Shown piece by piece: positions 1 to 64,000 of a DNA stretch of 64,000 nt. This DNA comes from Trueperaceae bacterium (lineage in GTDB: Bacteria; Deinococcota; Deinococci; Deinococcales; Trueperaceae). Location of the stretch: the NCBI GenBank assembly GCA_965213925.1, contig OZ243927.1:2624001-2688000 (forward strand). The letters are read 5' to 3'. Under the pieces are notes generated by a model. That model was given only the letters and a program-made list of their open reading frames with translations, ran no database searches and was not told the origin of the DNA. Each line of letters starts with the position of its first letter. Position 1 is the first letter of the stretch. The position numbers were made by a program, and so were the translations under genes.

Positions 1-2898
1 GCAATTACGTCGAGGGCGATAGCCGCAGTTTCAGCAAAGAACTCGCGTTCGACAAAGGGGCGGTGCTGGCGTTTTTGCAGAGGACGCAGCCTCAGGCGTG
101 GCAGAAGTTAGCGGGTATTCACGGTCAGAGCGTAGAGGCTAAGCTGACGCAGCGGCTCTTTAAGGAACTCGACAACCGGGGCATGTTGGATGTGTTGCGG
201 CACGGCATTATTGATTACGGGGTGCGCTTTCAGCTCGCGTACTTTAAGCCTGCCTCGAGCCTGAACCCCGACGCGATGGAGAGGTATCGCCAGAACGTGT
301 TGAGCGTGACGCGGCAGCTTCACTACAGCGTCAAAGAGTCGCGCAAGTCGGTGGATTTGTTACTCAGCCTGAACGGGCTACCCGTCGCGACGGTGGAGCT
401 GAAAAATCAGTTCACGGGGCAAAACGTTTCTAACGCTAAGCGGCAGTACAGCCAGGACCGCGACCCGCGCGAGCTTCTGTTTCGGTTCAAGAAGCGGGCG
501 TTGGTGCATTTTGCCGTGGACACCGACGAAGCCTACATGACCACGCGCTTAGACGGCAAGAACACGCGCTATCTGCCCTTTAACCGAGGGCACGAGGGGG
601 GTGCGGGCAACCCGCAAAATGAGGGTAAGCACCGGACGGCGTACCTGTGGGAAGAGGTCTGGGCGAAGGACAGTTGGCTGGATATCATCGGCAAGTTCTT
701 GCACCTGGAGAGGCGAGACCTCACCGTGGACGGGCGCACGGTGCGGCGGGAGTCGCTGATCTTTCCGAGGTATCACCAGCTTGACGCGGTGCGCAAGCTT
801 TCGGGTGACGCAGAGCGGCAGGGCGCGGGGCAACACTATCTGGTGCAGCATTCGGCGGGGAGCGGCAAGAGCAATTCGATTGCGTGGCTGGCGTATAGGC
901 TCTCGAGCCTCTACAACGACCGTGACGAGCGCGTGTTTGATTCGGTCGTGGTGATTACGGATAGGCGCGTGCTGGATAAGCAGTTGCAGGACACGATTTA
1001 TCAATTTGAACATAAGCAAGGCGTCGTGCAGCGGATTGATAAGGGCTCTAAGCAGCTCGCTGAGACGTTGGCTTCGGGGTCGCACATCATCATCACGACC
1101 TTGCAGAAGTTTCCGTTCGCGGAGGTGCTAGATGAGGTGGGGACGATGCCCGAGCGGACGTACGCGGTCATCGTAGATGAGGCGCATAGCTCGCAGGGCG
1201 GCGAGGCGTCGAAGAGCATGAAGAGCGTGCTGGGCGTGTCTGAGGAAGTGGATGCAGGTGAGGTAGATGATACCGAGGACGCGGTTCGCGAGGCGATGCG
1301 CTCGAGGGGTCGGCAGGCGAACCTGAGCTTCTTCGCGTTTACAGCGACGCCTAAGCAAAAGACGCTGCAAGCCTTTGGCGTACCTGATGCTAAGGGAGAG
1401 TATAGACCTTTCCACCACTATTCAATGCGCCAAGCTGTCGAAGAAGGCTTCATCATGGACGTGTTGCGCAACTACACGACCTACAAGAGCTACTACCGCC
1501 TCTCGAAAGCGATAGAGGATGACCCGAAGCTCAACAAAAAGCAAGCAGCTAAAGCTATTGCCCGCTCTGTGTCGTTCCTGCCAGGCGTGCTCACCCAAAA
1601 GACAGAGGTCATCATTGAGCACTTTCGGCAGTGTGTGATGCACAAGATAGGTGGTAAAGCCAAAGCGATGGTCGTGACCTCTTCGCGTCCTCATGTTGTG
1701 CGCTATAAGGAGGAGTTTGACAATTACTTGCAGGAGCAGGGGTACACCGATATCCGGGCGCTCGTGGCGTTCACCGCGTTTACAGACCCAGAAACAGACA
1801 TTTCTTACAGCGAGCGTGATCTTAATGGCTTCGGCGAAGGGGAGCTACCGGAGCGCTTCGCGTCGGAAGCGTATCAGCTTTTGCTCGTAGCTGACAAGTA
1901 CCAGACAGGCTTCGACCAGCCGCTTTTGCACACCATGTATGTAGACAAGAAGCTTTCGGGCGTGCGAGCGGTGCAGACGCTCTCACGCCTTAACCGAACC
2001 CACCCCGGCAAAGAGGATACATTCGTGCTCGACTTCGCCAATAGCGAAGAGGAGATATTGGCGGCGTTCAAGCCATTTTTACGAAGAGACAACCCTCGCG
2101 AGCGGCGTGGACCCTAATGACCTCTATAGCCGCAAAACCGAGTTAGAAGAATTTCAAGTCATCTATGCAGATGATGTCGAAGCATTTGCGTCAGTATTTT
2201 TTAGACAGACTGAAAGTGGGCGCGACCACCGGCTTCTGAATGCTTATGTTGATCCTGCTGTAAGTAGGTTTAGAACGCTCGAGGACGAGAGAAGAGAGGT
2301 CTTCAAAAAAGACTTAACAAGGTTTGTTCGGCTCTATGCGTTTCTCGCTCAAATTATGCCCTTCAAAGATGCCGAGCTAGAGAAGTTCTACGCATATGCT
2401 CAGTTTCTAGCAAGCAAGCTGCCGCGCCGTGAAGGGGACGGCTTTCAGCTTGGTGACGAGGTTGCGCTCGAATACTACCGCCTACAAAAGATGAGTGAGG
2501 GCCGCCTCAATCTGGAGAACGAAAGCGCCCCCTTAAACCCGCTATCTGAAGCAGGAAGCCGTGCTGAGAAAGAGGTTGAAGCTAAGCTCTCGGAGATAAT
2601 TGATATTCTGAATGAGCGCTTCGATAGGGATTTTGATGATGGTGATAAGTACTTCTTCAATCAGGTTGAGGAGGACCTTGTTAAGGATGACGTGCTCGCG
2701 CAGCAAGCTAAAACCAATACTATTAGCAACTTCAGATATGGTTTTGACGAAGCATTTATAAGCAAGCTAATCGAGCGTATGGAACTAAATCAGGACATTT
2801 TCTCGTTAATTATGGACGACAGTACGTTCAGCAATGCGGTCCAAGAATGGATGCTGGAGAAGGTTTACCAACGGCTCAATAGACCTCAAGACGCATGA
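1..2898 (+). pseudogene. hsdR: Type I restriction enzyme R subunit (HsdR), starts before the window and is split by a +1 frameshift at the T5 run 2076-2080
   Basis: ORF 63-2117 has an ATVELKN nuclease motif, HSAGSGKS Walker A, IVDEAH and FTATPK. Removing one T at 2076-2080 reads PFYEETTLASGVDPNDLY and joins ORF 2107-2898. Confidence 0.9.
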
Positions 2899-3257
2899 TC
2901 TAAACTTGTTGGCTTTGCGGCTTTCGCTGGTCCTATCACGATCTCTTGCCGTGGTAACGTACTCGCTTCGTCCTCCACGGTTATCGTCACACGCTGCTCG
3001 AGCCTGCTCAAAAAGTGAAGCAGCCGCTCCACCGAGAAGTTCTTCAGTCTGCCATTAACGATGTTGGACACGTCCGGTTGAGCAATACCTAACACTTCGG
3101 CGGCGTGAGCCTGTGTCCAGTCTCGCGCCTCAATCACGTCATAAATTGCGCTGGCAAGCCTAGCTTTCAGCAACCGCTCTTCGGGATTGGGCAAGCCTAA
3201 ATCAGCAAAGACATTGCCGCTGCCTTTCGTGATGGCTATATCGTCTTTCTTACTCAT
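2886..3257 (-). CDS. XRE-family HTH antitoxin (HigA-like)
   Basis: GSGNVFADLG N-terminus and HTH TQAHAAEVLGIAQPDVSNI; overlaps the upstream toxin gene. Confidence 0.85.
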   Translation of the reverse strand: MSKKDDIAITKGSGNVFADLGLPNPEERLLKARLASAIYDVIEARDWTQAHAAEVLGIAQPDVSNIVNGRLKNFSVERLLHFLSRLEQRVTITVEDEASTLPRQEIVIGPAKAAKPTSLDHAS

Positions 3258-3597
3258 TGTCCGCATCCTCCTTAGCGCGTTTAAGCCGAGCACGTATCAC
3301 GTCTATATCAGGCTTCGGAGTGGCAATTCCCTGTTTAGACTTCTTTTTGAAAACATGCAGCACGTAAATGTAGTCTCCTAGATTCACTGCGTACACCGTG
3401 CGGTAGGTATCTTTGTCGTAGTCGATCCGCAGCTCTTGCACCCCGGATAAACCTTTGAGCGGTTTGATTCGTGGGTGAGAGAGCCCCCGCTGTACGCGGT
3501 CAAGGATAAAACCTGTATCATCCTGTACCTGTTCGGGCATCTCTTTGAGGTCATCAAGTGACGACCCAACCCATCTCACCTCTTTAAGTATTGACAT
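3250..3597 (-). CDS. RelE/ParE-family (Gp49/HigB-like) toxin
   Basis: WVGSSLDDL...GVQELRI...YRTVY...YVLHVFKKKS pattern; toxin-first gene order. Confidence 0.85.
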   Translation of the reverse strand: MSILKEVRWVGSSLDDLKEMPEQVQDDTGFILDRVQRGLSHPRIKPLKGLSGVQELRIDYDKDTYRTVYAVNLGDYIYVLHVFKKKSKQGIATPKPDIDVIRARLKRAKEDADNE

Positions 3598-3619
3598 ATC
3601 GTAGCCCTACCATAAATAC

Positions 3620-3641
3620 AATATAGTGAATTAACTATATT
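3620..3641. promoter_or_regulatory. Palindromic operator upstream of the TA pair
   Basis: AATATAGT-N6-ACTATATT inverted repeat about 25 bp upstream of the toxin start. Confidence 0.55.
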
Positions 3642-3789
3642 TGCAAACGATTAGTGAGGAAACGTATGCTGCTTTCGAGTTAGTTTCGTCGCTGCTAGCT
3701 TGTAGCACTGGGTGGTATCTATAAAGCAACTATATCGTAACCAGTAAGTAACCGCGTTGTACACGGCGTTTACTTGCTAAAGAGAGAAG

Positions 3790-4134
3790 ATGTCTATGCC
3801 TACCCGAACGGTTAAGATTTCCGAACGCCTTTATCAACGTGCCGCGCAACATGCCGATAAGCTAGGTATCTCAATTTGTGATTCGCTGGATCGGCTAGCG
3901 AGCGGTGGTGAACAAGCGGCAGACGTGCATTTCTCCGAGGCACTACTTTCTCAGCTAAAGGAGATGGAAGTCGAACTCGAGTTACAGCGGAAAATCTTTT
4001 CACATCAGCTTCACAGTGCTCTGTCAGGTATCGTAGCTGGACAGGGCGTTCTCGCGGAGAAGCTACAAATTGATCCTCAAAAGCTGTACTCAACCGTAAA
4101 TGCGATGATCCAAAGCGAAGAAAGCGAATTATAA
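3790..4134 (+). CDS. Small hypothetical protein, possible ribbon-helix-helix N-terminus
   Basis: TRTVKISERLYQRA resembles RHH starts; purine-rich RBS. Confidence 0.45.
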   Translation: MSMPTRTVKISERLYQRAAQHADKLGISICDSLDRLASGGEQAADVHFSEALLSQLKEMEVELELQRKIFSHQLHSALSGIVAGQGVLAEKLQIDPQKLYSTVNAMIQSEESEL

Positions 4135-4172
4135 GTTTCTCAGTTACACGTTTCTGAAGGGAGAATAAGCTA

Positions 4173-4784
4173 GTGGGCTACGGTACTGGCTATAAGCGTG
4201 GGATAACCCGGCGGATTGAAAAGAAAAGCGATCCGCTCACCCCTAGAGACTTGACGGATGTTGAAGCACTTACTCTCTTCCTCAACGGGAACCACAAAAC
4301 AGCACAAGCGACCCTTGAACATGTCGAAGGTGACTTCATGCTGCTAGCGGATTTCACGGAAAGTGACTTCCTGCTAATAGACGGAATTGGGAAAGCTTAC
4401 GCTAAAAAGCTAGCCAAGTGCATGAGCACTGTGAAGAGATCAATCGACAAGCATCTTGAGACTCGAGAACTAGTAGACTCCATTTTCTCCAAGCATGGAG
4501 TTCTTCCTGCGCATCAAGAAACAGAAGAAGAAGCAGTCACTAACGCTTTTAACCATCATGTTTTTAGTCGGTCTTACGATAAGTTACCACCAATGGCTCC
4601 GCTTCCTAAAACGTCTCAACAGCCTGATACGGTTAAGGAGACTCAGGAGCTTCAAAGTAAAAGAAAGGCGTTGTATAGCGCATTTTCAGAGTTTCTTGAT
4701 AGATCGATTAGAAAGGAAGATAAGCCGCTGTCTAAAAGCATTCTCGAAGGGATGCGCGAAAGGCTTCCGTCTGACCTCGGATGA
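4173..4784 (+). CDS. Hypothetical protein with a RadC-N-like helix-hairpin-helix motif
   Basis: LTDVEALTLFL...LLIDGIGKAYAKKL; no JAB domain visible. Confidence 0.45.
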   Translation: MGYGTGYKRGITRRIEKKSDPLTPRDLTDVEALTLFLNGNHKTAQATLEHVEGDFMLLADFTESDFLLIDGIGKAYAKKLAKCMSTVKRSIDKHLETRELVDSIFSKHGVLPAHQETEEEAVTNAFNHHVFSRSYDKLPPMAPLPKTSQQPDTVKETQELQSKRKALYSAFSEFLDRSIRKEDKPLSKSILEGMRERLPSDLG

Positions 4785-5348
4785 GATGGGGGCTTCTATG
4801 AGCCTGTTTTCATGCCTTTCCGCCTGTTAAGAAGCCGTCCTAGACGGCTTTTCCAGGTTTTGCATTAAGTAAAATTGGTCGGTTTTACCGTCTGTCACGC
4901 AAACTGACCGAGTCAATTCGCTCTATAGAAGCAGAGCGTGTACTTTGTTCGAAGCAGTCCTTCTTATTCGGACGCTAACCAACGCAAACGGAAGGGAGCA
5001 TACATTGAGCGCAAAGAACTGACGAAGCTGCGCTCGAGTGTTTGCAAAAACCAAAAACCGACAAAAATTTATCGGCCAAACAAGGGGTGACCATAACCTA
5101 AAACAGCAATATGTGTTAAGGTTCGCTCAAAGAAAAAAGGTCCGACGGACATCGGACCTCAATTTAGGACACCACGCGCAAAACAGCGTGCTACCCAGCC
5201 TGATCACCTGAAAGTGTAGCACATTTAGCGTGTGGCGTCCCGGAAAGGACGTCATGTTTTTTGATGCTGAGAATCTATGTTGTTTGCTGCTTCCTTGCAC
5301 TTCTAAAAGATCAACTCTAGTTACATCTGTTCCTGTGGGGAAAGCACA

Positions 5349-5546
5349 GTGAGTGCGGAGAAGCAGGTTCTTACTGTTGCGGATGTCGCCTTACTGTTAG
5401 GTGTATCAAAAGACAAAGTATATGAGATGGTGAGGGGTAATTTGATTCCTCACAAACGGATCGGACGCCGTATCATCGTCCCTGCAAAACCGCTCGACAA
5501 CTGGCTCAATAGCCCGGACAATTGGGAATCCTTCGACGCCTCATGA
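5349..5546 (+). CDS. Excisionase-like HTH DNA-binding protein
   Basis: LTVADVALLLGVSKDKVYEMVRGNLIPHKRIGRRIIVP; immediately upstream of the integrase. Confidence 0.85.
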   Translation: MSAEKQVLTVADVALLLGVSKDKVYEMVRGNLIPHKRIGRRIIVPAKPLDNWLNSPDNWESFDAS

Positions 5547-5569
5547 ATGATGGGACTCGGAGGTACGTC

Positions 5570-6703
5570 ATGGGTAGAAAAGGCAGAAACGGTAACGGTG
5601 AAGGCTCAATTTTCAAATTGGCGGATGGTACATGGCGTGGCTTCATCACGCTGGGCTACGACTTGAGAGGAAAGCAAGTCAAGAAATGGCGGCGGGGCAA
5701 GACACGCCGCCAGGTTTCCGAGAAGCTGAACAAGATCGCGGCAGAGTCAGGGAGCCGTTTAGTATCCCGCCCTGAAAAGGTGACGGTTGAAGAGTGGCTG
5801 AAGCGCCACGCGGAACTTCGCGGCAGAGAGGTTAGACCGCGCACCCGCGAGAATTATAAGCATTACCTCAGTAAAATTTTGCCCGCGTTAGGACACCTCG
5901 AGCTTCGAAAACTTACACCACTTCAGGTCCGAACCTTTTACAGCAAAATGACAGACGCAGGGTTAAGCCCTTCTGTACGTCAGCACATCCACCACTTCTT
6001 GAAAAGTGGCATGAAAGATGCGCTCAGGATGGAGCTGATTGAGCGTAACCCTTTAGAGGTTATAGACGCGCCAAAGGGCGGCAGAGTCGTTCAACCTCGA
6101 GTGTGGGAACCTGAGCAGGTTAGCGCCTTTCTCAAAGTAGCCCAAGGAGAAAGGTTTTATGGCGCGTTCTACCTCATGATCACATTAGGACTTCGTATAG
6201 GAGAGGTCTTAGCGCTGCACTGGTCCGACTTAGAAGAGGATCGTTTGAGCATCAGTAGAACTCTTGTGGTAGTTGGAAATAAAGCTGAGCTGGGTCCACC
6301 TAAAACGGAACGTAGTTACCGGACAGTCTATCTCAGTCAGGATGTCCTGAAGGTGCTCGAGCAGCGCAGAGAAGAACAGGTAATAGAGCGCAGTATTACT
6401 CATTCGTGGAAACCTAATGACCTGATCTTTTGCTCTACGGTGGGAACTCCGGTCAATACCCACAATTTCAGACGCACATACCGCCGTCTCGTTGAAAGGG
6501 CAGAGGTGCCGATGATCCGGGTCCACGATCTACGACATACGTACATCACGCTAGCTCGGGATGCGGGCATAGATGCCGAAGTCGTAGCGAACCGCGTAGG
6601 ACAAGATGTGCGCGTCACTATGCAGATTTACAGCAAAGTTACCGAATCAAGAAAACGCAAAGCAGCAAGGAGCTTGGAGGCACTTCTTCATGGCACTATC
6701 TAA
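5570..6703 (+). CDS. Phage/ICE-type tyrosine integrase
   Basis: GNGEGSI N-terminal arm-binding region, GLRIGE, HDLRH and terminal IY; GGAGG RBS. Confidence 0.92.
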   Translation: MGRKGRNGNGEGSIFKLADGTWRGFITLGYDLRGKQVKKWRRGKTRRQVSEKLNKIAAESGSRLVSRPEKVTVEEWLKRHAELRGREVRPRTRENYKHYLSKILPALGHLELRKLTPLQVRTFYSKMTDAGLSPSVRQHIHHFLKSGMKDALRMELIERNPLEVIDAPKGGRVVQPRVWEPEQVSAFLKVAQGERFYGAFYLMITLGLRIGEVLALHWSDLEEDRLSISRTLVVVGNKAELGPPKTERSYRTVYLSQDVLKVLEQRREEQVIERSITHSWKPNDLIFCSTVGTPVNTHNFRRTYRRLVERAEVPMIRVHDLRHTYITLARDAGIDAEVVANRVGQDVRVTMQIYSKVTESRKRKAARSLEALLHGTI

Positions 6704-6705
6704 CG

Positions 6706-7934
6706 GGTAGTGCTCCAGCGATTTCTTCCAAACTCAACCCGAATTATGCGAGGGTAGAAGAACTTGGAGGAAGAAGATGGGCAAGCAACGAAAGTCCTGG
6801 AGCCTAGAGGTCAAAGAGACCACCGTGTTATCGGTGCTGCGAGGCGAGGTCAGCGTGGCTGAGGCAGCCAGACAGCATGGGGTCAATAAGAGCCAGATTC
6901 ACACCTGGAAGGCAAACTTTCTCGAAGGCGGGCGTGCCAGGCTCGCTGGGAACAAGCCGGATAACGGACAGGTAACCTTAGAGCGCGAGAATGACCGCTT
7001 GAAGCGCATTTTGGCTGAGAAAGAGTTGGAGCTAGATATTTCGCGAAAAGTGCGGCGGCTCTGAGTATGGCTGAGCTGTTAGCGCTACGTCAGAGCCGAC
7101 CGGAGCTGAGTTTAAGACGCTTTGCCCAGTATGCCGGGATACCGGCAGCTACGTGACTTTGAAAAAAGCAGTGCTACAAGGCGTGCTCGCGAAGAAGAAG
7201 GGGACAAATTGCGCGAAGCCGTCAAGCACGTAGCGCTGCAACACCCGACTTATGGCTACAGATTTCTCTATCAGGAGTTGCGGGATCAAGGGGAGCAAAT
7301 AGGTCTGCACCGTGTGCGCCAGCTACTTGGAGACCTCGAGCTAAACCCACCACAACCGCGCAAGACGAGAAACCCCTCGCCGCAGGTCGTGCCGCCTCCC
7401 GAGTGGCCTGCTGGGAGACGGGTGCAGATTGACGCTACCCGTTTATCGCTCGCTGATGGGGTGTGCTGGGTCTATCACGTGTTGGACGTGCAACCGCGTA
7501 CCGTGCTAGCGAGCAAAGCCGTTAGGGGTCTGTCGATGCACTTAGCCAAAGCAGCCCTCGACGAAGGCATTGCCGTGTTGCGCTCGCAGAGTATCCGCAG
7601 CGCTATCCTCGTCCAGAGCGACGACGGCTCGGACTTCACCGGCGAGGTGTTTCAAAATGCTTGCTTGCGCCACGGTGCGTGGGTCAGATGCAAAGTCAGC
7701 CAAAAAGGCGGTATGGGCATCCTTGAAAGGCTCAACCGCACCTACAAATACTCGTTCGCTTTTAGGCATGACTGGCGATCACTCGCCGAAGTTCAACAGG
7801 CTCTACCTGACTTTCACTGCTGGTATAACCGCAAGCGGCGGCATTCAGCTTTGGACTACACCACCCCCTGGGCTACACTTATTGGAGCGGCAAACCCTCG
7901 CTTAGCCGCTTGAAGAAATTTTTGGAGCAGTACC
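6706..7934 (+). mobile_element. IS3-like insertion sequence (OrfA 6777-7064; OrfB ~7067-7913, frameshifted near 7140)
   Basis: Imperfect terminal IRs GGTAGTGCTCCAGCGATTTCTTC / GAAGAAATTTTTGGAGCAGTACC; 3-bp ACG target duplication at 6703-6705 and 7935-7937; HTH OrfA; DDE core (QIDAT, SDDGSDF, ERLNRTYK). Confidence 0.88.
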
Positions 7935-8073
7935 ACGGCACCTTTTCGGCACCTACAGAGGCTCAAATAAGTTCGTTATCGACCAACTCAGACCTAATAG
8001 GCAAATTCAAAAAGCGTGTGCAGCACGTTATTTCAGACTCTATCCGACTTAAACCAAAGAGCAGCCGGAGCAC

Positions 8074-8115
8074 TTCACACGCGAGGGGTCGCTGGTTCAA
8101 ATCCAGTACCGTCCA
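8074..8115 (+). other. 3' half of tRNA-Val(CAC): attachment (att) site, not an intact tRNA
   Basis: TTCACAC anticodon loop, GCGAG stem, GGGTC variable loop, GCTGG-TTCAAAT-CCAGT T arm, ACCGTCCA acceptor strand. The 5' half is absent and the fragment lies downstream of an integrase. Confidence 0.85.
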
Positions 8116-8140
8116 TTACGAGAAAGAGTGTTGGAGACGC

Positions 8141-8177
8141 AAGGAACGGGAGATAACTTATCTCCCGTTCCTTCTTT
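8141..8177 (+). terminator. Intrinsic terminator-like hairpin after the tRNA fragment
   Basis: 16-bp perfect IR AAGGAACGGGAGATAA / TTATCTCCCGTTCCTT followed by CTTTT. Confidence 0.7.
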
Positions 8178-8543
8178 TGCTACCTCTGTACCACAGTTTT
8201 GACCACAGTTGACTAAGAACTCCTTATTCGCAAGGCTATATTTAGGTCATTACGATGAGTTAAGCAAGAGCAGCAATTACGAGTTGCTTATTGATTTCGT
8301 AACTTGGGTTTCTCGACCTTTCCTCAATTTATTTACGCACGCCCAGAGAGGCAAAATCATTTTCGCTTCAATAGCCGCACATGCCTAAAGTGAGGACTAA
8401 CAGCTTTTATTCTTTCTCGACATAGCATAGCCGTGTGAGAATTTTTACGCTAGTGTAAGGGTTAAAATGCAGATCATCGTAATCTTGAAGGGTTTAGGCC
8501 TTCAAGGATATATAAAGTCACCTGCATCTAGTGAGGATAAGCG

Positions 8544-9296
8544 TTGCTACACCTTGAAGATTTGACGAAGGGTACGTTCATTAAGGGGCTTCTGCCCTCC
8601 GAGACCGTTACCGTTATAGATATGCAGTGGTTCGGTTCGGCTGCAGTTGAGCTTACCTATAAAAGACCTGATGGCAGTATCGGTGGCGAAATGGTTTACC
8701 GCGACCGCGCAGAGGCGTTCGAGCTGGTACAACCAGGACGAAACTGGGATATAGGCGCGGATGGTCGGCTTTTACGTCTTGCATCAGAGGCTTACCGTAT
8801 CCGCCTGGCCCATCTGTTTGACCCTCATTTAGCCGTTCACACCTCTCTAGTAGAACCGCTACCTCACCAGATTACTGCCGTGTATGAGGCGATGCTGCCC
8901 CGTCAGCCGCTGCGTTTTTTACTTGCTGACGACCCCGGCGCTGGCAAAACCATTATGGCAGGGCTCCTCATCAAAGAGCTTTTCGCTCGCGGAGATTTGC
9001 AGCGCTGTTTGATCGTCTGTCCAGGGAGTCTCGTCGAACAGTGGCAAGACGAGCTTTACGAACGCTTTCAGCTTCCTTTTGAGATCATGACAAATGACAA
9101 GCTAGAAGCTGCTCGCACGGGCAACTGGCTCGCAGAGGAGCCGCTCGTCGTCGCCAGGTTAGATAAGCTCGCGCGCGATGATGACCTTCTCGCTAAACTC
9201 GAGCTGACCGATTGGGACCTGATTGTGTGCGACGAAGCGCACAAGATGTCCGCGACCTTTTTCGGCGGAGAGATCAAGTATACCAAACGCTATCGG
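8544..9296 (+). pseudogene. N-terminal fragment of a SNF2-family helicase (defence-island type), truncated
   Basis: PLPHQ, LLADDPGAGKT and DEAH motifs; helicase-like sequence stops after TKRYR with no C-terminal helicase domain. Confidence 0.85.
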
Positions 9297-9578
9297 TCGT
9301 CTGATGCAGCCTTCGCCGTTGCCGCGCCGTCCGCCTCGTGCCATCCTCGCTCCTTTTCTTAGCTCGTGACCCGTTTTAGAAAATGTAAATTACAGGGCTT
9401 GGTCACGTTACGGTACGCTACTACGCTGTGTAGAGCCTTCTTCGTATGACGCGGCTCTCGCGAAAGATATCGCTCTCGCCTCCGCAGTGCTGCCAATCGC
9501 TCAAACAAGTGTAGCCGAATTCGACGCGAGATGGCTTGGACGCCTGACTTCATATCGTCCCCTCAGGTTGCCCGATAC

Positions 9579-10615
9579 TCATACATCTGGTTCCTCGAGC
9601 TGCTGCTTGGCGTGGCGGATCGCGCTCTGCAACTTCGCCTCCAAAAGCTCACGCGGTGGCAAGACCGTCAGGTACTCCGCTACGTGAATGCCGCTCTTAT
9701 CCAATTCGAGCAACTCGATCTGCTCCCGCTTCTTGCCTGCGCAGAGGATGATACCTAAAGGCGGCTTCTCGCCCGGCTCCTGTTCGTAGCGGGCGAGCCA
9801 ACGCAGATACAGCTCCATCTGCCCCTTGTACTCCGCCTTGAAGTTACCCAGCTTGAGGTCGATGGCGACGAGCCGCTTGAGCTTGCGGTTGTAGAAGAGC
9901 AGGTTGAGGTAGAAGTCGTCCTGGTCGATTTGCAACCGCTTCTGCCGCGCTACAAAAGAAAAGCCGATGCCTAGCTCGAGCATAAAACTTTCCAACTCGC
10001 GCAAGATGGCGTCCTCTAAGTCCTTCTCCAAGTAGCGATCTTGTAAGCCCAAGAAATCCAAGAGGTAGGGGTCCTTGAGGAGCAAGTTCGGCGAGACAGC
10101 GCCGTGCTCCCTGAGGTTCGCTAGCTCTTCCTTAACCAGCGCCTCGGATTGCTTCGAGAGGGCGCTACGTTCATAGAGCATCGAATCAATGCGTTCCCGA
10201 AGCTGTCGCGACGACCACCCCTCCAGGCGGCTCAGCTCGGTGTAAAAGTCGCGCTTGAGAGGGTCATCTAAGTACATGAGGGTCCTGATATGCGTCCAAC
10301 TCAATTCTCTACGCACCGCGTAGAGAATCGCCTCGTCGGGATAGGTCTCGGCTAAACGTAGGCAGTGCCGAAGCTGCTGCTCGCTCCAGCCCCGTCCATA
10401 GACTTCACCCAGCCGCTCTGAAAGCTGCTTAATCACCTCTTTGCCATAGGTCGCCCGCTCGCCGGAGAGAACGGTTGCTTCAAATGCCGCCCCACCTGCC
10501 AGTAGAGCAAGGTCAGCTCCGCGTTGACCGATGCTGCCGCCCGCCGCCGCGCCGCGTCGATGAGCCCGCGTACCTTGGTGAATAACCGCTCGTTTTCGGG
10601 GGGTGATAAGCTCAT
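9579..10615 (-). pseudogene. YhcG/DUF1016 PD-(D/E)XK nuclease, frameshifted near 10480
   Basis: VNAELTLLYWQVG in one frame, then YGKEVIKQLS...LSWTH...KDPYLLDFL...GQMELYL in another. Confidence 0.85.
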
Positions 10616-11294
10616 ACTAAGCAAGTCCATCCTATTAAAAAGTCTCGCGTCATCCTTTGGTTGAGCTGTCGTAATAAGGCTTATGCTTGGGAAAGGCGGT
10701 TTTAACATCCATACTAGAGAGGATGACGGTGATAACCCTTGTCTTCGGTTTAAGCGCCATACTTGCTCCATCCTACTTGCTGCAACGCGACAAGCGCCAT
10801 TTCGAGATTAAGTTGCCCCGCGCCCAACTCAAAGAAGAACGCTCGCCGCTAGGCAACCCAGAGGGAGAGCACAAAAGGCGTGCTCTCCCTCTGGGAGATT
10901 TCCAGCGTATGAGGCAGTGATGCAGCTATAGGGACGTGTCAAGCCAAAAGGCAGGGCTTGACACTTATGCTACAATTCAAATTTTTGACGTTCTAGACGA
11001 GAAAAATTCACAAAAAGGGCTTGGCAAACTGCTTAATTTTTGGTAATATAAGAACAGTTAGCAAGCCTGACGAGAACCTTGACAACCCGCAGACCGACCG
11101 CGCCGCGCCGACCACTCGAGCGCCCAATTTTGCTCAGCTCTGGAGAGGCTGAGTAGGGATAACCGCTCGCGTTCCCAGCAACGCCAGTGCGCAAGGTCTG
11201 TAAACGGATATTGGAAAAGAAAGCGCCCAGGCTGCCTAACTTTGGTCGGTGAAACAGCCTGAGCACCCTACTACACACCCCTGTAAGGAGTGCT

Positions 11295-11630
11295 ATGAAA
11301 GTATCCGAGGTTTTTAAGCAGTTTGTCAATGCCGTGAAGTATGAACCTGAGCATCATAGGGTTGATGTGTTGGCGGCGGAGTTGGTAAGCGCGTTAGCGT
11401 TAGCCCCCGAACGCCGCGCCCTCGCTGCCATTGTCTATTTCGAGCAGACGGATGAATTAGAAGATACAGCTTTAGCGCTGCTCGAAAACATGTACGGCGT
11501 CAAAGCAACAGTCAAGGCGCTCAATCCTCAAAACTGGACCTACCGCCAAGTCACGCTGAGCTTAGAAGACGAACCCGTGCCTTTTGTGGGTGCGGTCGTT
11601 CAAGAGCGGTTTGTAGGGATGGCGGTATGA
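11295..11630 (+). CDS. Hypothetical protein, first gene of a leading-region-like operon
   Basis: AAGGAG RBS; ATGA overlap with the next ORF. Confidence 0.6.
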   Translation: MKVSEVFKQFVNAVKYEPEHHRVDVLAAELVSALALAPERRALAAIVYFEQTDELEDTALALLENMYGVKATVKALNPQNWTYRQVTLSLEDEPVPFVGAVVQERFVGMAV

Positions 11631-11839
11631 GTGCCGCCCTCTCCCTCGTAGACTGCCCAACCTGTCAAGGTGAAGGGTTTGTCCTCGCCAACGAAGGACA
11701 CGCCAGCGAGTCGCCTATTCGCTGCGCTGCATGTGATGGTTCAGGCACGCTCGAGGTCTGCGGCGGGTGCGGCAACGTGCCTACCGTCGAAGCTGGGCTC
11801 GAGGTGTGCCCCTGCGTGAAGGTGCAGGTGGCAGCGTGA
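11627..11839 (+). CDS. Small DnaJ-type zinc-finger protein
   Basis: CPTCQGEG and CAACDGSG repeats plus further CxxC; translationally coupled. Confidence 0.55.
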   Translation: MSAALSLVDCPTCQGEGFVLANEGHASESPIRCAACDGSGTLEVCGGCGNVPTVEAGLEVCPCVKVQVAA

Positions 11840-12660
11840 GTCAGGCGAAGGTTGAAAAGACCCACCGCGCCGCTGCGTTGCTCGCTGAAAGCGTTGAGCG
11901 CTTGTTAAGCAGTGACACCTATCAGGACGCCCTACGCTTCCGTGCAGGGTTCCAAACTCGCTACAGCTTTTGCAACTTGTGGCTCATCTACATGCAGAAA
12001 CCCGACGCCACGATGGTCGCGGGCTACAAAAAGTGGCAAAAGGTAGGGCGGCCGGTCAAGAAAGGCGAAAAGAGCCTCGCCATTTTCGCCCCCTTGACCA
12101 AGAAGGATAAGGAGACAGGCGAAACGGAGGTGTTCGGCTTCCGTTCGGCAACCGTTTTTGACGTGAGCCAGACCGAAGGCGAGCCGCTACCCGAGATGCC
12201 CCGTCCAGTGGTGCTCGAGGACGACAGCACGCAGATTCGCGAGGTATTAGGGAGGCTCGAGCACTTCACCCGTATGAGCGGTTTTACGCTGAGCACTAAA
12301 TCGCTAGGACGTGCGTTCGGTTCGTTTTCACCTGCCACAAAAAGCATCACCCTACGTGACAACCTCCCGCCCCTGCAACGCTTGAAAACGTTGGTTCACG
12401 AGGTCGCGCACGGCTTGCTTCACCAAGATACCCCTCTTACCGAAGCCACCCGCCACCTCGAGGAATTAGAAGCGGAGTCATGCGCCTTTATCGTCCTCCA
12501 CAGTTTAGGACTCGATACGAGCCGTTATAGCTTCCCCTATCTAGCGCACTGGGTAGAGCAGCCCGAAGACCTCTTACCCGCAGCGGAGCGAGCAAGTAAG
12601 GCAGCCGATACTATTTTGGCTGCGCTCACCGAGGCTCGAGAATTAGCGGTGGCAGCATGA
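11836..12660 (+). CDS. ArdC-like ssDNA-binding antirestriction protein with metallopeptidase domain
   Basis: YSFCNLWLI...VAGYKKWQKVGR.VKKGEK...VFDVSQTEG; HEVAH and ELEAES motifs. Confidence 0.85.
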   Translation: MSQAKVEKTHRAAALLAESVERLLSSDTYQDALRFRAGFQTRYSFCNLWLIYMQKPDATMVAGYKKWQKVGRPVKKGEKSLAIFAPLTKKDKETGETEVFGFRSATVFDVSQTEGEPLPEMPRPVVLEDDSTQIREVLGRLEHFTRMSGFTLSTKSLGRAFGSFSPATKSITLRDNLPPLQRLKTLVHEVAHGLLHQDTPLTEATRHLEELEAESCAFIVLHSLGLDTSRYSFPYLAHWVEQPEDLLPAAERASKAADTILAALTEARELAVAA

Positions 12661-12793
12661 CACCGAGTAGGAACGCGCCTAAACACTCCAACCTCGCCAA
12701 CCCAACACCGCGTTATCAGATGCGCCGCGAGAACAAGACGAAACGGCGCAAGCGTAAAAACACCGTCTGTCTCGTTATGTTGAGGAGACTAGC

Positions 12794-13555
12794 ATGAGCA
12801 AGTCATCATCTGTGAACTGGGAGACGCTGCACCAGCAGCTCTCCCAACTTTTCTCGAGTGAACACATCCAATACCGCGCTGGCGTGGTGAGCCGAGATAA
12901 GAAACGAGCCCAAGCCTTGCCTTATGCCGAGCCGAGAGTCTACGAAGACAGGCTCAACCAAGTCTGCCCCGAAGCGTGGAACGTGTCGTTTGCCCCCTGG
13001 GGTGAGCGCATCATCTGTTCCTTGACCATCCACAACCTCACCAGGAGCAGCACGGGCGAGAGCGACCAAGCCGGGACGAGCGCCGAAGCGCAGGCGTTCA
13101 AGCGGGCATGTTCTAAGTTCGGCTTAGGAAGGTTTCTCTACAGCATGGATGCGCCCTGGGTGCGCTACGACGAAGATAAAAGGCGCTTAGCGGAGCAACC
13201 GCGCCCGGTGCTCCCTGGTTTGAGAACGAAACCAACTACTGACTCGAGCCCATCCGAGAAAGAGCAGGAGGCGGCGAAAGACCGCCCCGCCGATGACGAA
13301 CTGCTCAGCAAACACCGCGCTCACCTCTTGCACAAAGAGCTAGGCAGCCTCCCTAACATTCTCAGTAGGGAACACACCGAACTCGCCTCACACGTCACTC
13401 AACACCCCATCGAGAGCTTTACCGAACTCTGTGAGAAAGAGGCGCGGCAACTGCTCGCGTATGCCCGCAAGGTGAACGAGGAGCGTGAAGAGGAGATACC
13501 GAAACGTCCACCTAAACGACAAAAGCGAAGAGCAGCGCAAGAGGTTAGGGCGTGA
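12794..13555 (+). CDS. Rad52/Rad22-family ssDNA-annealing protein (DdrA-like)
   Basis: ALPYAEPRVYEDRLNQVCPEAW and AFKRACSKFGLGRFLY motifs. Confidence 0.8.
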   Translation: MSKSSSVNWETLHQQLSQLFSSEHIQYRAGVVSRDKKRAQALPYAEPRVYEDRLNQVCPEAWNVSFAPWGERIICSLTIHNLTRSSTGESDQAGTSAEAQAFKRACSKFGLGRFLYSMDAPWVRYDEDKRRLAEQPRPVLPGLRTKPTTDSSPSEKEQEAAKDRPADDELLSKHRAHLLHKELGSLPNILSREHTELASHVTQHPIESFTELCEKEARQLLAYARKVNEEREEEIPKRPPKRQKRRAAQEVRA

Positions 13556-13752
13556 AGGTGAAGCGGAAACCCAAGCTCGATAAAACAATCCGCGCTCTAC
13601 TCAAGCAAGCGCTCGAGACCCACCCCGACCTACTCCAATACTTAGGTGTAGGAAATTCTAAGACCATGCTTATTGATACCGACTACCAAGTTGTCACGCC
13701 GCAAACGAACAGGAGAGGAGCCTAGCGCTCCTCTTTTTTACAAGGAGTCTTT

Positions 13753-15537
13753 ATGTCAGAAACCGCGACGCAATCCAAGAAGACCCGCACCCGCAAGCCA
13801 AAAGCTAAGACGCAGCAGGAGATGGGCGGTATACGCGCAATCAAACACAGCGACCTCACCCCGAGCCCCTTGAACCCCCGTAAACGTTTTGATGAACAGG
13901 CAACCAAAGACCTCGCTTCGAGCATCAACGAAAAGGGCATCCTGCAAAACCTCGTAGCGAGACCTAAAGGAGAAGGTGAAGGCTACGAAATCGCCGCCGG
14001 AGAACGGCGCTATAGAGCGGTAGCTTTGCTTATCAAGCAAAAGGAATTACCCGAGGACTACACCCTCCCTGTCAAAGTTCAAAACTTGAGCGACTTAGAG
14101 CTTGTTCAACTCGCTACGAGCGAAAACAGCGACCGAGCCGACATGCACCCGTTAGAAGATGCCGAGGCGTATAGAACGATGCTCGAGTTAGGTACAGATA
14201 TAGAGAGCATCGCCCTCAGAATGAGTAAGAGCGAGCAGACGGTGAAACAGCGTCTCGCTTTAGCCGAGAAGTTGAGTGAGGAGGTCAAAGAGGCGTATTA
14301 CAATGGCGACCTCATTTTGAGTCAAGCGCAAGCCTTGACCGCTGCTAGCTTTGAGATGCAAACTAGCTTGCTCGAGACCATCCAGAGCGACCCTTATGGT
14401 GAGTGGGACGCTTACGCTATTCGCCAATTCTTAAACGACCACCTCATTCCGGTAGCCAACGCCATCTTCCCCCTCGAGCACTATCAAGGCGAACTCAGCA
14501 ACGACCTCTTCAGCGACGACGCTGAAACATGCTTTCTCGATACGGAGCAAGCCAAACGATTACAGCTTGAAGCACTCGAGCAGATGAAAGTGAAGTACCA
14601 AAAGACCTGGGCGTGGGTCGAAGTGCTCACCTCTTACAACTTCTACCGCTGGAATTATGAAACGTACGAAAAGACCGACCCGACAACTCAGGGCGTCATC
14701 ATTACGCTAAGCCCACACAGCTTAGAGGTCTCTGTGCACGAAGGGCTGACGAAGCGAGAGAAGGACTCGAGCCTCACGTCCTCGACATCGACGCCAGCAA
14801 CCACAGCAACAGACTCGAGCCCAACAAAGCCCAAGAAGCCGAAAGACGCCTACACGAGGAAACAACTCGAGACCGCCTGCAAGCTCAAGACGGTGGCGCT
14901 GCAAGACGAACTCACCCAATCGTTCCGCACCTGCCTCATCCTAAACATCATGGGACTGCTCGGCGTGAACGACGTAAAAATCAAAGGCGACGCGCCCGCG
15001 CTCGGTACGAACTTTCAGAGTGAGAGGCTCGAGTCCCGCTTCAAGGAACACGAAGCGAAGCTCAACGAGTCGTTAGATAAACGCGAAGCAGGGGGCTACC
15101 CTCTCAAAGTTCATACCTACGGCGAAGGTCAAGCAAAACTCTATACCTATCTCAAAGCGCTACCCGACGAGCAACTTCATGAACTGTTCTGTGCTCTCAC
15201 CGCCGTTTATGTAGGCAACTGGAACGACTACAACACGGACACCGGAGACCGCCCTCTAGCGCTCGAGGTTGCCAAAGACTTAGACCTCGATATGTACCAG
15301 CACTTCACCTTAAACGAGGACTACTTGAAGCTCTACCGCAAGAACCAACTTCACGCTTTGGCTCGAGAGGTGGGCATCTCCTTCAACACTGAAGGGCTGA
15401 AGACGGAGGTGCTACGTAACCTCATCTTGGAGCGAGCAGAGGGCAAAGCCTACTTGCCGGGTCCGCTGCACTGGTTTGAAGCGGGACAAGAACCGCCGGA
15501 GGGGGAGGTGAAAGAGGCGTTGGCGGAGGCTGCTTAG
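13753..15537 (+). CDS. Long ParB/RepB/Spo0J-family protein
   Basis: NPRKRF...LASSINEKGILQNL...AGERRYRA...SENSDRADMHPLEDAEAY. Confidence 0.88.
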   Translation: MSETATQSKKTRTRKPKAKTQQEMGGIRAIKHSDLTPSPLNPRKRFDEQATKDLASSINEKGILQNLVARPKGEGEGYEIAAGERRYRAVALLIKQKELPEDYTLPVKVQNLSDLELVQLATSENSDRADMHPLEDAEAYRTMLELGTDIESIALRMSKSEQTVKQRLALAEKLSEEVKEAYYNGDLILSQAQALTAASFEMQTSLLETIQSDPYGEWDAYAIRQFLNDHLIPVANAIFPLEHYQGELSNDLFSDDAETCFLDTEQAKRLQLEALEQMKVKYQKTWAWVEVLTSYNFYRWNYETYEKTDPTTQGVIITLSPHSLEVSVHEGLTKREKDSSLTSSTSTPATTATDSSPTKPKKPKDAYTRKQLETACKLKTVALQDELTQSFRTCLILNIMGLLGVNDVKIKGDAPALGTNFQSERLESRFKEHEAKLNESLDKREAGGYPLKVHTYGEGQAKLYTYLKALPDEQLHELFCALTAVYVGNWNDYNTDTGDRPLALEVAKDLDLDMYQHFTLNEDYLKLYRKNQLHALAREVGISFNTEGLKTEVLRNLILERAEGKAYLPGPLHWFEAGQEPPEGEVKEALAEAA

Positions 15538-15601
15538 ACGTAAATCCTAAAGTGAGGGGGCACACGTCCCCTCAAGCCACGTTTCAATAAAGGAGAAGGA
15601 C

Positions 15602-16288
15602 ATGCAAGGTACGAACCGTACCCACCACATCGGCGCAGCGATTGAATCTCACATGCGTTACACAGCAGACAACCGCGCTATCTTGAGTTTCACTTTGGGC
15701 ATCCGCGAAGAGGTCGAAAGAAGAACAAAAACGGCTTACCTACCCGTCATCCTCTTCGGCTCTTATGCCGAGGCGCTCAAGCCCCTCCTTACCCCAAGTA
15801 GCGTTGTAGAACTCTTCGGCAGGTTAGAGCAGTCTACCTTTGAGGACGACGCGGGCAAGCTGCGTACAAACAACACGCTCATCCCCGAGCAACTCCTTGT
15901 TTTAGAAGGTGACTTCACCTTCTTCACCGATAAGAAGGGGCAGAGGCTCTTACAAGGCGGCTTAAACGAAATTACCCTCTCTGGCAACACCACCAAAGAC
16001 GCCGACCTCCGCGCTACGAGTGGAGGCGCTAAGGTGACGAATTTGCGCTTAGCGGTGAACGAACGTCAGGGTGAGCGTGAGCACGTCCTCTACCTCAATG
16101 TCACAGGCTGGAACGCCCAGGCAGAGCACTTCGAGTCCCTCCAACGAGGCGACGGAGTGAGCGTCACAGGGAGACTCCTCAATGACAGCTACAAGCGAGA
16201 CGGCGAGATGGTCTACACCTTGCAACTCGAGGCAAACCGCGCCTATCCTCTCAAAGCTAAGAAACGCACCCCCATCGCCGATGTCTAA
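15602..16288 (+). CDS. ssb: Single-stranded DNA-binding protein with two OB folds
   Basis: Two SSB-like halves (GTNRTHHIG...MRYT; GLNEITLSGNTTKDADLR), the Deinococcus/Thermus architecture; no acidic PF tail. Confidence 0.8.
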   Translation: MQGTNRTHHIGAAIESHMRYTADNRAILSFTLGIREEVERRTKTAYLPVILFGSYAEALKPLLTPSSVVELFGRLEQSTFEDDAGKLRTNNTLIPEQLLVLEGDFTFFTDKKGQRLLQGGLNEITLSGNTTKDADLRATSGGAKVTNLRLAVNERQGEREHVLYLNVTGWNAQAEHFESLQRGDGVSVTGRLLNDSYKRDGEMVYTLQLEANRAYPLKAKKRTPIADV

Positions 16289-16682
16289 TCTATTCGACGA
16301 ACTCAAGAAGCTGTTTGGCTCGGATGAAGAAGACGTAGACGAAACCACACACTTCGAACGAGAACGAGATCGCGTCACTAAAGCCTTTACCGACGCCGGG
16401 CTCAGCGAGGAGCACGCGAAAGACCTCGCTACGAAGTTCATCACCGGCTACTTGGACTACGGCTCAGGAAGAGGTGGATTGCATCCCGACCAAATCGCCG
16501 AACTTATCGAGCGGAACGTCTTCACCTTCGGTACGCGCCGCCTTGTTTTAGACATCGAACTCGCCTCGGACGAGTACCATCTGAACCTGAAGGTGCTCGC
16601 GGCAGGTAACGATGCAGCGAATCAGCTCGAGCAGATGGCGAAAGCCGTTCATAAACGCAGTCATGAGGGGGAGCCTTCGTAA
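16281..16682 (+). CDS. Hypothetical protein
   Basis: ATG overlaps the end of ssb; operon context. Confidence 0.5.
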   Translation: MSNLFDELKKLFGSDEEDVDETTHFERERDRVTKAFTDAGLSEEHAKDLATKFITGYLDYGSGRGGLHPDQIAELIERNVFTFGTRRLVLDIELASDEYHLNLKVLAAGNDAANQLEQMAKAVHKRSHEGEPS

Positions 16683-16845
16683 ACCTATACAGATTGGGTG
16701 GGAAGAACGGAAAGAAAGGAGCCGCGCCCTCAAGATGATGTGATGCGCAGTGCTCGGCGCGGCTCGAGACTCAGTGTAAAAAACACCTTCTGACATGATT
16801 CTGACGTACCAACGTCAATTTCACCTGACCTCCGAAAGGAGACCC

Positions 16846-17427
16846 ATGTTCTTCGCCTTCATGTCCCGCCTGCGCTTCATCGAAAGGTGGAGCACCATGC
16901 GCAAAACCAGACGCGAGAACGTTTTAGAGCACACCGCCCAAGTCGCGATGATCGTTCACGCGCTAGCCTTGCTTAGTAACGAACGGCACGGCGGGACGTA
17001 CAACCCCAACAAGCTCGCCACCTACGCCCTCTATCACGACGCTGACGAAGTCCTCACGGGTGATCTGCCCACGCCCGTCAAGTATCACAACCCGCAGATG
17101 CGAGAGGTATATGCGCTCATTGAAACGGATGCTCGAGCCAGGCTTCTCAAGATGCTGCCTGAAGACTTACAACCGCACTACCGACCGCTTATTACAAGTG
17201 ACCTCGAGCCCGACGAAGCCAAGCTGCTCAAAGCGGCGGACCGGCTCACGGCGTACCTCAAGTGTTTAGAAGAAAAATCACTCGGCAACGGTGACTTCAG
17301 TTCGGCGGAGCGGGAGATCAGGGCGGACTTAGAGGCGCTCGAGCTGCCCGAGGTGAAGGACTTTCTTGAGACCTTTGCCGAAGCCTTTACGCTCAACCTG
17401 GATGAGCTAAGTGGGCGCGAGGTGTAG
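16846..17427 (+). CDS. HD-domain 5'-deoxynucleotidase (YfbR-like)
   Basis: FFAFMSRLRFIERW...ENVLEH...HDADEVLTGDLPTPVKY...KAADRLTAYLKC. Confidence 0.88.
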   Translation: MFFAFMSRLRFIERWSTMRKTRRENVLEHTAQVAMIVHALALLSNERHGGTYNPNKLATYALYHDADEVLTGDLPTPVKYHNPQMREVYALIETDARARLLKMLPEDLQPHYRPLITSDLEPDEAKLLKAADRLTAYLKCLEEKSLGNGDFSSAEREIRADLEALELPEVKDFLETFAEAFTLNLDELSGREV

Positions 17428-17484
17428 CTTTAGCGGATGAGCAGCTTGTTAGGAGCCGAGGTCCTAACCCTCAGAAAGGAACCT

Positions 17485-17985
17485 ATGCTCGCCGAACTTT
17501 GTAGCATAGCAGGGATGCGTTCACTCTCACCCACAGCCAAGGTGCTCTATCTCTACTTGCTTCCTCAAGACAAGGTCGAGCTGTCTCGCCGCGAGCTCGC
17601 GCGGCAGCTCGGCTTCCGCTTTGAGAACGCCCCGAACCTTCATTACGCCTTGGAAGAGTTAAGAGAGGCGGGCTTGCTCGAGTACCTCGGCACGCCGCAA
17701 CAGGGTCGTCAAACGCCCTTTCGTCTCCTTAGTCATAATGCGCCGAGGGGCTTCAAAGGGCGTAAGATGCGGTCTTTGCCTACGGAACTTCATACGGAAA
17801 GCCCTACGGTTCAGGCAAGCTACCTCTACTTGCTCGGCGCCCCGGGGAGCCACACCACGAAGGAAGTCGAGGCTGCGCTCGGCGTCAGCTATATCGGAGC
17901 TTACCGCGCGTTGCGGCGGCTTCTCGAGTTGGAGCTAATCCGCCACGCGGAGGGTCAAAACCCGCAGCGTTTTATGCTGCAATGA
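17485..17985 (+). CDS. Protein with two winged-HTH repeats
   Basis: LSPTAKVLYLYL...SRRELARQLG and SPTVQASYLYL...TTKEVEAALG; AAGGA RBS. Confidence 0.6.
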   Translation: MLAELCSIAGMRSLSPTAKVLYLYLLPQDKVELSRRELARQLGFRFENAPNLHYALEELREAGLLEYLGTPQQGRQTPFRLLSHNAPRGFKGRKMRSLPTELHTESPTVQASYLYLLGAPGSHTTKEVEAALGVSYIGAYRALRRLLELELIRHAEGQNPQRFMLQ

Positions 17986-18176
17986 GTTTTTTGTAGAACT
18001 CGAGAAACAACTTTACGACACGTTCCTTACTCCGTAGTTGGCGTGGTATCAGCTTGCGCTAGGGTATTAGAATTGCGCTCCTCTACCTCTTCCGTGCGCT
18101 CGGGTTCGTCGCGCGGTGCAGGTGTAGGTGTCGCTAGGTTTAAGTCGAAGAGTAAACGATCTTTCTTAGCTTTGAG

Positions 18177-18641
18177 GTGCTCGCCGAGGACGCTTTTGAG
18201 TCACCCCTCCTCCAACGCTCCGGCTGCTTCGAGTGCCAGAACTGTACGACCTATGAGTACTTCGCGCCGCTCCTCCAATTCCTGCTCAGAGCGCTCTTTT
18301 TCCGCCCGGATTTTTGTCAGGCGGGTCTCCGAAGAGGTGGACGCCGCCGGGGTACGGAGTCCTTGCTGCTTAGCGTCGAGCGTACAGTCAACGAGGCTGT
18401 AGCGCGGATGTCTGACCGGCTCGCCAAGCTCCTCGCCCGCACCGCTATCGAGAGCAGCGCGACGCGCAAAGCGCAGAACATCTACAAGCACCTCGAGGGG
18501 GCTCCCGAAGCCACCATACGCGAGGTGAATGACCTGGCTTGGCAGCGTGCGGTCAAGATGCTCAAGGAGCGGCACGGTGACATCCATGAGGTCGCAGCGG
18601 CCCTGAGCTATCTGAGTTACGAGGTCGGTTCAGATGAGTGA
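18177..18641 (+). CDS. Hypothetical mobilisation accessory protein
   Basis: Overlaps the relaxase start; exact start uncertain. Confidence 0.4.
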   Translation: MLAEDAFESPLLQRSGCFECQNCTTYEYFAPLLQFLLRALFFRPDFCQAGLRRGGRRRGTESLLLSVERTVNEAVARMSDRLAKLLARTAIESSATRKAQNIYKHLEGAPEATIREVNDLAWQRAVKMLKERHGDIHEVAAALSYLSYEVGSDE

Positions 18642-19332
18642 CCCGGTCTTCGGCGAGATCGCACGAGAGGAAGGGCGCGGCTATTTAGGGCGGCGTACGA
18701 TTTCGGTGGTGAGGCTGCCTCAATACCGTGCTCCTTTGGCTCGAGCGGGCAGCGTCTCATCGCGACCAAACACCAAGAGAGCCGTGATCAAAATGAACTA
18801 CGTGATTCGAGGACGGGGGAGCGCCCGCTGCATTAAAGCGAGTGCGCGGTACTACCAGACCCGCGAGACGGAGGCGGGCGAGCGCGTCGTGCGCCCCGCC
18901 TTCGCCGAGGACGCCGAGGTGCTGTCCCGCCAAGAGGTCAACCATCGGCTTTCGGAAGCAGACCAGACCCACCGGCTGCACTACCGCGTCGTGCTGTCGC
19001 CGGGAACGGACCGAAACGCCGAAGGTGGCGATCTCGAGGGGTGGACGCGGGGTGTCATGCGCGACTTAGGGACGAGGCACGGCTCCTCCTGGCTCGCCGT
19101 CGCGCACGCCCGTGAAACGGCACACACTCCCTACGCTCACGTCCACGTCCTCGCCTCGGTGGACGCCAAGGTCAACAAGACAACGCTACAAACGTGGCGC
19201 GAGATTGCAGACTAGGCATGGGGACGTGAACTGAACTTCCAGCGCTCGCTCGAGCCTAACGGCTGGAGTGAAGGGGATATGCGGCAGGTGCGTGAGCGCT
19301 TTGCCCGTCTGCAGCAGGGGCTCGAGCGGTGA
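18634..19332 (+). pseudogene. HUH relaxase (VirD2/MobP-like) with an in-frame TAG at 19213-19215
   Basis: AVIKMNY...ARYYQTRE...HYRVVLSP...WLAVAH...HVHV; the frame continues past TAG to ...QGLER*, overlapping the next GTG. Confidence 0.75.
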
Positions 19333-21314
19333 GCGTCCGTTACCCTTTACTCGTCAGCATAGCTGGCGTCGGTTTCGTGATCTCGGTCGCCCTCTTCTTG
19401 ATACCCGTAATCGAAGTGTACCGGAGCGAGCACCGCCGCCTCCTCGCGCTGTATGCGCCCGTGATTGACGCACCAGCGCAGGCATATGTGCAGTGTTTTA
19501 TGGCGCAGGGGTGCTTCGCACAGTGGTCGAGCGCGGTCAATACCGTCGCGCCGCTACCTTTTCTAGGCGTGCTCGCGTCACTCGTTCTAGCTGCGTGCGG
19601 CTTAGACCCGAAGTAAATCTCGAGGGTCTACACGGGCACCTTCGGCGACCGTGCACACTTCCGCTCGCTGCGTCTCGCCGACCCCTTACACGACCCGGTG
19701 GCGGGCAGGTCGCTCCTCATTGGCTATCACGTGCCGCTCCCCGACACGCAGCCCGAGCGCGCCCTAACGCTCCAGGGTGAGCGTTTAGAAGGGCTCGACC
19801 CTCAGCTCCTCGCGCTGCAGCCCGGCTACGGAGGGCGACCTGAACTCGGCCACGCTGCGGTGTTCGGCGCAACGCGCTCGGGTAAGTCGCTCCACCTGAC
19901 CGCGCAGCTCGGACGCTGGTCGGGTTCATTCGCCGCTCTGGACATCCGGGGCGAACTTTACCGGCGCACCGCTGGGCTCAAGGCGCGAGGCGGCGAGGTG
20001 GTGGTGCTGAGCCCCGAGGGAGTCGGTGCGCGTTACGACGCGCTCTCCGAAATCATCGCCACATGCAACGGCTACGCGACTGCCGCCGAGATCATCGCCG
20101 CGCGGCATGAGGATCAAGAAAAGGCGTTCGCAGACCGGGCGGCGTCGGGCATCGAGGCGGCGCTGCGGGCAGCGGTGCGTCTGGGCGAACGCCCAATCCC
20201 CTTCCTGCGCAGGTTGGTGAAAGAGGGCGGAGTCAAAACCTTCGTCGAGACGATCTACGCGGTGAACGACGACGAGACCCGAGTGGCGCTCAACACCTTC
20301 TTAGACCCGAACTCGGGGGCGGACTTCAGCCCGGCTAAGGTCCTCGAGGACAAGTTCTTGGTAAGTTCGTGGGGCTCGATGCGCAACAAGCTTAAACCGT
20401 TCCTACGTGCTGGTGTACAGTCCCTCTTCAGCGGCAGCGACTTCAGCGCTGCCGACCTGATGAAGCGGCCCACGGGTGTCTACCTGCAGTTTCCGGAGGA
20501 GACGCCGGAGGCAACGAAGACGGTCTATGACCTGGTGGTCTCGAGCCTACTACGCGGGATGATGCGCTTCGTCGACCGCGAACGGCAGGGGGCACTACCG
20601 CGTGTGCCCGTGCTCGTTGGGTTAGACGAAGCGGCGACCGCGCCCCTAGCCGACCTCAAGACGCTTCTGGCGACCACCGCCAGCCGGGGCATCTCGGCGC
20701 TCGTATACCTGCAATCCCCGTCGCAGTTCGACGACCTCTACGGCAAGAACGTGACAACTTCCATTCTGGCGAACTGCTCGCTGGAGCTGTACTACAAGAT
20801 CGAGGACCTCGCTACGGCGCGTTACGTGTTTGAGCGCTGCGGCAAGACGTCGGCTCCGACCGAGGCGAAGAGCCAGCGGCGGCAGCTTTTCGCGCCGCCC
20901 CCGACGGTGTCGCAGAGCACCACCGGACGCGAGGTACTGACGGTTGACGAAGCGATGCTCGTCGGCGGTGAAACGCGCCAGGTCGCCTTGGGCTTCGTCT
21001 CCGGCAAGCGACCGCTGCTCTTCAAACGCTTCAACTACTACGAGCATCCGTGGCTGGACAAGCTGATGGCCGCCTACCCTGCGCCCGAACTCGAGACGTC
21101 CGTGCCGCAGTCTGAACCGACACGCGACCCTGTCCAAGCCCCGCTCCAGCGTCTAAGCCGGTCGCGGAGACGCCTGACATCTAACGCCTCCGCACCGAGC
21201 CGCCCAGGCACGTCTGGCGCGGCTCGAGCAAGACGACGCAACCTGGCTGCCCGAAGCGTCGCTCGGTTTGCGCAGCGAGCAAGGCGCGTTGCTCACTCTG
21301 TCTTATACCCATAA
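19329..21314 (+). pseudogene. VirD4/TraG-like type IV coupling protein with an in-frame TAA at 19614-19616
   Basis: ORF 19329-19616 (two TM segments) is in frame with 19698-21314, which has GATRSGKS, LDEAA and LQSPSQFDDLYG. Confidence 0.8.
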
Positions 21315-21611
21315 CCTTCCCTTAGCGGACGCCTTGCCACGCTTCGCCTCCCGTGACCCGCGAGAGGAGGTGCGCTTCGGTGTTCGCGTTGGCTACCAGG
21401 TGATGCTAGGGAGACCTTGACCTCCCTTGAGTTGTAGAGCACATGCTGCTACGTTGGCTAAAGGCATGAGAATGAGCTATTCGTCGTGACGCGGTGAACT
21501 TACCGCAACACTGTTGTCCGCGAGGAAGCTGCGGCGCTTTTGCAGGAGCTGTTAGTGAGGCTCGGTTAGGTCATAAAGTTGCTTTCTTGGCATGTCTCTT
21601 GTGCGTGTGAC

Positions 21612-23015
21612 GGTTGAGATGAGAGAGCTCCCAAGTAGCAAAGCGCTACGCTGAGGTGCGGGCGATAGCCCGGAAGGGAGCGAAAGATGAAAGGAACAGG
21701 AGCAATCGGTAGAGTGATCGGCATCGATCTAGGCGACCGCTACTCGTATGTGCATGAACTCGACAAAGAGATGGGTGAGACGCTGAGCCAAACGAGAATA
21801 CCGACCACGCCTGAAGGTTTCGCCGCGCACTTCTCCTCGACACCTCGCGCACGCATCACCGTCGAGGTAGGCAGCCACTCCCCGTGGACCAGTCGCCTGT
21901 TACAGGGATTCGGTCACGAGGTCATCGTTGCCAACCCGCACACGCTCGCGCTTATTCATGGCACAAGCCGCAAACGCGACGAGTTGGACGCTGAGAAGCT
22001 CGCTCGCTTGGCACGGCTTGACCCTAAACTGCTGTCACCCATACGTCATAGGAGTTTCCAGTTCCATGCCGATAGAACAAGGCTCAAGGTCAGAGAGGCA
22101 TTGGTGCGAGCGCGGACCAGCTTGATCGTGCATCTACGCAATCTGCTCAAAGGCTTCGGCATTCAACTTCCCAAATGCGCTGCGACCTGTTTTCATAAGC
22201 GGGTGCTCGAGCACCTACCTGAGGCGCTCAAACCTGCAGTTGAACCGCTGCTCGAGAGCCTAAAGACGATCAGCCGCCAAATCTATGAGATGAAAAAGGA
22301 CCTCGAGCAGCTCACCGCAGAGCGCTACCCGGAGGCACAATGCCTCCAGCAGGTGGTCGGCGTGGGTCCTCTTCTTTCGCTCGCCTTTATCCTCACCATC
22401 GAAGACCCGGTGCAGTTCAAGAAGAGTCGCGATGTCGGCGCGTACCTGGGGCTCGTTCCTAAACAACATCAGTCTGGTGATAGCGACCCAAGTTTAGGCA
22501 TTGGTCAGGGTGACAAGCTGCTGCGAAGTTTGCTCGTCCAAAGCGCGCAGTACAAGCTTGGTCACTTCGGTCCCGACTGCGACCTAAAGCGCTTCGGCGC
22601 AAAGATCGCTGAATCGGGCGGACAGCTAGGTCAGACGCACAGCGTCCAGCGTCTATGACGCTAACCTGTGGTAAGAAGCGGGCGATTATCGCGGTGGCAC
22701 GCAAGCTGGCGGTGCTCTTGCACCGGCTTTGGACAACCGGTGAGGTCTACGATCCGTTCTACAATAGCAAGTCATTGGTAAACCGAGCGGTTTAAGGCAC
22801 CTACTCTATACCAAAGACGTGTCTAGGGGGACTGCGTCCTGTACGGGCGGCCCCACGAGGTCGTGAGTAGGCAAGCAGCCCCCACCCTTGACGGACCCCA
22901 ACACCGTTTTCGTCCAGCTTGACTGGATGCACCTTAGAGTGCGGATAGAGGCCAGCCTCAGGTTCATAAGGGTATACTCAGTAATACCTCAGCAAAAAGA
23001 AGCTCTCTCATAGAG
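21612..23015 (+). mobile_element. IS110-family (IS1111-type) element; transposase 21687-22795 disrupted near 22622-22669
   Basis: IGIDL DEDD domain, GVGP, AYLGLVPKQHQSG; C-terminal KKRAIIAVARKL in a shifted frame; subterminal IRs ATGAGAGAGCT (21619-21629) and AGCTCTCTCAT (23001-23011). Outer ends approximate. Confidence 0.85.
22796..23000 (+). ncRNA. Candidate bridge/seek RNA region of the IS1111-type element
   Basis: About 200-nt non-coding segment between the transposase stop and the right IR, where IS1111-type elements encode their guide RNA; short matches to both flanks. Confidence 0.55.
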
Positions 23016-23244
23016 ACCGTTAATTGCATAATGCTGAACGCTGGTTCCACTAGATTCTCACGGCGTGATCCTTCGCAAGGAGAAACTCTAAACCGAGCGC
23101 ACTATCCCATGTTCATTGAGGATACGCTTATATGCCGAGGGCATGGAGCGTATGGGCAATGTGCTTTCGTCCACCTACTAACGACATCCAAGGCGTAGAG
23201 ACATTTTGCTATGACGGGACGCCTCGGCATCTAAGCCTTAACTA

Positions 23245-24678
23245 TCAATGCTTGATCATCACGTGTTTGGTGACCTGATAGTCCCTGACCGCTTCAACCG
23301 ACATGTCTTTACCGAAGCCCGACTGCTTAAAGCCGCCATGCGGTCCTTCGGAGATCAGTTGCGTGTGGTCGTTCACCCAGAGCGTGCCGTACTCGAGCTG
23401 ACCACTAAGATGCAACGCTCGCCCCACATCTTTTGTGAAGATCGAGGCAGCCAAGCCGTAAGGGACATCGTTGGCGAGCGACACCGCGTCGGCTTCATCC
23501 TCATAAGAGGAGAGCACCAACACAGGACCGAAGACTTCGCTCTGCATGATTTCCGAATCCTGTTTTGCGCCCCTTATCACGGTGGGTTCGAAGTAGTAGC
23601 CCGCGCCCTCCTGAGCGTTGCCCCCTAGAATGACTTCGGCTCCCTCCGCCTCAGCACGTTTCACGAACCCTTCGACGCGCGAACGTTGCGCCTGCGAAAT
23701 GAGGGGTCCCACCATCGTATCGTTCGCAAAGGGGTCGCCGACTTGAACCACTTTCATCGCTTCGATTAGGGCTTCTTCCACCTCCTTGTAACGCGCTTTC
23801 GGCGCGTAGACTCGCGTGGCAGCAGTGCAATCCTGACCCGTGTTTACAATCGCGGCGAGGCTCGCTTTTTGGGCGACGAGACCGATATCAGCGTCCTCGA
23901 AGACCAAGACGGGCGCTTTGCCGCCCAGCTCGAGATGTACTCTTTTAAGCGTCTTCGCCGCGCTCGCCATAGTTTTTTTACCTGTCGCCGTTGACCCCGT
24001 TAAACTGACCATTCGGACGAGCGGATGCTCTAAGGCGGCTTGTCCGACCTCCGCACCGCCCGAAACGATATTGACGACACCCTCAGGAATCCCCGCCTCT
24101 CGGATGAGGTCCGCGAGCATCAAGGTGGTCAGCGGCGTTTCCTGAGCGGGTTTGAGCACGACGGTGCACCCCGCCGCCAGCGCCGGTCCGAGCTTCCACG
24201 CCGCCATCATAAGCGGATAGTTCCAGGGCGCAATCTGCCCGACGACACCGACGCTCTCGCGCCGGAACATCGAGGTGTAGCCCGGTGCGTAGTCGCCCGC
24301 TGCCATACCGTTCGTATCGCGAGCTGCCGCCGCGAAGAAGCGCAGGTTATCGACTACAAAGGGCAAGTCGGTGGCGAGGCTCAAAAACGCATAAGGCTTG
24401 CCTGTATTCTCGCTCTCGACTTTGGCAAACGCTTCAGTGCGTGTCTCGAGCAAGTCAGCAAGCCGCCACAGCGCATTCGAACGCTCGCCCGGCGTCAGTT
24501 TCGACCAGCGCCCATCCGTAAAAGCGTTGTGCGCTGCGTAGACAGCGGCGTCAACGTCCTCTCCGGTCGCCTCAGCGACTTCAGCAACCCTTTCACCCGT
24601 CGCCGGATTTTCGATGGGCGTACGAGCGTCACCCTTGCTTTTGGTTCACTGACCGTCGATGAATAGGTCGAATTTCAT
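23245..24678 (-). pseudogene. Aminobutyraldehyde/betaine-aldehyde dehydrogenase with a TGA at codon 11
   Basis: GGAGG RBS then MKFDLFIDGQ*TKS...; PWNYPL, LELGGKAP, GQDC and EVFGPV motifs; stop at 24646-24648 where Trp is expected. Confidence 0.8.
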
Positions 24679-24750
24679 ATAACCTCCGGCGGTTAAAAGA
24701 ACCTTCATGCACTTGAAACGCACCTCACACTAGCCTGGTTTGACCTACCC

Positions 24751-25566
24751 TTACACGCCCCACCCAAACCTGACGAGGTGAAGTGCGCTCAGCGCAGACG
24801 CTTCACGCCACCCACGCCACACTGCTTCGACTTGCTGGGTTTGCCCTAAGCTGTCCCTCCCTAAACTCCGCAGATATAACCCCTCGCCAAACGCACCGTG
24901 AACGAGCGATTCGCCGAACGTAGGACGAACGACGCGCTGCTCTTCCTTACGCTGCTCCTTCTCACTGCGGGACGCTTCGTCCCACAGCCACACGCCCGCA
25001 GCGAGATAGGTGTGCGTGTCCGAAATACCGAGATGAGACGCGGAGCGCGGGGTCAGCTCGAGCCCGTCCGCATAAACCAACCTCTTCTCACGGTAGATAT
25101 GCAAGCGGCTCGAGACCCGCCGAAAACTAAAGACCTCACGGTGTGCGGTGCGCCCCATAGAAAAGCGCTCCAACGTGCCGAAGCGAGCGCCCTCGTCCAG
25201 ATAAACCTCGGTGCGCTGAGTAAAGTCAGCGTCTCGGTAGGGAATCACTAAACCGGGGTAGTATTCAAGCTCTGCCCCGCGCTCGACGTGCACCGTGACC
25301 TTCTGACACGCCGAGCCGCCAGGCATCGTGTGAAGTTTGGTCGCCGACTGATTGACGAGCACAACTTTTGCGCCCGTTTTAACAGAAATAGAGAGGTCGT
25401 AATGGTCCCCTTTCATCACGCCCGGACCGACGTTGAGAAGTTGCAACACTACCCGCCCGTCCGCTAGGGGAAAGGGTCGCAGGATTTTGAGCGGACTGCC
25501 GACGAACTGCTCTGCTAGATAAGTTCGTCCTGCTCGCTCGCGAAAGGTCAGCTCGAGCCGACTCAC
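24751..25566 (-). CDS. ureD: Urease accessory protein UreD
   Basis: PLKILRPF...GPGVMKGD...QSATK; position in the urease operon. Confidence 0.85.
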   Translation of the reverse strand: MSRLELTFRERAGRTYLAEQFVGSPLKILRPFPLADGRVVLQLLNVGPGVMKGDHYDLSISVKTGAKVVLVNQSATKLHTMPGGSACQKVTVHVERGAELEYYPGLVIPYRDADFTQRTEVYLDEGARFGTLERFSMGRTAHREVFSFRRVSSRLHIYREKRLVYADGLELTPRSASHLGISDTHTYLAAGVWLWDEASRSEKEQRKEEQRVVRPTFGESLVHGAFGEGLYLRSLGRDSLGQTQQVEAVWRGWREASALSALHLVRFGWGV

Positions 25567-25586
25567 CCCGTGCTGACGTACTACAC

Positions 25587-26201
25587 TCAGGCGCTGACCT
25601 CTTCAAAGAGCACGTCGCGCCTAATCCAACCGATGACCTCTTCGACGCCCGCGCCCGCTTTGAGGTTCGTAAAGACCTGCGGCTTCTCCCCGCGCTGCGC
25701 CTTCGCGTCGCGCTCCATCACGCTCAAGTCCGCGCCGACAAGAGGTGCGAGGTCGGTCTTATTGATGATCAAGAGGTCGCTCCGCGTCACGCCGGGACCG
25801 CCCTTGCGCGGCACCTTGTCGCCGCCCGATACATCCACCACGTAGATGCTCACGTCCACGAGTTCCGGGCTAAAGGACGCCGAGAGGTTATCGCCGCCGG
25901 ACTCGAGAAACAAGATATCCAACTCGGGATAATGCCCCATCATCTCATCCACCGCCTCCTGATTGATGGACGTGTCCTCCCGAATTGCCGTGTGCGGACA
26001 GCCGCCCGTCTGCACCCCTTTAATGCGCTCCGTGGGCAGTGCACCCGAGCGGTTCAAGAACTCCGCGTCCTCGTAGGTGTAGATGTCGTTGGTGATGACC
26101 GCGACGCTGTAGTTTTCCCTCATCCGCTTGCAGAGCGCGTCCAAAAGCGCCGTTTTGCCTGAGCCTACCGGACCACCGATGCCGATTTTGACGGGTTTCA
26201 T
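25587..26201 (-). CDS. ureG: Urease accessory GTPase UreG
   Basis: [26 protein letters not shown]. Confidence 0.97.
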
Positions 26202-26248
26202 GGTTATCCTCCTCTTTGAAAGTGCGTTCAGTAATCGTCTCGTATTGG

Positions 26249-26297
26249 AAGGACTGAGGACTGAGAGAAAAGATTCTAACCTCAGTCCTCAGTCCTT
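26249..26297. repeat. Palindromic intergenic element built from GGACTGA/TCAGTCC heptamers
   Basis: 17-bp perfect IR AAGGACTGAGGACTGAG / CTCAGTCCTCAGTCCTT; related copies at 30329-30392 and 40571-40652. Confidence 0.8.
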
Positions 26298-26318
26298 TTC
26301 TCTTTACTTCTAGGGTTT

Positions 26319-26969
26319 TCATGACTGGAACAGCCTCGAGTACAAAAACGCCTGCTGATGCGCCCGAACATCGAGTGCTGGCGTTGCCGAGAAGAGGTTG
26401 GCGTGCGGGTCTGCCAATACGCGCTCCACTACGTTTACTATATCCGGTTGGAAACGAGTCAATATCTCCTGCGCTTGCTCGGGGCTAAGAGGCATACAGC
26501 GCGTGGCGGCGGCGAGTGAAGAGGTTAAGGTGGACTGTGCGAAGGCGAGTAAGAGAGGTTGAAGTTGGATGTCTAAACGCCGCCCAAGTGCGCCGAGGGC
26601 GACAGCTTGATGCGGTTCGCTCAGTTCGAAGTCCAGTACTTGCGGGTAGATTCGCGCCGCGAGCGTGAGGAGCCGTTTGCCGAGTTTGAGGCTGGTGTTT
26701 CTTAGACCTGGAATAGGTTTCCAAGCCGTAACCTCTTGGCAAAGGTTATTGAGAACCTCTTCGTCTTCCGCTGCAAACGCGAGCGCACACGCCGCCAGGT
26801 CTAAGCGCCCGAAGCCTAACTCTAACTGTACACTCAAGACCTCTTCCAAGCCTTCTTTATCTAACCCCATCTGCGCGTAGGTCTCCAAACCCGACGAATG
26901 CGCGAAGCTGCCGATGGGAAAGGCGGAGTCGGTGAGTTGGAGGAGGCGGAGGAAGCTGAGATGGTCCAC
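26319..26969 (-). CDS. ureF: Urease accessory protein UreF
   Basis: LLQLTDSAFPIGSFAHSSGLE and C-terminal YSRLFQS. Confidence 0.93.
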   Translation of the reverse strand: MDHLSFLRLLQLTDSAFPIGSFAHSSGLETYAQMGLDKEGLEEVLSVQLELGFGRLDLAACALAFAAEDEEVLNNLCQEVTAWKPIPGLRNTSLKLGKRLLTLAARIYPQVLDFELSEPHQAVALGALGRRLDIQLQPLLLAFAQSTLTSSLAAATRCMPLSPEQAQEILTRFQPDIVNVVERVLADPHANLFSATPALDVRAHQQAFLYSRLFQS

Positions 26970-26982
26970 GTCAGAGTGTAAG

Positions 26983-27273
26983 CTAACCCTCTTCGGGAAC
27001 GAAAAAACGATAAGTATTCTCGTTTGGTTTCTGCCAAAGAAGCCTTCCGCAGTTTGGACATTCGTATAGTCGACCGTGCGAATCAAACACTGTCCGGTCA
27101 GCTTCTGAAATGTGCTCACTCACCGTACTCGACTTCTCCCCGTTCGCAGTCTGTAGTAGAGCTTCAGCGTCAATCATTTGCTCATAATCTCTGTCTAGGA
27201 CCGTTGTCCATCCCTCATCAGGTATAGGCGTTAAGTTGTGGACGTAGCCGCATTTGCAAACAAGTTTAGGCAT
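26983..27273 (-). CDS. Small Cys-rich hypothetical protein between ureE and ureF
   Basis: CKCG and ECPNCGRL motifs; GGAG RBS. Confidence 0.6.
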   Translation of the reverse strand: MPKLVCKCGYVHNLTPIPDEGWTTVLDRDYEQMIDAEALLQTANGEKSSTVSEHISEADRTVFDSHGRLYECPNCGRLLWQKPNENTYRFFVPEEG

Positions 27274-27299
27274 AGTTTGAACAGGTGCTCCAACCAAGT

Positions 27300-27746
27300 T
27301 TAATGACTATGCTCCCCCGGCGGCTTCCCTCTAAAGGGTCTCTGGGTACGCTCCGCCGCTAACCCTTCTTTCTCCAACCTCTGCTCGAGCGGCATGTTCC
27401 AGAGCGCAAACACTTGACCCGCTTGAATATCAATATCGCGGTGCAAGTTGCCGATCAAATGACCAATGAAGGCGGCTTGTTCGATGTTCTCGGGTGTCAC
27501 CACGAGCACCTCTTCGGGCGCGGCGGTAACGACGTAGGCTTTATTTCCCTCGGCGTGGAGGGCGTGACCGACGTGTAAGGTGGTGCCGGTGGGCAGCTCG
27601 AGCGCAAATTCCTGCCCGTCCGACGCCGTCAAACGACGCCGCACCCGCTGACGGTCTTCGCTGGTCATGGGGAGTTCGACGACTTCATAATCATCGAAGT
27701 GATGGAGGTGCGGCAGGCTTTGAATGCGAATCAGGGTTTGGGGCAT
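27300..27746 (-). CDS. ureE: Urease accessory protein UreE
   Basis: RQRVRRRL...LELPTG...GHLIGNLH, HSH tail. Confidence 0.9.
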   Translation of the reverse strand: MPQTLIRIQSLPHLHHFDDYEVVELPMTSEDRQRVRRRLTASDGQEFALELPTGTTLHVGHALHAEGNKAYVVTAAPEEVLVVTPENIEQAAFIGHLIGNLHRDIDIQAGQVFALWNMPLEQRLEKEGLAAERTQRPFRGKPPGEHSH

Positions 27747-27789
27747 AGATAGGGGTCTCCAATCGGAACAAGGGGTTGCAACCTCTTGC

Positions 27790-29492
<1,703 letters not shown>

Positions 29493-29496
<4 letters not shown>

Positions 29497-29873
29497 CCGT
29501 CGGCTCCTACGTCAACCTCTTGATAACCCTGCGCTTTCGCCCCCCTTAGGGCGTCGGCTTGGTTGGACCCCAACCCTCCATTTACCAACGCATTCATCCC
29601 ATAAACCTCTCGCTTTCCACTAAACGCCACGAGCGTCACCTCGCGTCCTTCACCCGGCTCGAAGCGCAAGGCGGTTCCCGCTGGTACGTCCAAGCGAAAG
29701 CCGTATGCCTGTTCTCGGCTGAACCTGAGCGCCTTGTTGACCTCAAAGAAGTGCGTGTGCGAGCCGACTTGGATGGGTCTGTCGCCGGTGTTGTCCACGC
29801 GCAAGGTGACGCTCTCACGCCCCGCGTTGAGTTCAATCTCGCCTTCGTCTACGAGCAGTTCACCTGGAATCAT
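29493..29873 (-). CDS. ureB: Urease beta subunit
   Basis: MIPGE...[12 protein letters not shown]...RFEPG. Confidence 0.97.
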
Positions 29874-29893
29874 CTTAGCTCCTTAAAAGCGTG

Positions 29894-29997
29894 TCAGCAT
29901 TTCAGCGTGTCAGCTAGTCAGGAAAACCTAAGTCCAGTCAGCCAATCCGGGTTGTGCTTTCTGGTTTTCCTGAAGTGCTGAAACGCTGACTAGCTGA
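29894..29997. repeat. Palindromic intergenic element of TCAGC-N3 octamers
   Basis: TCAGCATT TCAGCGTG TCAGCTAG TCAGGAAAACC ... GGTTTTCCTGA AGTGCTGA AACGCTGA CTAGCTGA. Confidence 0.65.
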
Positions 29998-30002
29998 GTT
30001 GC

Positions 30003-30305
30003 TCACCTAATCGGGTCATGAATCGTCACCAGCTTCGTCCCGTCGGGAAACGTCCCTTCCACCTGAATCTCTAGGACCATCTCGGGCACGCCCTCCATTA
30101 CGTCGTCGCGCCCCAAAATCGTCGCGCCGTAGCTCATCAAATCGGGGACGCTCCGCCCGTCGCGGATGCCCTCCAACACCTCAGCGGTGATGAGCGCGAT
30201 GGCTTCAGGGTGATTGAGCTTGAGCCCCCGTTCTCTGCGGCGACGCGCTACTTCTGCCGCCGTGAAGATGAGGAGCTTGTCGCGTTCGCGTTCGGTGAGT
30301 CGCAT
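30003..30305 (-). CDS. ureA: Urease gamma subunit
   Basis: [11 protein letters not shown]...LNHPEA...[15 protein letters not shown]. Confidence 0.97.
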
Positions 30306-30437
30306 GGGATAGTTTACCTCTTGTGAGGAAGGACTGAGAGAAGAGGACTGAGAGGAAAGTTCTCTAACCTCAGTCCTCAGCACTCAGTCCTTTTCTCTTA
30401 CTAAACGCATCTCAATAACGGCGGGTAGGAGGTCGCG

Positions 30438-32600
30438 CTAGCGAATAAAGAGCATCTCTTGATAGGTAGGCAGCGGCCACAGGTCGTCGGCGACGATTGC
30501 CTCGAGCCCATCTGCCGCCTCGCGTACTTTATGCATGGTGGACCTGATTTCGTCGTGGGCGTAGTGAGCGCCCTCTAAACCTTCTGGCACGTTTCGTTTG
30601 AGCGCCTCGAGCTGCGCCGTGTTGTCCTGGAGCGACTTGACGAGGCTCGTGACCTTGTCGAGCGTGTCGGTGTCGAACTCGTAGCCGATAGCTTTGAGGC
30701 TGGCGCAGGTTTGTGCGAGTTCGCCCTGGTAGCGCACGGCGGCGGGGAAGATGATGGTCTTCGCCATCTCCACAACCAAGTTCGACTCCAGGTTGAGGCT
30801 CATGATGTACTGCTCTAAAGCGACTTCGTAGAGGCTTTCCAGCTCGTGCTTGCTGAGCACGTTGTAGCGCTCAAACAGGGCGACGGCGTCGTCGGATATT
30901 AGCGCGGGCAGGGCGTCCGGGGTCGCTTTGAGATTGGGCAGCCCACGCGACTCGGCTTCCTTTTCCCATTCTTCCGAGTAGCCGTCGCCGTCGAACAAGA
31001 CCGCGCCGTGCTCTTGGATGATGGTCTTGAGGAGCGACTGGACGGCGGCGTTGAAGTCGTCCGCGCCCTCAAGCGCATCGGCGACATAGTCGAGCGACTC
31101 TGCCAAGATGGTGTTGATGACGGTGACGGGGCGCGAGATGGATTGGCTCGAGCCCACCGCGCGAAACTCGAACTTGTTGCCCGTAAAGGCGAAGGGGCTG
31201 GTGCGGTTGCGGTCGCCCGCGTGCTTGGGCAGGGGCGGCAGCGTATCCACACCGACGCCTAAAGTTCCCGACGACTTGGACGAAGTCGCGCCGCCGTTGT
31301 TTTTAATCTGTTCGAACACATCGGTCAGTTGGTCACCTAAGAAGATGGAGATAATCGCGGGCGGCGCTTCGTTCGCGCCCAAGCGGTGGTCGTTGCTCGC
31401 CGAGGCAATCGCGGCGCGTAAGAGCGGCGCGTGGCGGTGCACGGCGCGAATCACGGCGGCGCAGAAGACTAAAAATTGCGCGTTGTCGTGGGGGTTGTCG
31501 CCGGGCTCTAACAAATTCCCTTGCGTCGCGTTTCCCAAGGACATGTTCACGTGCTTACCGCTCCCGTTGACGCCCGCAAAGGGCTTCTCGTGGAGCAAGC
31601 AGGCAAAGCCGTATTTGCCCGCGACCTTGTGCAAAACGCTCATGATGACCTGCTGGTGGTCGGCGGCGACGTTGGCGTTTTCAAAGACGGGCGCGAGTTC
31701 GAACTGCGCGGGCGCGACCTCGTTGTGACGGGTTTTGATGGGCACGCCGAGCTTGAACAGCTCGCGCTCGAGGGCGTACATACACGCCTGCACGCGCTCG
31801 TTGATCGCGCCGAAGTAGTGGTCGTCGAACTCCTGACCTTTGGGGGACGGTGCGCCGAAGAGGGTGCGCCCCGCGTTCAAGAGGTCGGGACGAGCCAAGT
31901 AAAAGTTACGGTCAATGAGAAAATACTCTTGCTCTGCGCCCGCCGTCGAGGTCACGAGTGCGATGTTGGTGTGACCGAACAGCTTCAAGACGCGCTTCGC
32001 TTGGGTGTCCAGCGCCTTCATCGAGCGTAGCAGCGGGGTTTTCTCGTCCAGTATTTCGCCCGTCCAGGCGACGAACGCCGACGGAATCGTCAGCGTCAAG
32101 CCGTTAGGGTTCTCGGCGAGGTACGCAGGACTCGTCACGTCCCACGCGGTATAGCCCCGCGCCTCGTGCGTCTGCCGGAGACCGCCCGAGGGGAAGCTCG
32201 AGCCGTCCGGCTCCTGCTGCATCAAGGTCTCCCCGGAAAACTCCGAAAGCGCCCCGCCTTCTGAAGTCGGCGAGAAGAAGCTGTCGTTTTTCTCAGCGGT
32301 TAGCCCCGTCAGCGGATAGAAGATATGCCCGTAGTGCGTCGCGCCCTTCTCAATCGCCCACGCCTTCATTGCCGAGGCGATGGCGTCAGCGGTGGACACA
32401 TCCAGCGCTTGACCCTCCTGAATGGTCTTCTGCAATGACTTATAAACGTGTGAGGGCAAGCGCTCTTTCATCACCGACAAGCTGAAGACGTTGCTGGCGA
32501 AGAGGTCGCCCGTCGGCTTAGCGACGTAGTCGATAGATTCCGGCAGTGTGTAAGTGATGGTGTCGGCGACGGCTCTCGTGCGTACAGCGTTTCCGCTCAT
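30438..32600 (-). CDS. Glutamine synthetase type III
   Basis: [60 protein letters not shown]. Confidence 0.95.
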
Positions 32601-32925
32601 AGGGTGATTCCTTTCGTCGTTCATGTTGTGTTCGTGTGTTGGGTTGGTATGCTGGCGGATGCTCGAGTCATCCTTCAACTCGTAGAGCATAACACTACTG
32701 TTTGCTAAGATGCGAGGGAACATAGTTATCAATACACGTCTTTTTGTGCAATGCGTTTATGAAAATTTGTTCTTTTTGCCAGCGCAAAGCGAACAATTTT
32801 GACTACAAGAGGATGAGTTGGATAAGTAGTTTTGCAGTGCAGTAGAGTAAGAGGTCATACGGTTGCAGTTAGGTGCAGGGAGACATAGGGGTAGATAAGG
32901 TAGAGACAGCGTTACACTAAAGCCG

Positions 32926-34092
32926 ATGCTACGCGCTAACCCAACCCCTCGAGCCACCAACTCTAAACTCGATCAAACCGACCCGCAAATCAACTTGGGA
33001 CTCGGTCATCCGAGCGACGACCTCTTGCCCACCGACCTCTTGAGGCGAGTTGCCGAGGTTCGTCTGGCTGAGAGTGCAACACCTTTGTTACAGTACGGCT
33101 CAGGGCAGGGGAATGCTGACTTTCTAGGGGCGTTAGGGGATTTTCTAGCGGACGCGCACGGCGTATCTATTTCACCCGAACACCTGCTCGTCACCAACGG
33201 CGCGTCGCAAGCCTTGGACCTCATCTGCACCGTTCTCACCCAACCTGGCGACACCGTTTTTGTCGGGGAGCCGAGCTACTTCTTGGCGCTTGGCATCTTC
33301 GCAGAGCACGGGCTGAACGTTGTGAGCATTCCTGTTGACAGTGAAGGCGTTCAGACTGCCGCGTTAGAAGAAGCGCTCGCCCAACACGCGCCCGTGTTCT
33401 TCTACACTATCCCGACCTTTCAAAACCCGAGCGGCGTCACGCTCAGTGCGTCGCGGCGGGAGAGGTTGCTCGAGCTAAGCCGCGCCTATAATTTTTTTAT
33501 CATCGCCGACGAGGTCTATCAGCTTCTCAACTTTGCAGCGGAGAGACCCGCACTGCTCGCCACCTTAGCGGAGGATGTAGCGGAAGACGCGAAGGTATTC
33601 TCCCTCGGCTCCTTCTCCAAAATCCTCGCGCCGGGGTTACGCTTAGGTTGGATACAGGCGTCGGAAGCGGTGCTCGAACCTCTTATTCACAGCGGACTCT
33701 TGACGAGCGGCGGCGGGCTCAACCCCTTCACGTCAGGTCTGGTGCGCGTCATCTTGGAAAGAGGTTGGCAAGCCGAGCATCTGGACAGCTTGAGAGAGGT
33801 TTACAGAGGACGCGCAAACGTGCTTGTGAGCGCGTTGCGCGAGCATATTCCTGAGGCTCAATTCGACATTCCCGAAGGAGGATACTTCGTGTGGGTGAGG
33901 CTCGAGGATACAGACACCAACCTCTTACATAAAGAAGCCGAGCGTCACGGGGTTTCGTTTCAGGCGGGAGAGCGGTTCTCGAGCCAAAACAGCCTACAAA
34001 ATGCTCTGCGCCTCAGCTTTTCGCACTACAGCCCTGATGCGATTCGCGAAGGCGTCGGGCGTCTCCGCGCCGCGTTGGACGCGCTAAGCTGA
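32926..34092 (+). CDS. PLP-dependent aminotransferase, class I/II
   Basis: PTFQNPSG, DEVY, GSFSKILAPGLRLGW. Confidence 0.9.
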   Translation: MLRANPTPRATNSKLDQTDPQINLGLGHPSDDLLPTDLLRRVAEVRLAESATPLLQYGSGQGNADFLGALGDFLADAHGVSISPEHLLVTNGASQALDLICTVLTQPGDTVFVGEPSYFLALGIFAEHGLNVVSIPVDSEGVQTAALEEALAQHAPVFFYTIPTFQNPSGVTLSASRRERLLELSRAYNFFIIADEVYQLLNFAAERPALLATLAEDVAEDAKVFSLGSFSKILAPGLRLGWIQASEAVLEPLIHSGLLTSGGGLNPFTSGLVRVILERGWQAEHLDSLREVYRGRANVLVSALREHIPEAQFDIPEGGYFVWVRLEDTDTNLLHKEAERHGVSFQAGERFSSQNSLQNALRLSFSHYSPDAIREGVGRLRAALDALS

Positions 34093-34096
34093 CCTC

Positions 34097-34215
34097 ATGG
34101 AACGCGCCTCGGCTGACCAATGGTATCGCCTCGAGTCCAAAAGCGACGGCGTCACCTTGATTGAAGAGCCCTTCATTAAGCCGTTCTACCGCTGCAACAT
34201 CTGGCACGTTGCGGG
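34097..34215 (+). pseudogene. N-terminal fragment of a metallo-beta-lactamase-fold hydrolase
   Basis: DGVTLIEEPFIKPFYRCNIWHV, then the sequence switches to the antisense of an ABC ATPase. Confidence 0.6.
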
Positions 34216-34912
34216 CGAAGCGCGTCGCGGGTTCCAGGTAGAGGCGTTTCGGCGCACCTACGTCTTCGACTTTGCCCGCGTTCATCAATACGACGAGGTC
34301 CGCTAAGCTCAGCGCCTCTTCCTGGTCGTGCGTCACGTGGATGAAGGTCGTGCCAACGCGCGTTTGAATGGTGATGAGTTCGCGCTGCATCTGCTTGCGC
34401 AAGTTGAGGTCGAGTGCGCCCAGCGGCTCGTCTAAGAGGAGGACTTGGGGCTCGGTCACGAGGCTCCGCGCCAGCGCGACGCGCTGCTTTTGTCCGCCGG
34501 AGAGTTCGTGGACGCTGCGCTTGCCGAACCCCGCTAAGCCGACCAGCTCCAGCATGTCCGCCGTCCGCTCTCTACGTTCCGCCTTAGCGATACCCTGCAT
34601 GGCGAGCCCAAAGGCGACGTTGTTCATCACGTTCATGTGCGGAAAGAGCGCGTAGTCTTGAAAGACAGTAGCGGTAGGACGCTCAGCAGGTGGGAGGTGC
34701 AGCACGCTCTCGCCGCCGATGCGCACCTCACCGGAGGTGGGTCCTAAAAAGCCTCCCAGGATATTGAGTAGCGTCGTCTTACCGCTCCCGGACGGACCGA
34801 GGAGCACCACGAAGCTGCCAGCGGGAAACTCTAAGGTGATGTCCTCCAATGCCACCGTCTCCCCGAAGCGCTTGTGCACGCCGCGAATCTCCACCCCGGC
34901 GCTGCTATTCAC
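34213..34912 (-). pseudogene. Polyamine ABC transporter ATPase (PotA-like), C-terminally truncated
   Basis: GPSGSGKT, LSGGQKQR, LLDEP; ends at EPATRFA with no TOBE domain. Confidence 0.85.
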
Positions 34913-35693
34913 GTGCCCCCCGCCGACTCAGGATGACCCCTTCCGCGAGGACGAGGAGCAGGATGGACACCCCGAACACGACGCTACCCACCGCGTTCGT
35001 CTTGGGGCTCAGCCCGCTCCGCAATAGGCTCCAGATTTCCACGGGCAACGTCACGTCGAAGCGGCTCAGCAAGAAGGCGATGATGAATTCGTCCCAGGAG
35101 AGGGTGAAGGAGAGGAAGTACGCGGCGAAGAGGGCGGGCCACACCAGCGGCACGGTGATGCGGGCTAAAACGCGCCACTCGCTCGCCCCGAGGTCACGCG
35201 CCGCTCGCTCTAGCCGCGCCTGCTGCTCCCCTAACTGAGAATAGAGAATCGCAAAACAGAGCGGCATATTGATAACCACGTGCCCCGCGCCCACCCCCCA
35301 AAGTGATTTGCCGAGACCGAGCGCGTTGAAGGTAATGAGGAGCCCCATCCCGATGATGAGGTAGCTGACGCTGAGAGGTGCGGTCAGGAGCCAGCGCCAG
35401 GCGTCGGCGAAGGGTAGCGTGGCGCGGGCGAGCGCGTAAGCCGCCAAGAATCCGAGCGCGAGCGCGACGAGCGAGGAGAGCAAGGCAACCGAGAGCGAGT
35501 TGCCGAGCGCCGTCATGAGGCGTCGGTCCGCGAAGACCTCTTCGTACCAGCGCAAGGAGGGTCCGTCGAAGGGGGGCATGGGGAGGCTCGAGCCCTGCAA
35601 CGAGAAGAGCACGAGCGACGCGACAGGCAAGAAGATAAAGCCGTACACGAGCAGGACGTAGCCAGCGGTAGAAAGCCGACGCACCCCTCTCAT
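34905..35693 (-). CDS. Polyamine ABC permease (PotC-like)
   Basis: TM segments, LERAARDLGA, FTLSWDEF. Confidence 0.9.
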   Translation of the reverse strand: MRGVRRLSTAGYVLLVYGFIFLPVASLVLFSLQGSSLPMPPFDGPSLRWYEEVFADRRLMTALGNSLSVALLSSLVALALGFLAAYALARATLPFADAWRWLLTAPLSVSYLIIGMGLLITFNALGLGKSLWGVGAGHVVINMPLCFAILYSQLGEQQARLERAARDLGASEWRVLARITVPLVWPALFAAYFLSFTLSWDEFIIAFLLSRFDVTLPVEIWSLLRSGLSPKTNAVGSVVFGVSILLLVLAEGVILSRRGARE

Positions 35694-35694
35694 C

Positions 35695-36546
35695 CTAGAC
35701 GCGCTCCAGACGCAAGTACCGCGCCGACAGCAGAAATACCAAGCTGATGACCACCATCAGAACGAGCGCCAGCGCCGACGCCACCGGAAAGTTCGCCTGC
35801 CGCCCGATCTGCAACATGATGACCTGCGGCAGCAGCAACTCTTGATTGCCGCCCAAGATCTGCGGCGTGATGTAGTCGCCGATGCAGAGCACGAAGGTCA
35901 AAAATGCGCCCGTCGCCACGCCCGGCACGCTGAGAGGCAGCGTCACGCGCCAGAAGGTTTGAAGCTGCGACGCGCCCAAGTCCGCTGCTGCTTTGGCGTA
36001 ACTTTTAGGAATCTGCACGAGGTTGGCGAAGATGGTGAGCGTGAGGAGCATCGTGAAGAAGTGGACGAAGCCGATGACGGTCCCCGTGCGACTGTTGACG
36101 AACGAGGTCGGCTCGCTCAGGAGCCCTAGTGCCTGCAAGGTGTTGCTCACGACGCCGTTGGAGGAGAGCACCAGCAGCCAACTGTAGGAGCGCACCACGT
36201 ACGAGGTCCAGAAGGGCAAAATCGCCAAGCTGAGCGCCAGCCGCTGCCACCGCGCCGGCGTGTGGTACGCCAGGATATAAGCGAGCGGGTAGGCTAAGAG
36301 CACACTGATAACCGTGACGAGCACCGTAACCTCGAGCGAATTGAAGAGCGCCTGCCAAAAGGTGCTCCTGGTAAAGAAGTCAACGTAGTTCTCGAGTGAA
36401 AAGGCGCGAACGGTCTCCATGCCGACGCGCTGCCAGAAGCTGTACACCGTCATGATGATGAGCGGCACGACAAAGAAGGCGAGCGTCCACAAGAGACCGG
36501 GGAGGAGCAGCGCCCAGGCGCGAAACCGAGCTTTAGACCGCATCAC
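35695..36546 (-). CDS. Polyamine ABC permease (PotB-like)
   Basis: LPFWTSYVVRSYSW, AAADLGA, GDYITPQILG. Confidence 0.9.
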   Translation of the reverse strand: MMRSKARFRAWALLLPGLLWTLAFFVVPLIIMTVYSFWQRVGMETVRAFSLENYVDFFTRSTFWQALFNSLEVTVLVTVISVLLAYPLAYILAYHTPARWQRLALSLAILPFWTSYVVRSYSWLLVLSSNGVVSNTLQALGLLSEPTSFVNSRTGTVIGFVHFFTMLLTLTIFANLVQIPKSYAKAAADLGASQLQTFWRVTLPLSVPGVATGAFLTFVLCIGDYITPQILGGNQELLLPQVIMLQIGRQANFPVASALALVLMVVISLVFLLSARYLRLERV

Positions 36547-36732
36547 AAGGTGCGGGGAGCAGGTCGTGAGCGAGAGACCTGAAGGGGTTGGTTAGACGTA
36601 GCAGATGAGGGCGTTTTGGATTCTTTCTGACTCCTATCTTCCTCGAGTCGCCCTGCTCCTGACCTATATGCCAACCTCACCGCAAATCCCGACACCACGA
36701 ATCTCAACACCACAAATTCCAGCACTGCGAAC

Positions 36733-37776
36733 CTAACGCTGTAAGAACTCGGTCCACGCCTCGAGCATCAGCGCGTCGAGTTCGGGGTTGGGGATGTAGT
36801 ACGGGTAGGAGTTGGCGAGAAAGTCGGGCTGCTCGTCCCAGCGGAGGACGCGCTTTTGCTCGTCGGTCAAGGCGGCTTGGCTGTTGGCGGGCATCGCCCA
36901 GTAGCATGAGGAGGTGGCGAGCCTAGCTTGACCTTCCGGGCTGACGATGTACTTGACAAACTCGGTGGCGAGGTCTCTCTTTTCGCTGTCGGCAAAGACG
37001 CCGATGGCTTGCTGCCACCTGACGCCGCCCGCGTCGGGCAGAATCCACTCGAGCGCCGGGTTCTCCGCTTGTAACCCCGCCGTGACGTACTCCCCGCCGC
37101 CCACGATGATGTCCACCTCGCCCGTCGCGAGCGCGGTCTGCACGCTCACCACGTCACCGATCAAAGCGGTGTTCTCCTTGAGTTCGAAGAGTTTCTCTTT
37201 AATCTGCGGCAAATTCTCCGCCGTGACCTCATCTGGCGTGAGCCCCATGCTGATGGCGACGAGTTCGATTAGGGGCACGTAGTAGTCGTAGACCGCGAGC
37301 CTGCCCGCATACGTCTCGTCCCAGAGCGCGCCTATGTCACGCATCGTCTCGGCGCTCACTGCGTCGCTGTCGAAGGAGACGGTGTTGTAGCCGAACTTTT
37401 CAGGCACCGCGTAGAGCGTGCCGTCCTGGGAGTGCAAATCTTCCATCCGAACTTCCTCGAAGAAGTCGTCCCAAGGGAAGTCCGCTTTCTCGAGGGGCGC
37501 TAAGATACCCGCTTGCGCGACGCGCGGCACGTCCACGCTGTCCACCACAAACACGTCCCAGTCGCCGGGGCGCGACTGCTCGATCAAGGAGAGCGCCGTG
37601 CCCGTCCCCTCGTAGTCGCGCACGTTCACGCGCACGCCAAATTCCTCTTCGAAGGGTCGCAGCAACTCGGGGTCCGTGTGATCACACCAGACGAGCGCGT
37701 TAAGTTCCTCTTGGGCGCTCGCTAGTCCTGCGGTGAGCAGCAAGCTCAACACTAGGGTCGTGAGGGTCGGTTTCAT
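36733..37776 (-). CDS. Polyamine ABC substrate-binding protein (PotD-like)
   Basis: Signal peptide; LLRPFEEEFGVRV; operon context. Confidence 0.85.
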   Translation of the reverse strand: MKPTLTTLVLSLLLTAGLASAQEELNALVWCDHTDPELLRPFEEEFGVRVNVRDYEGTGTALSLIEQSRPGDWDVFVVDSVDVPRVAQAGILAPLEKADFPWDDFFEEVRMEDLHSQDGTLYAVPEKFGYNTVSFDSDAVSAETMRDIGALWDETYAGRLAVYDYYVPLIELVAISMGLTPDEVTAENLPQIKEKLFELKENTALIGDVVSVQTALATGEVDIIVGGGEYVTAGLQAENPALEWILPDAGGVRWQQAIGVFADSEKRDLATEFVKYIVSPEGQARLATSSCYWAMPANSQAALTDEQKRVLRWDEQPDFLANSYPYYIPNPELDALMLEAWTEFLQR

Positions 37777-37971
37777 GATGTGCCTCCTCAATTCGCGGTG
37801 CAACGCACAAACGTACACTTGAGTTGTCCGATGAATGATTCGACTAAAAAATTCTGAGAGCGAATTCAACCTTGGATGGGCTGTTCCCATAGACTATTGC
37901 AAAATTTGCATTTTTTGTCAACTCGATTGACATTTTTGCAATTCATAGCGTACATTGAGGCGTGGTTCACG

Positions 37972-38517
37972 ATGTCTGAGACCAACGGTACGAACGCCGC
38001 GACGCCCGATGCGGCTCTGGACGCGCTCGACATGGCGATTTTGAGCCAGCTTCAAGAGGACGGACGGCGCAGCTTGACCGAAATGGCGGAGGCGTTGGGC
38101 GTGTCGGTAGGGACGGTTCGCAACCGCATGAGCAGGCTCATCGCGGATAAGACGTTGCACGTGATCGGCAGGACGGACCCGCACCGCGTCGGCTTTCGTG
38201 CGCCCGCAACTGTGCACGTGTCGGTGCGCCCGGCGAGCTTGATTGAAAGCGTCGCCGACGCCATCGCTGCCTTCCCCGAGGCGAGCTACGTCGCGTCGAT
38301 TTCAGGCGAGTTCGACCTCGAGGTAGACCTCATGTGCCGCGACACGCCGCACCTGAGTGACCTCATCACGCACCGTTTGCACAAGTTAGAGGGCGTGGTC
38401 AACACGAAGACCAATATGATCTTGCGCGTCGTCAAATATGGTCAACCGGATTTGGGACTGCTCGAGCCTCCACAATCTCCACGCCCTCAAGCGCCGCAAG
38501 AGGTCAACCATGAATAG
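37972..38517 (+). CDS. Lrp/AsnC-family regulator
   Basis: LDALDMAILSQLQEDGRRS...GVSVGTVRNR; SGEFDL. Confidence 0.92.
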   Translation: MSETNGTNAATPDAALDALDMAILSQLQEDGRRSLTEMAEALGVSVGTVRNRMSRLIADKTLHVIGRTDPHRVGFRAPATVHVSVRPASLIESVADAIAAFPEASYVASISGEFDLEVDLMCRDTPHLSDLITHRLHKLEGVVNTKTNMILRVVKYGQPDLGLLEPPQSPRPQAPQEVNHE

Positions 38518-38537
38518 GCAACTATGAGTAGACAAAC

Positions 38538-39491
38538 ATGAGTAAAGGTCACGGACCTCTCGACGCTATGACCTACCCGCGCTTCGAAGGCGTGCGCACC
38601 TTTATGCGCCTTCCCTTCACTACGGACCTCTCCAACGCTGACATCTGCGTCGTCGGCGTGCCGTTCGACACGGGCGGGACGTACCGCGTCGGCGCACGTT
38701 TCGGTCCGTCGGGGATTCGCCAGGAGTCTATGCTCTTACGTCCGTACAATCCCGCGCTGGACGTGAACCTCTTCGATCACCTCTCCGGTGTGGACTACGG
38801 CGATTTACCCATCACGCCCGGCTACCTACCCGAGTCGCACGCGCAGATTACTGAAGGGGCGAAAGAGGTCATAACAAAGGGTTGCGTCCCCTTCTTCATG
38901 GGCGGCGACCACTCCGTCTCACTACCTCTTTTGCGGGCAGTGGCGAGCCAACACGGTCCCGTCGCGCTCGTCCACTTCGATGCGCACAGCGACCTCTGGG
39001 GCGGCTACTTCGGCGGGAAGGATACGCACGGCACACCCTTTCGCCGCGCGGTGGAAGAGGGGCTTTTGGACACGGAGCGCTCGAGTCAAGTCGGCTTGCG
39101 CGGTTCCCTATATGGTCCAGACGATGTGAGCATCTCCGAAGCGTTGGGCTTCCAGATGATTTCCGGTCCCGAGTTGCACGAGATTGGCGTCGAGGAGACC
39201 TTAAAACGCATTCACGAACGCATCGGCGAGGGTCCCGCCTATCTGAGTTTCGATATCGACTTTGTGGACCCGACCTTTGCGCCCGGTACAGGCACGCCCG
39301 AGGTGGGCGGCTTTACGAGTGCGCAGTGCCAAGCCTTGCTGCGCGGGCTCGTCGGCATCAACTTTGTTGCTTACGATTTGGTTGAGGTGATGCCCGCGTA
39401 CGATTCCGCTGCCACGACCTGTCTGCTCGCCGCCAACTTAATTTACGAAATGATGTCGCTCGAGGCGCTCAAACGCAAAAATAAGGGTTAA
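38538..39491 (+). CDS. speB: Agmatinase (ureohydrolase family)
   Basis: GGDHS, HFDAHSD, HGTPF, SFDIDFVDPTFAPGTGTPEVGG. Confidence 0.88.
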   Translation: MSKGHGPLDAMTYPRFEGVRTFMRLPFTTDLSNADICVVGVPFDTGGTYRVGARFGPSGIRQESMLLRPYNPALDVNLFDHLSGVDYGDLPITPGYLPESHAQITEGAKEVITKGCVPFFMGGDHSVSLPLLRAVASQHGPVALVHFDAHSDLWGGYFGGKDTHGTPFRRAVEEGLLDTERSSQVGLRGSLYGPDDVSISEALGFQMISGPELHEIGVEETLKRIHERIGEGPAYLSFDIDFVDPTFAPGTGTPEVGGFTSAQCQALLRGLVGINFVAYDLVEVMPAYDSAATTCLLAANLIYEMMSLEALKRKNKG

Positions 39492-39511
39492 ACCGCTCTA
39501 AGGAGGCAAAT

Positions 39512-40570
39512 ATGAAGCGTGTTATCAAGATAGTAAGTGTGCTCGTTCTCATCGGTATGGTGCTGCAAGTCGGCTTCGCCCAAGACCGCAGCCTCAAAAT
39601 CGGTGTCTACGGCGGCTACTTCAAGGAAGCCTTCGACGAACACATCTTCCCGCGCTTCACAGAAGAAACAGGCATCGAGGTCGAGTCCATCGCGGAGCCC
39701 ACGGGTGAGGCTTGGGTGGTGCAGTTAGAGACCGCTGCCAGAGCCGGACAAGCCCCCGCCGACGTTTCCATGATGTCACAAGTATCGCTCTTGCGCGGGA
39801 TGAACGGGGGTTTGTGGGCGACTTTGGACGAGAGCGCGATCTCGAACCTCGAGAACGTCCGCCCACCGCTTCAAAACCGCGATAGTGAAGGCAACCTCGT
39901 CGGCGTCGGTGCGGTCTCTTGGTACATCACGCTCGTGACGAATACCGAGACTTATCCCGACGCGCCGACCTCCTGGGAAACGCTTTGGGACTCCGCTAAC
40001 GAGAATCAACTCGGACTCTTGGCGCTCGCCTCGAACTCGTTTCTGCTAGAAGTCACCGCCGAGACCTTTTTCGACGGCGTCGAAATCTTAGAGACCGAAG
40101 AGGGTTTGAATCAGGTGCTCGATAAACTCGCGGAGGTCAAGCCCAACGTGCAGCTCTGGTACAGAGACGAGGGGCAGTTCCAACAGGCGTTGCAGTCCGG
40201 TGAGATACCGATGGGGCAGTATTATCATGACGTGACGGGTTTAGCGGCGGCGGACGGCTTCCCGGTACGCAGCACCTTTCCGCAAGAGGGCGCGATTTTA
40301 GACTCCGGCTCGTGGGCGGTGAGCCGCGCGTCGGACAAGCTCACTGAATCGCTAGAATTCATCAACTGGTTCAGCCAGCCCGAGATTCAAGACCTCGTGG
40401 CGCGGCAAGTCGGCACAGCGCCCACGGTTGTACGCGACGTGCTCTCGCTCAGCGACGAGGAGTTTGCGGCGGTCTCGAGCGACATAGAGCCTATTATCCC
40501 TATGTACAGCCTCTACTTGGAGCGCGGCGACGAAATCAGCCAGATGTGGAGCGAGCGGATTACAAGGTAG
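39512..40570 (+). CDS. ABC substrate-binding protein (polyamine-like)
   Basis: Signal peptide; YGGYFKEAF...FTEETGIEV. Confidence 0.85.
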   Translation: MKRVIKIVSVLVLIGMVLQVGFAQDRSLKIGVYGGYFKEAFDEHIFPRFTEETGIEVESIAEPTGEAWVVQLETAARAGQAPADVSMMSQVSLLRGMNGGLWATLDESAISNLENVRPPLQNRDSEGNLVGVGAVSWYITLVTNTETYPDAPTSWETLWDSANENQLGLLALASNSFLLEVTAETFFDGVEILETEEGLNQVLDKLAEVKPNVQLWYRDEGQFQQALQSGEIPMGQYYHDVTGLAAADGFPVRSTFPQEGAILDSGSWAVSRASDKLTESLEFINWFSQPEIQDLVARQVGTAPTVVRDVLSLSDEEFAAVSSDIEPIIPMYSLYLERGDEISQMWSERITR

Positions 40571-40704
40571 GGAGTAGTGAGAGAAAAAGACTGAGGACTG
40601 AGGTTAAAAGTTTAGTCTTTACTTTTCTCTCAGTCCTCGGTCCTCAGTCCTTCAACCTCTCTTGTTATCAACTCATTGTTCATTGCTTTCCGAATCGAGG
40701 TGCA

Positions 40705-41751
40705 ATGGCAGACGCCCTAACCATTCAAAATATCTCCAAACGCTTCGGCTCCACCGTCGCCTTAGAGGACATCGACCTCACCCTGGAGGCGGGCAAGCTC
40801 ATCTGCTTTTTGGGTCCGTCGGGTTGCGGTAAGACGACGCTTCTAAGGCTGATTGCGGGACTAGACAAGCCGACTACAGGTGAGATTTTCTTAGGTGATA
40901 AGAACCTTACGACGGTAAGCCCGCACAAGCGCAACGTCGGAATGGTCTTTCAGTCCTTCGCGCTCTTTCCGCACCTCAACGTGGCTGAAAATATTGGTTA
41001 CGGGCTGCGCATTCGCGGGGTGGATAAGCAGGAACGGCGCAAGCGGGCAGATGAACTCTTAGACCTCGTTAAACTGCCGGGTTTGGGTGACAGACATGTC
41101 GCGAAGCTCTCCGGCGGGCAGCAGCAGCGCGTAGCGATGGCTCGAGCGCTCGCTTTGGAGCCGTCGCTTTTTCTCTTAGACGAACCTCTCTCGGCGCTAG
41201 ACGCGAAGCTCCGTGAGGCGATGCAGGTTGAGTTGAGGTTACTGCAAGAACGCTTAGGGATTACCACCATCATCGTCACGCACGACCAGCAAGAGGCGAT
41301 GACGTTGGCGGACATCATCGTGGTGATGGGGGATAACCGCGTGCAGCAGGTGGGGGAGCCGCTTACGATATACAACTGCCCCGTCAACACCTTCGTCGCG
41401 GACTTTATCGGTACGAACAACCTCTTGCCGGGCAAGGTGGCGGACGCGCAGCGCGTCGAAGCGTTGGGGCAAGCCTTTCGCGTCGAGATGCCGTCCGAAC
41501 TGAATAGAGGACAAGAGGTCAACCTCTCCATCCGCCCTGAGAAGGTCTGCCTCCACGAGGCTAGACCCGCAGAGACCCCTAACTGCTGCGAAGGTACGAT
41601 TACCTTCGTCCGCGATTTAGGCTCGGTGGTGGAAACGTATGTCTCCGTCCAGGACCGAGAGGTCATCGTGGTGGGTGCGCCGCGTCACCCTACCGACACA
41701 CCTGTGTGGCTCACCTTTCCGCCCGAGGACTGCGTGGTGCTGAGCGCGTGA
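40705..41751 (+). CDS. ABC transporter ATPase (PotA-like)
   Basis: GPSGCGKT, LSGGQQQR, LDEP, TOBE-like tail. Confidence 0.92.
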   Translation: MADALTIQNISKRFGSTVALEDIDLTLEAGKLICFLGPSGCGKTTLLRLIAGLDKPTTGEIFLGDKNLTTVSPHKRNVGMVFQSFALFPHLNVAENIGYGLRIRGVDKQERRKRADELLDLVKLPGLGDRHVAKLSGGQQQRVAMARALALEPSLFLLDEPLSALDAKLREAMQVELRLLQERLGITTIIVTHDQQEAMTLADIIVVMGDNRVQQVGEPLTIYNCPVNTFVADFIGTNNLLPGKVADAQRVEALGQAFRVEMPSELNRGQEVNLSIRPEKVCLHEARPAETPNCCEGTITFVRDLGSVVETYVSVQDREVIVVGAPRHPTDTPVWLTFPPEDCVVLSA

Positions 41752-42602
41752 ATCATCCCGACTACAAACGCCCCAACAGCGTGAGACCTCATCTGACGCT
41801 GCTCTATCCGGGGCTCATCATCGTGTTGCTCTTCGTCACGCCGCTCCTTATCATGAGCGCGGTCAGCTTTTTCAGGCGGCTACAAAATGCCTTTTTCGAG
41901 CCCGCGTTTGTGTTGGAGAATTACTCGAGGGCGTTGGGTCCCTTCTTTCTAAACATCATCGGCTTCTCGCTCTTCGTCGCGGCGTTGGCGGCGGGCGTGT
42001 GTCTCGCGGTCGGCTTTCCTTTTACCTACTTCTTGACTCGCTTACGCCGCAAGGCGCAAGTCCCGTACCTCGTGCTCGTCATCTCAGTGCTCTCCTTGTC
42101 CGAGGTCATCATCGCCTTTAGCTGGTCACTCCTGTTGTCGCGCACTTCGGGCGTCTCCAACCTCTTCGCCTGGCTCGGGCTTTTAGAGAGTCCGGTCTCT
42201 TGGTCCCCTGGCTTCGCGGCGATGCTCTTGGGGCTCATCTACATCGCGCTGCCCCTGAGCGTGCTCATCCTCTATCCGCCACTGTCCCGCCTGGAGCGTG
42301 ACCTCACCGAAGCGGCGACGACGCTAGGCGCGTCGCCCGTCGTCTCGTTCTTTACTATCGTCGTGCCGCTCTTACGGCAGGCGCTCGTGTCGGCGTTTAT
42401 CCTCGTCTTTATCTTTGTGCTGGGGAGCTACCTCATCCCGCAGGTGTTGGGGCGTCCTGAGCAGTGGACGCTGCCCGTGCACATCACCGACCAGGCGATT
42501 TTGCAGTCGAACCTTCCTTTGGCAGCGGCGCTCGCTATCGTGTTGCTCGTTGCGAGCGTGGGGCTTTCGCTGCTCTCGTTGCGTTTGGGGGCGCGTGAGT
42601 GA
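41748..42602 (+). CDS. ABC permease
   Basis: TM segments; EAATTLGA loop. Confidence 0.88.
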   Translation: MNHPDYKRPNSVRPHLTLLYPGLIIVLLFVTPLLIMSAVSFFRRLQNAFFEPAFVLENYSRALGPFFLNIIGFSLFVAALAAGVCLAVGFPFTYFLTRLRRKAQVPYLVLVISVLSLSEVIIAFSWSLLLSRTSGVSNLFAWLGLLESPVSWSPGFAAMLLGLIYIALPLSVLILYPPLSRLERDLTEAATTLGASPVVSFFTIVVPLLRQALVSAFILVFIFVLGSYLIPQVLGRPEQWTLPVHITDQAILQSNLPLAAALAIVLLVASVGLSLLSLRLGARE

Positions 42603-43404
42603 TGAGGTCAATATGATCTGGCTCAAGCGCCTCTTTTTCGCGCTCGTCGTGCTCTACCTTATCTCACCTCTCGTGGTCATCGCTGGTGTCTCGCTTAACG
42701 CGGAGAACCGCCTGTTCTTCCCGCCACAAGGACTGTCGCTGCGGTGGTACAGCGAATTTTTTGCGGATAGCGCTTGGTATTTGCCTGCCCTACGGAGCGT
42801 AACCATCGCCGCGCTCGCCGCGCTCGTCGCCGTAAGCGCCGCGCTGCCGCTCGCTTACACTGTCTGGCGCTACGACCTCCGCTATGGGCGTTTTCTCTAC
42901 ACATTAGGGCTCGCGCCGTTTGCGCTGCCCCCCGTCATCACTGCACTGGGCGCACTCGCCTTGTGGATCGTCTTTCAATCTTACGGCAAACCTTATACCG
43001 TCGTCCTAACCCACGCCGCCTTTCTCATCACGCTGCCTTTGGCGACCATCAGTTTAGGGCTGCGCAGCTTAAACCCGCAGCTCATCGAAGCGGCGACGAC
43101 GCTGGGCGCAAGTAGCGCTACGGTCTTTCGCACGGTGATCTTTCCGGCTATTCGTCCTTACCTCTTGGCGGGGTACATCTTCGCGTTCGTGCTCAGTCTG
43201 AACGAGTACATTATCGCGTATATGACGGTGGGCTTTACGGTGGAGACGCTGCCAATCAAAATCTTCAACAGCCTGCGCTACGGCTACACACCCGTAATGG
43301 CGTCGGTCTCAGTGATCTTCTTTCTCATTGCGACGCTGCTTTTCGGACTTGTCGGGCGTTTGGGTAACTTGCCGAAACTTTTGGGGGCGGATACGGATGC
43401 GTAG
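42595..43404 (+). CDS. ABC permease
   Basis: FPPQGLSLRWY, EAATTLGA, SLNEY. Confidence 0.88.
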   Translation: MSDEVNMIWLKRLFFALVVLYLISPLVVIAGVSLNAENRLFFPPQGLSLRWYSEFFADSAWYLPALRSVTIAALAALVAVSAALPLAYTVWRYDLRYGRFLYTLGLAPFALPPVITALGALALWIVFQSYGKPYTVVLTHAAFLITLPLATISLGLRSLNPQLIEAATTLGASSATVFRTVIFPAIRPYLLAGYIFAFVLSLNEYIIAYMTVGFTVETLPIKIFNSLRYGYTPVMASVSVIFFLIATLLFGLVGRLGNLPKLLGADTDA

Positions 43405-43530
43405 CAGGTATCATCTGGTCATGAACGCTCTCACCGAAGAAAACATAGACCAGCACGCACATTATGGGATGATGCCTGCGGTAATTCGTCTGAGTATATC
43501 GTGGAGTTGCAGTGTGCGTGGCAGTACAAG

Positions 43531-44568
43531 ATGAAAGGCGCGATTTACCGCGCGTTCGGGGAACCTCTTGGGCTCGAGACCCTCCCCGACCCCGAATGCC
43601 CGGCGGACGGCGCGATTGTCGAGGTCAAGGCGAACGGCATCTGCCGCAGCGACTGGCACGCTTGGATGGGACACGACCCCATCATCACCTTGCCACACGT
43701 GCCGGGTCACGAGTTTGCGGGCGTGATTGCCGAGGTGGGCGCGGAGGTCCGCAACTGGCACGTCGGGCAACGTGTCACCGCGCCCTTTTGCTGCGCGTGC
43801 GGGCGTTGCCGTGAGTGTCTGGGCGGTTATCAGAATATCTGTGACAACCAGTATCAGCCCGGCTTTTCGGGGTGGGGCAGCTTCGCGCAGTACGTGAGGG
43901 TGCCCCACGCCGACTTGAACCTCGTCGCGCTGCCTGAAACGGTCAATTTTGTCGCGGCGGCGAGTTTAGGGTGCCGCTTCATGACGGCTTTCGGTGGCTT
44001 GGTGGATAAAGCTGAGTTGCGCCCAGGCGAAACGCTCGCCGTGCACGGCTGCGGCGGGGTGGGGCTCTCCGCCATCATGATCGCGGTGGCGCTAGGGGCG
44101 AACGTCATCGCGGTGGACATCAGTGACGCGCAGTTGGAAAGAGCCGCAGCGCTGGGCGCAGCGCACACTGTCAATGCGAAGAAGCAGAACCCCGTGCAAG
44201 CGATTCGAGACCTCGCTGACGGTGGCGCTCACGTGTCGGTGGACGCGCTAGGTAGCCGCGTCACCTGCGTGAACAGCGTCCGCAGCTTGCGCAAGCGGGG
44301 TAGGCACCTACAGATCGGGTTGATGTTGGCTGAGGACGCCGCGCCCGAGATGCCGATGGGTGAGATTATCGCCAAGGAACTTCGTATCTTGGGCTCGCTC
44401 GGGATGCAGGCGCACCGCTACCCCGCGATGCTGAACTTGATCGCGGCGGGCACCCTCAACCCCGAACGCTTGGTGGGCAAAACGCTCAGCTTGGCGGACG
44501 CGGGCGCGGAGCTTGAGAACATGGGGCGCTTTAGCCAGAGTGGGGTCAGTGTGATTAGTGCGTTTTAG
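43531..44568 (+). CDS. Zinc-dependent alcohol dehydrogenase family protein
   Basis: GICRSD, GHE, CGRCRECLGGYQNIC, GCGGVG. Confidence 0.92.
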   Translation: MKGAIYRAFGEPLGLETLPDPECPADGAIVEVKANGICRSDWHAWMGHDPIITLPHVPGHEFAGVIAEVGAEVRNWHVGQRVTAPFCCACGRCRECLGGYQNICDNQYQPGFSGWGSFAQYVRVPHADLNLVALPETVNFVAAASLGCRFMTAFGGLVDKAELRPGETLAVHGCGGVGLSAIMIAVALGANVIAVDISDAQLERAAALGAAHTVNAKKQNPVQAIRDLADGGAHVSVDALGSRVTCVNSVRSLRKRGRHLQIGLMLAEDAAPEMPMGEIIAKELRILGSLGMQAHRYPAMLNLIAAGTLNPERLVGKTLSLADAGAELENMGRFSQSGVSVISAF

Positions 44569-44974
44569 TAGCGGCTTGAGCTTTGACGTCCAAGTCACTT
44601 GCTCGAGCCGCTCAAACCTCTTTTATCTTTTATCGGGCGTTCGCTGAGGACGAAACGTCCTTGTACAATGGCGTCTTCAACTACGTCGGTGACGTCGGCA
44701 TGGTGTGATAGCGGAGCAGCGGGGTTCATGGTTGCCCCCCGAAACTCGAGTTTAGCGTACTAGGCTAAAGGCACATGTACGAAGCGATTTCGCTTTCTAC
44801 AGCATTTGCACCTACTCTTGACCAAAATTTCTGCGCGGTGCCCAGCGAATCGCAGGGTATAAAGCGTTGTTGGATCGTCCACTTAATTTCTCGTTATTTC
44901 CGCGGTCGGTCAACCACCTCGGTGGCGCCAAAACACGAACCGAGGACTCGCGGCGAATTTTCGGGAGAACCATT

Positions 44975-45002
44975 TTGCGTTTAACGCGCGCGTCTCTCGC
45001 AG
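44975..45002. repeat. 28-bp palindromic module-boundary site, copy A
   Basis: TTGCGTTTAAC GCGCGC GTCTCTCGCAG. Confidence 0.75.
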
Positions 45003-45199
45003 AAGAACGCTACACTTTCGAGCCTTTCCATTATTCCGCAGAGATCAAAGGAACCACAATCTATTGACCGTTCAGTACATATTGTCATAGAAGTTTACTG
45101 CACGAATAGGTCATTCCTCCCAAATTTCTCCTCCCAAATTTCTCCTCCGAAATCTGACGTGCGACAAGCGCTTATCTGTATTCTTACGGCTAAAGTTCT

Positions 45200-45320
45200 G
45201 AACGGACTCTTTCATCTCGTTATCGGGAAGCTCGAGCGCCACCCTCGTTTCGCGTTTGGTGTCGCTAAGAAGCGGTTCCAAATCCTTGAGTTCGGAGCCT
45301 GCCAAGACGCGCATGGTGTT
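45200..45320 (-). pseudogene. Short relic of a solute-binding/VWA-type protein downstream of the TelA-like gene
   Basis: RVLAGSELKDLEPLL resembles the start of such domains; the frame degenerates quickly. Confidence 0.35.
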
Positions 45321-45469
45321 TGTTTCCTATCCGCAGCTCGTTAAAAGTGATGTGAGCGCGAGAGTTAGAAAGAAGGCGTTGCACTGTATCTTCTGAAAGG
45401 ACAGGGAAAAGGGAGAGGCGGCAACGCTTTTTCTCCCTATCCCCCTTACCCTCATCTCTCTGTCAAACC

Positions 45470-46200
45470 TTAAAGCCTAAGTTCGTTATCCGCTGCGTTG
45501 TCTGGAACCTCGAGCGTCAAATCCGCTGTCGCCCCCGCCACCTGCTCATTGCGTACCCGGTCCAGATACGTCTTCGACTTGCCAATCTCCGCTTCGAGCG
45601 TGTCTACGGTTTGCTGCATCACGCCTAGAGCTGCCTGCTTGTATTCAGAAATCGCGTCCACCGCTGCGTAAACATTATTGAAAGCCTTCTGGAGTTGCTC
45701 GACATCCACGGTCGCTCCAGCCGCCTGCGTATGTACGCTCGAGGATTGCTTTCTCAAGAGCGCCGAGGTGGACGCGATGAGATTGCCTGTAGTCGCGTTA
45801 AGCGCGTCTATCTGGTCCAAGACGAGCTTCTGATTTGCCAGTCCCTGCGAGACCATGACCGCCGTGCGCAGCGCCGACACCGTCGTGGTCGAGGCGCGGT
45901 CCACACCCTTGATGAGTTCTAAGTTGTTCTTGCGGACCATGTCGAGCGCTAGATAGCCCTGAATAGAGACGGCGAGCTGCGTCTGTAAGTCCTGCACTTT
46001 CTGCCGCAAGTAAAAGAGCATCTCCTCTTCAACCACGCGGGCTTTTTCGGGCTCGGTGCGCTTGAGTTTGTCCGCACGTGCTAAGAGCGCTTCGTCCACT
46101 TTCCGCGCCAGATAGATATACGACTCCAACTTCTCCATCGCTTCCCACAAATTGACCTTCTCCTGCTCGATAGTCGCGTTGTCCTTGCGCAGCTCGTCTT
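45470..46200 (-). pseudogene. Toxic anion resistance protein (TelA-like), 5'-truncated
   Basis: QDELRKDNATIEQEK...NNLELIKGVDRASTTTVSALRTAV; fused abruptly to the RT gene at about 46200. Confidence 0.75.
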
Positions 46201-47941
46201 GCTGCCGGTTAAAAGGGTGTATCGCCTACTCTACCGGCCTGACCTCTACCTGCGCGCCTACGCCAAGCTCTACAAGAACGAAGGCGCACTGACACCAGGT
46301 GCCTCGGACGAAACCGTGGACGGGATGTCCCTAGCGAAAATTGATACCATCATCGAGGCGCTACGCCAAGAGCGGTATCGGTGGACGCCGGTACGACGCC
46401 GTTACATTCCCAAAAAGAATGGCAAGATGCGGCCTCTAGGGATGCCTTCCTGGTCGGACAAACTTCTTCAAGAAGTTATCCGCTCCATCCTGGAAGCCTA
46501 TTATGAACCGCGGTTCAGCGACCGTTCTCACGGCTTTCGACCGAAACGGGGATGCCACACAGCTTTGCGCAAAGTCACCCAAGAGGGTCGAGGTACAAAG
46601 TGGTTTATCGAGGGAGATATCTGCTCGTGTTTCGACAAGATTAACTTCGATGTCTTGTTGAACATCTTGCAGAAGAGCTTCCACGACAACCGCTTCCTGC
46701 GGCTTATCAAGGGGCTGCTCGAAGCTGGCTACCTGGAGAACTGGACCTTTCACCAGACCTACAGCGGTGTGCCGCAAGGGTCGATTGTCGGTCCAATCCT
46801 CACCAACCTGGTTCTGGACAGGCTGGACAAGTTTGTCGAGCACGAACTGATACCAGCTTACACACGCGGCGAACGCCGCAAGACCTACCCCCCGTATGTC
46901 GCCATCGCCAAAGCCGCTCACGACGCTCGGAAAGCAGGGAACTGGGAGACCGCGCGGCAACTGAGCCAGCAGGCCCAGACAATGCCGTCGCGCGACCCCG
47001 ATGACCCGAACTTCCGGCGATTGTGGTACCAAAGGTATGCCGATGACTTTCTGCTGGGGCTGAAAGGGCCAAAAGACGAGGCCGTGGCTATCAAGCAAGA
47101 GATTGCCGCCTTCTTACGCGACGAACTCAAGCTTGAGCTTAGCGAGGATAAGACCCTGCTGACCCACGCGCGCACGCAGAAAGCGCGTTTCCTGGGCTAT
47201 GAGGTCCACATTCTTCACGCTGACGATAAACACGACCACCGGGGACAACGCTGCATCAACGGCAGCGTCGGACTCCGGGTACCGTCGCACGTCATGAAAG
47301 CGCACTGCGCCAAGTACATGCGACGCGGCAAGCCCATTCACCTCCCACAAAGGCTCAGCAGCGATGCTTACAGCATCGTCAGCCAATATCAAGCGGAATA
47401 CCGCGGGGTCGTGCAGTATTACCGCATGGCCTACAACCTCCACACGCTGGGCCGACTCAAGCGCGTCACAGAACTCTCGCTAGTGAAAACGCTGGCGAAT
47501 AAGTTCAGGACGAGTTGCCAGAAAATCTATCGGCGCTACCGCACCACCATCGACCTCAAGGAGGGCAGCTATAAAGTCCTTCAAGTCAAAGTGGACCGTG
47601 GTCCTAAAAAGAAGCCACTCATCACCCACTTTGGCGGCATCCCGTTACGGTGGAACAAATGGGTAGCCTTGGACGACAACCAGAACAGTAAGATTTGGAA
47701 CGGGCGTAATGAAGTGGTGGACCGCCTTTTAGCGCAAAGCTGTGAGCTTTGTGGGTCGGTGGAGCACGTCGAAGTGCATCACGTCCGAAAACTGGCAGAC
47801 CTTGAACAAAGAGGGCGTAAGTCACGGCCCGAATGGATGCAAAGGATGTCGGCTCGCCGACGCAAGACGCTGGTGGTCTGCCTCACCTGCCACCAAGACA
47901 TCCATAAAGGGCACTACCACGGGAAAGGACTTTCATGTTGA
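46201..47941 (+). CDS. Group II intron reverse transcriptase/maturase with HNH domain; start lost
   Basis: RPLGMP, SHGFRP, EGDI..CFD, GVPQG, YADD; C-terminal CELCG...VEVHH...CLTCH. Confidence 0.93.
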
Positions 47942-47951
47942 GATTACTGGA

Positions 47952-48048
47952 GAGCCCCGTGACACGGAAAGCGGTCATGCGGGGTTCGGAGGGGGGATGT
48001 TGGAAAAGCGCTATCTTTGATAGGCAGCTCGCTGGCATCCTACCCTAC
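47952..48048 (+). ncRNA. Group II intron domains V-VI (3' end of the RT-encoding intron)
   Basis: GAGCCCCGTGAC-ACGGAAAGCG-GTCATGCGGGGTTC with AGC triad, followed by domain VI ending CCCTAC. Confidence 0.9.
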
Positions 48049-48103
48049 CGCACGCACGGCTCTTAGGGGGGAGGAAGGCAGCGATGTCTTCTTCCTACCC
48101 GAC
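48049..48103 (+). ncRNA. 3' half of domain V plus domain VI of a second (outer) group II intron
   Basis: CGCACGCACGGCTCTTAGGGGGGAGGAAGGCAGCGATGTCTTCTTCCTACCCGAC directly after the first intron end. Confidence 0.8.
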
Positions 48104-48176
48104 CTGTTGCACAGCGGCACATCGCTGAGCAACATATTTTATAGTGATTCGGATTACGTTCTCCTATACTCAGGTT

Positions 48177-49985
48177 ATGCCTCGCCTCATCGTCATCTCA
48201 TTTTTACTTTGTAGCTTTCTCGTGGGTTGCTCGAGCACCACGCCACTTTCACCACCAGGTGAAACGCCCCCTGTGACTGAGCCTAACCCAACTACCCCTA
48301 CCGAACCGACTTCACCTGAAACGCCCGCGCCCGAACCAACACCCACCACCCTTACGCCTGAAGAAGCTGACCGCATCGCCCTGACGCTCTGGCGCAACGA
48401 TGACCTCGGCAAACATCCCAAGGGCTCCTGCTCAGGCTGTCACGGCGCGGACTACTTTGATCTCGCCCGCATTGGCTCGGCGGATGAGGATATCGCTCGG
48501 CGAGCGGTGATCGACGGAGCGAGTCAACGAGAGGCGGACGCGCTTGTGCAAGCAGTCGGGCAGATGCGCCAAACGTACGGGCTAGTCGCAGACGACGCCC
48601 GCGCCTTTCGCCCCTTTCAACCGGGCGGCGAGGTGCTGCTGCCTAATCTTGACGACGCTGAGCACATCGTTTCGGTGGAGCGAGATATCGCTTTTGGTCA
48701 CCAGCTAGAAGCTCTCTTGCCAACCCTCTTCGGCGAACGTATCGCCTCACTAGCGGACGCAGAACGGGCGCGTGACGAACTCTTGGACCTCGCCCAAGGA
48801 GCTAACCAGGCGGGCGCGAACTCCCAGCGTATTCAACTTAGGGAGTTGCCTACCGGCATCACCTACCCACGCTGGTCAGCCGATCTGCACCACGGCGCAG
48901 ACGAGGGCACGCTCAACGATTGGCTTGCCGATGTCGCGCACGACGCCAAGCCGGAGCACCGCGAGGCGTGGTTGGGGCTGCAAGACGCCTACCTTGCAAC
49001 CCCTAGCGACGAGAACTTCTGGCGCATGTATCTCGCCGCTGAGGAGATGACCGCGACGCCCCTTTTCGGTGAGTGCACCATGACGGGGGGAAGGGCGCAT
49101 ATAGCCTGTGCGGACGTTAAGCGCTTTGCTCGAGAGAAATTCTTGAGCGCGTTGACGGGTCAGCACATGATGCGCTTAGAGGCGTCCGGGCGTGAGGGTT
49201 TTGCGGAGGGCGCACTAGCCTTTTCATACCTCGACACCGACCCCCGCTTCGACTTCATGAAGGAGCGTAAGAGCCGCACGCTTTTGCCCGCCAACCTCTG
49301 GGAAGTGGGCGACAAGGGGCGGAGCACCTTAGAAAATTCTCAGGCTGAGGGCAGTTTTCGCGAGAACTTAGCGAAGCTCGGCTATCCTGAGTTTGTGCAA
49401 GGCAGCATCGACCCCACACGCAGCGCGAGCCAGGAACAACATGAGTTACGCCTCGCCTGGTTCTGGTTAGGCTTCACCTTCGACCCCTCCTTTGCCCGTA
49501 TTCACAGCTCCAACGCCACCAAAGTGGGTGAGTATATGGTGGGAACGCTCCTCGATGAGCGGATGTTCATTCACAATACCTTTCACACCAACATGCGGCT
49601 GGTGACTAAGGGGTTTTTACCAGAAGCGAACAGAGAACAGGCAGGGCGCGAGCGCACTCTGGAACAGCTGCCCACCGTTTTTCGCATGAACTACGGTTAC
49701 TTTTGGGCTTACGGGCGCACGGTGCTCAATTGGCGGGAGAACAAAAAGCTTAACTTCGTTTACCCCGAAGACCTCAAAGCGGAGCAAGCCGACCTCTGGC
49801 ACCGCTTTACGGCGAACGGCTTTCGGATGAGCATGTTTCTTTACTTGGCGGCATTAGAAGAGGGCGCACCTAAAGACAGCGTTGCTTTTGACGCCCTAAC
49901 GACGCACTTTGAGACCTACGAACCTGAGCATCAAGAAGCAGACAATGCGCTGATGGCGCAGCTTAGGCGTAAGCTGGAGGAGTAG
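48177..49985 (+). CDS. Hypothetical lipoprotein with a single CxxCH heme-c motif
   Basis: LVGC lipobox, Pro/Thr linker, CSGCH. Confidence 0.7.
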   Translation: MPRLIVISFLLCSFLVGCSSTTPLSPPGETPPVTEPNPTTPTEPTSPETPAPEPTPTTLTPEEADRIALTLWRNDDLGKHPKGSCSGCHGADYFDLARIGSADEDIARRAVIDGASQREADALVQAVGQMRQTYGLVADDARAFRPFQPGGEVLLPNLDDAEHIVSVERDIAFGHQLEALLPTLFGERIASLADAERARDELLDLAQGANQAGANSQRIQLRELPTGITYPRWSADLHHGADEGTLNDWLADVAHDAKPEHREAWLGLQDAYLATPSDENFWRMYLAAEEMTATPLFGECTMTGGRAHIACADVKRFAREKFLSALTGQHMMRLEASGREGFAEGALAFSYLDTDPRFDFMKERKSRTLLPANLWEVGDKGRSTLENSQAEGSFRENLAKLGYPEFVQGSIDPTRSASQEQHELRLAWFWLGFTFDPSFARIHSSNATKVGEYMVGTLLDERMFIHNTFHTNMRLVTKGFLPEANREQAGRERTLEQLPTVFRMNYGYFWAYGRTVLNWRENKKLNFVYPEDLKAEQADLWHRFTANGFRMSMFLYLAALEEGAPKDSVAFDALTTHFETYEPEHQEADNALMAQLRRKLEE

Positions 49986-50062
49986 CAAGCTGTCGTCGCC
50001 TTGCTCAGCGCTTTTAGCCTGACCTTTATACAACAAACTAGGTCGAAACTTGCGTAAGCGCA

Positions 50063-50090
50063 ATGCAACAGACGCGCGCGTTCGTCGCAG
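50063..50090. repeat. 28-bp palindromic site, copy B
   Basis: ATGCAACAGAC GCGCGC GTTCGTCGCAG. Confidence 0.85.
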
Positions 50091-50227
50091 AAGCGCTGAA
50101 TCTGCTTCCACTTGTCTGTCAGCGTGTCTACAGTGTTCCCTTACGCCCCTCTGACATAGGCTTGCTAGGGTCACTTCAGCTACCGGTAGCTAGACTGACA
50201 CTCAATGACGCAGTGAGGAGAGGGTTT

Positions 50228-51859
50228 ATGCTACCTATAAAAGAGTTGTTATTCGCCAGCTTATTAGCGCTTACGGTTGGACAGGCACAAGAGACCGGAG
50301 GCGCTGAAACGGGCGGTGCCCAGGCATCAGGGCAGAGCGTTTCGGGCGTCGTCTACAACGATCTAAACGAGAACCGGCAGCGCGACGAAGGCGAAGCGGG
50401 GGTCGCAGGCGTGTCAGTCTCGAACGGGCTCGAGGTGGTGCAAACAGACGATAGCGGTCGCTATGAACTGTCCGCTCGTGACGAGATGATCATGTTCGTC
50501 ACCAAACCCGCTGGCTACATGGTCCCGGTGAACGAGGTGATGCTGCCGCAGTTCTACTACATCCACCAGCCTAACGGCACGCCCGAAGACTTAGACCTCG
50601 ACTTTGACGGCATCGAGCCGACAGGTCCGCTGCCTGACTCGGTAGACTTTCCGCTGCAAGCGTCCGAGCTGGATGAGTCGTTTGAGGCACTCGCCTTCGC
50701 CGACCCACAGCCCCGCGACGACACCGAACTCGACTACATCCGTGACGACGTAATTACGGAAATCGTTGGTACGGACGCCGCTTTCGGCATCACCGTCGGC
50801 GACATCATGTACGACGACCTGTCCCTGTTCGAGCGCTATAACGAAGTCGTTGCAGCGATCGGTATCCCCTTCTGGAACGTGCCGGGCAACCACGACCTGA
50901 ACTTCCAGTCCCCGGACGACGCTTACTCGCTCGAGACTTACAAGCGCATCTATGGACCCGCCTACTACTCGTTTGACTATGGGCAGGTGCACGTCGTGGT
51001 GATGGACAACGTCGAGTACTTCGGGGTGGAGGACGGCGAGTCGAGCGGCTACCGCGGCTACATCGGCGGAGCGCAGCTCTCTTGGCTCGAGAACGACCTG
51101 CGCTTCGTCCCGGAGGACAAGCTCATCGTCTTAGCCATGCACATCCCCCTGATCGACCAAGGGCGCGAAGACAGCGCCGGCGTCAACACCGCCGACCGCG
51201 AGGCGCTCTTCGAGGTCTTGGCGGGGCGCGAGCGGGTGCTCTCCATCTCGGGCCACGTCCACGCCAAGACCGAGCACAGTTACTTCGGCGAAGCAGACGG
51301 CTTTCAAGCGCCCAACCCGCTGCATCACATCACCCTGACGACCCTCTCGGGCGTCTGGTGGGGCGGGCCTGAGGACGAGCGCGGCATCCCCATCACCACC
51401 ACTCGTGACGGGCTGCCGAACGGTCATCACGTCCTCTCCTTTGAGGGCAACGCCTACCGCGAGCGGCTCAAGGGGGCGGGCGAAGCCGCCGACTATCAGA
51501 TGAACATCAGCGTCGCCCAGGCGCAGCAGGACGGCAACACCCTCGACCCCGCGCAGTGGTCCGGACCGCAAGTCGTCGCCAACGTCTTTAACGGCAGCGA
51601 GCTTTCCAGCGTCCGCTATCAGATCGACGGGAGCAAGATGCGGACGATGGAGCGCACCCTGCGCGGCGACCCCTACGTCAGCGAGCTGCAGGAGCGTTTC
51701 CCCGAGGAGATGCCCGGTCCTATCGACTCGTCGCACATCTGGACCGCACCCCTGCCGGACGACCTAGCGCCCGGCGTGCACCGGGTCCGCGTAGAAACGA
51801 CCGACCAGTACGCTCAGACCTTCCGGGCGACGCGCGTCTTCGAGGTCGCCGGGGAGTAG
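50228..51859 (+). CDS. Secreted calcineurin-like metallophosphoesterase
   Basis: Signal peptide; ADPQ, GDIMYD, PGNHD, HIP and SGHVH motifs. Confidence 0.9.
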   Translation: MLPIKELLFASLLALTVGQAQETGGAETGGAQASGQSVSGVVYNDLNENRQRDEGEAGVAGVSVSNGLEVVQTDDSGRYELSARDEMIMFVTKPAGYMVPVNEVMLPQFYYIHQPNGTPEDLDLDFDGIEPTGPLPDSVDFPLQASELDESFEALAFADPQPRDDTELDYIRDDVITEIVGTDAAFGITVGDIMYDDLSLFERYNEVVAAIGIPFWNVPGNHDLNFQSPDDAYSLETYKRIYGPAYYSFDYGQVHVVVMDNVEYFGVEDGESSGYRGYIGGAQLSWLENDLRFVPEDKLIVLAMHIPLIDQGREDSAGVNTADREALFEVLAGRERVLSISGHVHAKTEHSYFGEADGFQAPNPLHHITLTTLSGVWWGGPEDERGIPITTTRDGLPNGHHVLSFEGNAYRERLKGAGEAADYQMNISVAQAQQDGNTLDPAQWSGPQVVANVFNGSELSSVRYQIDGSKMRTMERTLRGDPYVSELQERFPEEMPGPIDSSHIWTAPLPDDLAPGVHRVRVETTDQYAQTFRATRVFEVAGE

Positions 51860-51891
51860 GGACAAACAGAGGCGTTCTGTCTGAATCAGGT

Positions 51892-51926
51892 GAACAGGAG
51901 CGGTCTACTATGAACCGCTCCTGTTC
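51892..51926. terminator. Hairpin after the phosphoesterase
   Basis: GAACAGGAGCGGT...ACCGCTCCTGTTC IR; no clear U-tract. Confidence 0.5.
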
Positions 51927-51978
51927 GCTCGGACTGAACATTTGTATAGAGGGGCACAGGAACGGAACCTATCTTTTT

Positions 51979-52006
51979 CTGCAACGAACGCGCGCGTTCG
52001 CCGCAG
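51979..52006. repeat. 28-bp palindromic site, copy C
   Basis: CTGCAACGAAC GCGCGC GTTCGCCGCAG. Confidence 0.9.
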
Positions 52007-52076
52007 AAGCTAACTGGGCTTTCCTACTACAAAACCCAGCTTATCTCTCGACTAACGCGATGACTTTCGGTGGCGA

Positions 52077-53471
52077 TCAAAGCGAAAAGAGTTGCCACCA
52101 GAACGCCCACGGCACGAACAGCATCGCCCCGCCCATCAAGAGGGCGAGCCAGACGCGCTCAACTCCCTGTACCGACTGCCGCCCCCGGTACCAGGTGGCT
52201 GTAAGTAGAACCGCCGTTAGCAAAAGTGCGAAAGCAAGAAGCTGGAGGAGGAACCAGCCGACTGGACGCCCTGCGATGACCGAGGTCACGCCTTCGCCGG
52301 ATGTCGCAGCGACATACCCCGTATAGGCGTACACGCCCCAAGGGGTGACTAGACCGAGCACAGTGAGAACCCAGGTACTCCACCTGCCTGGCATCCGCTG
52401 CGGCTTGGCGCGGCGAAGATACCTGACACCCGCTGCGACGAGGTACCCGCCAAAGACAAGCTGAAACAAGGCGAAGAAGGCGAGCTGCACCTGCCACCGG
52501 GCGAAGCCCTGCACATCCGTCACCGAAGGTCGGGTAGGGTGCCCGTCCGCTGGCGACGCGTCCAAGTGCGGTCCCGGTGGCGCGTCGGCGGTAACGTTCC
52601 GAAGCCATGAGGTCATCGTCTCGACGTAACCCGGGGCGAGCGCGCCGGTCACCTGGTCTTCAGCGACCGCGCTCGCGTCGTGGCTGGCGTCAGAAATAAA
52701 GCGCAGGACGTAGTGCCGATGACCTCCCCGCGCCAACGCTCGCCGCATAACACGGGCACTTTTGGCGGCAGGCATGACGCGATCCAGGGAACCCCAGAGG
52801 GCGAGGACAGGCTGACGGAGCTGCTCGAGAACGGGCGCGGGGTCGTATGTCCCTTCAGCAAAGAGCTCGGCCGAGATGAGGAAACGGTAGGTATGGTCCG
52901 CAAGAGCCCGCAGGCTCCCCTCTGAGGTGACGCCCTGCCGACGGAGCGCGCCCTCCGTCGCCCAAGCGCTCTGCTCTGCAGGCCCTACCCCCCCGCCTGC
53001 GACGGTGATCACGAACGCGATGTCGGTGGAGCGTGTGGCGGCTAGTGGCGCGACCCAGCCGCCTTCACTCAGACCCCACAAGCCGACCTGAGCGGGATTC
53101 ACCTCGTCACGCTGCTGCAGCATCTGCACGGCGGCGACAGCGTCGTCGGCTAGAAGAGAATACGAGCGGTCGCCTGCAGGGTTGGCGCTGTAGCCTTGGG
53201 TGCGCTTGTCGTAAAGCAGGGTGAGGAACCCCTCTCTTGCCAGGGCTTCAGCTACAGGGCGGTTCTCGTCACGCTTTCCAGGACCCGCCCCGTGAACGAG
53301 CACGACCGCCGGGACCCTGCCGCTCTGTTCGGGGATCAGCATTGTGCCGTGCAGCCTCACGTCACCGCTTTCGAAACTCAGCGCCTCTTCCGTCGCAGCC
53401 TGGGCGTGAGCGCCCGCCGCCGCAAGCCAGCAACTGAGGAGCAGCAACATCGTGAACACACAAAAGCGCAT
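52077..53471 (-). CDS. Alpha/beta hydrolase with signal peptide and C-terminal TM helices
   Basis: VHGAG, YDKR, GLSEGG nucleophile elbow. Confidence 0.85.
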   Translation of the reverse strand: MRFCVFTMLLLLSCWLAAAGAHAQAATEEALSFESGDVRLHGTMLIPEQSGRVPAVVLVHGAGPGKRDENRPVAEALAREGFLTLLYDKRTQGYSANPAGDRSYSLLADDAVAAVQMLQQRDEVNPAQVGLWGLSEGGWVAPLAATRSTDIAFVITVAGGGVGPAEQSAWATEGALRRQGVTSEGSLRALADHTYRFLISAELFAEGTYDPAPVLEQLRQPVLALWGSLDRVMPAAKSARVMRRALARGGHRHYVLRFISDASHDASAVAEDQVTGALAPGYVETMTSWLRNVTADAPPGPHLDASPADGHPTRPSVTDVQGFARWQVQLAFFALFQLVFGGYLVAAGVRYLRRAKPQRMPGRWSTWVLTVLGLVTPWGVYAYTGYVAATSGEGVTSVIAGRPVGWFLLQLLAFALLLTAVLLTATWYRGRQSVQGVERVWLALLMGGAMLFVPWAFWWQLFSL

Positions 53472-53664
53472 AAATTTAGCTGTCCCGATGACGACCCAAG
53501 CTTCGGTCGTTACGGCGTGAACCGTTCGAGGGCGAGGGTACAAAGACTGGTGAGTGCGTCATCATGCGACCTCATCCCTAGCGTAGCCCAGCAGCGCCAC
53601 AAACCGCATGTGCTTAAAGTCATGCACTCTCTACTATCTTGACGTCTAGCTGCTTTGCGGCGTT

Positions 53665-53692
53665 GTGCAAAAGACGCGCGCGTTCGTCGCAC
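53665..53692. repeat. 28-bp palindromic site, copy D
   Basis: GTGCAAAAGAC GCGCGC GTTCGTCGCAC. Confidence 0.88.
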
Positions 53693-53748
53693 AAAGTTTA
53701 AGCTTCAGAAGGCTTATGAAGTGACCTAAAAGTTCTAGGAAGTGGGCA

Positions 53749-54276
53749 TCACCCGAGAGCTTCCAGGCTTTTGCGCGCATTCCCCGCTACCGACTTCCGC
53801 TCATCTTCCCTCAGGCGTATCAGGTGGGGTCGGAGCCACGCTTTGAGGCTTTCGTCCTCCTTAGCCCATTGGGTCAAGGTTTTCATCGTGTTATTTAGCA
53901 CGATCCAATCCGTATGGGTCGCAAGCGTATGTTTAAGATGGTCGGTAGCCTGTGAGCGTTGCTTAGCTGTCATGCGGTCGCTCAACATGCCGAATAGGAG
54001 GGCGAGCGTCCACTGAGTGGAGGCTTGATCGATCTGCGCGATCTCTTCTAAAAGCCGGTCGAGGTAGGGCTCTGACCACTCGGGGTGCGCGAGGGTCACG
54101 CGCTTGACGGCGTTCGACGTCCTCAGCCGCACGATCTCGTCAGCGCTGAAGTAACATCGGTATAGCTCCTCAAGTCGCGTCCTATCGCTCAGCACGATCT
54201 CCACAACTTCGAGAGTACGCCCCAGAGAGTTGGGATGTCCTCCGGTGAGCATGGATTCGAATGTTTCTTCCGCCAT
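53749..54276 (-). CDS. Hypothetical HEAT-repeat-like protein
   Basis: GGHPNSLGRT...VRLRTSNA...DWIVLN...RKSVA; all-helical character. Confidence 0.65.
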   Translation of the reverse strand: MAEETFESMLTGGHPNSLGRTLEVVEIVLSDRTRLEELYRCYFSADEIVRLRTSNAVKRVTLAHPEWSEPYLDRLLEEIAQIDQASTQWTLALLFGMLSDRMTAKQRSQATDHLKHTLATHTDWIVLNNTMKTLTQWAKEDESLKAWLRPHLIRLREDERKSVAGNARKSLEALG

Positions 54277-54469
54277 CGCTAGCCCTGAATGTAGCACGCT
54301 CTTCTACCCGCGTTGACTCGGTCGAAAACTCTAGCTTGATAGCGGAGACGGTCGCAAACCGCCGGGCAAAGCCCGCTATACGGTGTCTCGCGAGCTTTTC
54401 GCTTGCCAAACCCGTGACAGAAGTGAGGCGCTTTGTGGCAGATCGCTGCTGTGGGAAAGAGTTGCCACT

Positions 54470-54497
54470 GTGCGGCAGACGCGCGCAACTCTTGCAC
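54470..54497. repeat. 28-bp palindromic site, copy E
   Basis: GTGCGGCAGAC GCGCGC AACTCTTGCAC. Confidence 0.85.
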
Positions 54498-54532
54498 AAA
54501 ACCAGAGCAACACGTCGTTATAAACTGCTTAC

Positions 54533-54985
54533 TCATTCCTTCGCCCGCTCAACAAGCGCTGCAATCCTCTCCTCGAAGCTGAAAGAGCCGAGCGGCTCGA
54601 CCTCGACTTGACGAAAGTCCGGATGGTCGGGGTTGAGAAGCACATTAAAGCTTTCAGGTGCGACCACTGAGGGAACGCGCAGAGCAACGCTTCTCGCTTC
54701 GCGCACCCAGGTGTCACCGTAGGACCGCGTCTGAACTCGGTCATTGATCCCGAGGTCGTCAGGCGCATTCTCGAGAAGAGTCTCATCGAAGGTACAGCGG
54801 TAAAGGTTATAACCCTGTAGGCTGGCGTAGACCTCCCAACCGGCTAGAATCTCTAGTGCAGCTAGAGCAGCGTGCTCCGCTGTATACACCATAACCGTGC
54901 CCTCGCTATTCCAACGCCCTGGTGCGCCGCGTGGTCTGAACGCCGCACTCAAACTGTTCGTAAAAGCTAAGCGGTAGACCTTCAA
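54533..54985 (-). CDS. RES-domain toxin
   Basis: GRWN...VYTAEH.ALAALE...VPSVV...NVLLNPDHP. Confidence 0.9.
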   Translation of the reverse strand: MKVYRLAFTNSLSAAFRPRGAPGRWNSEGTVMVYTAEHAALAALEILAGWEVYASLQGYNLYRCTFDETLLENAPDDLGINDRVQTRSYGDTWVREARSVALRVPSVVAPESFNVLLNPDHPDFRQVEVEPLGSFSFEERIAALVERAKE

Positions 54986-55425
54986 AGAAAAGTGCCGTCC
55001 TCCAGCGCGGTAAGCATGTTTTGAAGCTTGCTGACCCCGACGCGCGTAGCCAGCAAGTCGATAGGTCTAGCTCCGTCTAGGGCAGCCTTAGGGCTCCCGA
55101 ACCAAGCTTTCGCCCCCTCCTGTCCGAGAATGCTCGCGACCCGTGCAAACAGGGTAAGCGCACTGTAGGTACGGTCTAAAAGCTCGACGCTCATATCTGG
55201 GTTCTTACTCTTGCGCGAGCGGCTGATGCCGAGCACAGCGAGTGCTTCGGTTTTGCTGATATCAAGCAGGGAAGTCAAACGTCTTAGAACCTGCTCGAGG
55301 GAGGACTCGCCAACGACAGTTTGCTTGAGCACGGCCTCAGCTACCTCGTTCGGCGTAGTGTCGAGTACCTGTTCAAACAGTGCCTCGCGGGTAGAAGCAA
55401 AGGAAGTCTGTATCACGTTCAACAT
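54982..55425 (-). CDS. Xre/MbcA/ParS-type antitoxin
   Basis: AWFGSPKAALDGARPIDLL...LEDGTF C-terminus; overlaps the RES toxin. Confidence 0.88.
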   Translation of the reverse strand: MLNVIQTSFASTREALFEQVLDTTPNEVAEAVLKQTVVGESSLEQVLRRLTSLLDISKTEALAVLGISRSRKSKNPDMSVELLDRTYSALTLFARVASILGQEGAKAWFGSPKAALDGARPIDLLATRVGVSKLQNMLTALEDGTFL

Positions 55426-55454
55426 AGTAGCATGAAACTTCAACGTTTAGCGCT

Positions 55455-55482
55455 CTGCAGGAGTTGCGCGCAACCGCCGCAG
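55455..55482. repeat. 28-bp palindromic site, copy F
   Basis: CTGCAGGAGTT GCGCGC AACCGCCGCAG. Confidence 0.85.
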
Positions 55483-55657
55483 AAGGTTCTACGCGAACTA
55501 CTACTTCTATTAACTTGCGCTCCCTGCTCCACACCTCCTTTAACACAGGCGAGCCGTAGAGGTGCATGGTCGGCGATCACTAGGCTACCGAAGCTCTGCG
55601 AATTGCGCTTAAGCGTTAAAATGTCTTTACCTTAAAGAGCACAGAAAGGGCAGCGCT

Positions 55658-57082
55658 ATGAAGATTCGGTGGTTATATTCTATATTCGGTGTGCCCCTGG
55701 TCGTTCTCCTCTTGGGTGCCTTTGGCATCTCTCTTCAGGCGGGCTCAGAAACCGCAAATCCGCAAGCCCCGAACACTAAGCACGATCTGGGACGCGGCGT
55801 CAACTTCGGCAATGCGCTCGAGGCTCCGAGCGAAGGGCTCTGGGGTCTGACGCTCAAGTCAGCCTACTTCGAGGTGGTTAAGCGCGCGGGCTTCGACACG
55901 GTGCGACTCCCCGTCAGTTGGACACACCACGCCGCAACGACTTCGCCCTACGCCATCGATCCGGACTTTTTTAGGCGCGTCGACTGGGCGGTGGACGAGG
56001 CGCTGAAACGAGGCCTCAACATCATTATCAACATGCACCACTACGACGCGCTCAATTCGAACCCGCGCGAGGAGGGGGGGCGCTACCTCGCGCTCTGGCG
56101 GCAGATCGCCGAGCGCTACAAACACGAGAACGCCCTTGTCTATTTCGAGCTGCTCAACGAACCCCACGAGCAGTTCAACCGCGAACCCGAACTGTGGAAC
56201 GACTTGCTCGCGAAAGCGGTCGAGGTCGTGCGCGAGAGCAACCCGACGCGCCCGCTCATCATCGGTCCGGTAGGTTGGAACACGACCTCACGCTTGGACG
56301 AGCTCACGCTGCCCGACGACTCTAACCTCATCGCTACGATTCACTTCTACGAGCCCTTCGAGTTTACCCATCAGGGCGCGGCCTGGGTGACAACGCCGCC
56401 GCCTGCGGGGGTGAGTTGGACGGGCGAAGAGAGGATGCTGGTCTGGGACGATTGGTCTTGGGATACCCGCGTAAGGTGGCGCGCCTCCGAAGGGGACCAG
56501 CCAGCGCTCATGCTGACCTTCGAGAAACCCTGGGCAGGCTTCAAGCTCCACCCGGCTAAACCCGAAGAGGGCTACGACACCCTACATCTACGTGCTAACG
56601 GCGCTTTGGAGCTTCTCATTGGTTGTGAGCACGGGCTCCGGACGATTGTCACGCGCGTCGGCTGGCACGACTACTTGGTCGACTTAAGCACCTGCGAGGA
56701 GATAGGCAACCTTGTCATCCAGAACGCCAGCGATCAAGCGCCCGCCTCCATCTACATCCAGACATTAGAGCTTCGCGGCAGGAACGGCGAGCTTCCCCTC
56801 ATTATGACGAGCAAGGACGTGCTGAGAGAAACGCTCGACAGGGCAGCGGGTTGGGCTGCGGCGCGAGACATCCCTCTTCTACTAGGCGAATTCGGCGCGT
56901 ACAGCGTGGCGGACATGAGCTCGAGGGTGCGCTGGACGCGCTTCGTACGTGAGGAAGCAGAGCGTCGCGGCTTCGCCTGGGCCTACTGGGAGTTCGGAGC
57001 GGGTTACGGCGTTTACAGCCCTGAAACGGACCAGTGGCGCACGCGTCTGCTAGAAGCGTTGTTACCCCGCCTGACGCGCTAA
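55658..57082 (+). CDS. Glycoside hydrolase family 5 (endoglucanase-like)
   Basis: RGVNFGNALE, VRLPV, ELLNEP, HFYEP, GEFG, WAYW. Confidence 0.93.
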   Translation: MKIRWLYSIFGVPLVVLLLGAFGISLQAGSETANPQAPNTKHDLGRGVNFGNALEAPSEGLWGLTLKSAYFEVVKRAGFDTVRLPVSWTHHAATTSPYAIDPDFFRRVDWAVDEALKRGLNIIINMHHYDALNSNPREEGGRYLALWRQIAERYKHENALVYFELLNEPHEQFNREPELWNDLLAKAVEVVRESNPTRPLIIGPVGWNTTSRLDELTLPDDSNLIATIHFYEPFEFTHQGAAWVTTPPPAGVSWTGEERMLVWDDWSWDTRVRWRASEGDQPALMLTFEKPWAGFKLHPAKPEEGYDTLHLRANGALELLIGCEHGLRTIVTRVGWHDYLVDLSTCEEIGNLVIQNASDQAPASIYIQTLELRGRNGELPLIMTSKDVLRETLDRAAGWAAARDIPLLLGEFGAYSVADMSSRVRWTRFVREEAERRGFAWAYWEFGAGYGVYSPETDQWRTRLLEALLPRLTR

Positions 57083-57106
57083 AGCTAGGCAAGAGTCTTG
57101 TGCCTT

Positions 57107-57134
57107 GTGCAACGAACGCGCGCGTTCGCCGCCT
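57107..57134. repeat. 28-bp palindromic site, copy G
   Basis: GTGCAACGAAC GCGCGC GTTCGCCGCCT. Confidence 0.85.
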
Positions 57135-57313
57135 AAAACTTGGGTCACCCTCGGTCCGTAGTTCAACCTAAAACCTCTTGCCGAAATGGACGTCAAGGAG
57201 AGTTCGGAGGGCGGCGCAGATTATTTGCCGCGCGGAGAAAAGAAGCGGCGTCACAGGGTGTAAGCCCAAAGAACATAGGAGCATTCACAGCCTTGAACGC
57301 TTGCACTGTCGGT

Positions 57314-58291
57314 TCAGCCTTTCTCGAGGACCCAGTCGAGGAGCGCCTCCAAGTTTGCTGTTGCTAAACCGACGACCCGGTCAGCGCCTCCGTAGTAGAG
57401 GTAAATTGCCCCGTTTACGACGGGATTACCTGTGCCGAAGACTACAAAGGGTACGTCGCCCTTGATCTCCCACATTTCTTTGGGCGCTAGAATAGGCGCT
57501 TCGGGCCGCTTGAGCACCTTACGAGGATCATCTCGGTCAAGTAGGGCGGCCCCCATACAGTAGATATGATGTTCGTTGTAGCCGTGATAGAGCACGAGCC
57601 AACCCACTTCAGTGAGAATAGGGGGACCCCCCGCACCAACACGTTTGCCGTCCCAAAGACCAGGGCGCGGCGTTAGGATTTCCGCGTGCTCACGCCAGCT
57701 TTTCATGTCATGACTTGACGCCAGCCAAATGCTGGGGGGGCGGCGGTGAAAGGTGACGAATTTGCCGCCCACCTTAGCGGGAAAGAGCGCGTGGTCCTTG
57801 TTGTCTTCACCTTCGACCACTGGCCCTAAAGTTTCCCAAGTGATGAGGTTGTCGCTCACAGCGTACATAGGGGTGATCCCTGAAGGAGGTGCGCCGACCG
57901 GCGCATGAAATCCCTTGCGACTATAGGCGGTGTAGGCCATGTAGAAGCGCCCCTCTAATTCGGTGACGCGGGGGTCTTCTACCCCCCTCGCATCCCGCTC
58001 CGAGCTTGGCGCTAGAACGGAGTGTCGCAACCGGTTCCAGGTCACGCCGTCCGAGGACACGGCGTAACCGATACGGGAAACGTAGTCGAGTCCTTGCGCC
58101 CGGTAGTGCATGTGAAAGAGGCCGTTATAATAGATTACCGAGGGATTAAAGGTATTGAGCGCTTCCCAAGGGTGGATAGGCTCGGGTCTCAAGACGGGGT
58201 TGGCGGGATGGCGCTGGAAATGACCACTTTCGGCTAGATGGTAGAAATCAGAGACTGAGTTTAGATTGGCTGAGGCGGGGTTAGAGGTCAT
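57314..58291 (-). CDS. GH130-family glycosidase/phosphorylase
   Basis: NPVL, FNPS, YRAQ, EDPRV, NKD, YYGGAD. Confidence 0.88.
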   Translation of the reverse strand: MTSNPASANLNSVSDFYHLAESGHFQRHPANPVLRPEPIHPWEALNTFNPSVIYYNGLFHMHYRAQGLDYVSRIGYAVSSDGVTWNRLRHSVLAPSSERDARGVEDPRVTELEGRFYMAYTAYSRKGFHAPVGAPPSGITPMYAVSDNLITWETLGPVVEGEDNKDHALFPAKVGGKFVTFHRRPPSIWLASSHDMKSWREHAEILTPRPGLWDGKRVGAGGPPILTEVGWLVLYHGYNEHHIYCMGAALLDRDDPRKVLKRPEAPILAPKEMWEIKGDVPFVVFGTGNPVVNGAIYLYYGGADRVVGLATANLEALLDWVLEKG

Positions 58292-58483
58292 AAGGGCTCC
58301 AGAAAGGTAGGATGAGGTCGGTAGCTACTATGTTGGCGCACATAGCGGATGCGCAGGCGACTTAATATGGGAGCTGCACGACCTAATTGTAACGACTTTT
58401 TAGCAACACGCCTTTTCTGAAGTTTGAATCGACTATGCTTGACCTTTACGTCAAGAACCAGGTTGAGGAATACATAAGACATT

Positions 58484-58498
58484 CTGCAACGAACGCGC
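58484..58498. repeat. Truncated site, copy H (left arm plus GCGC)
   Basis: CTGCAACGAAC GCGC, identical to the copy C left arm; right arm absent. Confidence 0.7.
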
Positions 58499-58907
58499 TG
58501 AAAATACGTGCGAATGAGGCCAAGCCAGCCTAAAGGATGCCGACAAGGTCTACTAAACGTAAGAAATAACGGATGAAAATTCATATTCTACAGACGTATA
58601 ACCGAGTCGCACCTGCGACTCGGTTATACGTGTAGTTGCTTACCTTACCCGAGCGGATACGAGTACCAATGGACGCTCTCACTGTGCCAACGACAGATGC
58701 AAATGCTGCCTGTATTAGGTCGTGTGCGGCTTGGACGAGCTGCACAGCACGCCCTCGGTCACCGAGCTTACAAACGGCGATCCAACCCGCGCCGCCCGTG
58801 CGTCCCCACGCTGAGGTCAACGTACCCTTCTATTCCTAAGATAGCTTTTAGGGTAGCTAGAGAGTTAGCGAAGAGAACGTTTAAGAAGCCCAAGACGTAA
58901 AGAAAGC

Positions 58908-59875
58908 CTACTGCGCGAACTGCGCTGGATAATGTACCTTAAAGACCGTCTCGAACGAGCTGAAGAGGTCTAAGTACTGCTCCATGTAGCGCGTCAAGAG
59001 GAAGTTCTCCCGCACGCTCTCCCTAGCCTTCTTGCCCATCGTCTCGCGCAGTTCTTCGTCTTTGAGGAGTTGCACCAGCCGCGCCGCCGCCTCGTCTACG
59101 GACGAGACCAAAAAGCCGTTCTCCCCGTCCTGAATCTGCTTCGTGATGCCGCCTACTCTGCCGCCGATCACCGGCGTCTCCTTCCACATCGCCTCGGTCA
59201 CGGTACGGTAAGCCCGAAGCCCTCCCGGATAGACTTCTGCATGACCACAGCGGCGCGGCGCTGCAAGGTGTTGACCAAAGTGGTGTCGTCGCCACAGGGC
59301 AAGATGAGGATGCGCTCTTCCTGTTGGCTTTTGATCGACTCGTAGATTTCGGTGCCTTCGGGGTCGTCCGAGGCGAAGTTGCCAAGAAGGACGAGCGTCG
59401 CGTCCACCTCTTGGCGTGCCTTCTTGAACGCTTCGATAACACCGACGGGGTCCTTCCAGGGGTCGAAGCGCGAGACCTGCACGACGAGCGGGAGGTCGGT
59501 GGGGATGTCGTAATGTGCTAAGCGCTCGTCCATCTCCTCGTCTGTGAGCGTGATGTTCTTGCGGCTGAAGGGGTCGATGGCGGGCATGAAGAAGACTTGG
59601 GGGGTCTCCAAGTCCTGCTTGTACGCCTCTAAGCTTATGATGATCGCGTCGTAACGTTCCACGAAGGGCGTGAGGTAGCGCCACAGCGCGGGGTTAGGAT
59701 TCGAGAGGTCGATGTGGCAGCGCCAAATCCAGGGGCGGTGCTTGTCGAAGTGGGTGATGAGCGGCAAGGGCTGTGGGTCGTGGACGATGACCAGGTCCGA
59801 GTTGAGGTTACTGCGCACCGCGTTTTCATAGACCACTTGTTCAAAGGTGTGCTGCTTGATGTCGTTCAGCAAATT
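58908..59875 (-). pseudogene. TreT-like GT4 glycosyltransferase, 5'-truncated and frameshifted
   Basis: HDPQP, WRCHID, QVSRFDPWK, EGFGLT|VTEAMWK; 5-bp ACGGT duplication at 59200-59209. Confidence 0.85.
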
Positions 59876-60277
59876 CGCTTTATCGCGCTGTCCATGCACG
59901 AAAAGCCCGAGTACGTTCAGGGCTTTTTAGAAGCGGGCGGGTCAGGCTACGTGCCTAAAAGTGCCGTCGAGACGCAGCTTTTAGATGCGATCGCTGCCGT
60001 ATCACGGGGTGAATACTACGCGCCTGCCAAGCTCCTAGCCGACCTCGCCAAGGAGATGGCGGGACTCGATCCCTACCGCAACGTAAAACTCACCCACAGA
60101 GAGCTAGAGGTCGTCGAGCACATTGCGCACGGGCGAACCCATAAGGAGATCGCCTCGGTTATCGGCATCAGCGAGAAGACGGTCGCGACCTACCGCGAGC
60201 GGGCGGCGGAGAAGCTGGGCTTAAAAACGCGAGCTGAACTCGTGAGGTGGGCGTTAGAGCAGAACATGCTGAGCTGA
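59872..60277 (+). pseudogene. NarL/LuxR response regulator, N-terminus missing
   Basis: IALSMH...GYVPK...LTHRELEV...ISEKTVATYR; upstream sequence is the antisense of the glycosyltransferase. Confidence 0.82.
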
Positions 60278-61118
60278 GGGTCGTCTGACCGTTACAGAGC
60301 GAGAGAATAGGGCACAACGACGCGCCCGGTCCTACGTTTAGCGAGGTCTTCTTTTTTGTTCTCCGCGAGGCCCCACCTCATTCTATCCGCCCCTCTGTAG
60401 GACTTTCTTCCACACCCTCTGTAGGAACAGCGCGGACTTCTTGTCGGTGACGCGCTTTATAAGCTTAGGAGTTACGCGGTTGACTTCAAGTTGTACCAAG
60501 GCTTGGCAAGGTAGTCGTGGATAGCATCACGGACGATATTGTACTTGGCTTGAGGTTCTCCGCATTAAGCGTGCTCGAGTGACGGTATCTTAGCGGAGTG
60601 TTTGGAAAAACTTGCTCGGCTATAAGTTGAGGTTCATACTGAGCTGTGAATCAACTTTTCTCCCTACCGCACTGCGTTACCAAAGAAGTTTACTCAGATA
60701 AAGGCAGCTTTCGCGTGGTTGCTCGTAGCAATCATGAGTGCTTTGTCCTGATTGCGAACGGGTAAGCGACCGGGTTCATAGCCGATATATTCGTGCGCCT
60801 CGTGACCTTCCGCTATGTACACAAGCCGTTCGTCTCCATTTATATGTCCGACGTTTCCGTTGTTTGAACGCCTCATGCGGCAGGTAGACCTTTGCCGAGC
60901 TGCTCCCGCCTCGTGCCAGACGAACTTCTCGACTCATACGGATTCCGTTTAATTCCCTATCACCGAGGCTTTTTCTCGGTGATAGTCCATACACTCCATC
61001 CGTTTCGCGGAGGCGAAAACTACGTAAATCCTTATTCCTATTCGCTACACTCAGATTGATTCGCTATGTTAGCGAATCAATCGGAATCCGTATCACAGAG
61101 GCATAACACGAGGTCGGT

Positions 61119-61760
61119 TTAGCCACGGACGTCGAAATCATAGAGATGCATAAAGGCGTCGAAGCCTTCTCTCACCACCTGTAAGGGATCGTCGAGCATC
61201 TCCAGCCGCGTAGACAGTGCCGCGAGCTGGGCGTAGCGAACGGCAAGGGACTCCGCGTTCGCACCGAGCGTGGTCAGCTCTTCGCTATACGCTGCTAAGT
61301 TCTGCTGAAGCGTGTTGTTCTGCTTAGTCGTCTGTTGATAAAGCACGCGTGTGTGTAGAAGATTACTGAGCCGCAGCAAAAGCTCCTCTGGATCGATGGG
61401 GCGAGACAAGAAGTCGTTCACGCCGGCCTCGAGCGCACGCTGTTTAAGGGAGTCGCGGGTATCTGAGGTGACCATAAGGATTGGCAAGAAGCATTCAGGT
61501 CCTTGCTGTTGCCGGAGCGATATAGTCATCTCTAAACCGTCTTGTCTGGGCATGTGATAGTCAGTAATAACAGCATCGGGTTGACATGCAGTCGTGAAGG
61601 TTAGTACCGACTCCGCATCCATAACGGTTGACACCCGCTGGAAACCCTGCTTGTTAAGGTGAGCCTTGAGCAGGGCTAGATTAGCTAGACTGTCGTCGAC
61701 CAGCAAGATATGACTTTCGAAAATTTTGGTGCGCCGCTCTTTAGTGATCCAAGAATTCAT
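61119..61760 (-). CDS. Response-regulator receiver protein, possibly truncated
   Basis: ILLVDD, TDYHMPRQDG, AGVNDFLSRP, then a coiled coil. Confidence 0.75.
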   Translation of the reverse strand: MNSWITKERRTKIFESHILLVDDSLANLALLKAHLNKQGFQRVSTVMDAESVLTFTTACQPDAVITDYHMPRQDGLEMTISLRQQQGPECFLPILMVTSDTRDSLKQRALEAGVNDFLSRPIDPEELLLRLSNLLHTRVLYQQTTKQNNTLQQNLAAYSEELTTLGANAESLAVRYAQLAALSTRLEMLDDPLQVVREGFDAFMHLYDFDVRG

Positions 61761-62039
61761 GAAGTGTACCCCTAGTGCCCTTTCAGAGCGAGGCTAACCA
61801 CTATGTTGCGCTGCTTTCTATAAAAAGTTAAACATGCTTCTATTGTTAGAAAGTTTATAGCGATTGAGAGTGGTTTTTTTGTAACTCGCGCATAACGACT
61901 AGACGGTATCGCGAGCACCGTTCTTTCAGTTGCTGCAGCTTACGAAGGATCACCCTATCGTCCGCAAAATCTCTTGCTTTAATGACCTTCATAGGAGGTA
62001 GCACGATGTTGGGCAATTTAGCGGTAGAAGCCGAACCTT

Positions 62040-62067
62040 CTGTGCGAGTTGCGCGCGTTCGCTGCAC
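62040..62067. repeat. 28-bp palindromic site, copy I
   Basis: CTGTGCGAGTT GCGCGC GTTCGCTGCAC. Confidence 0.82.
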
Positions 62068-62074
62068 AGCAGTG

Positions 62075-62503
62075 CTACGCGTTAGGCGGGTGCCAGCCCA
62101 CCTCAATCCAGAGCCGCCTCGCTTGCACCAGGGCCTCACGGTTGAGCGTTAAGGCTTCAACTGTTGCCCTGCCGCTCGCTGTCTTACCCGCAATATTCAG
62201 CCCTGTCTCCACCCACTCGAAGTGCTCACGCCATACTTGTTGGCGCGGATGATAGAGCGGGACGAGCTGAGCTGTGTTCGGGTCGGTCGCGGCGACCCGC
62301 TGCCCCTTAGCGAGGTTGCAGTCCCAGCAGGCGAGGCAGAGGTTCGCGGTATCGCTGCTGCCTCCGAGAACCTCTGGGATGATGTGATCCACCATAAAGC
62401 GCATCCCTGCTACCGCTTCCTGGGTTTGACAATAGGCGCAGCGGAAGTTGAAATGCGCCGCCACTTCGCGACGTAGAGCGAGGGATAGCTTGGTTTTCGA
62501 CAC
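62075..62503 (-). CDS. HNH endonuclease
   Basis: CAYC...VDHIIP...GG...NLCLACWDCN..K. Confidence 0.92.
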   Translation of the reverse strand: MSKTKLSLALRREVAAHFNFRCAYCQTQEAVAGMRFMVDHIIPEVLGGSSDTANLCLACWDCNLAKGQRVAATDPNTAQLVPLYHPRQQVWREHFEWVETGLNIAGKTASGRATVEALTLNREALVQARRLWIEVGWHPPNA

Positions 62504-62512
62504 CTATTGAGG

Positions 62513-62908
62513 TTAAGAAGAGGTGAGCAGGCTGTCGACCTCGTGCCCCCGGCGCTTAAGTAGCGCTGCCGCTTCAGCCCGCAAGCGCATCACCTGTTGG
62601 GCGTAGCGCTGTAAGCGCAGCGCTTCGGTAGCTTCCTCGGGCGTGAGACCTTCGCGCTGCCGCCGTTCGACGAGCGCCTGCATCCGTTCGCTCTGCTCGT
62701 CTGCGACACGCTGCTTGGCAACTTGCCACAGTTGAGCGTCGTCTAAAACAGTGAGTTGCTCGAGCTGAACGTCGTTGGGCGTCTCGACCGCGAGCGCTGC
62801 TTCGAGGAGGGCGCGCGCTTCCTCCTCCAAAGAGCGGGCATGGGCGGTTGCGCGCGCTTCTAAAGCAACTTGCGCGTCGGGCGAGAGTTGGAGTTCGAGG
62901 GCGTCCAC
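62513..62908 (-). CDS. Small antitoxin-like protein upstream of the HNH gene
   Basis: ALEARATAHARSLEEEARALL (FitA/RHH-like); 9 bp from the HNH start. Confidence 0.6.
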   Translation of the reverse strand: MDALELQLSPDAQVALEARATAHARSLEEEARALLEAALAVETPNDVQLEQLTVLDDAQLWQVAKQRVADEQSERMQALVERRQREGLTPEEATEALRLQRYAQQVMRLRAEAAALLKRRGHEVDSLLTSS

Positions 62909-62954
62909 AGCTCTAGTTTAGCACGGTGCAAATCTCAAAACTGGCATAAACCTT

Positions 62955-62982
62955 CTGCGCGAGTTGCGCGCGTCTCACGCAC
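62955..62982. repeat. 28-bp palindromic site, copy J
   Basis: CTGCGCGAGTT GCGCGC GTCTCACGCAC. Confidence 0.82.
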
Positions 62983-63160
62983 AAGCGAATCATGCCAACA
63001 GCCAAACAGCGCATCTACACCGCGGCATTCCTTAGCTTAATCCATCCCTGTGGCTGTGACAGTAAGGCGTGGAAGTGCTACCTATATTTTGCACAAGTGC
63101 GATTGGCGTGATCGTTTTTTGGGCGACTGACTAAAACCAGCTTGGTTGCTAGATTGCTTC

Positions 63161-63760
63161 ATGCCTAAACTTTCCGAAAATAACGCTGAAGAGGTTTTGC
63201 TGGACGCCGCCGAGCGGCTGCTGATTGCGAGAGGATATACCAATATCAGCACCCGAACCCTCGCAAAGGAAGCGGGTGTCAACCACGGGTTGGTGCATTA
63301 CTACTTCGGCTCGATGGAGAACCTCTTTCTGCGCGTATTGGAACGCTTTACTGACCGCCTCATCAAACGTCAGCGGGCGATGTACGCTACCGACAAGCCC
63401 TTTAGAGAGAAATGGCGAACTGCCATGACCTTTATCGACGAGGATTTACGCTCGGGTTACCCTAAAATCTGGCTCGAGCTGCAAACCTTGGCGTCCAATA
63501 ATCCGGCGCTGCGCGAATACATCACTCGGGTCAATGCTGATTGGCGCGCAGTGCTGACGGAGGCCTTTAGAGAAGCGCTCGACGAGTACGACCTGACGTG
63601 GGATGAAGACAAGCTGTCAGCCTTTGTGTCGTTAGTGATGACCTTTAACCTAGGGCTCTTGGTCGAGCGCTTGAACGGCGTAGAGGAAGGTCACGATGTG
63701 CTGCTAGCACTTATCGAACGCTGGCTCTCCTCCTTGGAGCGCGTTCCGACCTCGAGCTGA
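63161..63760 (+). CDS. TetR/AcrR-family regulator
   Basis: LLDAAERLL..RGY...STRTLAKEAGVNHGLVHYYFGS. Confidence 0.93.
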   Translation: MPKLSENNAEEVLLDAAERLLIARGYTNISTRTLAKEAGVNHGLVHYYFGSMENLFLRVLERFTDRLIKRQRAMYATDKPFREKWRTAMTFIDEDLRSGYPKIWLELQTLASNNPALREYITRVNADWRAVLTEAFREALDEYDLTWDEDKLSAFVSLVMTFNLGLLVERLNGVEEGHDVLLALIERWLSSLERVPTSS

Positions 63761-63777
63761 CGCTCTAAGAGAGGCAA

Positions 63778-63835
63778 TTGACAAAATGAAGACCTCGTGC
63801 TATTTTTAGTCAACTGACCAATACGTTTGACTAAA
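63778..63835 (+). promoter_or_regulatory. Sigma70-like promoter with an overlapping inverted-repeat operator
   Basis: TTGACA-17-TATTTT; TTTAGTCAA (63805-63813) and TTGACTAAA (63827-63835). Confidence 0.6.
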
Positions 63836-64000
63836 TGCTTTTAGCTTCCGGTGAGCTGGAGTTTAGCGGAGCGCACATATTCTAGCTGTAGATAAGAAAG
63901 CGCGGAGCCTGGTGGTGGGACGCACTGACATATGAAGGGACACATGTATGAGAGCTCGAGAGCCGGACCGTTCGGGCAAGGTCACTAACAACGGGGTTGA

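Follow-up and report, generated by a model that had tools for sequence, protein, structure and literature searches.

An array of site-bounded gene modules in Trueperaceae points to an undescribed gene-shuffling system

Results and Discussion

A symmetric 32-bp site separates small gene blocks

Within the 64-kb stretch of Trueperaceae DNA analysed here (the window), about 18 kb is made up of blocks of one to three genes with a symmetric 32-base site between them, raising the question of what these sites are and how the blocks came to be joined at them. Nine copies at 44975-62982 match the consensus TT-S-TGCR-NNN-RWY-GCGCGC-RWY-NNN-YGCA-S-AA. A search of the window with the pattern TGCRNNNRWYGCGCGCRWYNNNYGCA, tolerating up to 3 mismatches, returned nine matches (seven with none and two with one mismatch), all in 44976-62981, compared to 0.64 expected; the shuffle maximum was 3, and 0 of 100 shuffles reached nine. 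The initial annotation had described nine full copies of a 28-bp palindrome with an invariant GCGCGC core and none in positions 1-44 kb. All nine were found where it had placed them, each with the core (9/9), and the same scan detected no copy in 1-44 kb. Its 11-6-11 geometry also held, but its length did not, the conserved unit being 32 bp with TT before and AA after in most copies. GCGCGC occurs 25 times in the window, nine of them as cores of site copies. The parts of the array are as follows.

44975-45002: site 1, left edge of the array, TTGCGTTTAAC-GCGCGC-GTCTCTCGCAG, 0 mismatches
45003-48103: debris module, TelA fragment abutting a group II intron
45470-46150, minus strand: TelA C-terminal fragment (Pfam, profile 127-332 only)
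46199-47941: RT/maturase ORF of the 5'-truncated group II intron (Pfam RVT_1, Intron_maturas2, HNH)
47950-48048: group II intron domains V-VI (Rfam RF00029, 46 bits)
48104-48114: right half-site CTGTTGCACAG, left arm and core lost
48115-50062, plus strand: module, 613-aa protein (ORF 48144-49985), no Pfam family
50063-50090: site 2, motif match
50091-51978, plus strand: module, calcineurin-like metallophosphoesterase (Pfam MetallophosC/N)
51979-52006: site 3, the most nearly palindromic copy
52007-53664, minus strand: module, alpha/beta hydrolase (52077-53543; Pfam)
53665-53692: site 4, motif match
53693-54469, minus strand: module, 182-aa protein (53749-54297), no Pfam family
54470-54497: site 5, inner triplets GAC / AAC, not self-complementary
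54498-55454, minus strand: module, RES toxin (54533-54985) and Xre/MbcA-type antitoxin (54982-55443; Pfam)
55455-55482: site 6, motif match
55483-57106, plus strand: module, GH5 cellulase-family glycosidase (55658-57082; Pfam)
57107-57134: site 7, 1 mismatch, GCC for GCA
57135-58483, minus strand: module, GH130 mannoside phosphorylase family (57314-58291; Pfam)
58484-58511: decayed or truncated site, left arm CTGCAACGAAC and GCGC, divergent after
58512-62039: composite stretch with no intact site; GT1 fragment, LuxR-type regulator, response regulator and small ORFs (Pfam)
62040-62067: site 8, 1 mismatch, inner triplets GTT / GTT, not self-complementary
62068-62954, minus strand: module, HNH endonuclease (62075-62503) and RHH FitA-like protein (62513-62908; Pfam)
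62955-62982: site 9, motif match

Both copies annotated as partial could be classified. The one at 48104 is a genuine right half-site: its counterpart is the right arm of a complete site in a Trueperaceae MAG (contig_8 39265), with homology from 2 bp past the core position; the one at 58484 is called decayed or truncated because a good left arm and GCGC are followed by diverging sequence. A single site marks each boundary of one- to two-gene units from 50.0 to 57.1 kb, where the earlier statement had given 48.1 to 58.5 kb. The ORF map and Pfam agreed that copies lie between convergent, divergent and tandem genes alike, and that they are intergenic except for site 2 (50063), the only window copy touched by an ORF, namely by the phosphoesterase gene when it is extended 5' to the longest ORF. 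Two protein names, heme lipoprotein and HEAT-like, lack support, as Pfam finds nothing for 48144-49985 or 53749-54297.

Sites cluster in Trueperaceae and occur in every gene context

A motif scan of 185,579 species genomes gave 49 loci, of which 24 came from five Trueperaceae-labelled MAG contigs, the only contigs in which the motif is clustered, as arrays or small groups. The remaining 25 loci, 19 singletons in unrelated taxa and six occurrences at a single orthologous locus of Alcaligenaceae MAGs, look like chance matches. A relaxed scan of the retrieved Trueperaceae loci revealed 53 sites. Of these, 33 fall within 1.7-124 kb of a single contig, and a 4.5-Mb chromosome carries, at six places, pairs spaced by 1-2 kb. 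Among 58 sites tabulated, 54 are intergenic despite ORF coverage of 84% of the DNA, and their contexts are 27 tandem, 22 convergent and nine divergent. Thus neither of two patterns that had been named as speaking against cassettes, an even scatter of the motif or a fixed distance from promoters, was found. Pfam further revealed that RES-Xre toxin-antitoxin modules are common in the arrays and that many modules encode TetR, MarR or LysR regulators.

These regulators, the symmetric half-sites typical of dimeric DNA-binding proteins and the fixed distance of a site upstream of the recombinase gene described below would fit operators of a dimeric transcription factor controlling an accessory-gene regulon. 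Nevertheless, we regard this explanation as highly improbable: of the 58 sites, 22 are found where two genes converge and 27 between tandem genes, an invariant centre with variable arms is the reverse of usual operators, and such a regulon would not account for transferred blocks whose homology stops at the core on both sides.

The core is invariant and the two arms vary independently

The core is the least variable part of the site, with 56-58 of 58 sites identical at each core position and variation at the arm positions. GCGCGC is present in 55 of 58 sites, and the three variant cores represent a single variant type, GTGCGC occurring twice, in direct repeats that flank the RES-Xre module of contig_8, and once as the complement, GCGCAC. 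The position table of all 58 sites shows a conserved arm, GCGCGC, a conserved arm and TT/AA flanks, which is the 11-6-11 layout of dif and pdif sites, and left and right arms share one consensus and one set of inner hexamers. The two arms within one site vary independently of each other, as arm-to-arm complementarity beyond the consensus is absent (0.505 versus 0.482 +/- 0.028, a value that 455 of 2000 shuffles reach). Only site 3 of the window, among five sites tested for folding, formed a full hairpin, the other four folding no better than shuffles, and no T-run was found at the sites. Independent arm variation together with the lack of a hairpin at most sites speaks against taking the sites for REP elements, terminators or attC.

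Bidirectional intrinsic terminators, or attC-like folded single-strand sites of an integron/CALIN-type array, would be in keeping with a palindromic, GC-rich centre, TT/AA flanks, location at gene ends and a cassette-like layout. We nonetheless judge this alternative to be extremely improbable, given the folding results, the missing T-run, the lack of compensatory pairing, the mixed gene orientation and the IntI score of the recombinase (117 bits versus a cut-off of 265). attC sites span 57-141 nt, compared to 32 bp here. An attC identity was accordingly rejected on size, on the absence of arm complementarity beyond the consensus and on one full hairpin in five.

Homology between recurring modules ends at the sites

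Comparison of modules across loci placed most of the scored ends of homology at the sites. The RES-Xre block of the window (54469-55485) matches contig_8 735590-736606 of another genome at 97.5% nucleotide identity, with two bounding sites, unrelated flanks and proteins that are 100% and 98% identical, and the 613-aa module matches contig_8 39283-41269 (85.5% nucleotide, 89% amino acid identity), again site-bounded and with different neighbours. Two near-identical duplicates within MAGs, contig_8 44641-45748 versus 98538-99645 and OZ243956 1109930-1110810 versus 2015813-2014933, extend precisely to the outer edge of the GCGCGC core and no further; at its left end, however, the contig_8 44.6/98.5 kb duplicate does not stop at a site. 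At six site-bounded ends the inner arm differed at 0, 3, 1, 0, 4 and 0 of 10 positions and the outer arm at 3, 3, 4, 6, 8 and 5 of 10. In four of the six, the inner arm is unchanged (the core too in three of these) and the outer arm is different, indicating that modules of related genomes have their boundaries at the site; a mismatch here had been named as speaking against the proposal. Of six high-identity repeats shared between different contexts, five end in a site on at least one side, and the remaining one appears to be an IS copy.

One duplicated block breaks a simple rule of crossover in the core. The 100%-identical copies at contig_8 55383-56450 and 735595-734528 differ at 4 of 10 inner-arm positions at one end, and at the other end homology is cut 2 bp before the core and the second copy has no site. 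Neither this duplicate nor the right inner arm of the RES-Xre module, in which 3 of 10 positions differ despite 97.5% module identity, is predicted by strict crossover in the core.

From this comparative anatomy, we infer that recombination occurs at the sites. A different view is that the repeats are REP-like intergenic elements with a structural or regulatory role, and that blocks were exchanged by homologous or microhomology recombination after gene transfer, with no dedicated site-specific recombination. The repeats do lie between genes and are short and palindromic, homology-driven exchange would likewise be expected to place breakpoints in the invariant core, where identity runs longest, and some breakpoints fall outside the core. 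Yet RecA-type recombination normally needs far more than the six to ten bp of identity available, and the sites of the retrieved Trueperaceae loci are clustered rather than dispersed, lack complementary arms, form a hairpin in only one of five cases and are tied to a Xer paralogue, making this view quite unlikely. REP/REPIN elements with a RAYT were rejected specifically, on the lack of covariation, the clustering in retrieved loci and the absence of the Y1 (RAYT) transposase domain Y1_Tnp from all 214 scanned ORFs.

A Xer-family recombinase gene lies inside site-flanked modules

No recombinase gene was found in the window, in agreement with the initial annotation. Four genes for a Xer-family tyrosine recombinase of about 296 aa were found in three MAGs, each inside a site-flanked module of about 2 kb; the loci searched had been picked for holding sites, so this association is not an unbiased genome-wide count. 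The partners in these modules are a RES-Xre toxin-antitoxin pair or a YhcG-type nuclease. In all four copies a site, in one case decayed, lies about 70 nt upstream of the recombinase start, and a 30-nt invariant leader occupies the same upstream place.

The protein carries a Phage_integrase domain (Pfam, 3e-36), and its homologues combine a SAM-like N-domain (PF13495/PF02899) with the catalytic PF00589, the architecture of Xer-family proteins. Its closest solved structure is XerD (1a0p, 6e-35). The motifs GCRVSE, GKGNKER, HVLRH and LGH..TTQLY, whose R, K, H-x-x-R, H and Y presumably have the roles of their XerD counterparts, are readable in three of the four locus copies and in P0011, P0002 and P0014. 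In the copy on contig_8 the C-terminal tyrosine is missing, so that the largest array adjoins a dead recombinase copy. The window's genome probably encodes a full-length family member (P0011) elsewhere. Assignment to XerC, XerD or XerA proper was rejected, as scores fall below the NCBIfam equivalog cut-offs (209 versus 335, 203 versus 330 and 194 versus 220 bits, respectively), as was an IntI-type integrase (TIGR02249, 117 versus 265 bits; NF011946, 72 versus 435).

The same modules could instead be moved by the housekeeping Xer or by another, unseen recombinase, with the Xer paralogue as mere cargo, for example the resolvase of an element. pdif modules are reported, in PMC13141974 and in published abstracts, to use host XerC/D and to carry no recombinase, which would favour this possibility, as would the truncated copy beside the largest array and the lack of a recombinase in the window. 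We consider it unlikely, because all four paralogue copies in the sampled DNA lie inside site-flanked modules at a conserved distance from the upstream site, one consensus for both arms suits a homodimer better than a XerC/XerD pair, and a full-length paralogue is probably present in the window's genome. A single recombinase acting on symmetric arms, as first proposed, fits one Xer-family paralogue inside site-flanked modules of relatives.

Comparison with known systems

pdif sites of Acinetobacter are 28 bp long, with 11-bp arms and a 6-bp spacer (PMC13141974, Table 1), and their recombination is reported there to need identical spacers, which the invariance of the core fits. Both systems thus share an approximately 11-6-11 geometry and, by the same source, dependence on identical spacers and common toxin-antitoxin modules (RES-Xre here, higBA and others there). 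Both also have small modules of one to three genes, bounded by and cut at sites and found in varied contexts, with apparent crossovers inside the sites. In contrast, pdif sites have XerC-side and XerD-side arms with alternating C and D modules; with a single arm consensus, the Trueperaceae sites do not define C and D modules or force them to alternate. That paper also describes many pdif spacers that restrict partner choice, whereas Trueperaceae sites have one palindrome in 55 of 58. Further differences are the dedicated Xer paralogue carried in a module, the location on multi-Mb contigs with at least 33 sites rather than on small Rep_3 plasmids, and the phylum, the arrays being in Deinococcota-labelled MAGs.

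Integron and CALIN arrays resemble the Trueperaceae arrays in their small gene units with one site between each, their tyrosine recombinase of a Xer-related branch and the many toxin-antitoxin cassettes possible. They differ in that the Trueperaceae system has no IntI and no folded attC, its units have their own regulators and point either way rather than being co-oriented, and there is no fixed attI/Pc platform, the recombinase gene itself being site-flanked. XerH/difH, XerS/difSL and archaeal XerA/dif likewise have one Xer protein presumed to act on both arms of a near-palindromic site, and the Trueperaceae recombinase scores 194 bits on the XerA model and aligns with XerA and XerH structures. 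Those single-recombinase systems, however, resolve dimers at one chromosomal site, unlike the tens of sites per genome that bound accessory genes here, and the recombinase gene of the Trueperaceae system is multi-copy and mobile. Shufflons (Rci/sfx) and invertible hsdS loci similarly have one tyrosine recombinase acting on many short repeats in one region, with rearrangements in both orientations, but they diversify a protein by inverting parts of a single coding region, whereas the Trueperaceae units are whole genes with regulators and recur across genomes and loci.

A proposed mechanism of module exchange

Taken together, the array and its relatives point to an undescribed gene-shuffling system, and comparison of the sequences supports the cassette or module interpretation of the initial annotation. 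Of its proposed capture and shuffling platform, the module shuffling is supported by the comparisons; there is no fixed platform of the integron type, in which integrase and attI are anchored, and the layout is closer to dif modules. The reading we favour, and consider probable, is a pdif-module-like system with its own Xer-family recombinase and one universal palindromic spacer. The 32-bp elements would be double-stranded recombination sites of this lineage-specific tyrosine recombinase, each with two independent recombinase-binding arms of about 11-13 bp (an outer TGCR box and an inner RWY triplet), one on either side of GCGCGC, the invariant and palindromic overlap of 6 bp. We infer that the sites are bound and cut by this recombinase and not by host XerC/D or some other enzyme, with cleavage predicted to flank GCGCGC. 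Because every site has the same overlap, any two could exchange strands, and since a symmetric overlap and arm consensus would give a site little polarity, a module could be excised as a circle, integrated at another site or inverted, with circles as the likely intermediates. The outcome would be a mosaic of one- to three-gene modules (enzymes, regulators and toxin-antitoxin pairs) with single sites between them. As the recombinase gene is itself a module, its product would act in trans on modules like those of the window.

A broader proposal, which we consider evenly balanced between being right and wrong, is that this is a third, independent bacterial cassette system, in which a self-mobile cassette for a homodimeric Xer-like recombinase, held by a toxin-antitoxin pair or a nuclease and with its RBS in a conserved hairpin, mobilises in trans blocks with a universal, polarity-free 32-bp site. 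If so, it would have assembled Trueperaceae chromosomal mosaics exceeding 100 kb and spread blocks between species.

Symmetric sites delimit small gene units in the window

The initial annotation had proposed a gene-cassette array delimited by a palindromic site, and all nine full copies that it had located were found in place. Together they define a 32-bp consensus unit, TT-S-TGCR-NNN-RWY-GCGCGC-RWY-NNN-YGCA-S-AA, in which the inner triplet (AAC, GAC or GTT) is chosen independently on each side of the core and, in several copies (54470, 62040 and 62955), is not self-complementary. A search of the window with TGCRNNNRWYGCGCGCRWYNNNYGCA, allowing up to three mismatches, returned nine matches, seven exact and two with one mismatch, all within 44976-62981; the expectation was 0.64, and none of 100 shuffles reached nine. 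At the same threshold no match fell within 1-44 kb, bearing out the earlier observation that this part lacks the site. The cores of the full copies account for nine of the 25 GCGCGC hexamers in the window. An arm pattern taken from the original description, GCAS-GCGCGC-STGC, gave four matches with 3.6 expected and was replaced after inspection of the copies.

The gene layout around the sites was examined with an ORF map and Pfam.

Main segments of the window (Pfam)
1-22700, integrative-conjugative-element-like (ICE-like) segment
23-44 kb, urease, glutamine synthetase III and polyamine transport genes
50.0-57.1 kb, units between sites: metallophosphoesterase, alpha/beta hydrolase, 182-aa unknown, RES-Xre, GH5, GH130

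One site at each boundary had been claimed for 48.1-58.5 kb, and this arrangement held for 50.0-57.1 kb, where the sites separate units of one or two genes. The pair said to flank an HNH gene and its partner was likewise recovered, the partner being an RHH gene. Alignment with contig_8, a 783-kb contig labelled Trueperaceae, shows that the incomplete copy at 48104 represents the right arm of a formerly complete site.

The region to the left of the array differs in kind, comprising the ICE-like segment followed by the urease, glutamine synthetase and transport genes. The ICE-like segment carries pieces of a type I restriction R subunit, an HTH_37/Gp49 pair, a tyrosine integrase (5522-6703), an IS3-type transposase, a split YhcG nuclease, an ArdC-like protein, ParB, SSB, a TraG/T4 coupling protein and an IS110-family transposase. 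Intergenic inverted repeats of another family, unrelated to the array sites and made up of GGACTGAG units (e.g. AAGGACTGAGGACTGAG ... CTCAGTCCTCAGTCCTT), are present at 26249-26297, 30329-30398 and 40589-40642, within the urease/glutamine synthetase/transporter region, where the array sites are absent. An Rfam match to 5_ureB_sRNA (RF02514; 29055-29350, plus strand, 112 bits) lies antisense inside the urease alpha gene and may merely reflect conservation of the urease coding sequence. Further right, a perfect 18-bp inverted repeat with a 2-bp gap (ACGTATAACCGAGTCGCA / TGCGACTCGGTTATACGT; 58594-58631) sits about 80 nt to the right of a decayed site at 58484-58511.

Between 45470 and the 48104 half-site, a TelA gene fragment on the minus strand (45470-46150), covering profile positions 127-332 only, directly abuts a group II intron with an RT/maturase/HNH ORF (46199-47941) and domains V-VI (47950-48048; Rfam). 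There is no room for domains I-III, so the intron is 5'-truncated. Its 3' end stops about 55 nt short of the half-site; because of this distance and the missing 5' domains, the junction 48103/48104 is not the insertion point of the intron itself, and insertion of the intron into the 48104 site was rejected.

The sites recur in Trueperaceae-labelled contigs

A collection of genome contigs (596 Gb), from which the window is absent, was scanned with a pattern matching seven of the nine window copies, yielding 49 loci in total. Twenty-four of these lie on five Trueperaceae-labelled contigs (contig_8, 14; OZ243956.1, a 4.5-Mb chromosome, seven; three others, one each). The remaining 25 comprise 19 single matches in unrelated taxa and six at one orthologous locus in Alcaligenaceae MAGs, and were treated as chance, being about what is expected for this pattern in 596 Gb. 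The Alcaligenaceae locus (L003, L025, L026, L029, L033 and L044, from MAGs labelled Alcaligenaceae or 'Bordetella parapertussis') holds one orthologous sequence that matches perfectly on both strands, with a single copy per locus and conserved, coding-like flanks bearing scattered substitutions; we read it as a chance match, probably in coding sequence.

A relaxed scan of the Trueperaceae DNA fetched around these loci revealed 53 sites. On contig_8, 33 sites occupy 1.7-124 kb at a typical spacing of 0.5-6 kb, with three more at 735-740 kb, and on OZ243956 13 sites form small groups in six places, often as pairs 1-2 kb apart. Pooled with the window and limited to at most two mismatches, the set comprised 58 sites, 54 of them intergenic even though 84% of the DNA is covered by ORFs in crude ORF calls; the neighboring genes are tandem at 27 sites, convergent at 22 and divergent at nine. 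Among the four non-intergenic sites, the one inspected overlaps only short, probably spurious ORFs, and of the remaining three at least two (30684 and 45733) reach only into the last few codons of a gene.

Two of the Trueperaceae loci, at OZ243956 1116567-1119753 and OZ243913 1634969-1644360, have in common a conserved gene stretch of about 2 kb (65-75% at the protein level). Beside these genes the two chromosomes carry different site-bearing islands, which may mark a place of repeated insertion. Among named relatives, those closest to the urease of the window include MAGs of Trueperaceae at 80-82% and one MAG labelled 'Chloroflexi' at 82%; taken with where the sites occur, this points to Trueperaceae as the likely origin of the window.

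Module boundaries coincide with the sites, with exceptions

Comparison of shared and duplicated modules revealed that boundaries in relatives mostly coincide with the site. The reading of the region as a cassette array is supported by the tests proposed when it was put forward. The RES-Xre module of the window (54469-55485) matches contig_8 735590-736606 at 97.5% over 1017 bp, both ends lying in sites and the flanks being unrelated on either side. Similarly, the module encoding a 613-aa ORF (48104-50094) corresponds to contig_8 39283-41269 (85.5% nucleotide and 89% protein identity), and its neighbors differ. Two duplicates within single contigs, one of 1108 bp on contig_8 (99.9%) and an inverted one of 881 bp on OZ243956 (99.7%), stop exactly at the outer edge of GCGCGC, and at these ends the inner, module-side arm and the core are common to both copies and the outer, flank-side arms do not agree. 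At its opposite end the 881-bp duplicate has a site whose core is mutated to GGCCCG in both copies, and there too the outer arms differ.

Over six site-bounded ends, the inner arms differ at 0, 3, 1, 0, 4 and 0 of 10 positions and the outer arms at 3, 3, 4, 6, 8 and 5 of 10; two of the six thus break the rule that a module keeps its inner arm. A 1068-bp duplicate on contig_8 is 100% identical, yet one of its ends shows different inner arms, and the opposite end stops 2 bp short of the core, where the second copy lacks a site. The 1108-bp duplicate, for its part, has a left end that does not fall at a site. These ends stand against the simple picture.

Two other repeats on OZ243956 were noted. 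A 900-bp repeat (135778-136677 / 1102054-1101155) was rejected as a module, having no sites at all, and also counts against the simple picture; it looks like an insertion sequence, its two overlapping ORFs resembling an IS transposase when the translation is read by eye. At 140044-140257 and 141113-141329, the tails of two consecutive modules are 81% alike over about 200 bp, and each stretch runs into a site, indicating that module tail and site were duplicated in tandem.

The site resembles a recombinase core site rather than a folded element

The palindromic form of the site could denote a hairpin, such as a terminator, a REP element or an attC-type folded substrate. At variable positions, however, the two arms of one site were no more alike than arms of different sites (0.505 versus 0.482 ± 0.028), with 455 of 2000 shuffles equal to or exceeding the observed value. 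Single-stranded folding gave a full hairpin for one of five window sites, and the other four folded no better than shuffles. Because most tested sites do not fold, no stem is maintained, which argues against all three; the hairpin, terminator and attC readings were rejected on the independence of the arms and the four of five tested sites without better-than-shuffle folding. Arms compared across a module gave no signal of terminal inverted repeats or target duplication (0.505 versus 0.496 and 0.488 versus 0.483). These features fit a pair of half-sites, each bound by protein on double-stranded DNA.

Conservation of the site peaks in its six central bases, each of which is the same in 56-58 of the 58 copies. 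Such a centre is unusual for an operator and is what one expects of a tyrosine recombinase overlap, since partner sites have to be identical there. Variant cores occur in three of the 58 sites and represent one variant, GTGCGC twice and its complement GCGCAC once, the latter at a single site (contig_8 38719). Both GTGCGC copies flank the RES-Xre module of contig_8 as direct repeats (735592 and 736577; 5080 and 6065 in the fetched locus L045), whereas in the window this module is flanked by GCGCGC on either side. Direct repeats of a variant core around one module are the pattern that an integrated circle would leave, here in a single instance.

A candidate recombinase is carried in the modules

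Pfam scans of 69 window ORFs and 145 contig_8 ORFs detected no serine recombinase or Y1 transposase, transposases of ordinary IS types, and two tyrosine recombinases, the ICE-type integrase of the window (5522-6703) and a 316-aa ORF at contig_8 85787-86737. The latter gene recurs in three further places at 77-80% nucleotide identity.

Recombinase blocks and leader
contig_8, sites at 84799 and 86698, 1.9-kb block with RES-Xre pair
OZ243956 2006345-2008379, block with RES-Xre
OZ243956 4053346-4055490, block with YhcG/DUF1016-type nuclease
CAWCXJ6 (Trueperaceae-labelled MAG contig) 736537 to about 738700, block with YhcG/DUF1016-type nuclease
L043 (fetched locus) 12070-12125, minus strand, leader region; same place in L013, L036 and L049

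All four copies have a site some 70 nt upstream of the start codon (decayed in CAWCXJ6); between the two, just 5' of the start codon, comes an invariant 30-nt leader, AACCTCCGTGCAGACTACAGCTCGGAGGTT. In the predicted fold of this leader, the GGAGG ribosome-binding site pairs with an upstream CCTCC (-18.5 kcal/mol, z = -2.8), which suggests translational control of the recombinase.

The protein is Xer-like and is none of the named Xers, scoring below the model cut-offs for XerC (209 bits; cut-off 335), XerD (203; 330), XerA (194; 220) and the integron integrase (117; 265), and among solved structures its best relative is that of E. coli XerD (6e-35). The catalytic motifs can be read in three of the four copies; on contig_8 the C-terminus, with the tyrosine, has been lost. 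The 42 best-scoring clusters in the protein collection are 71-93% identical, mostly 296 aa long and unnamed. Below them, at about 52-59%, come proteins of 280 aa, of which those with names are from Alicyclobacillus, Sulfobacillus and a Bacilli MAG. In the plasmid collection, 51 records carry a relative, all below 60% identity and, among the matches listed, at most about 44%, and thus no close plasmid-borne system was found. The statement that the window holds no cognate recombinase proved correct, since tblastn found only the ICE integrase (23% identity). The genome of the window very probably encodes the enzyme outside the window, in the form of the full-length family member P0011 (87% identical).

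Discussion

The array itself is real, and we consider it fairly probable that it belongs to a site-specific recombination module system working as follows. A homodimer of the Xer paralogue would bind both arms of each site, two sites would synapse, and strand exchange would take place at the edges of GCGCGC. Because the palindromic overlap is common to all sites and the arms share one consensus, any pair could react in either alignment, with three possible outcomes: excision of a one-site circle, insertion at any other site, and inversion. Every such exchange would join an arm of one site to an arm of another, which would leave the two arms of a site unrelated, and the inner arm unchanged with the outer arm different, as seen at four of the six scored ends. 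The changed inner arms and the breaks lying 2 bp outside or 6 bp past the core could stem from branch migration prior to resolution, from aberrant events, or from a cleavage geometry other than the assumed one. The recombinase gene would travel as a module of its own, kept in place by a toxin-antitoxin pair or a nuclease. Its expression is probably low and controlled, because a site lies in the promoter region and the ribosome-binding site is sequestered. We infer every step of this scheme from arm binding onward.

To our knowledge, only two site-specific assemblers of arrays of small gene units are well known, integrons and, more recently, the dif modules of Acinetobacter. Literature searches outside subscription journals turned up pdif, integron and Xer papers, none of which, judged by listings and abstracts, reports such sites in Trueperaceae or Deinococcota. 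Unlike integrons, the present system is without IntI, attC or a common gene orientation. The closest known system is the dif (pdif) modules of Acinetobacter plasmids, which share the 11-6-11 geometry, small modules, an abundance of toxin-antitoxin modules, and partner choice governed by spacer identity (PMC13141974). In contrast to pdif, the arms here are symmetric without C/D alternation, there is one universal palindromic spacer and a dedicated, module-borne recombinase, and large arrays lie on multi-Mb contigs in a different phylum.

How dif modules move is still debated (PMC13141974). If the proposed scheme is true, this would be the simplest version yet, needing a single recombinase, a single symmetric site and a single universal spacer. 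It would provide a tractable model, with one protein and one 32-bp site, for module excision, integration and inversion, and the compact recombinase and site pair might serve genome engineering. Modular gene shuffling would then have arisen outside Proteobacteria, and part of the accessory-genome mosaic would be explained in an environmentally widespread, poorly studied family.

Follow-up and report, generated by a model that had tools for sequence, protein, structure and literature searches.

A clustered 32-bp dyad bounding exchangeable accessory-gene modules in a Trueperaceae bacterium: a candidate tyrosine-recombinase cassette system

Two systems are established by which bacteria keep accessory genes as cassettes and change their order: integrons and the dif modules of Acinetobacter. 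In Acinetobacter, modules bounded by pdif sites, the targets of XerC and XerD, are described from Rep_3/OrfX plasmids and from chromosomal dif-module islands (PMC13141974; PMC12907356). Insertion sequences of the IS1202 family are reported to hunt pdif sites (PMC10132070), and the attC sites of integrons are known as hosts of IIC-attC group II introns (PMC3001079, PMC7923331).

We analyzed a stretch of 64,000 nucleotides from a Trueperaceae genome (contig OZ243927.1, positions 2,624,001 to 2,688,000; hereafter the window), in which a repeat separates accessory genes (Table 1). We consider it quite probable, judging from sequence comparisons, that this repeat acts as the core site in a gene-cassette system run by a tyrosine recombinase, a dedicated and mobile enzyme of 296 amino acids. 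In a search of mostly open-access literature, neither this site nor a cassette system in this family was found described.

Going by the accounts cited above, the locus resembles Acinetobacter dif modules in its two arms around a 6-bp spacer, in modules that change their neighbors, in a diverse cargo that includes toxin-antitoxin pairs, in inversion or deletion between sites with matching spacers, and in insertion sequences that hunt the site. Unlike pdif sites, with their distinct XerC and XerD arms and alternating C and D modules, the arms are unpolarised here, and the main core is palindromic and common to 79 of 90 sites. With sedentary chromosomal integrons and CALINs it shares chromosomal arrays of accessory cassettes, toxin-antitoxin cargo and the existence of arrays without an enzyme; with integrons in general it shares a tyrosine recombinase, here putatively dedicated to the system, whose gene has a site beside it (10 of 11 loci), but this site, unlike attI, is of the same kind as those between modules. 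Further differences from integrons are the lack of IntI and of hairpin covariation, the mixed gene orientation, modules that often bring their own regulators, and several clusters in place of a single entry site. The system works like Acinetobacter dif modules, yet it belongs neither to these, as defined by C/D arms, nor to the integrons.

Table 1. Features of the window in order of position, and the two copies of the candidate recombinase gene
Feature	Position	Strand	Remarks
MITE-like remnant, ~100 bp	44871..44972		abuts outer end of first site's left arm; flanks TTGT, TTTT
Site	44973..45004		core GCGCGC 44986-44991; homology to G002 stops here
Partial TelA (toxic anion resistance) module	45031..46201	-	100% identical to C1 3484507-3485677
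5'-truncated group II intron, RT/maturase/HNH ORF	46202..48048	+	nested in host intron's domain V
Host group II intron, 3' end	48049..48103	+	host intron inserted 2 nt past a site's core
Remnant right arm of intron-split site	48104..48114		intact site in G002 (L297)
CxxCH-bearing putative lipoprotein, no family match	48273..49985	+	module shared with G002 (86%), G001 (83%)
Degenerate second-class dyad, core GACCTA	50026..50057	-	35 bp from 50063 site; class consensus GGCCCG
Site	50061..50092		PWM; homology breakpoint in relatives
Calcineurin-like phosphoesterase	50246..51859	+	profile match
Site	51977..52008		PWM; breakpoint in relatives
Alpha/beta hydrolase	52077..53543	-	profile match
Site	53663..53694		PWM
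Small protein, possibly HEAT-repeat	53749..54297	-	no Pfam match
Site	54468..54499		PWM
Xre/MbcA antitoxin + RES toxin	54533..55443	-	profile matches
Site	55453..55484		PWM
GH5 glycoside hydrolase	55658..57082	+	profile match
Site	57105..57136		PWM
GH130 phosphorylase	57314..58291	-	profile match
Half-site, left arm + GCGC	58482..58498		weak
Site	62038..62069		PWM
FitA-like RHH protein + HNH protein	62075..62908	-	profile matches
Site	62953..62984		PWM; cluster continues past window
Candidate recombinase gene, two copies	C1 3232342-3233229; 883792-884679		two best PF00589 matches of genome

Architecture and genomic distribution of the site

A sequence-only reading had reported nine full copies of the repeat in the window; all were recovered in place, each with the core GCGCGC, and a PWM scan returned only these nine above 3 bits, with none in the first 44 kb. 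The 11-6-11 geometry ascribed to the site held for the 6-bp core, but conservation reaches 2 bp further outward, making it a 32-bp dyad of 13-6-13. Its interchangeable 13-bp arms have the outward consensus GTYWSNYGCASAA and flank a 6-bp overlap; the proposed arm rule, (GT/AA)YYNNYGCAS, fits 14 of 18 arms, but arms starting with AT and TA were also found. The two partial copies fared differently: that at 48104 derives from a site, being what is left of a right arm (its outer 11 nt) behind the 3' end of a group II intron, whereas that at 58484 has a good left arm plus GCGC (23.6 bits) but no right arm. Genome-wide, half-sites are weakly above chance (10 compared to 5 in a reversed control).

Matches of at least 18 bits numbered 81 in the genome and those of at least 12 bits 92, compared to 0 and about 5 in a control simulated with an order-5 Markov model (2 Mb, scaled to genome size). 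Altogether we counted 86 sites where about two would be expected: 84 on the main 4.58-Mb contig (C1) and two on a 16-kb contig. Seven clusters, spanning some 223 kb in total or 5% of the main contig, hold 81 of these 84 sites. The array seen in the window is real, but it is one of the seven and extends past the window, with 14 sites over 42 kb (C1 2668975-2711138). An even scatter over the genome had been named as an observation that would speak against cassettes; 68 of the 83 gaps between sites are shorter than 10 kb, against 14 on average and at most 26 under random placement. The strict site pattern matched in 10 of 128 genomes of the family; lone strict matches in G017 and G082 were counted as chance, and L001 has no PWM match. 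Three of the seven clusters lie within 40 kb of an integrase, the proximity to tRNAs and phage-type integrases is mixed overall, and the GC skew of this genome is flat.

The copies in the window had been described as intergenic, and none of the 84 main-contig sites lies within a called gene (an ATG at 50063 opens an ORF, and the gene caller starts that gene at 50246). They occur, as had been seen in the window, between tandem (38), convergent (32) and divergent (14) genes alike. Their palindromic, intergenic nature, and the share of convergent spacers, which make up 15% of spacers genome-wide, would suit a REP-like or attC-like hairpin, a terminator or a transcription-factor operator, with breakpoints arising from the loss of accessory genes at intergenic repeats. 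We regard this explanation as extremely improbable. The gene ends flanking the sites (102 are 3' and 66 are 5' ends) lie at variable distances, not at a fixed distance from promoters, and the sites differ from REP/BIME-type repeats in being clustered and free of stem covariation. Arms of the same site match at 8.20 of 13 positions, the permuted value being 8.20 +/- 0.18 (n=69), only one of 69 sites is a perfect palindrome, and the inner arms at the two ends of a module are likewise no closer (8.14 versus 8.21; n=49); in relatives, identity within sites is slightly raised (8.37 versus 8.05, p=0.04), as a hairpin would have it. This independent assortment of arms in our genome indicates that the site is not a hairpin element, with neither selection for a hairpin nor a polarity of the C/D type. 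As to the core, spacers of 5, 7 or 8 bp formed no family, with merely two 7-bp variants within clusters. One module of the relative G002 carries the variant core GTGCGC at both of its ends.

The sequence-only reading took the core GCGCGC as invariant; it did not recognise the partial copy at 48104 as an intron scar, and it missed a second, directional core class, GGCCCG/GGGCCG, which has the same arms. In G005, a duplicate of 881 bp (99.7%) has a GCGCGC core at one end, a GGCCCG core at the other, and differing outer arms; judged from such junctions, the GGCCCG core also marks crossovers. The CxxCH-lipoprotein module ends in G001 at an intact GGCCCG dyad with a different neighbor beyond. Paired dyads at 35-36 bp were found 12 times near the 86 sites (at 11 of them), every one pointing away, where the control gave 0.05 on average. 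In such 35-bp GGCCCG/GCGCGC double sites, the short intervening piece would link the two channels. A 6.3-kb duplicate in G143 with second-class dyads at its ends was rejected as crossover evidence, since it is part of a 17.8-kb duplication; G143 had seemed devoid of arrays under a narrow pattern (1-2 matches per genome), and this was overturned when an arms-only pattern and the PWM found dyads with variant cores.

Module boundaries and rearrangement

Each module contains between one and a few accessory genes; frequent contents are an enzyme together with its regulator, or a toxin and its antitoxin. Profile matches agree with the initial labels phosphoesterase, hydrolase, RES-Xre, GH5, GH130, and HNH plus partner. 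The "heme lipoprotein" does contain one CxxCH motif, but it has no Pfam or NCBIfam match, and "HEAT-like" is at most a lead (Atlas clusters with HEAT_2 in 12-35% of members). Likewise, the division into units of 1-2 genes stands except between 57107 and 62040, where GH130 is accompanied by gene fragments.

If the site delimits modules, their boundaries in relatives should coincide with it, and this was found. Compared with two sister genomes, the neighbor across the site was kept at 0 of 55 site halves, versus 1048 of 1374 non-site control positions. Among 165 relative half-sites examined, we obtained 48 shared-end pairs (43 distinct), all 48 of which have an unrelated neighbor beyond the site; their inner arms match at 9.7 of 13 positions and their outer arms at 7.4. 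Homology breaks no more than 16 bp from the site centre in both genomes compared, and this precision, together with the failure to keep any neighbor, argues against passive gene loss at intergenic repeats. Free orientation, predicted from the palindromic core, was borne out by 14 of 31 callable pairs in which the orientation of the neighbor had changed. From the window, the phosphoesterase module (50064-52008) recurs in G001 at 95% identity with other neighbors at both ends, and G002 has a 98% identical copy of the RES-Xre module (54469-55485), likewise site-bounded. A point against the cassette reading is that, in other genera, the three RES-Xre homologue loci have no site within 1.5 kb, nor does one of two GH130 loci.

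Duplicates within the genome (99.9-100% identity) terminate in the core: 896492-897345, equal to 3462440-3461587, does so at both ends, and 875011-876785 at one. The HNH module of the window (62036-62971), 100% identical to C1 211322-212257 (inverted), has one end in the core; at one end the outer arm is shared as well, which counts against our reading. So does the finding that, of 17 near-identical module ends, 5-8 show differences at arm positions 3-7, an outcome not predicted by plain core exchange. In an independent study, contigs are interrupted at 50071-50074 and 50029; X4 and X5, which represent a single sample and may be the source, were not counted as support. Module circles and empty sites were not seen in the contigs available. 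These data demonstrate that modules carry one arm per end and that, within a genome as well as from one genome to another, breakage and rejoining at the core have taken place in both orientations. Since GCGCGC equals its reverse complement, excision, integration and inversion would all be possible for any pair of sites.

A cassette-borne candidate recombinase

A single recombinase had been expected from the window, and the genome does encode, outside the window, one Xer-like tyrosine recombinase whose occurrence tracks the sites. This 296-aa protein, with R-K-H-R-H-Y motifs and a two-domain Xer fold, is encoded inside its own site-bounded cassette (Table 1); in four genomes, all seven copies of its gene lie between two sites. 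In 10 of 11 loci (seven genomes), a dyad is positioned 77-109 bp upstream of the start codon, eight times at 77-82 bp, and this position is fixed across four genera, even where the cores have changed. The gene is present in 7 of 128 genomes of the family, all seven with dyads, and is therefore not a housekeeping gene; among 364 genomes of the phylum, it was absent from other families. The genomes with enzyme and sites are close kin from four genera, so the joint presence of the two cannot be read as a series of independent events. On these grounds, the 296-aa Xer-like protein is the likely enzyme acting on the sites, presumably as a homotetramer on double-stranded DNA. Since its gene is itself a cassette, the machinery would spread with the modules.

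Recombination of the sites by a host or other recombinase, as by XerC/XerD on pdif, would make the 296-aa gene mere cargo, an alternative that we consider rather unlikely. It would account for the four genomes with dyads but no enzyme match (G054 and G055, 98% complete; G142, 99%; G140, 91% in 380 contigs), and for the state of the two copies in our genome: one has a stop at codon 4 and the other Asp for the Gly of the LGH motif, which is kept in 40 of 40 clade proteins having the motif, yet the 100% identical duplicates imply recent moves. The sole G002 copy is frameshifted ahead of the catalytic Tyr; in total, lesions affect 5 of 11 copies, and six have no visible lesion. Against a host enzyme stand the fixed dyad upstream of the 296-aa gene and the narrow distribution of the strict site pattern in the family. 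Moreover, the four proteins tested of the genome's ten with PF00589 all remain below the cut-offs for XerC, XerD, XerA and XerS, and the other Xer-sized recombinase does not follow the sites; it was not found in two sister genomes at E 1e-40. The TIGR02249 (IntI) score was 111.8 bits against a cut-off of 265, which no match in the genome exceeded.

Returning to the dedicated 296-aa enzyme, its activity is probably held low by a conserved hairpin over the ribosome-binding site of its gene and by the frequent gene lesions; no sigma-70 promoter was found over the upstream site. Relatives from genome and metagenome collections are mostly 30-40% identical, those from plasmids at most about 40%, and closer ones (P0043-P0060) 55-60%. 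A GCGCGC site of at least 10 bits was present at none of 160 relative loci from the genome and metagenome collections and none of 48 viral loci, and viral contigs gave no match to the site pattern.

Likeness to site-specific recombination systems and mobile elements at the site

As far as the cited reports describe them, engineered Cre/loxPsym sites and SCRaMbLE share with our system 13-bp arms, one recombinase, a palindromic, orientation-free spacer, and spacer variants that serve as separate channels (PMC10850332). They differ in their 8-bp spacer and perfect arms from the natural sites studied here, which have a 6-bp core, degenerate arms and a candidate Xer-like enzyme. TnpI/IRS of Tn4430 is likewise portrayed as one tyrosine recombinase with a core dyad and extra binding motifs alongside (putative in our case); its DR1/DR2 motifs are direct repeats with a purely accessory role (PMC2847244), whereas our second element forms a dyad and is itself a crossover point. 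A link to a Tn3-family transposase was not seen in our data.

We are evenly divided on whether the locus might be a natural counterpart of loxPsym/SCRaMbLE and hence a third kind of cassette platform. Such a system would comprise a cassette-borne recombinase passed between genera, orientation-free shuffling of dozens of chromosomal modules, a second, directional GGCCCG channel joined by the 35-bp double sites, and introns and insertion sequences specialised on the site. Set against integrons and dif modules, the present system employs another site and, it seems, a mobile enzyme of its own. It makes testable whether a bacterium tolerates dozens of non-directional chromosomal recombination sites and by what means it restrains them, whether one enzyme keeps two spacer channels apart, and whether site-hunting by introns and insertion sequences had a second independent origin. 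The 296-aa protein and the 32-bp site are a possible new set for genome engineering; if the loxPsym-like reading is true, they would provide a new recombinase along with sites that are non-directional and orthogonal.

Two kinds of mobile element, group II introns and IS630-type elements, are found within the site or abutting it. As in attC, group II introns insert in it; a difference from attC is that the host intron apparently uses EBS1 to pair with the core. In two full-length copies of this intron elsewhere, the 5' exon is a left arm followed by GCGCGC-GT, and all four 3' exons start with an arm-like remnant. In the window, the partial TelA module is joined to the middle of the intron element.

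The clustering of IS630-type elements and their MITEs at the sites, and the GTGCGC module of G002, could also be explained if the modules were non-autonomous transposons, with the arms as terminal inverted repeats, GCGCGC as target duplication, and a DDE transposase stacking them. This is very improbable, since the cluster edges are full dyads, half-sites are few, and the site is tied to the tyrosine recombinase, not to a transposase. TGG ends of its own delimit the IS630 element, which lies outside the arm. TGG, with which the MITE inverted repeat starts, directly follows 17 of the genome's 172 arms, where about two would be expected.

Distribution and architecture of the site

All nine full copies of the palindromic site described in the sequence-only reading of the window were recovered, each with the core GCGCGC, and a matrix scan of the remainder of the window detected nothing above 3 bits, in keeping with the reported absence of the motif from 1-44 kb. 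With the nine-copy matrix, the genome yielded 92 matches at a threshold of 12 bits and 81 at one of 18 bits, compared to chance levels of about 5 and 0, respectively, in an order-5 Markov control. For a refined matrix the counts were 90 (10 bits) and 86 (14 bits), and the exact GCGCGC core is present in 79 of the 90. Arm information reaches 13 bp to either side of the core, and this defines a 13-6-13 site with the outward consensus GTYWSNYGCASAA. The intergenic position claimed for the copies holds across the main contig (C1), where none of 84 cores falls within a gene called by the simple gene caller made for this analysis, although 81% of the bases are called coding.

All but three of the sites on the main contig, which stand singly, belong to one of seven clusters with 3-25 members each, and 68 of the 83 inter-site gaps are shorter than 10 kb (random mean, 14). 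The cluster of the window comprises 14 sites in all, nine of them inside it. At three adjacent sites (C1 241181, 242638 and 244721) the core takes variant forms that are related to one another, namely GCACGC, GCATGC plus an extra base, and GCGTGC. Arm-like sequences are found 107 bp from the sites at C1 3417355, 3463928 and 871665, at the far end of MITE insertions.

Exchange of modules at the site

We compared the array regions of two same-genus sister genomes, G001 and G002, with those of this genome. As anticipated for synteny breakpoints, many alignments stop no more than 16 bp from the centre of a site, and do so in both of the genomes aligned. An inner flank in common with a half-site of this genome was found for 43 of 165 relative half-sites examined (48 pairs), and the DNA beyond the site was unrelated in all 48 pairs. 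In a separate control covering 16 loci, the outer neighbour was kept at 0 of 55 site halves vs. 1048 of 1374 non-site positions. Shared module ends show high identity inside the site and background identity outside it, and inner arms match better (9.7 of 13 positions) than outer arms do (7.4 of 13). Within this genome, positions 896492-897345 equal 3462440-3461587 at 100%, both ends falling in cores, and the HNH module of the window has a 100% copy at C1 211322-212257. Contigs of an independent study start at window position 50074, join other DNA at 50071 or stop at 50029; module circles were looked for in these contigs, and none was seen. The free orientation proposed for the modules was recovered as well, since for 14 of the 31 callable pairs the two genomes differ in whether a 5' or a 3' gene end meets the shared module end. 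It is very likely, and strongly supported, that modules are cut and rejoined at the site; the shuffling expected of a cassette capture and shuffling platform is borne out by the module breakpoints, the change of neighbours and the orientation flips. The genes at window 24732-32722 have no adjacent site here and lie between two sites in G001 (locus L242), so that modules may gain or lose sites. In G002 (locus L306), a RES-Xre module 98% identical to that of the window is bounded at 1502 and 2487 by two copies of the variant core GTGCGC that point the same way, which would be expected, in this one case, if only matching cores recombine.

Coordinates of modules and associated features (window, 64,000-nt stretch; C1, main contig)
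Feature	Location	Remark
Module	window 50064-52008	95% identical in G001; alignment ends at sites
Module	window 48104-50094	86% identical in G002; alignment ends at sites
Module	window 54469-55485	98% identical in G002; alignment ends at sites
Second-class dyad beside site	window 50026	one of the 12
Recombinase leader hairpin	L007 (G001) 1462-1503, and nine other leaders	ACCTCC pairs with GGAGGT ribosome-binding site
RT intron nested in host intron	window 46202-48103; C1 290593-293226, 3429451-3432743, 3474239-3477531	
IS630-type element and roughly 100-bp MITEs	window 44871-44972; C1 3228876-3230211, 3235962-3237297	TGG...CCA ends

Hairpin function would predict arms that are more alike within a copy than in random pairs, and two different binding proteins would predict arms that are less alike. 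The arms of one site match as permuted arms do (8.20 vs. 8.20 of 13; n = 69), and the two inner arms of one module are likewise no more alike than permuted arms; sites of the relatives (n = 71) show a slight excess of within-site arm identity (p = 0.04). These statistics fit one protein that reads both arms on double-stranded DNA, with arms being reassorted at the core. Across 17 module ends that are nearly identical, each of arm positions 1-2 differs in one case and each of positions 3-7 in 5-8 cases; positions 8-10 are also kept, and the words at positions 3-7 turn over from a small set. This turnover does not readily fit the reassortment picture.

An arms-only search of 637 kb chosen around known matches (63 dyads of all cores; reversed control, 2) revealed dyads with the same arms and the core GGCCCG, GGGCCG or GAGCGC in three other genera. 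In this genome, 12 dyads of this second class accompany 11 of the 86 sites at a spacing of 35-36 bp, and every one of them points away (control mean, 0.05). In G005, another genome of the family, an 881-bp duplicate with different outer arms is bounded by a GCGCGC core on one side and a GGCCCG core on the other, and in G001 the lipoprotein module of the window has a lone GGCCCG dyad at its end, next to a different neighbour. Judged from these few cases (four pairs with different outer flanks), the second-core dyad is itself a crossover point too. The core would then set two channels, one symmetric and one directional.

The candidate recombinase and its relation to known systems

The search for a Xer-like recombinase tied to the arrays was successful: the two best of the genome's ten PF00589 matches (C1 3232342-3233229 and 883792-884679) lie in site clusters. 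Each encodes a 296-aa protein that starts about 80 bp past a core, followed by a toxin-antitoxin pair and then another site. The enzyme is Xer-like in sequence and fold, yet falls below the cut-offs of XerC, XerD, XerA and IntI. Among 41 relatives searched, full-length matches of at least 87% occur in exactly the four genomes with at least eight strict sites. A survey of 128 genomes of the family found the enzyme in seven and the strict site pattern in ten, with both present in six and one chance-like site match in two others; G143 possesses the enzyme and variant cores, and G054 and G055 have sites and no enzyme match. Among 364 genomes of the phylum, the enzyme is confined to this family, whose copies form a single clade (support 100/100) with Alicyclobacillus and Sulfobacillus integrases (about 53-54%) as its nearest named relatives. 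The G141 enzyme groups with copies from other genera, apart from that of G143 of the same genus, which would tentatively suggest transfer. A dyad is located 77-109 bp upstream of the enzyme start in 10 of 11 loci. We consider it likely that this cassette-borne protein has the predicted role of recombining the sites.

Five of 11 enzyme copies are damaged. One copy in this genome has a stop at codon 4, the other carries Asp in place of the Gly of the LGH motif, and that of G002 has a frameshift ahead of the Tyr; all these lesions count against present activity. In 10 of 10 aligned leaders the ribosome-binding site is spanned by a hairpin, 2 of whose 10 pairs show compensatory changes; the hairpin is a possible translational brake on the recombinase. 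Lesions and hairpin would fit a system that is held down, as many symmetric chromosomal sites would be dangerous.

The system is of the recombinase gene-cassette kind and belongs neither to the integrons nor to the dif modules. It works most like the dif modules of Acinetobacter, where distinct XerC and XerD arms force an alternation of C and D modules and host enzymes are used (PMC13141974, PMC12907356); their arm polarity is absent here. Integrons (PMC3001079, PMC7923331) have the same array logic, and they too possess a dedicated enzyme, arrays devoid of it and introns as parasites; the present system differs from them in being without IntI, hairpin arms and co-oriented cassettes. Its symmetric core resembles the spacer of engineered loxPsym, for which a palindrome gives a non-directional outcome (PMC10850332), and the targeting of the site by insertion sequences parallels that of pdif by the IS1202 family (PMC10132070). 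TnpI/IRS also has accessory motifs, yet none is a crossover site (PMC2847244), unlike the second core. No paper on this site or family was found in the literature searched, which mostly excluded subscription papers.

Cargo, introns and inserted elements

Cargo was surveyed outside the window in modules no longer than 5.1 kb, and 110 of their 123 called genes were scanned. This cargo is accessory, with oxidoreductases and hydrolases accompanied by MarR, TetR, HxlR or ArsR regulators, as well as GGDEF/EAL proteins, transporters, and RES-Xre, PIN, HNH and Fic genes; 16 of the 110 scanned genes had no family match. The word ACCTCTT occurs at 0.44 per kb in module DNA vs. 1.31 per kb in the rest of the contig (one third), which suggests a later arrival of module DNA.

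Two partial copies had also been reported. That at 48104 proved to be an arm-like remnant behind the 3' end of a group II intron, and the site is intact at the matching module end in G002; that at 58484 is a half-site of weak significance. The RT-encoding group II intron has four copies in the genome, and each lies inside domain V of a host intron whose 3' end is directly followed by an arm-like remnant. The 5' exon of both full-length host intron copies reads left arm-GCGCGC-GT, which places the insertion point 2 nt past the core. A hairpin loop of the host intron RNA contains ACGCGC, and GTTAGT lies upstream of it; these are candidates for EBS1 and EBS2 that would pair with the 5' exon, an assignment that leans on established group II intron anatomy. 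The candidate EBS1 matches the invariant site core. Host introns are unlike in domain VI from copy to copy.

Arm ends adjoin an IS630-type element, which has an HTH and a weak DDE_3 match, or its MITEs, and TGG directly follows 17 of 172 arms (about 2 expected). At the outer arm end, these elements apparently duplicate TTNT, not TA. A roughly 160-bp repeat at about window 60930-61098 is probably a MITE; it recurs many times in G001 and G002, and its contig depth is high. The window further contains a 396-aa phage-type tyrosine integrase (5513-6703) about 11 kb from tRNA-Val, and the 1.2 kb after it is a 99.9% repeat of C1 823957-825189, 700 bp from a site. Short repeats of CTCAGTC units, direct and inverted, are present at 26274-26304, 30328-30399 and 40580-40659. 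The stretch 58908-60277 looks like a deletion junction; its minus strand carries glycosyltransferase fragments with frameshifts, which overlap a plus-strand ORF with a C-terminal LuxR domain.

Follow-up and report, generated by a model that had tools for sequence, protein, structure and literature searches.

Remnant of an ORF-less group II intron with a nested second intron at a probable cassette-junction site in a Trueperaceae genome

Introduction

Three kinds of target are described for bacterial group II introns in the available part of PMC4424553, namely homing sites, transcription terminators and integron attC sites, and the same text describes both ORF-less introns and twintrons as rare in bacteria. 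The group IIC-attC introns (e.g. S.ma.I2), as far as the available text of PMC4424553 and PMC3001079 goes, home in the recombination sites that separate gene cassettes; they recognise a stem-loop together with a short IBS1, have no EBS2, and have as their target attC sites, which belong with IntI. Introns other than class C are also found in cassette arrays: group IIB introns occur in halophile integron arrays and CALINs, where, according to the accessible portion of PMC7923331, several are 5′-truncated down to domains V/VI and a portion of the ORF, and toxin-antitoxin cassettes lie nearby. One of these IIB introns is reported to follow an attC directly and to have exons of poor conservation, and that portion of the report describes no EBS-site pairing (PMC7923331).

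Twintrons have been described from Euglena, Thermosynechococcus, Trichodesmium and Methanosarcina, the bacterial examples being intergenic in the excerpts available of PMC4424553, PMC4649490 and PMC2882425. The dif (pdif) modules of Acinetobacter plasmids offer a further parallel, in that, in the available extracts of the literature, they are flanked by short sites composed of an arm, a 6-bp centre and an arm, recur in different contexts, and have sites targeted by a separate mobile element of the IS1202 family. Within the same partial texts on dif modules and pdif-targeting IS, the term ‘group II intron’ does not occur.

The locus described here lies in a stretch of 64,000 nt from a Trueperaceae bacterium (GenBank GCA_965213925.1, contig OZ243927.1, positions 2,624,001–2,688,000; ‘the window’, to which unprefixed coordinates refer). 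The original prediction, made from the sequence alone, held that a group II intron appears to be inserted inside a cassette-boundary site at 48049–48113. Our reading, which we consider very probable as a whole, is that the intron tail at this position belongs to an ORF-less intron that homes by base pairing into cassette-junction sites, that a second intron nested within it makes the element a twintron, and that the window copy is a remnant left by deletion.

Methods

The genome carrying the window (G000; 4.75 Mb) was compared within a set of 41 genomes that includes two sister species (G001 and G002) as well as G005 and G008. Five copies of the outer intron were studied: that of the window (W), copies A, B and C elsewhere in G000, and a fragment in G002. 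Sites in G000 numbered 55 with a strict pattern and 73 with a looser one. A weight matrix was built from the 110 arms of the 55 strict sites and scored on the first 12 bases of each 3′ exon, with 400,000 random genomic 12-mers as the null; true arms had a median score of 12.8 bits, and matrix positions 7–10 are fixed by the pattern that collected the sites.

Results

Sites, cassettes and an associated recombinase

The sites have the form TGCR-N6-GCGCGC-N6-YGCA, i.e. an arm, a 6-bp centre and a second arm over 26–28 bp, and 55–73 copies are present, in clusters, in G000. These clusters lie at 44976–62985 of the window and at C1:0.80–0.89, 2.67–2.71, 2.90–2.91, 3.20–3.23 and 3.40–3.49 Mb, and the clustered sites separate cassettes of one or two genes of unrelated function (metallophosphatase, alpha/beta hydrolase, RES/Xre, GH5, GH130, HNH, TetR). 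The first site in the window cluster, S0 (TGCGTTTAAC-GCGCGC-GTCTCTCGCA; 44976–45001, no strand assigned), is the left border of a telA cassette, and homology to G002 begins inside it, at 44983. S1 (TGCAACAGAC-GCGCGC-GTTCGTCGCA; 50064–50089, likewise without a strand), the site that the original prediction had called copy B, is the right border of a cassette whose gene (48177–49985, + strand) encodes a predicted lipoprotein that contains a CSGCH motif and belongs to no Pfam family; here the homology to G002 includes the left arm and the centre and then breaks off.

Four window cassettes recur in G001 or G002 at other loci, with matches ending at sites: the segment from S0 to the telA break (93% identity, G002), the lipoprotein cassette (48104–50094; G002), the S1–S2 cassette (95%, G001) and the S4–S5 cassette, a RES/Xre pair (98%, G002). 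Because homology usually stops at the site centre, each arm appears to stay with its cassette; in the S4–S5 comparison, at 98% identity, differences nonetheless occur in the far left arm and the ~12 bases preceding it. With one pattern applied throughout, 41 sites were counted in G000, 20 in G001, 36 in G002 and nine in G005, against one in a single other genome and none in the remaining 36, while a reversed control pattern gave 0–1 per genome. In G002, the sites on either side of the RES/Xre cassette (L132 2091–3107, corresponding to C8:735590–736606) both have the centre GTGCGC, and since such variant centres exist, a census of GCGCGC undercounts the sites. A variant centre common to both sites would be consistent with a requirement that spacers be identical.

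Two genes for Xer-like tyrosine recombinases, 88% identical to one another, are present in G000 (C1:883816–884682, + strand; ~3232339–3233205, - strand), each ~90 nt from a site in a cluster. The G002 gene (C8:85793–86602) is likewise ~90 nt from a site, and G001 carries a homolog at C4:381238–382098; one G001 copy has an internal TGA. The scores of the recombinase, 207 bits for the XerC/XerD equivalogs (cut-off 335) and 112 bits for integron integrases (cut-off 265), fall short in both cases, and a protein atlas look-up returned generic tyrosine-recombinase clusters only. Close homologs (87–92%) were found in exactly four of the 41 genomes, the same four that bear sites, and in 0/37 of the others, although the site-bearing genomes are kin, so that this co-occurrence amounts to about two independent lineages. 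G008 has one partial match of 50%. In the mechanism that we propose, the sites would be gene-cassette junctions, with exchange at the site centre, probably carried out by this dedicated Xer-like enzyme, which presumably acts on the sites; the clusters look like a cassette system independent of integrons.

An intron could also home into sites that are regulator operators, REP-like sequences or terminator palindromes and have nothing to do with recombination. The sites are indeed intergenic palindromes, recombination is deduced here from comparisons between genomes, and the two arms within a site are not more complementary than random arm pairs (3.96 versus 4.14 mismatches). Low complementarity between arms argues against a selected hairpin as well, however, and sites of that kind would not readily explain why cassette matches between species end at the centre with an arm mostly travelling with the cassette, why both sites of one G002 cassette share a GTGCGC centre, why a recombinase gene lies ~90 nt from a site and co-occurs with the sites in 4/4 against 0/37 genomes, or why the sites are clustered and not dispersed. 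We regard this alternative as unlikely, and treat the sites below as probable cassette junctions.

Outer and inner introns

Between S0 and the lipoprotein gene, a fragment of telA (45470–46201, - strand; positions 108–332 of 332 of the Pfam TelA profile) is fused head-on to a fragment of a group II intron (46202–48048, + strand), here called the inner intron, of which the window retains the 3′ 1847 nt of 2436 nt. This fragment carries an ORF, open from 46199 to a stop at 47941, with RT, maturase and HNH domains, followed by domains V/VI at 47950–48048 (Rfam RF00029, 46.0 bits), and ends in ...CCTACCCTAC at 48048. BLAST identified four copies of the inner intron in G000, the window fragment and three full copies elsewhere, with 100% identity over 1847–1850 nt, each of them followed by an outer-intron tail.

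In the window this tail corresponds to the 55 bases of 48049–48103 (CGCACGCACGGCTCTTAGGGGGGAGGAAGGCAGCGATGTCTTCTTCCTACCCGAC), followed by CTGTTGCACA at 48104–48113. It consists of the 3′ strand of the outer domain V (CGCACGCACGGCTC; 48049–48062, + strand), the 5′ strand of which is deleted in the window copy and was read off copies A, B and C, and of domain VI (48066–48103, + strand; fold -23.6 kcal/mol), in which the A at 48097 (seventh base counted from the 3′ end) is bulged and which closes with ...CCCGAC. Sequence and domain V/VI structure thus agree with the original prediction in ending the outer intron with CCCGAC at 48103 and starting the 3′ exon at 48104. Across four distinct tails, five of the 15 pairs of the outer domain VI show compensatory changes, and both the branch A and a 3′ end of the AY type are present.

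In copies A, B and C the outer domain V reads GAGCCGTGTGCGGTGAAAGT|CGCACGCACGGCTC, with the inner intron, bounded by GTGCG...CTAC, at the position of the bar. Joined, it reads GAGCCGTGTGCGGTGAAAGTCGCACGCACGGYTC, ~34 nt with the AGC triad, a GNRA loop and a 2-nt bulge. The G002 fragment has this domain uninterrupted (RF00029, 62.6 bits), and GGTGAAAGT|CGCACGC is contiguous both in G002 and in one X5 metagenome contig that skips the inner intron. As the outer domain V is contiguous without the inner intron in these two sequences, the element is a twintron, in which the second intron (RT-maturase-HNH, 2436 nt) would have homed into the outer domain V. The inner intron of Euglena psbF also lies in domain V. 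A 7-nt EBS2 candidate was seen for the inner intron, for which no clean 6-nt EBS1 was found.

The outer intron itself measures ~830 nt, made up of a 777-nt 5′ part and a tail of 54–55 nt. Its domain I matches Rfam RF02012 with 39.0 bits (gathering score 34), and its 5′ end in copies B and C, GTGCGAC, conforms to GUGYG; the window copy is without a 5′ end. No ORF of more than 109 aa overlaps the 777-nt part and domain IV contains no RT, an intron-encoded RT in domain IV being typical of bacterial group II introns but not defining. All four matches to a group II RT model in G000 are the inner intron copies, and the same model search found none in G001, G002 or G005. Only ~140 nt of the outer intron is kept 5′ of the inner intron in copy A; like W and the G002 fragment, this copy is 5′-truncated and lacks the upstream half-site, which makes three such copies out of five. 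The segment 48049–48103 is the tail of an ORF-less group II intron, and the window copy is a broken remnant with a nested second intron. We infer that the outer intron splices and retrohomes, and likewise the identity of the protein that mobilises it without an ORF of its own, the inner RT being the only group II RT of the genome.

Target recognition and insertion point

Over 3293 nt there is no difference between copies B and C (100% identity), while the DNA outside the 26-bp site is unrelated between them, and both read ...TGCGACTAACGCGCGCGT|GTGCGAC...CCCGAC|CACACGCA. At the 5′ junction, ...TGCGACTAAC-GCGCGC-GT | GTGCGACGTGAAG, the exon ends in an arm, the GCGCGC centre and GT, as the original prediction had anticipated for full-length copies. 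It had also pointed to EBS/IBS pairing as a check, and this was found over the last 14 exon bases: EBS1, ACGCGCG (outer nt 304–310, in a hairpin loop), is complementary to CGCGCGT at exon positions -7 to -1, and EBS2, CGTTAGT (outer nt 214–220, mostly unpaired in the minimum-energy fold), to ACTAACG at -14 to -8. When domain I was shuffled 20,000 times, both 7-mers were present in 10 of the shuffled sequences; B and C, the two full-length outer copies found, being identical, the 5′-exon evidence rests on one intron variant. Target choice would accordingly work by base pairing, of EBS1 with CGCGCGT and of EBS2 with ACTAACG, the inner part of the left arm.

The 3′ exons, CTGTTGCA in W (48104–48111, + strand), CTTGCGCA in A and CACACGCA in B and C, all have the form C-N3-YGCA, and position +1 is C in every copy. 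That of W, described in the original prediction as a right arm without its first two bases, scores 11.85 bits, a value reached by 7e-5 of random 12-mers, and the corresponding probabilities are 6e-4 for A, 3e-3 for B and 4e-5 for C. The 3′ exon of the G002 fragment, CAGTTACGCA, is a weak fit to an arm (1.6 bits, p = 6e-3), or fits with a shift of two bases. The insertion point falls within the right arm, with 2 nt between it and the 3′ edge of the GCGCGC centre, and the outer intron lineage would home at this position into sites of the TGCR-N6-GCGCGC-N6-YGCA form.

The near reverse-complement relation that had been noted between the window 3′ exon and the left arm closing the same cassette is real: the reverse complement of TGCAACAGAC (50064–50073), GTCTGTTGCA, is GT plus the first eight bases of the exon. 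It does not extend to a general rule, as the facing arms of adjacent sites have a mean of 3.81/10 mismatches (n = 43) versus 4.14 for random arm pairs. The match is thus specific to the 48104–50094 cassette, and complementary arms at both cassette ends were rejected as a property of the system.

Uninterrupted sites in relatives

The window segment 48104–50094 has its G002 counterpart at C8:39283–41269 (86% identity), and the match begins at the first base of the 3′ exon. At that place G002 has an intact site in the same register, TGCGACGAAC-GCGCGC-AA|CTGTTGCA, followed by the same flank. The 5′ flank of copy B matches G001 with 97% identity over 3774 nt, and that of copy C matches G002 over 3786 nt; in both cases the match breaks off precisely at the 5′ splice site, which in the relative falls within a site that is uninterrupted. 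On the other side, the 3′ flank of copy B (four differences in 322 nt) is joined in an X5 contig to an uninterrupted GCGCGC-GT-CACACGCA site. A second X5 contig carries the outer 5′ end and the same 18 exon bases followed by a different flank; as a single loose contig end this is a hint only. Run X7, which bears the same species label, contained almost none of the stretch. Full-length copies, pairings and empty orthologous sites together support the original prediction of an intron lineage homing to the site.

The left arm at copy B (TGCGACTAAC; L002 8727–8744) differs from that of its G001 ortholog (TGCAGCAGAC; L133 2017–2042) in 4/10 bases despite the 97% identity of the flank, possibly as a result of exon co-conversion at homing or of fast arm turnover.

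Among unoccupied sites in G000, two match the full 15-nt target (-14 to +1), at C1:1240834–1240859 and 2693919–2693944, both in minus orientation, and six more do so with one mismatch. That perfect targets are still empty suggests that current mobility is low or nil.

These empty targets would also suit a twintron moved as a cassette by a site-specific recombinase, i.e. inserted between sites at the DNA level without retroelement homing, as would the fact that what B and C have in common around the element is the 26-bp site in full (18 + 8 bases) and no further sequence, and that sites of this type do bound mobile cassettes. Integration by a recombinase, however, would leave a complete site on each side, whereas here one site with a single GCGCGC is split off-centre, precisely at the intron boundary (GUGCG...AC), the 14 bases upstream pair with EBS1 and EBS2, and the empty orthologous sites are single. 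We therefore think it very improbable that the twintron travelled as a cassette. That an outer intron fragment came to lie beside 8–10 arm-like bases by chance has in its favour only the brevity of the match in the window alone, where TGCAACAGAC with at most one mismatch occurs four times against 3.75 expected, and can be dismissed, being already refuted by the intact G002 site at the same base, the site split in full by the intron in B and C, and an arm fit of p = 7e-5 in W in the register shared by A, B and C. Intron homing into the sites remains the reading followed here.

History of the window copy

The window copy is without its 5′ exon, in line with the original prediction: the intron fragment starts at 46202 within the inner RT ORF and abuts truncated telA, which lies on the other strand. 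A stretch of 1171 nt (45031–46201) is 100% identical to part of a cassette with a full telA (C1:3484186–3485151) located upstream of copy C, and compared with the arrangement at copy C the window misses C1:3476148–3484506, i.e. 8,359 bp. A single deletion of this length would account for the loss of the left half-site, of the outer intron's entire 5′ part, of ~590 nt at the start of the inner intron and of the 5′ end region of telA, leaving the window copy as a dead remnant. Insertion of the intron into telA was rejected, as no TelA N-terminus can be read downstream of the intron. Since the outer domain VI of the window differs from that of copy C, the window copy is a mosaic, formed either by recombination within the identical inner intron or by cassette exchange at a site.

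Discussion

The group IIC-attC introns are the closest parallel in habit. Both they, in the parts available of PMC4424553 and PMC3001079, and the outer intron home in sites that separate cassettes, which places the intron between cassettes and not in genes. As drawn in the original prediction, this likeness holds as an analogy; it does not extend to class or target, as the outer intron shows neither class C recognition nor an attC/IntI target. Against the recognition features available for IIC-attC introns, it has a 7-nt EBS2 in addition to a 7-nt EBS1, and its target is a GCGCGC-centred site of 26–28 bp linked to a Xer-like recombinase and not an attC. It is, furthermore, ORF-less and interrupted by an HNH-encoding intron.

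With the halophile IIB introns it shares, on the basis of the accessible portion of PMC7923331, residence in a cassette array without belonging to class C, 5′ truncation of several copies and the proximity of toxin-antitoxin cassettes. The position relative to the site differs: here the intron has entered the core of the site itself, 14 bases are paired, and there are orthologs in which the site is empty. From the known twintrons it differs in that the intron split by the inner one is ORF-less, with the break in domain V, and in that the inner intron encodes the only group II RT found in the genome. The sites share with the pdif sites of Acinetobacter plasmids, as these are described in the excerpts available, the organisation of arms around a 6-bp centre, the flanking of modules that recur in different contexts, and the role of target for a separate mobile element, in this case a group II intron in place of an IS1202-family element. 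In contrast to pdif, however, dozens of sites form chromosomal clusters in another bacterial lineage, the centre is GCGCGC, the arms are quasi-symmetric, and a dedicated recombinase paralogue scores below the XerC/XerD equivalog cut-offs.

What is new here is a twintron that uses ordinary EBS/IBS homing and has as its target the core of a cassette-junction site that is not of the integron type. A wider interpretation can be offered tentatively, and we would sooner doubt it than rely on it: the sites and the Xer-like recombinase may form a chromosomal cassette platform independent of integrons, with the twintron as its specific retroelement parasite, reading the core of the site by pairing and served by the RT of the nested intron. 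If this is true, splitting of a site by the twintron would lock the neighbouring cassettes together at the DNA level, and identical twintron copies would offer homology for rearrangement of the array. The comparison suggests convergence, in which retroelements settle in recombination sites between cassettes, locations that are safe, repeated and horizontally spread. The intron junctions acted here as a natural probe, yielding evidence for cassette borders with an associated recombinase. The original prediction took the intron as independent support for the site being functional; the intron does show the site to be a homing target, but its role as a cassette border draws on the separate comparative evidence.

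Searches for further members of the lineage covered two metagenome scans, a scan of reference genomes for domain V, and 40 relatives. The outer domain V pattern was found at no fewer than 109 loci of the reference genomes, in many phyla and with unrelated 3′ exons, and only two of these loci showed any similarity to outer domains I–III; the pattern is thus class-wide and no marker of the outer intron lineage. A 21-nt sequence from the outer tail had 0 matches in the metagenome scan, and a junction 21-mer had six, all of which lacked domain V, looked coding-like and were rejected. The outer 5′ part matched nothing among the 40 relatives beyond the G002 fragment, and the two metagenome scans and the reference-genome scan gave no further lineage members.

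Several other features of the window were noted in passing. Repeats of the CCTCAGTCCTCAGTCC type are found in direct and inverted copies at 26274–26304, 30328–30399 and 40580–40659. A match to the Rfam 5_ureB_sRNA family at 29055–29350 (+ strand; 112.4 bits) probably reflects coding conservation of the urease beta subunit and not an sRNA. At 60930–61096 lies a repeat of ~110–170 nt with inverted arms (60936–60962 and 67–93), which has dozens of matches in G001 and G002 at 69–86% identity and has the appearance of a MITE or a small dispersed repeat; a many-copy stretch at ~10320–10500 of L001 resembles it.
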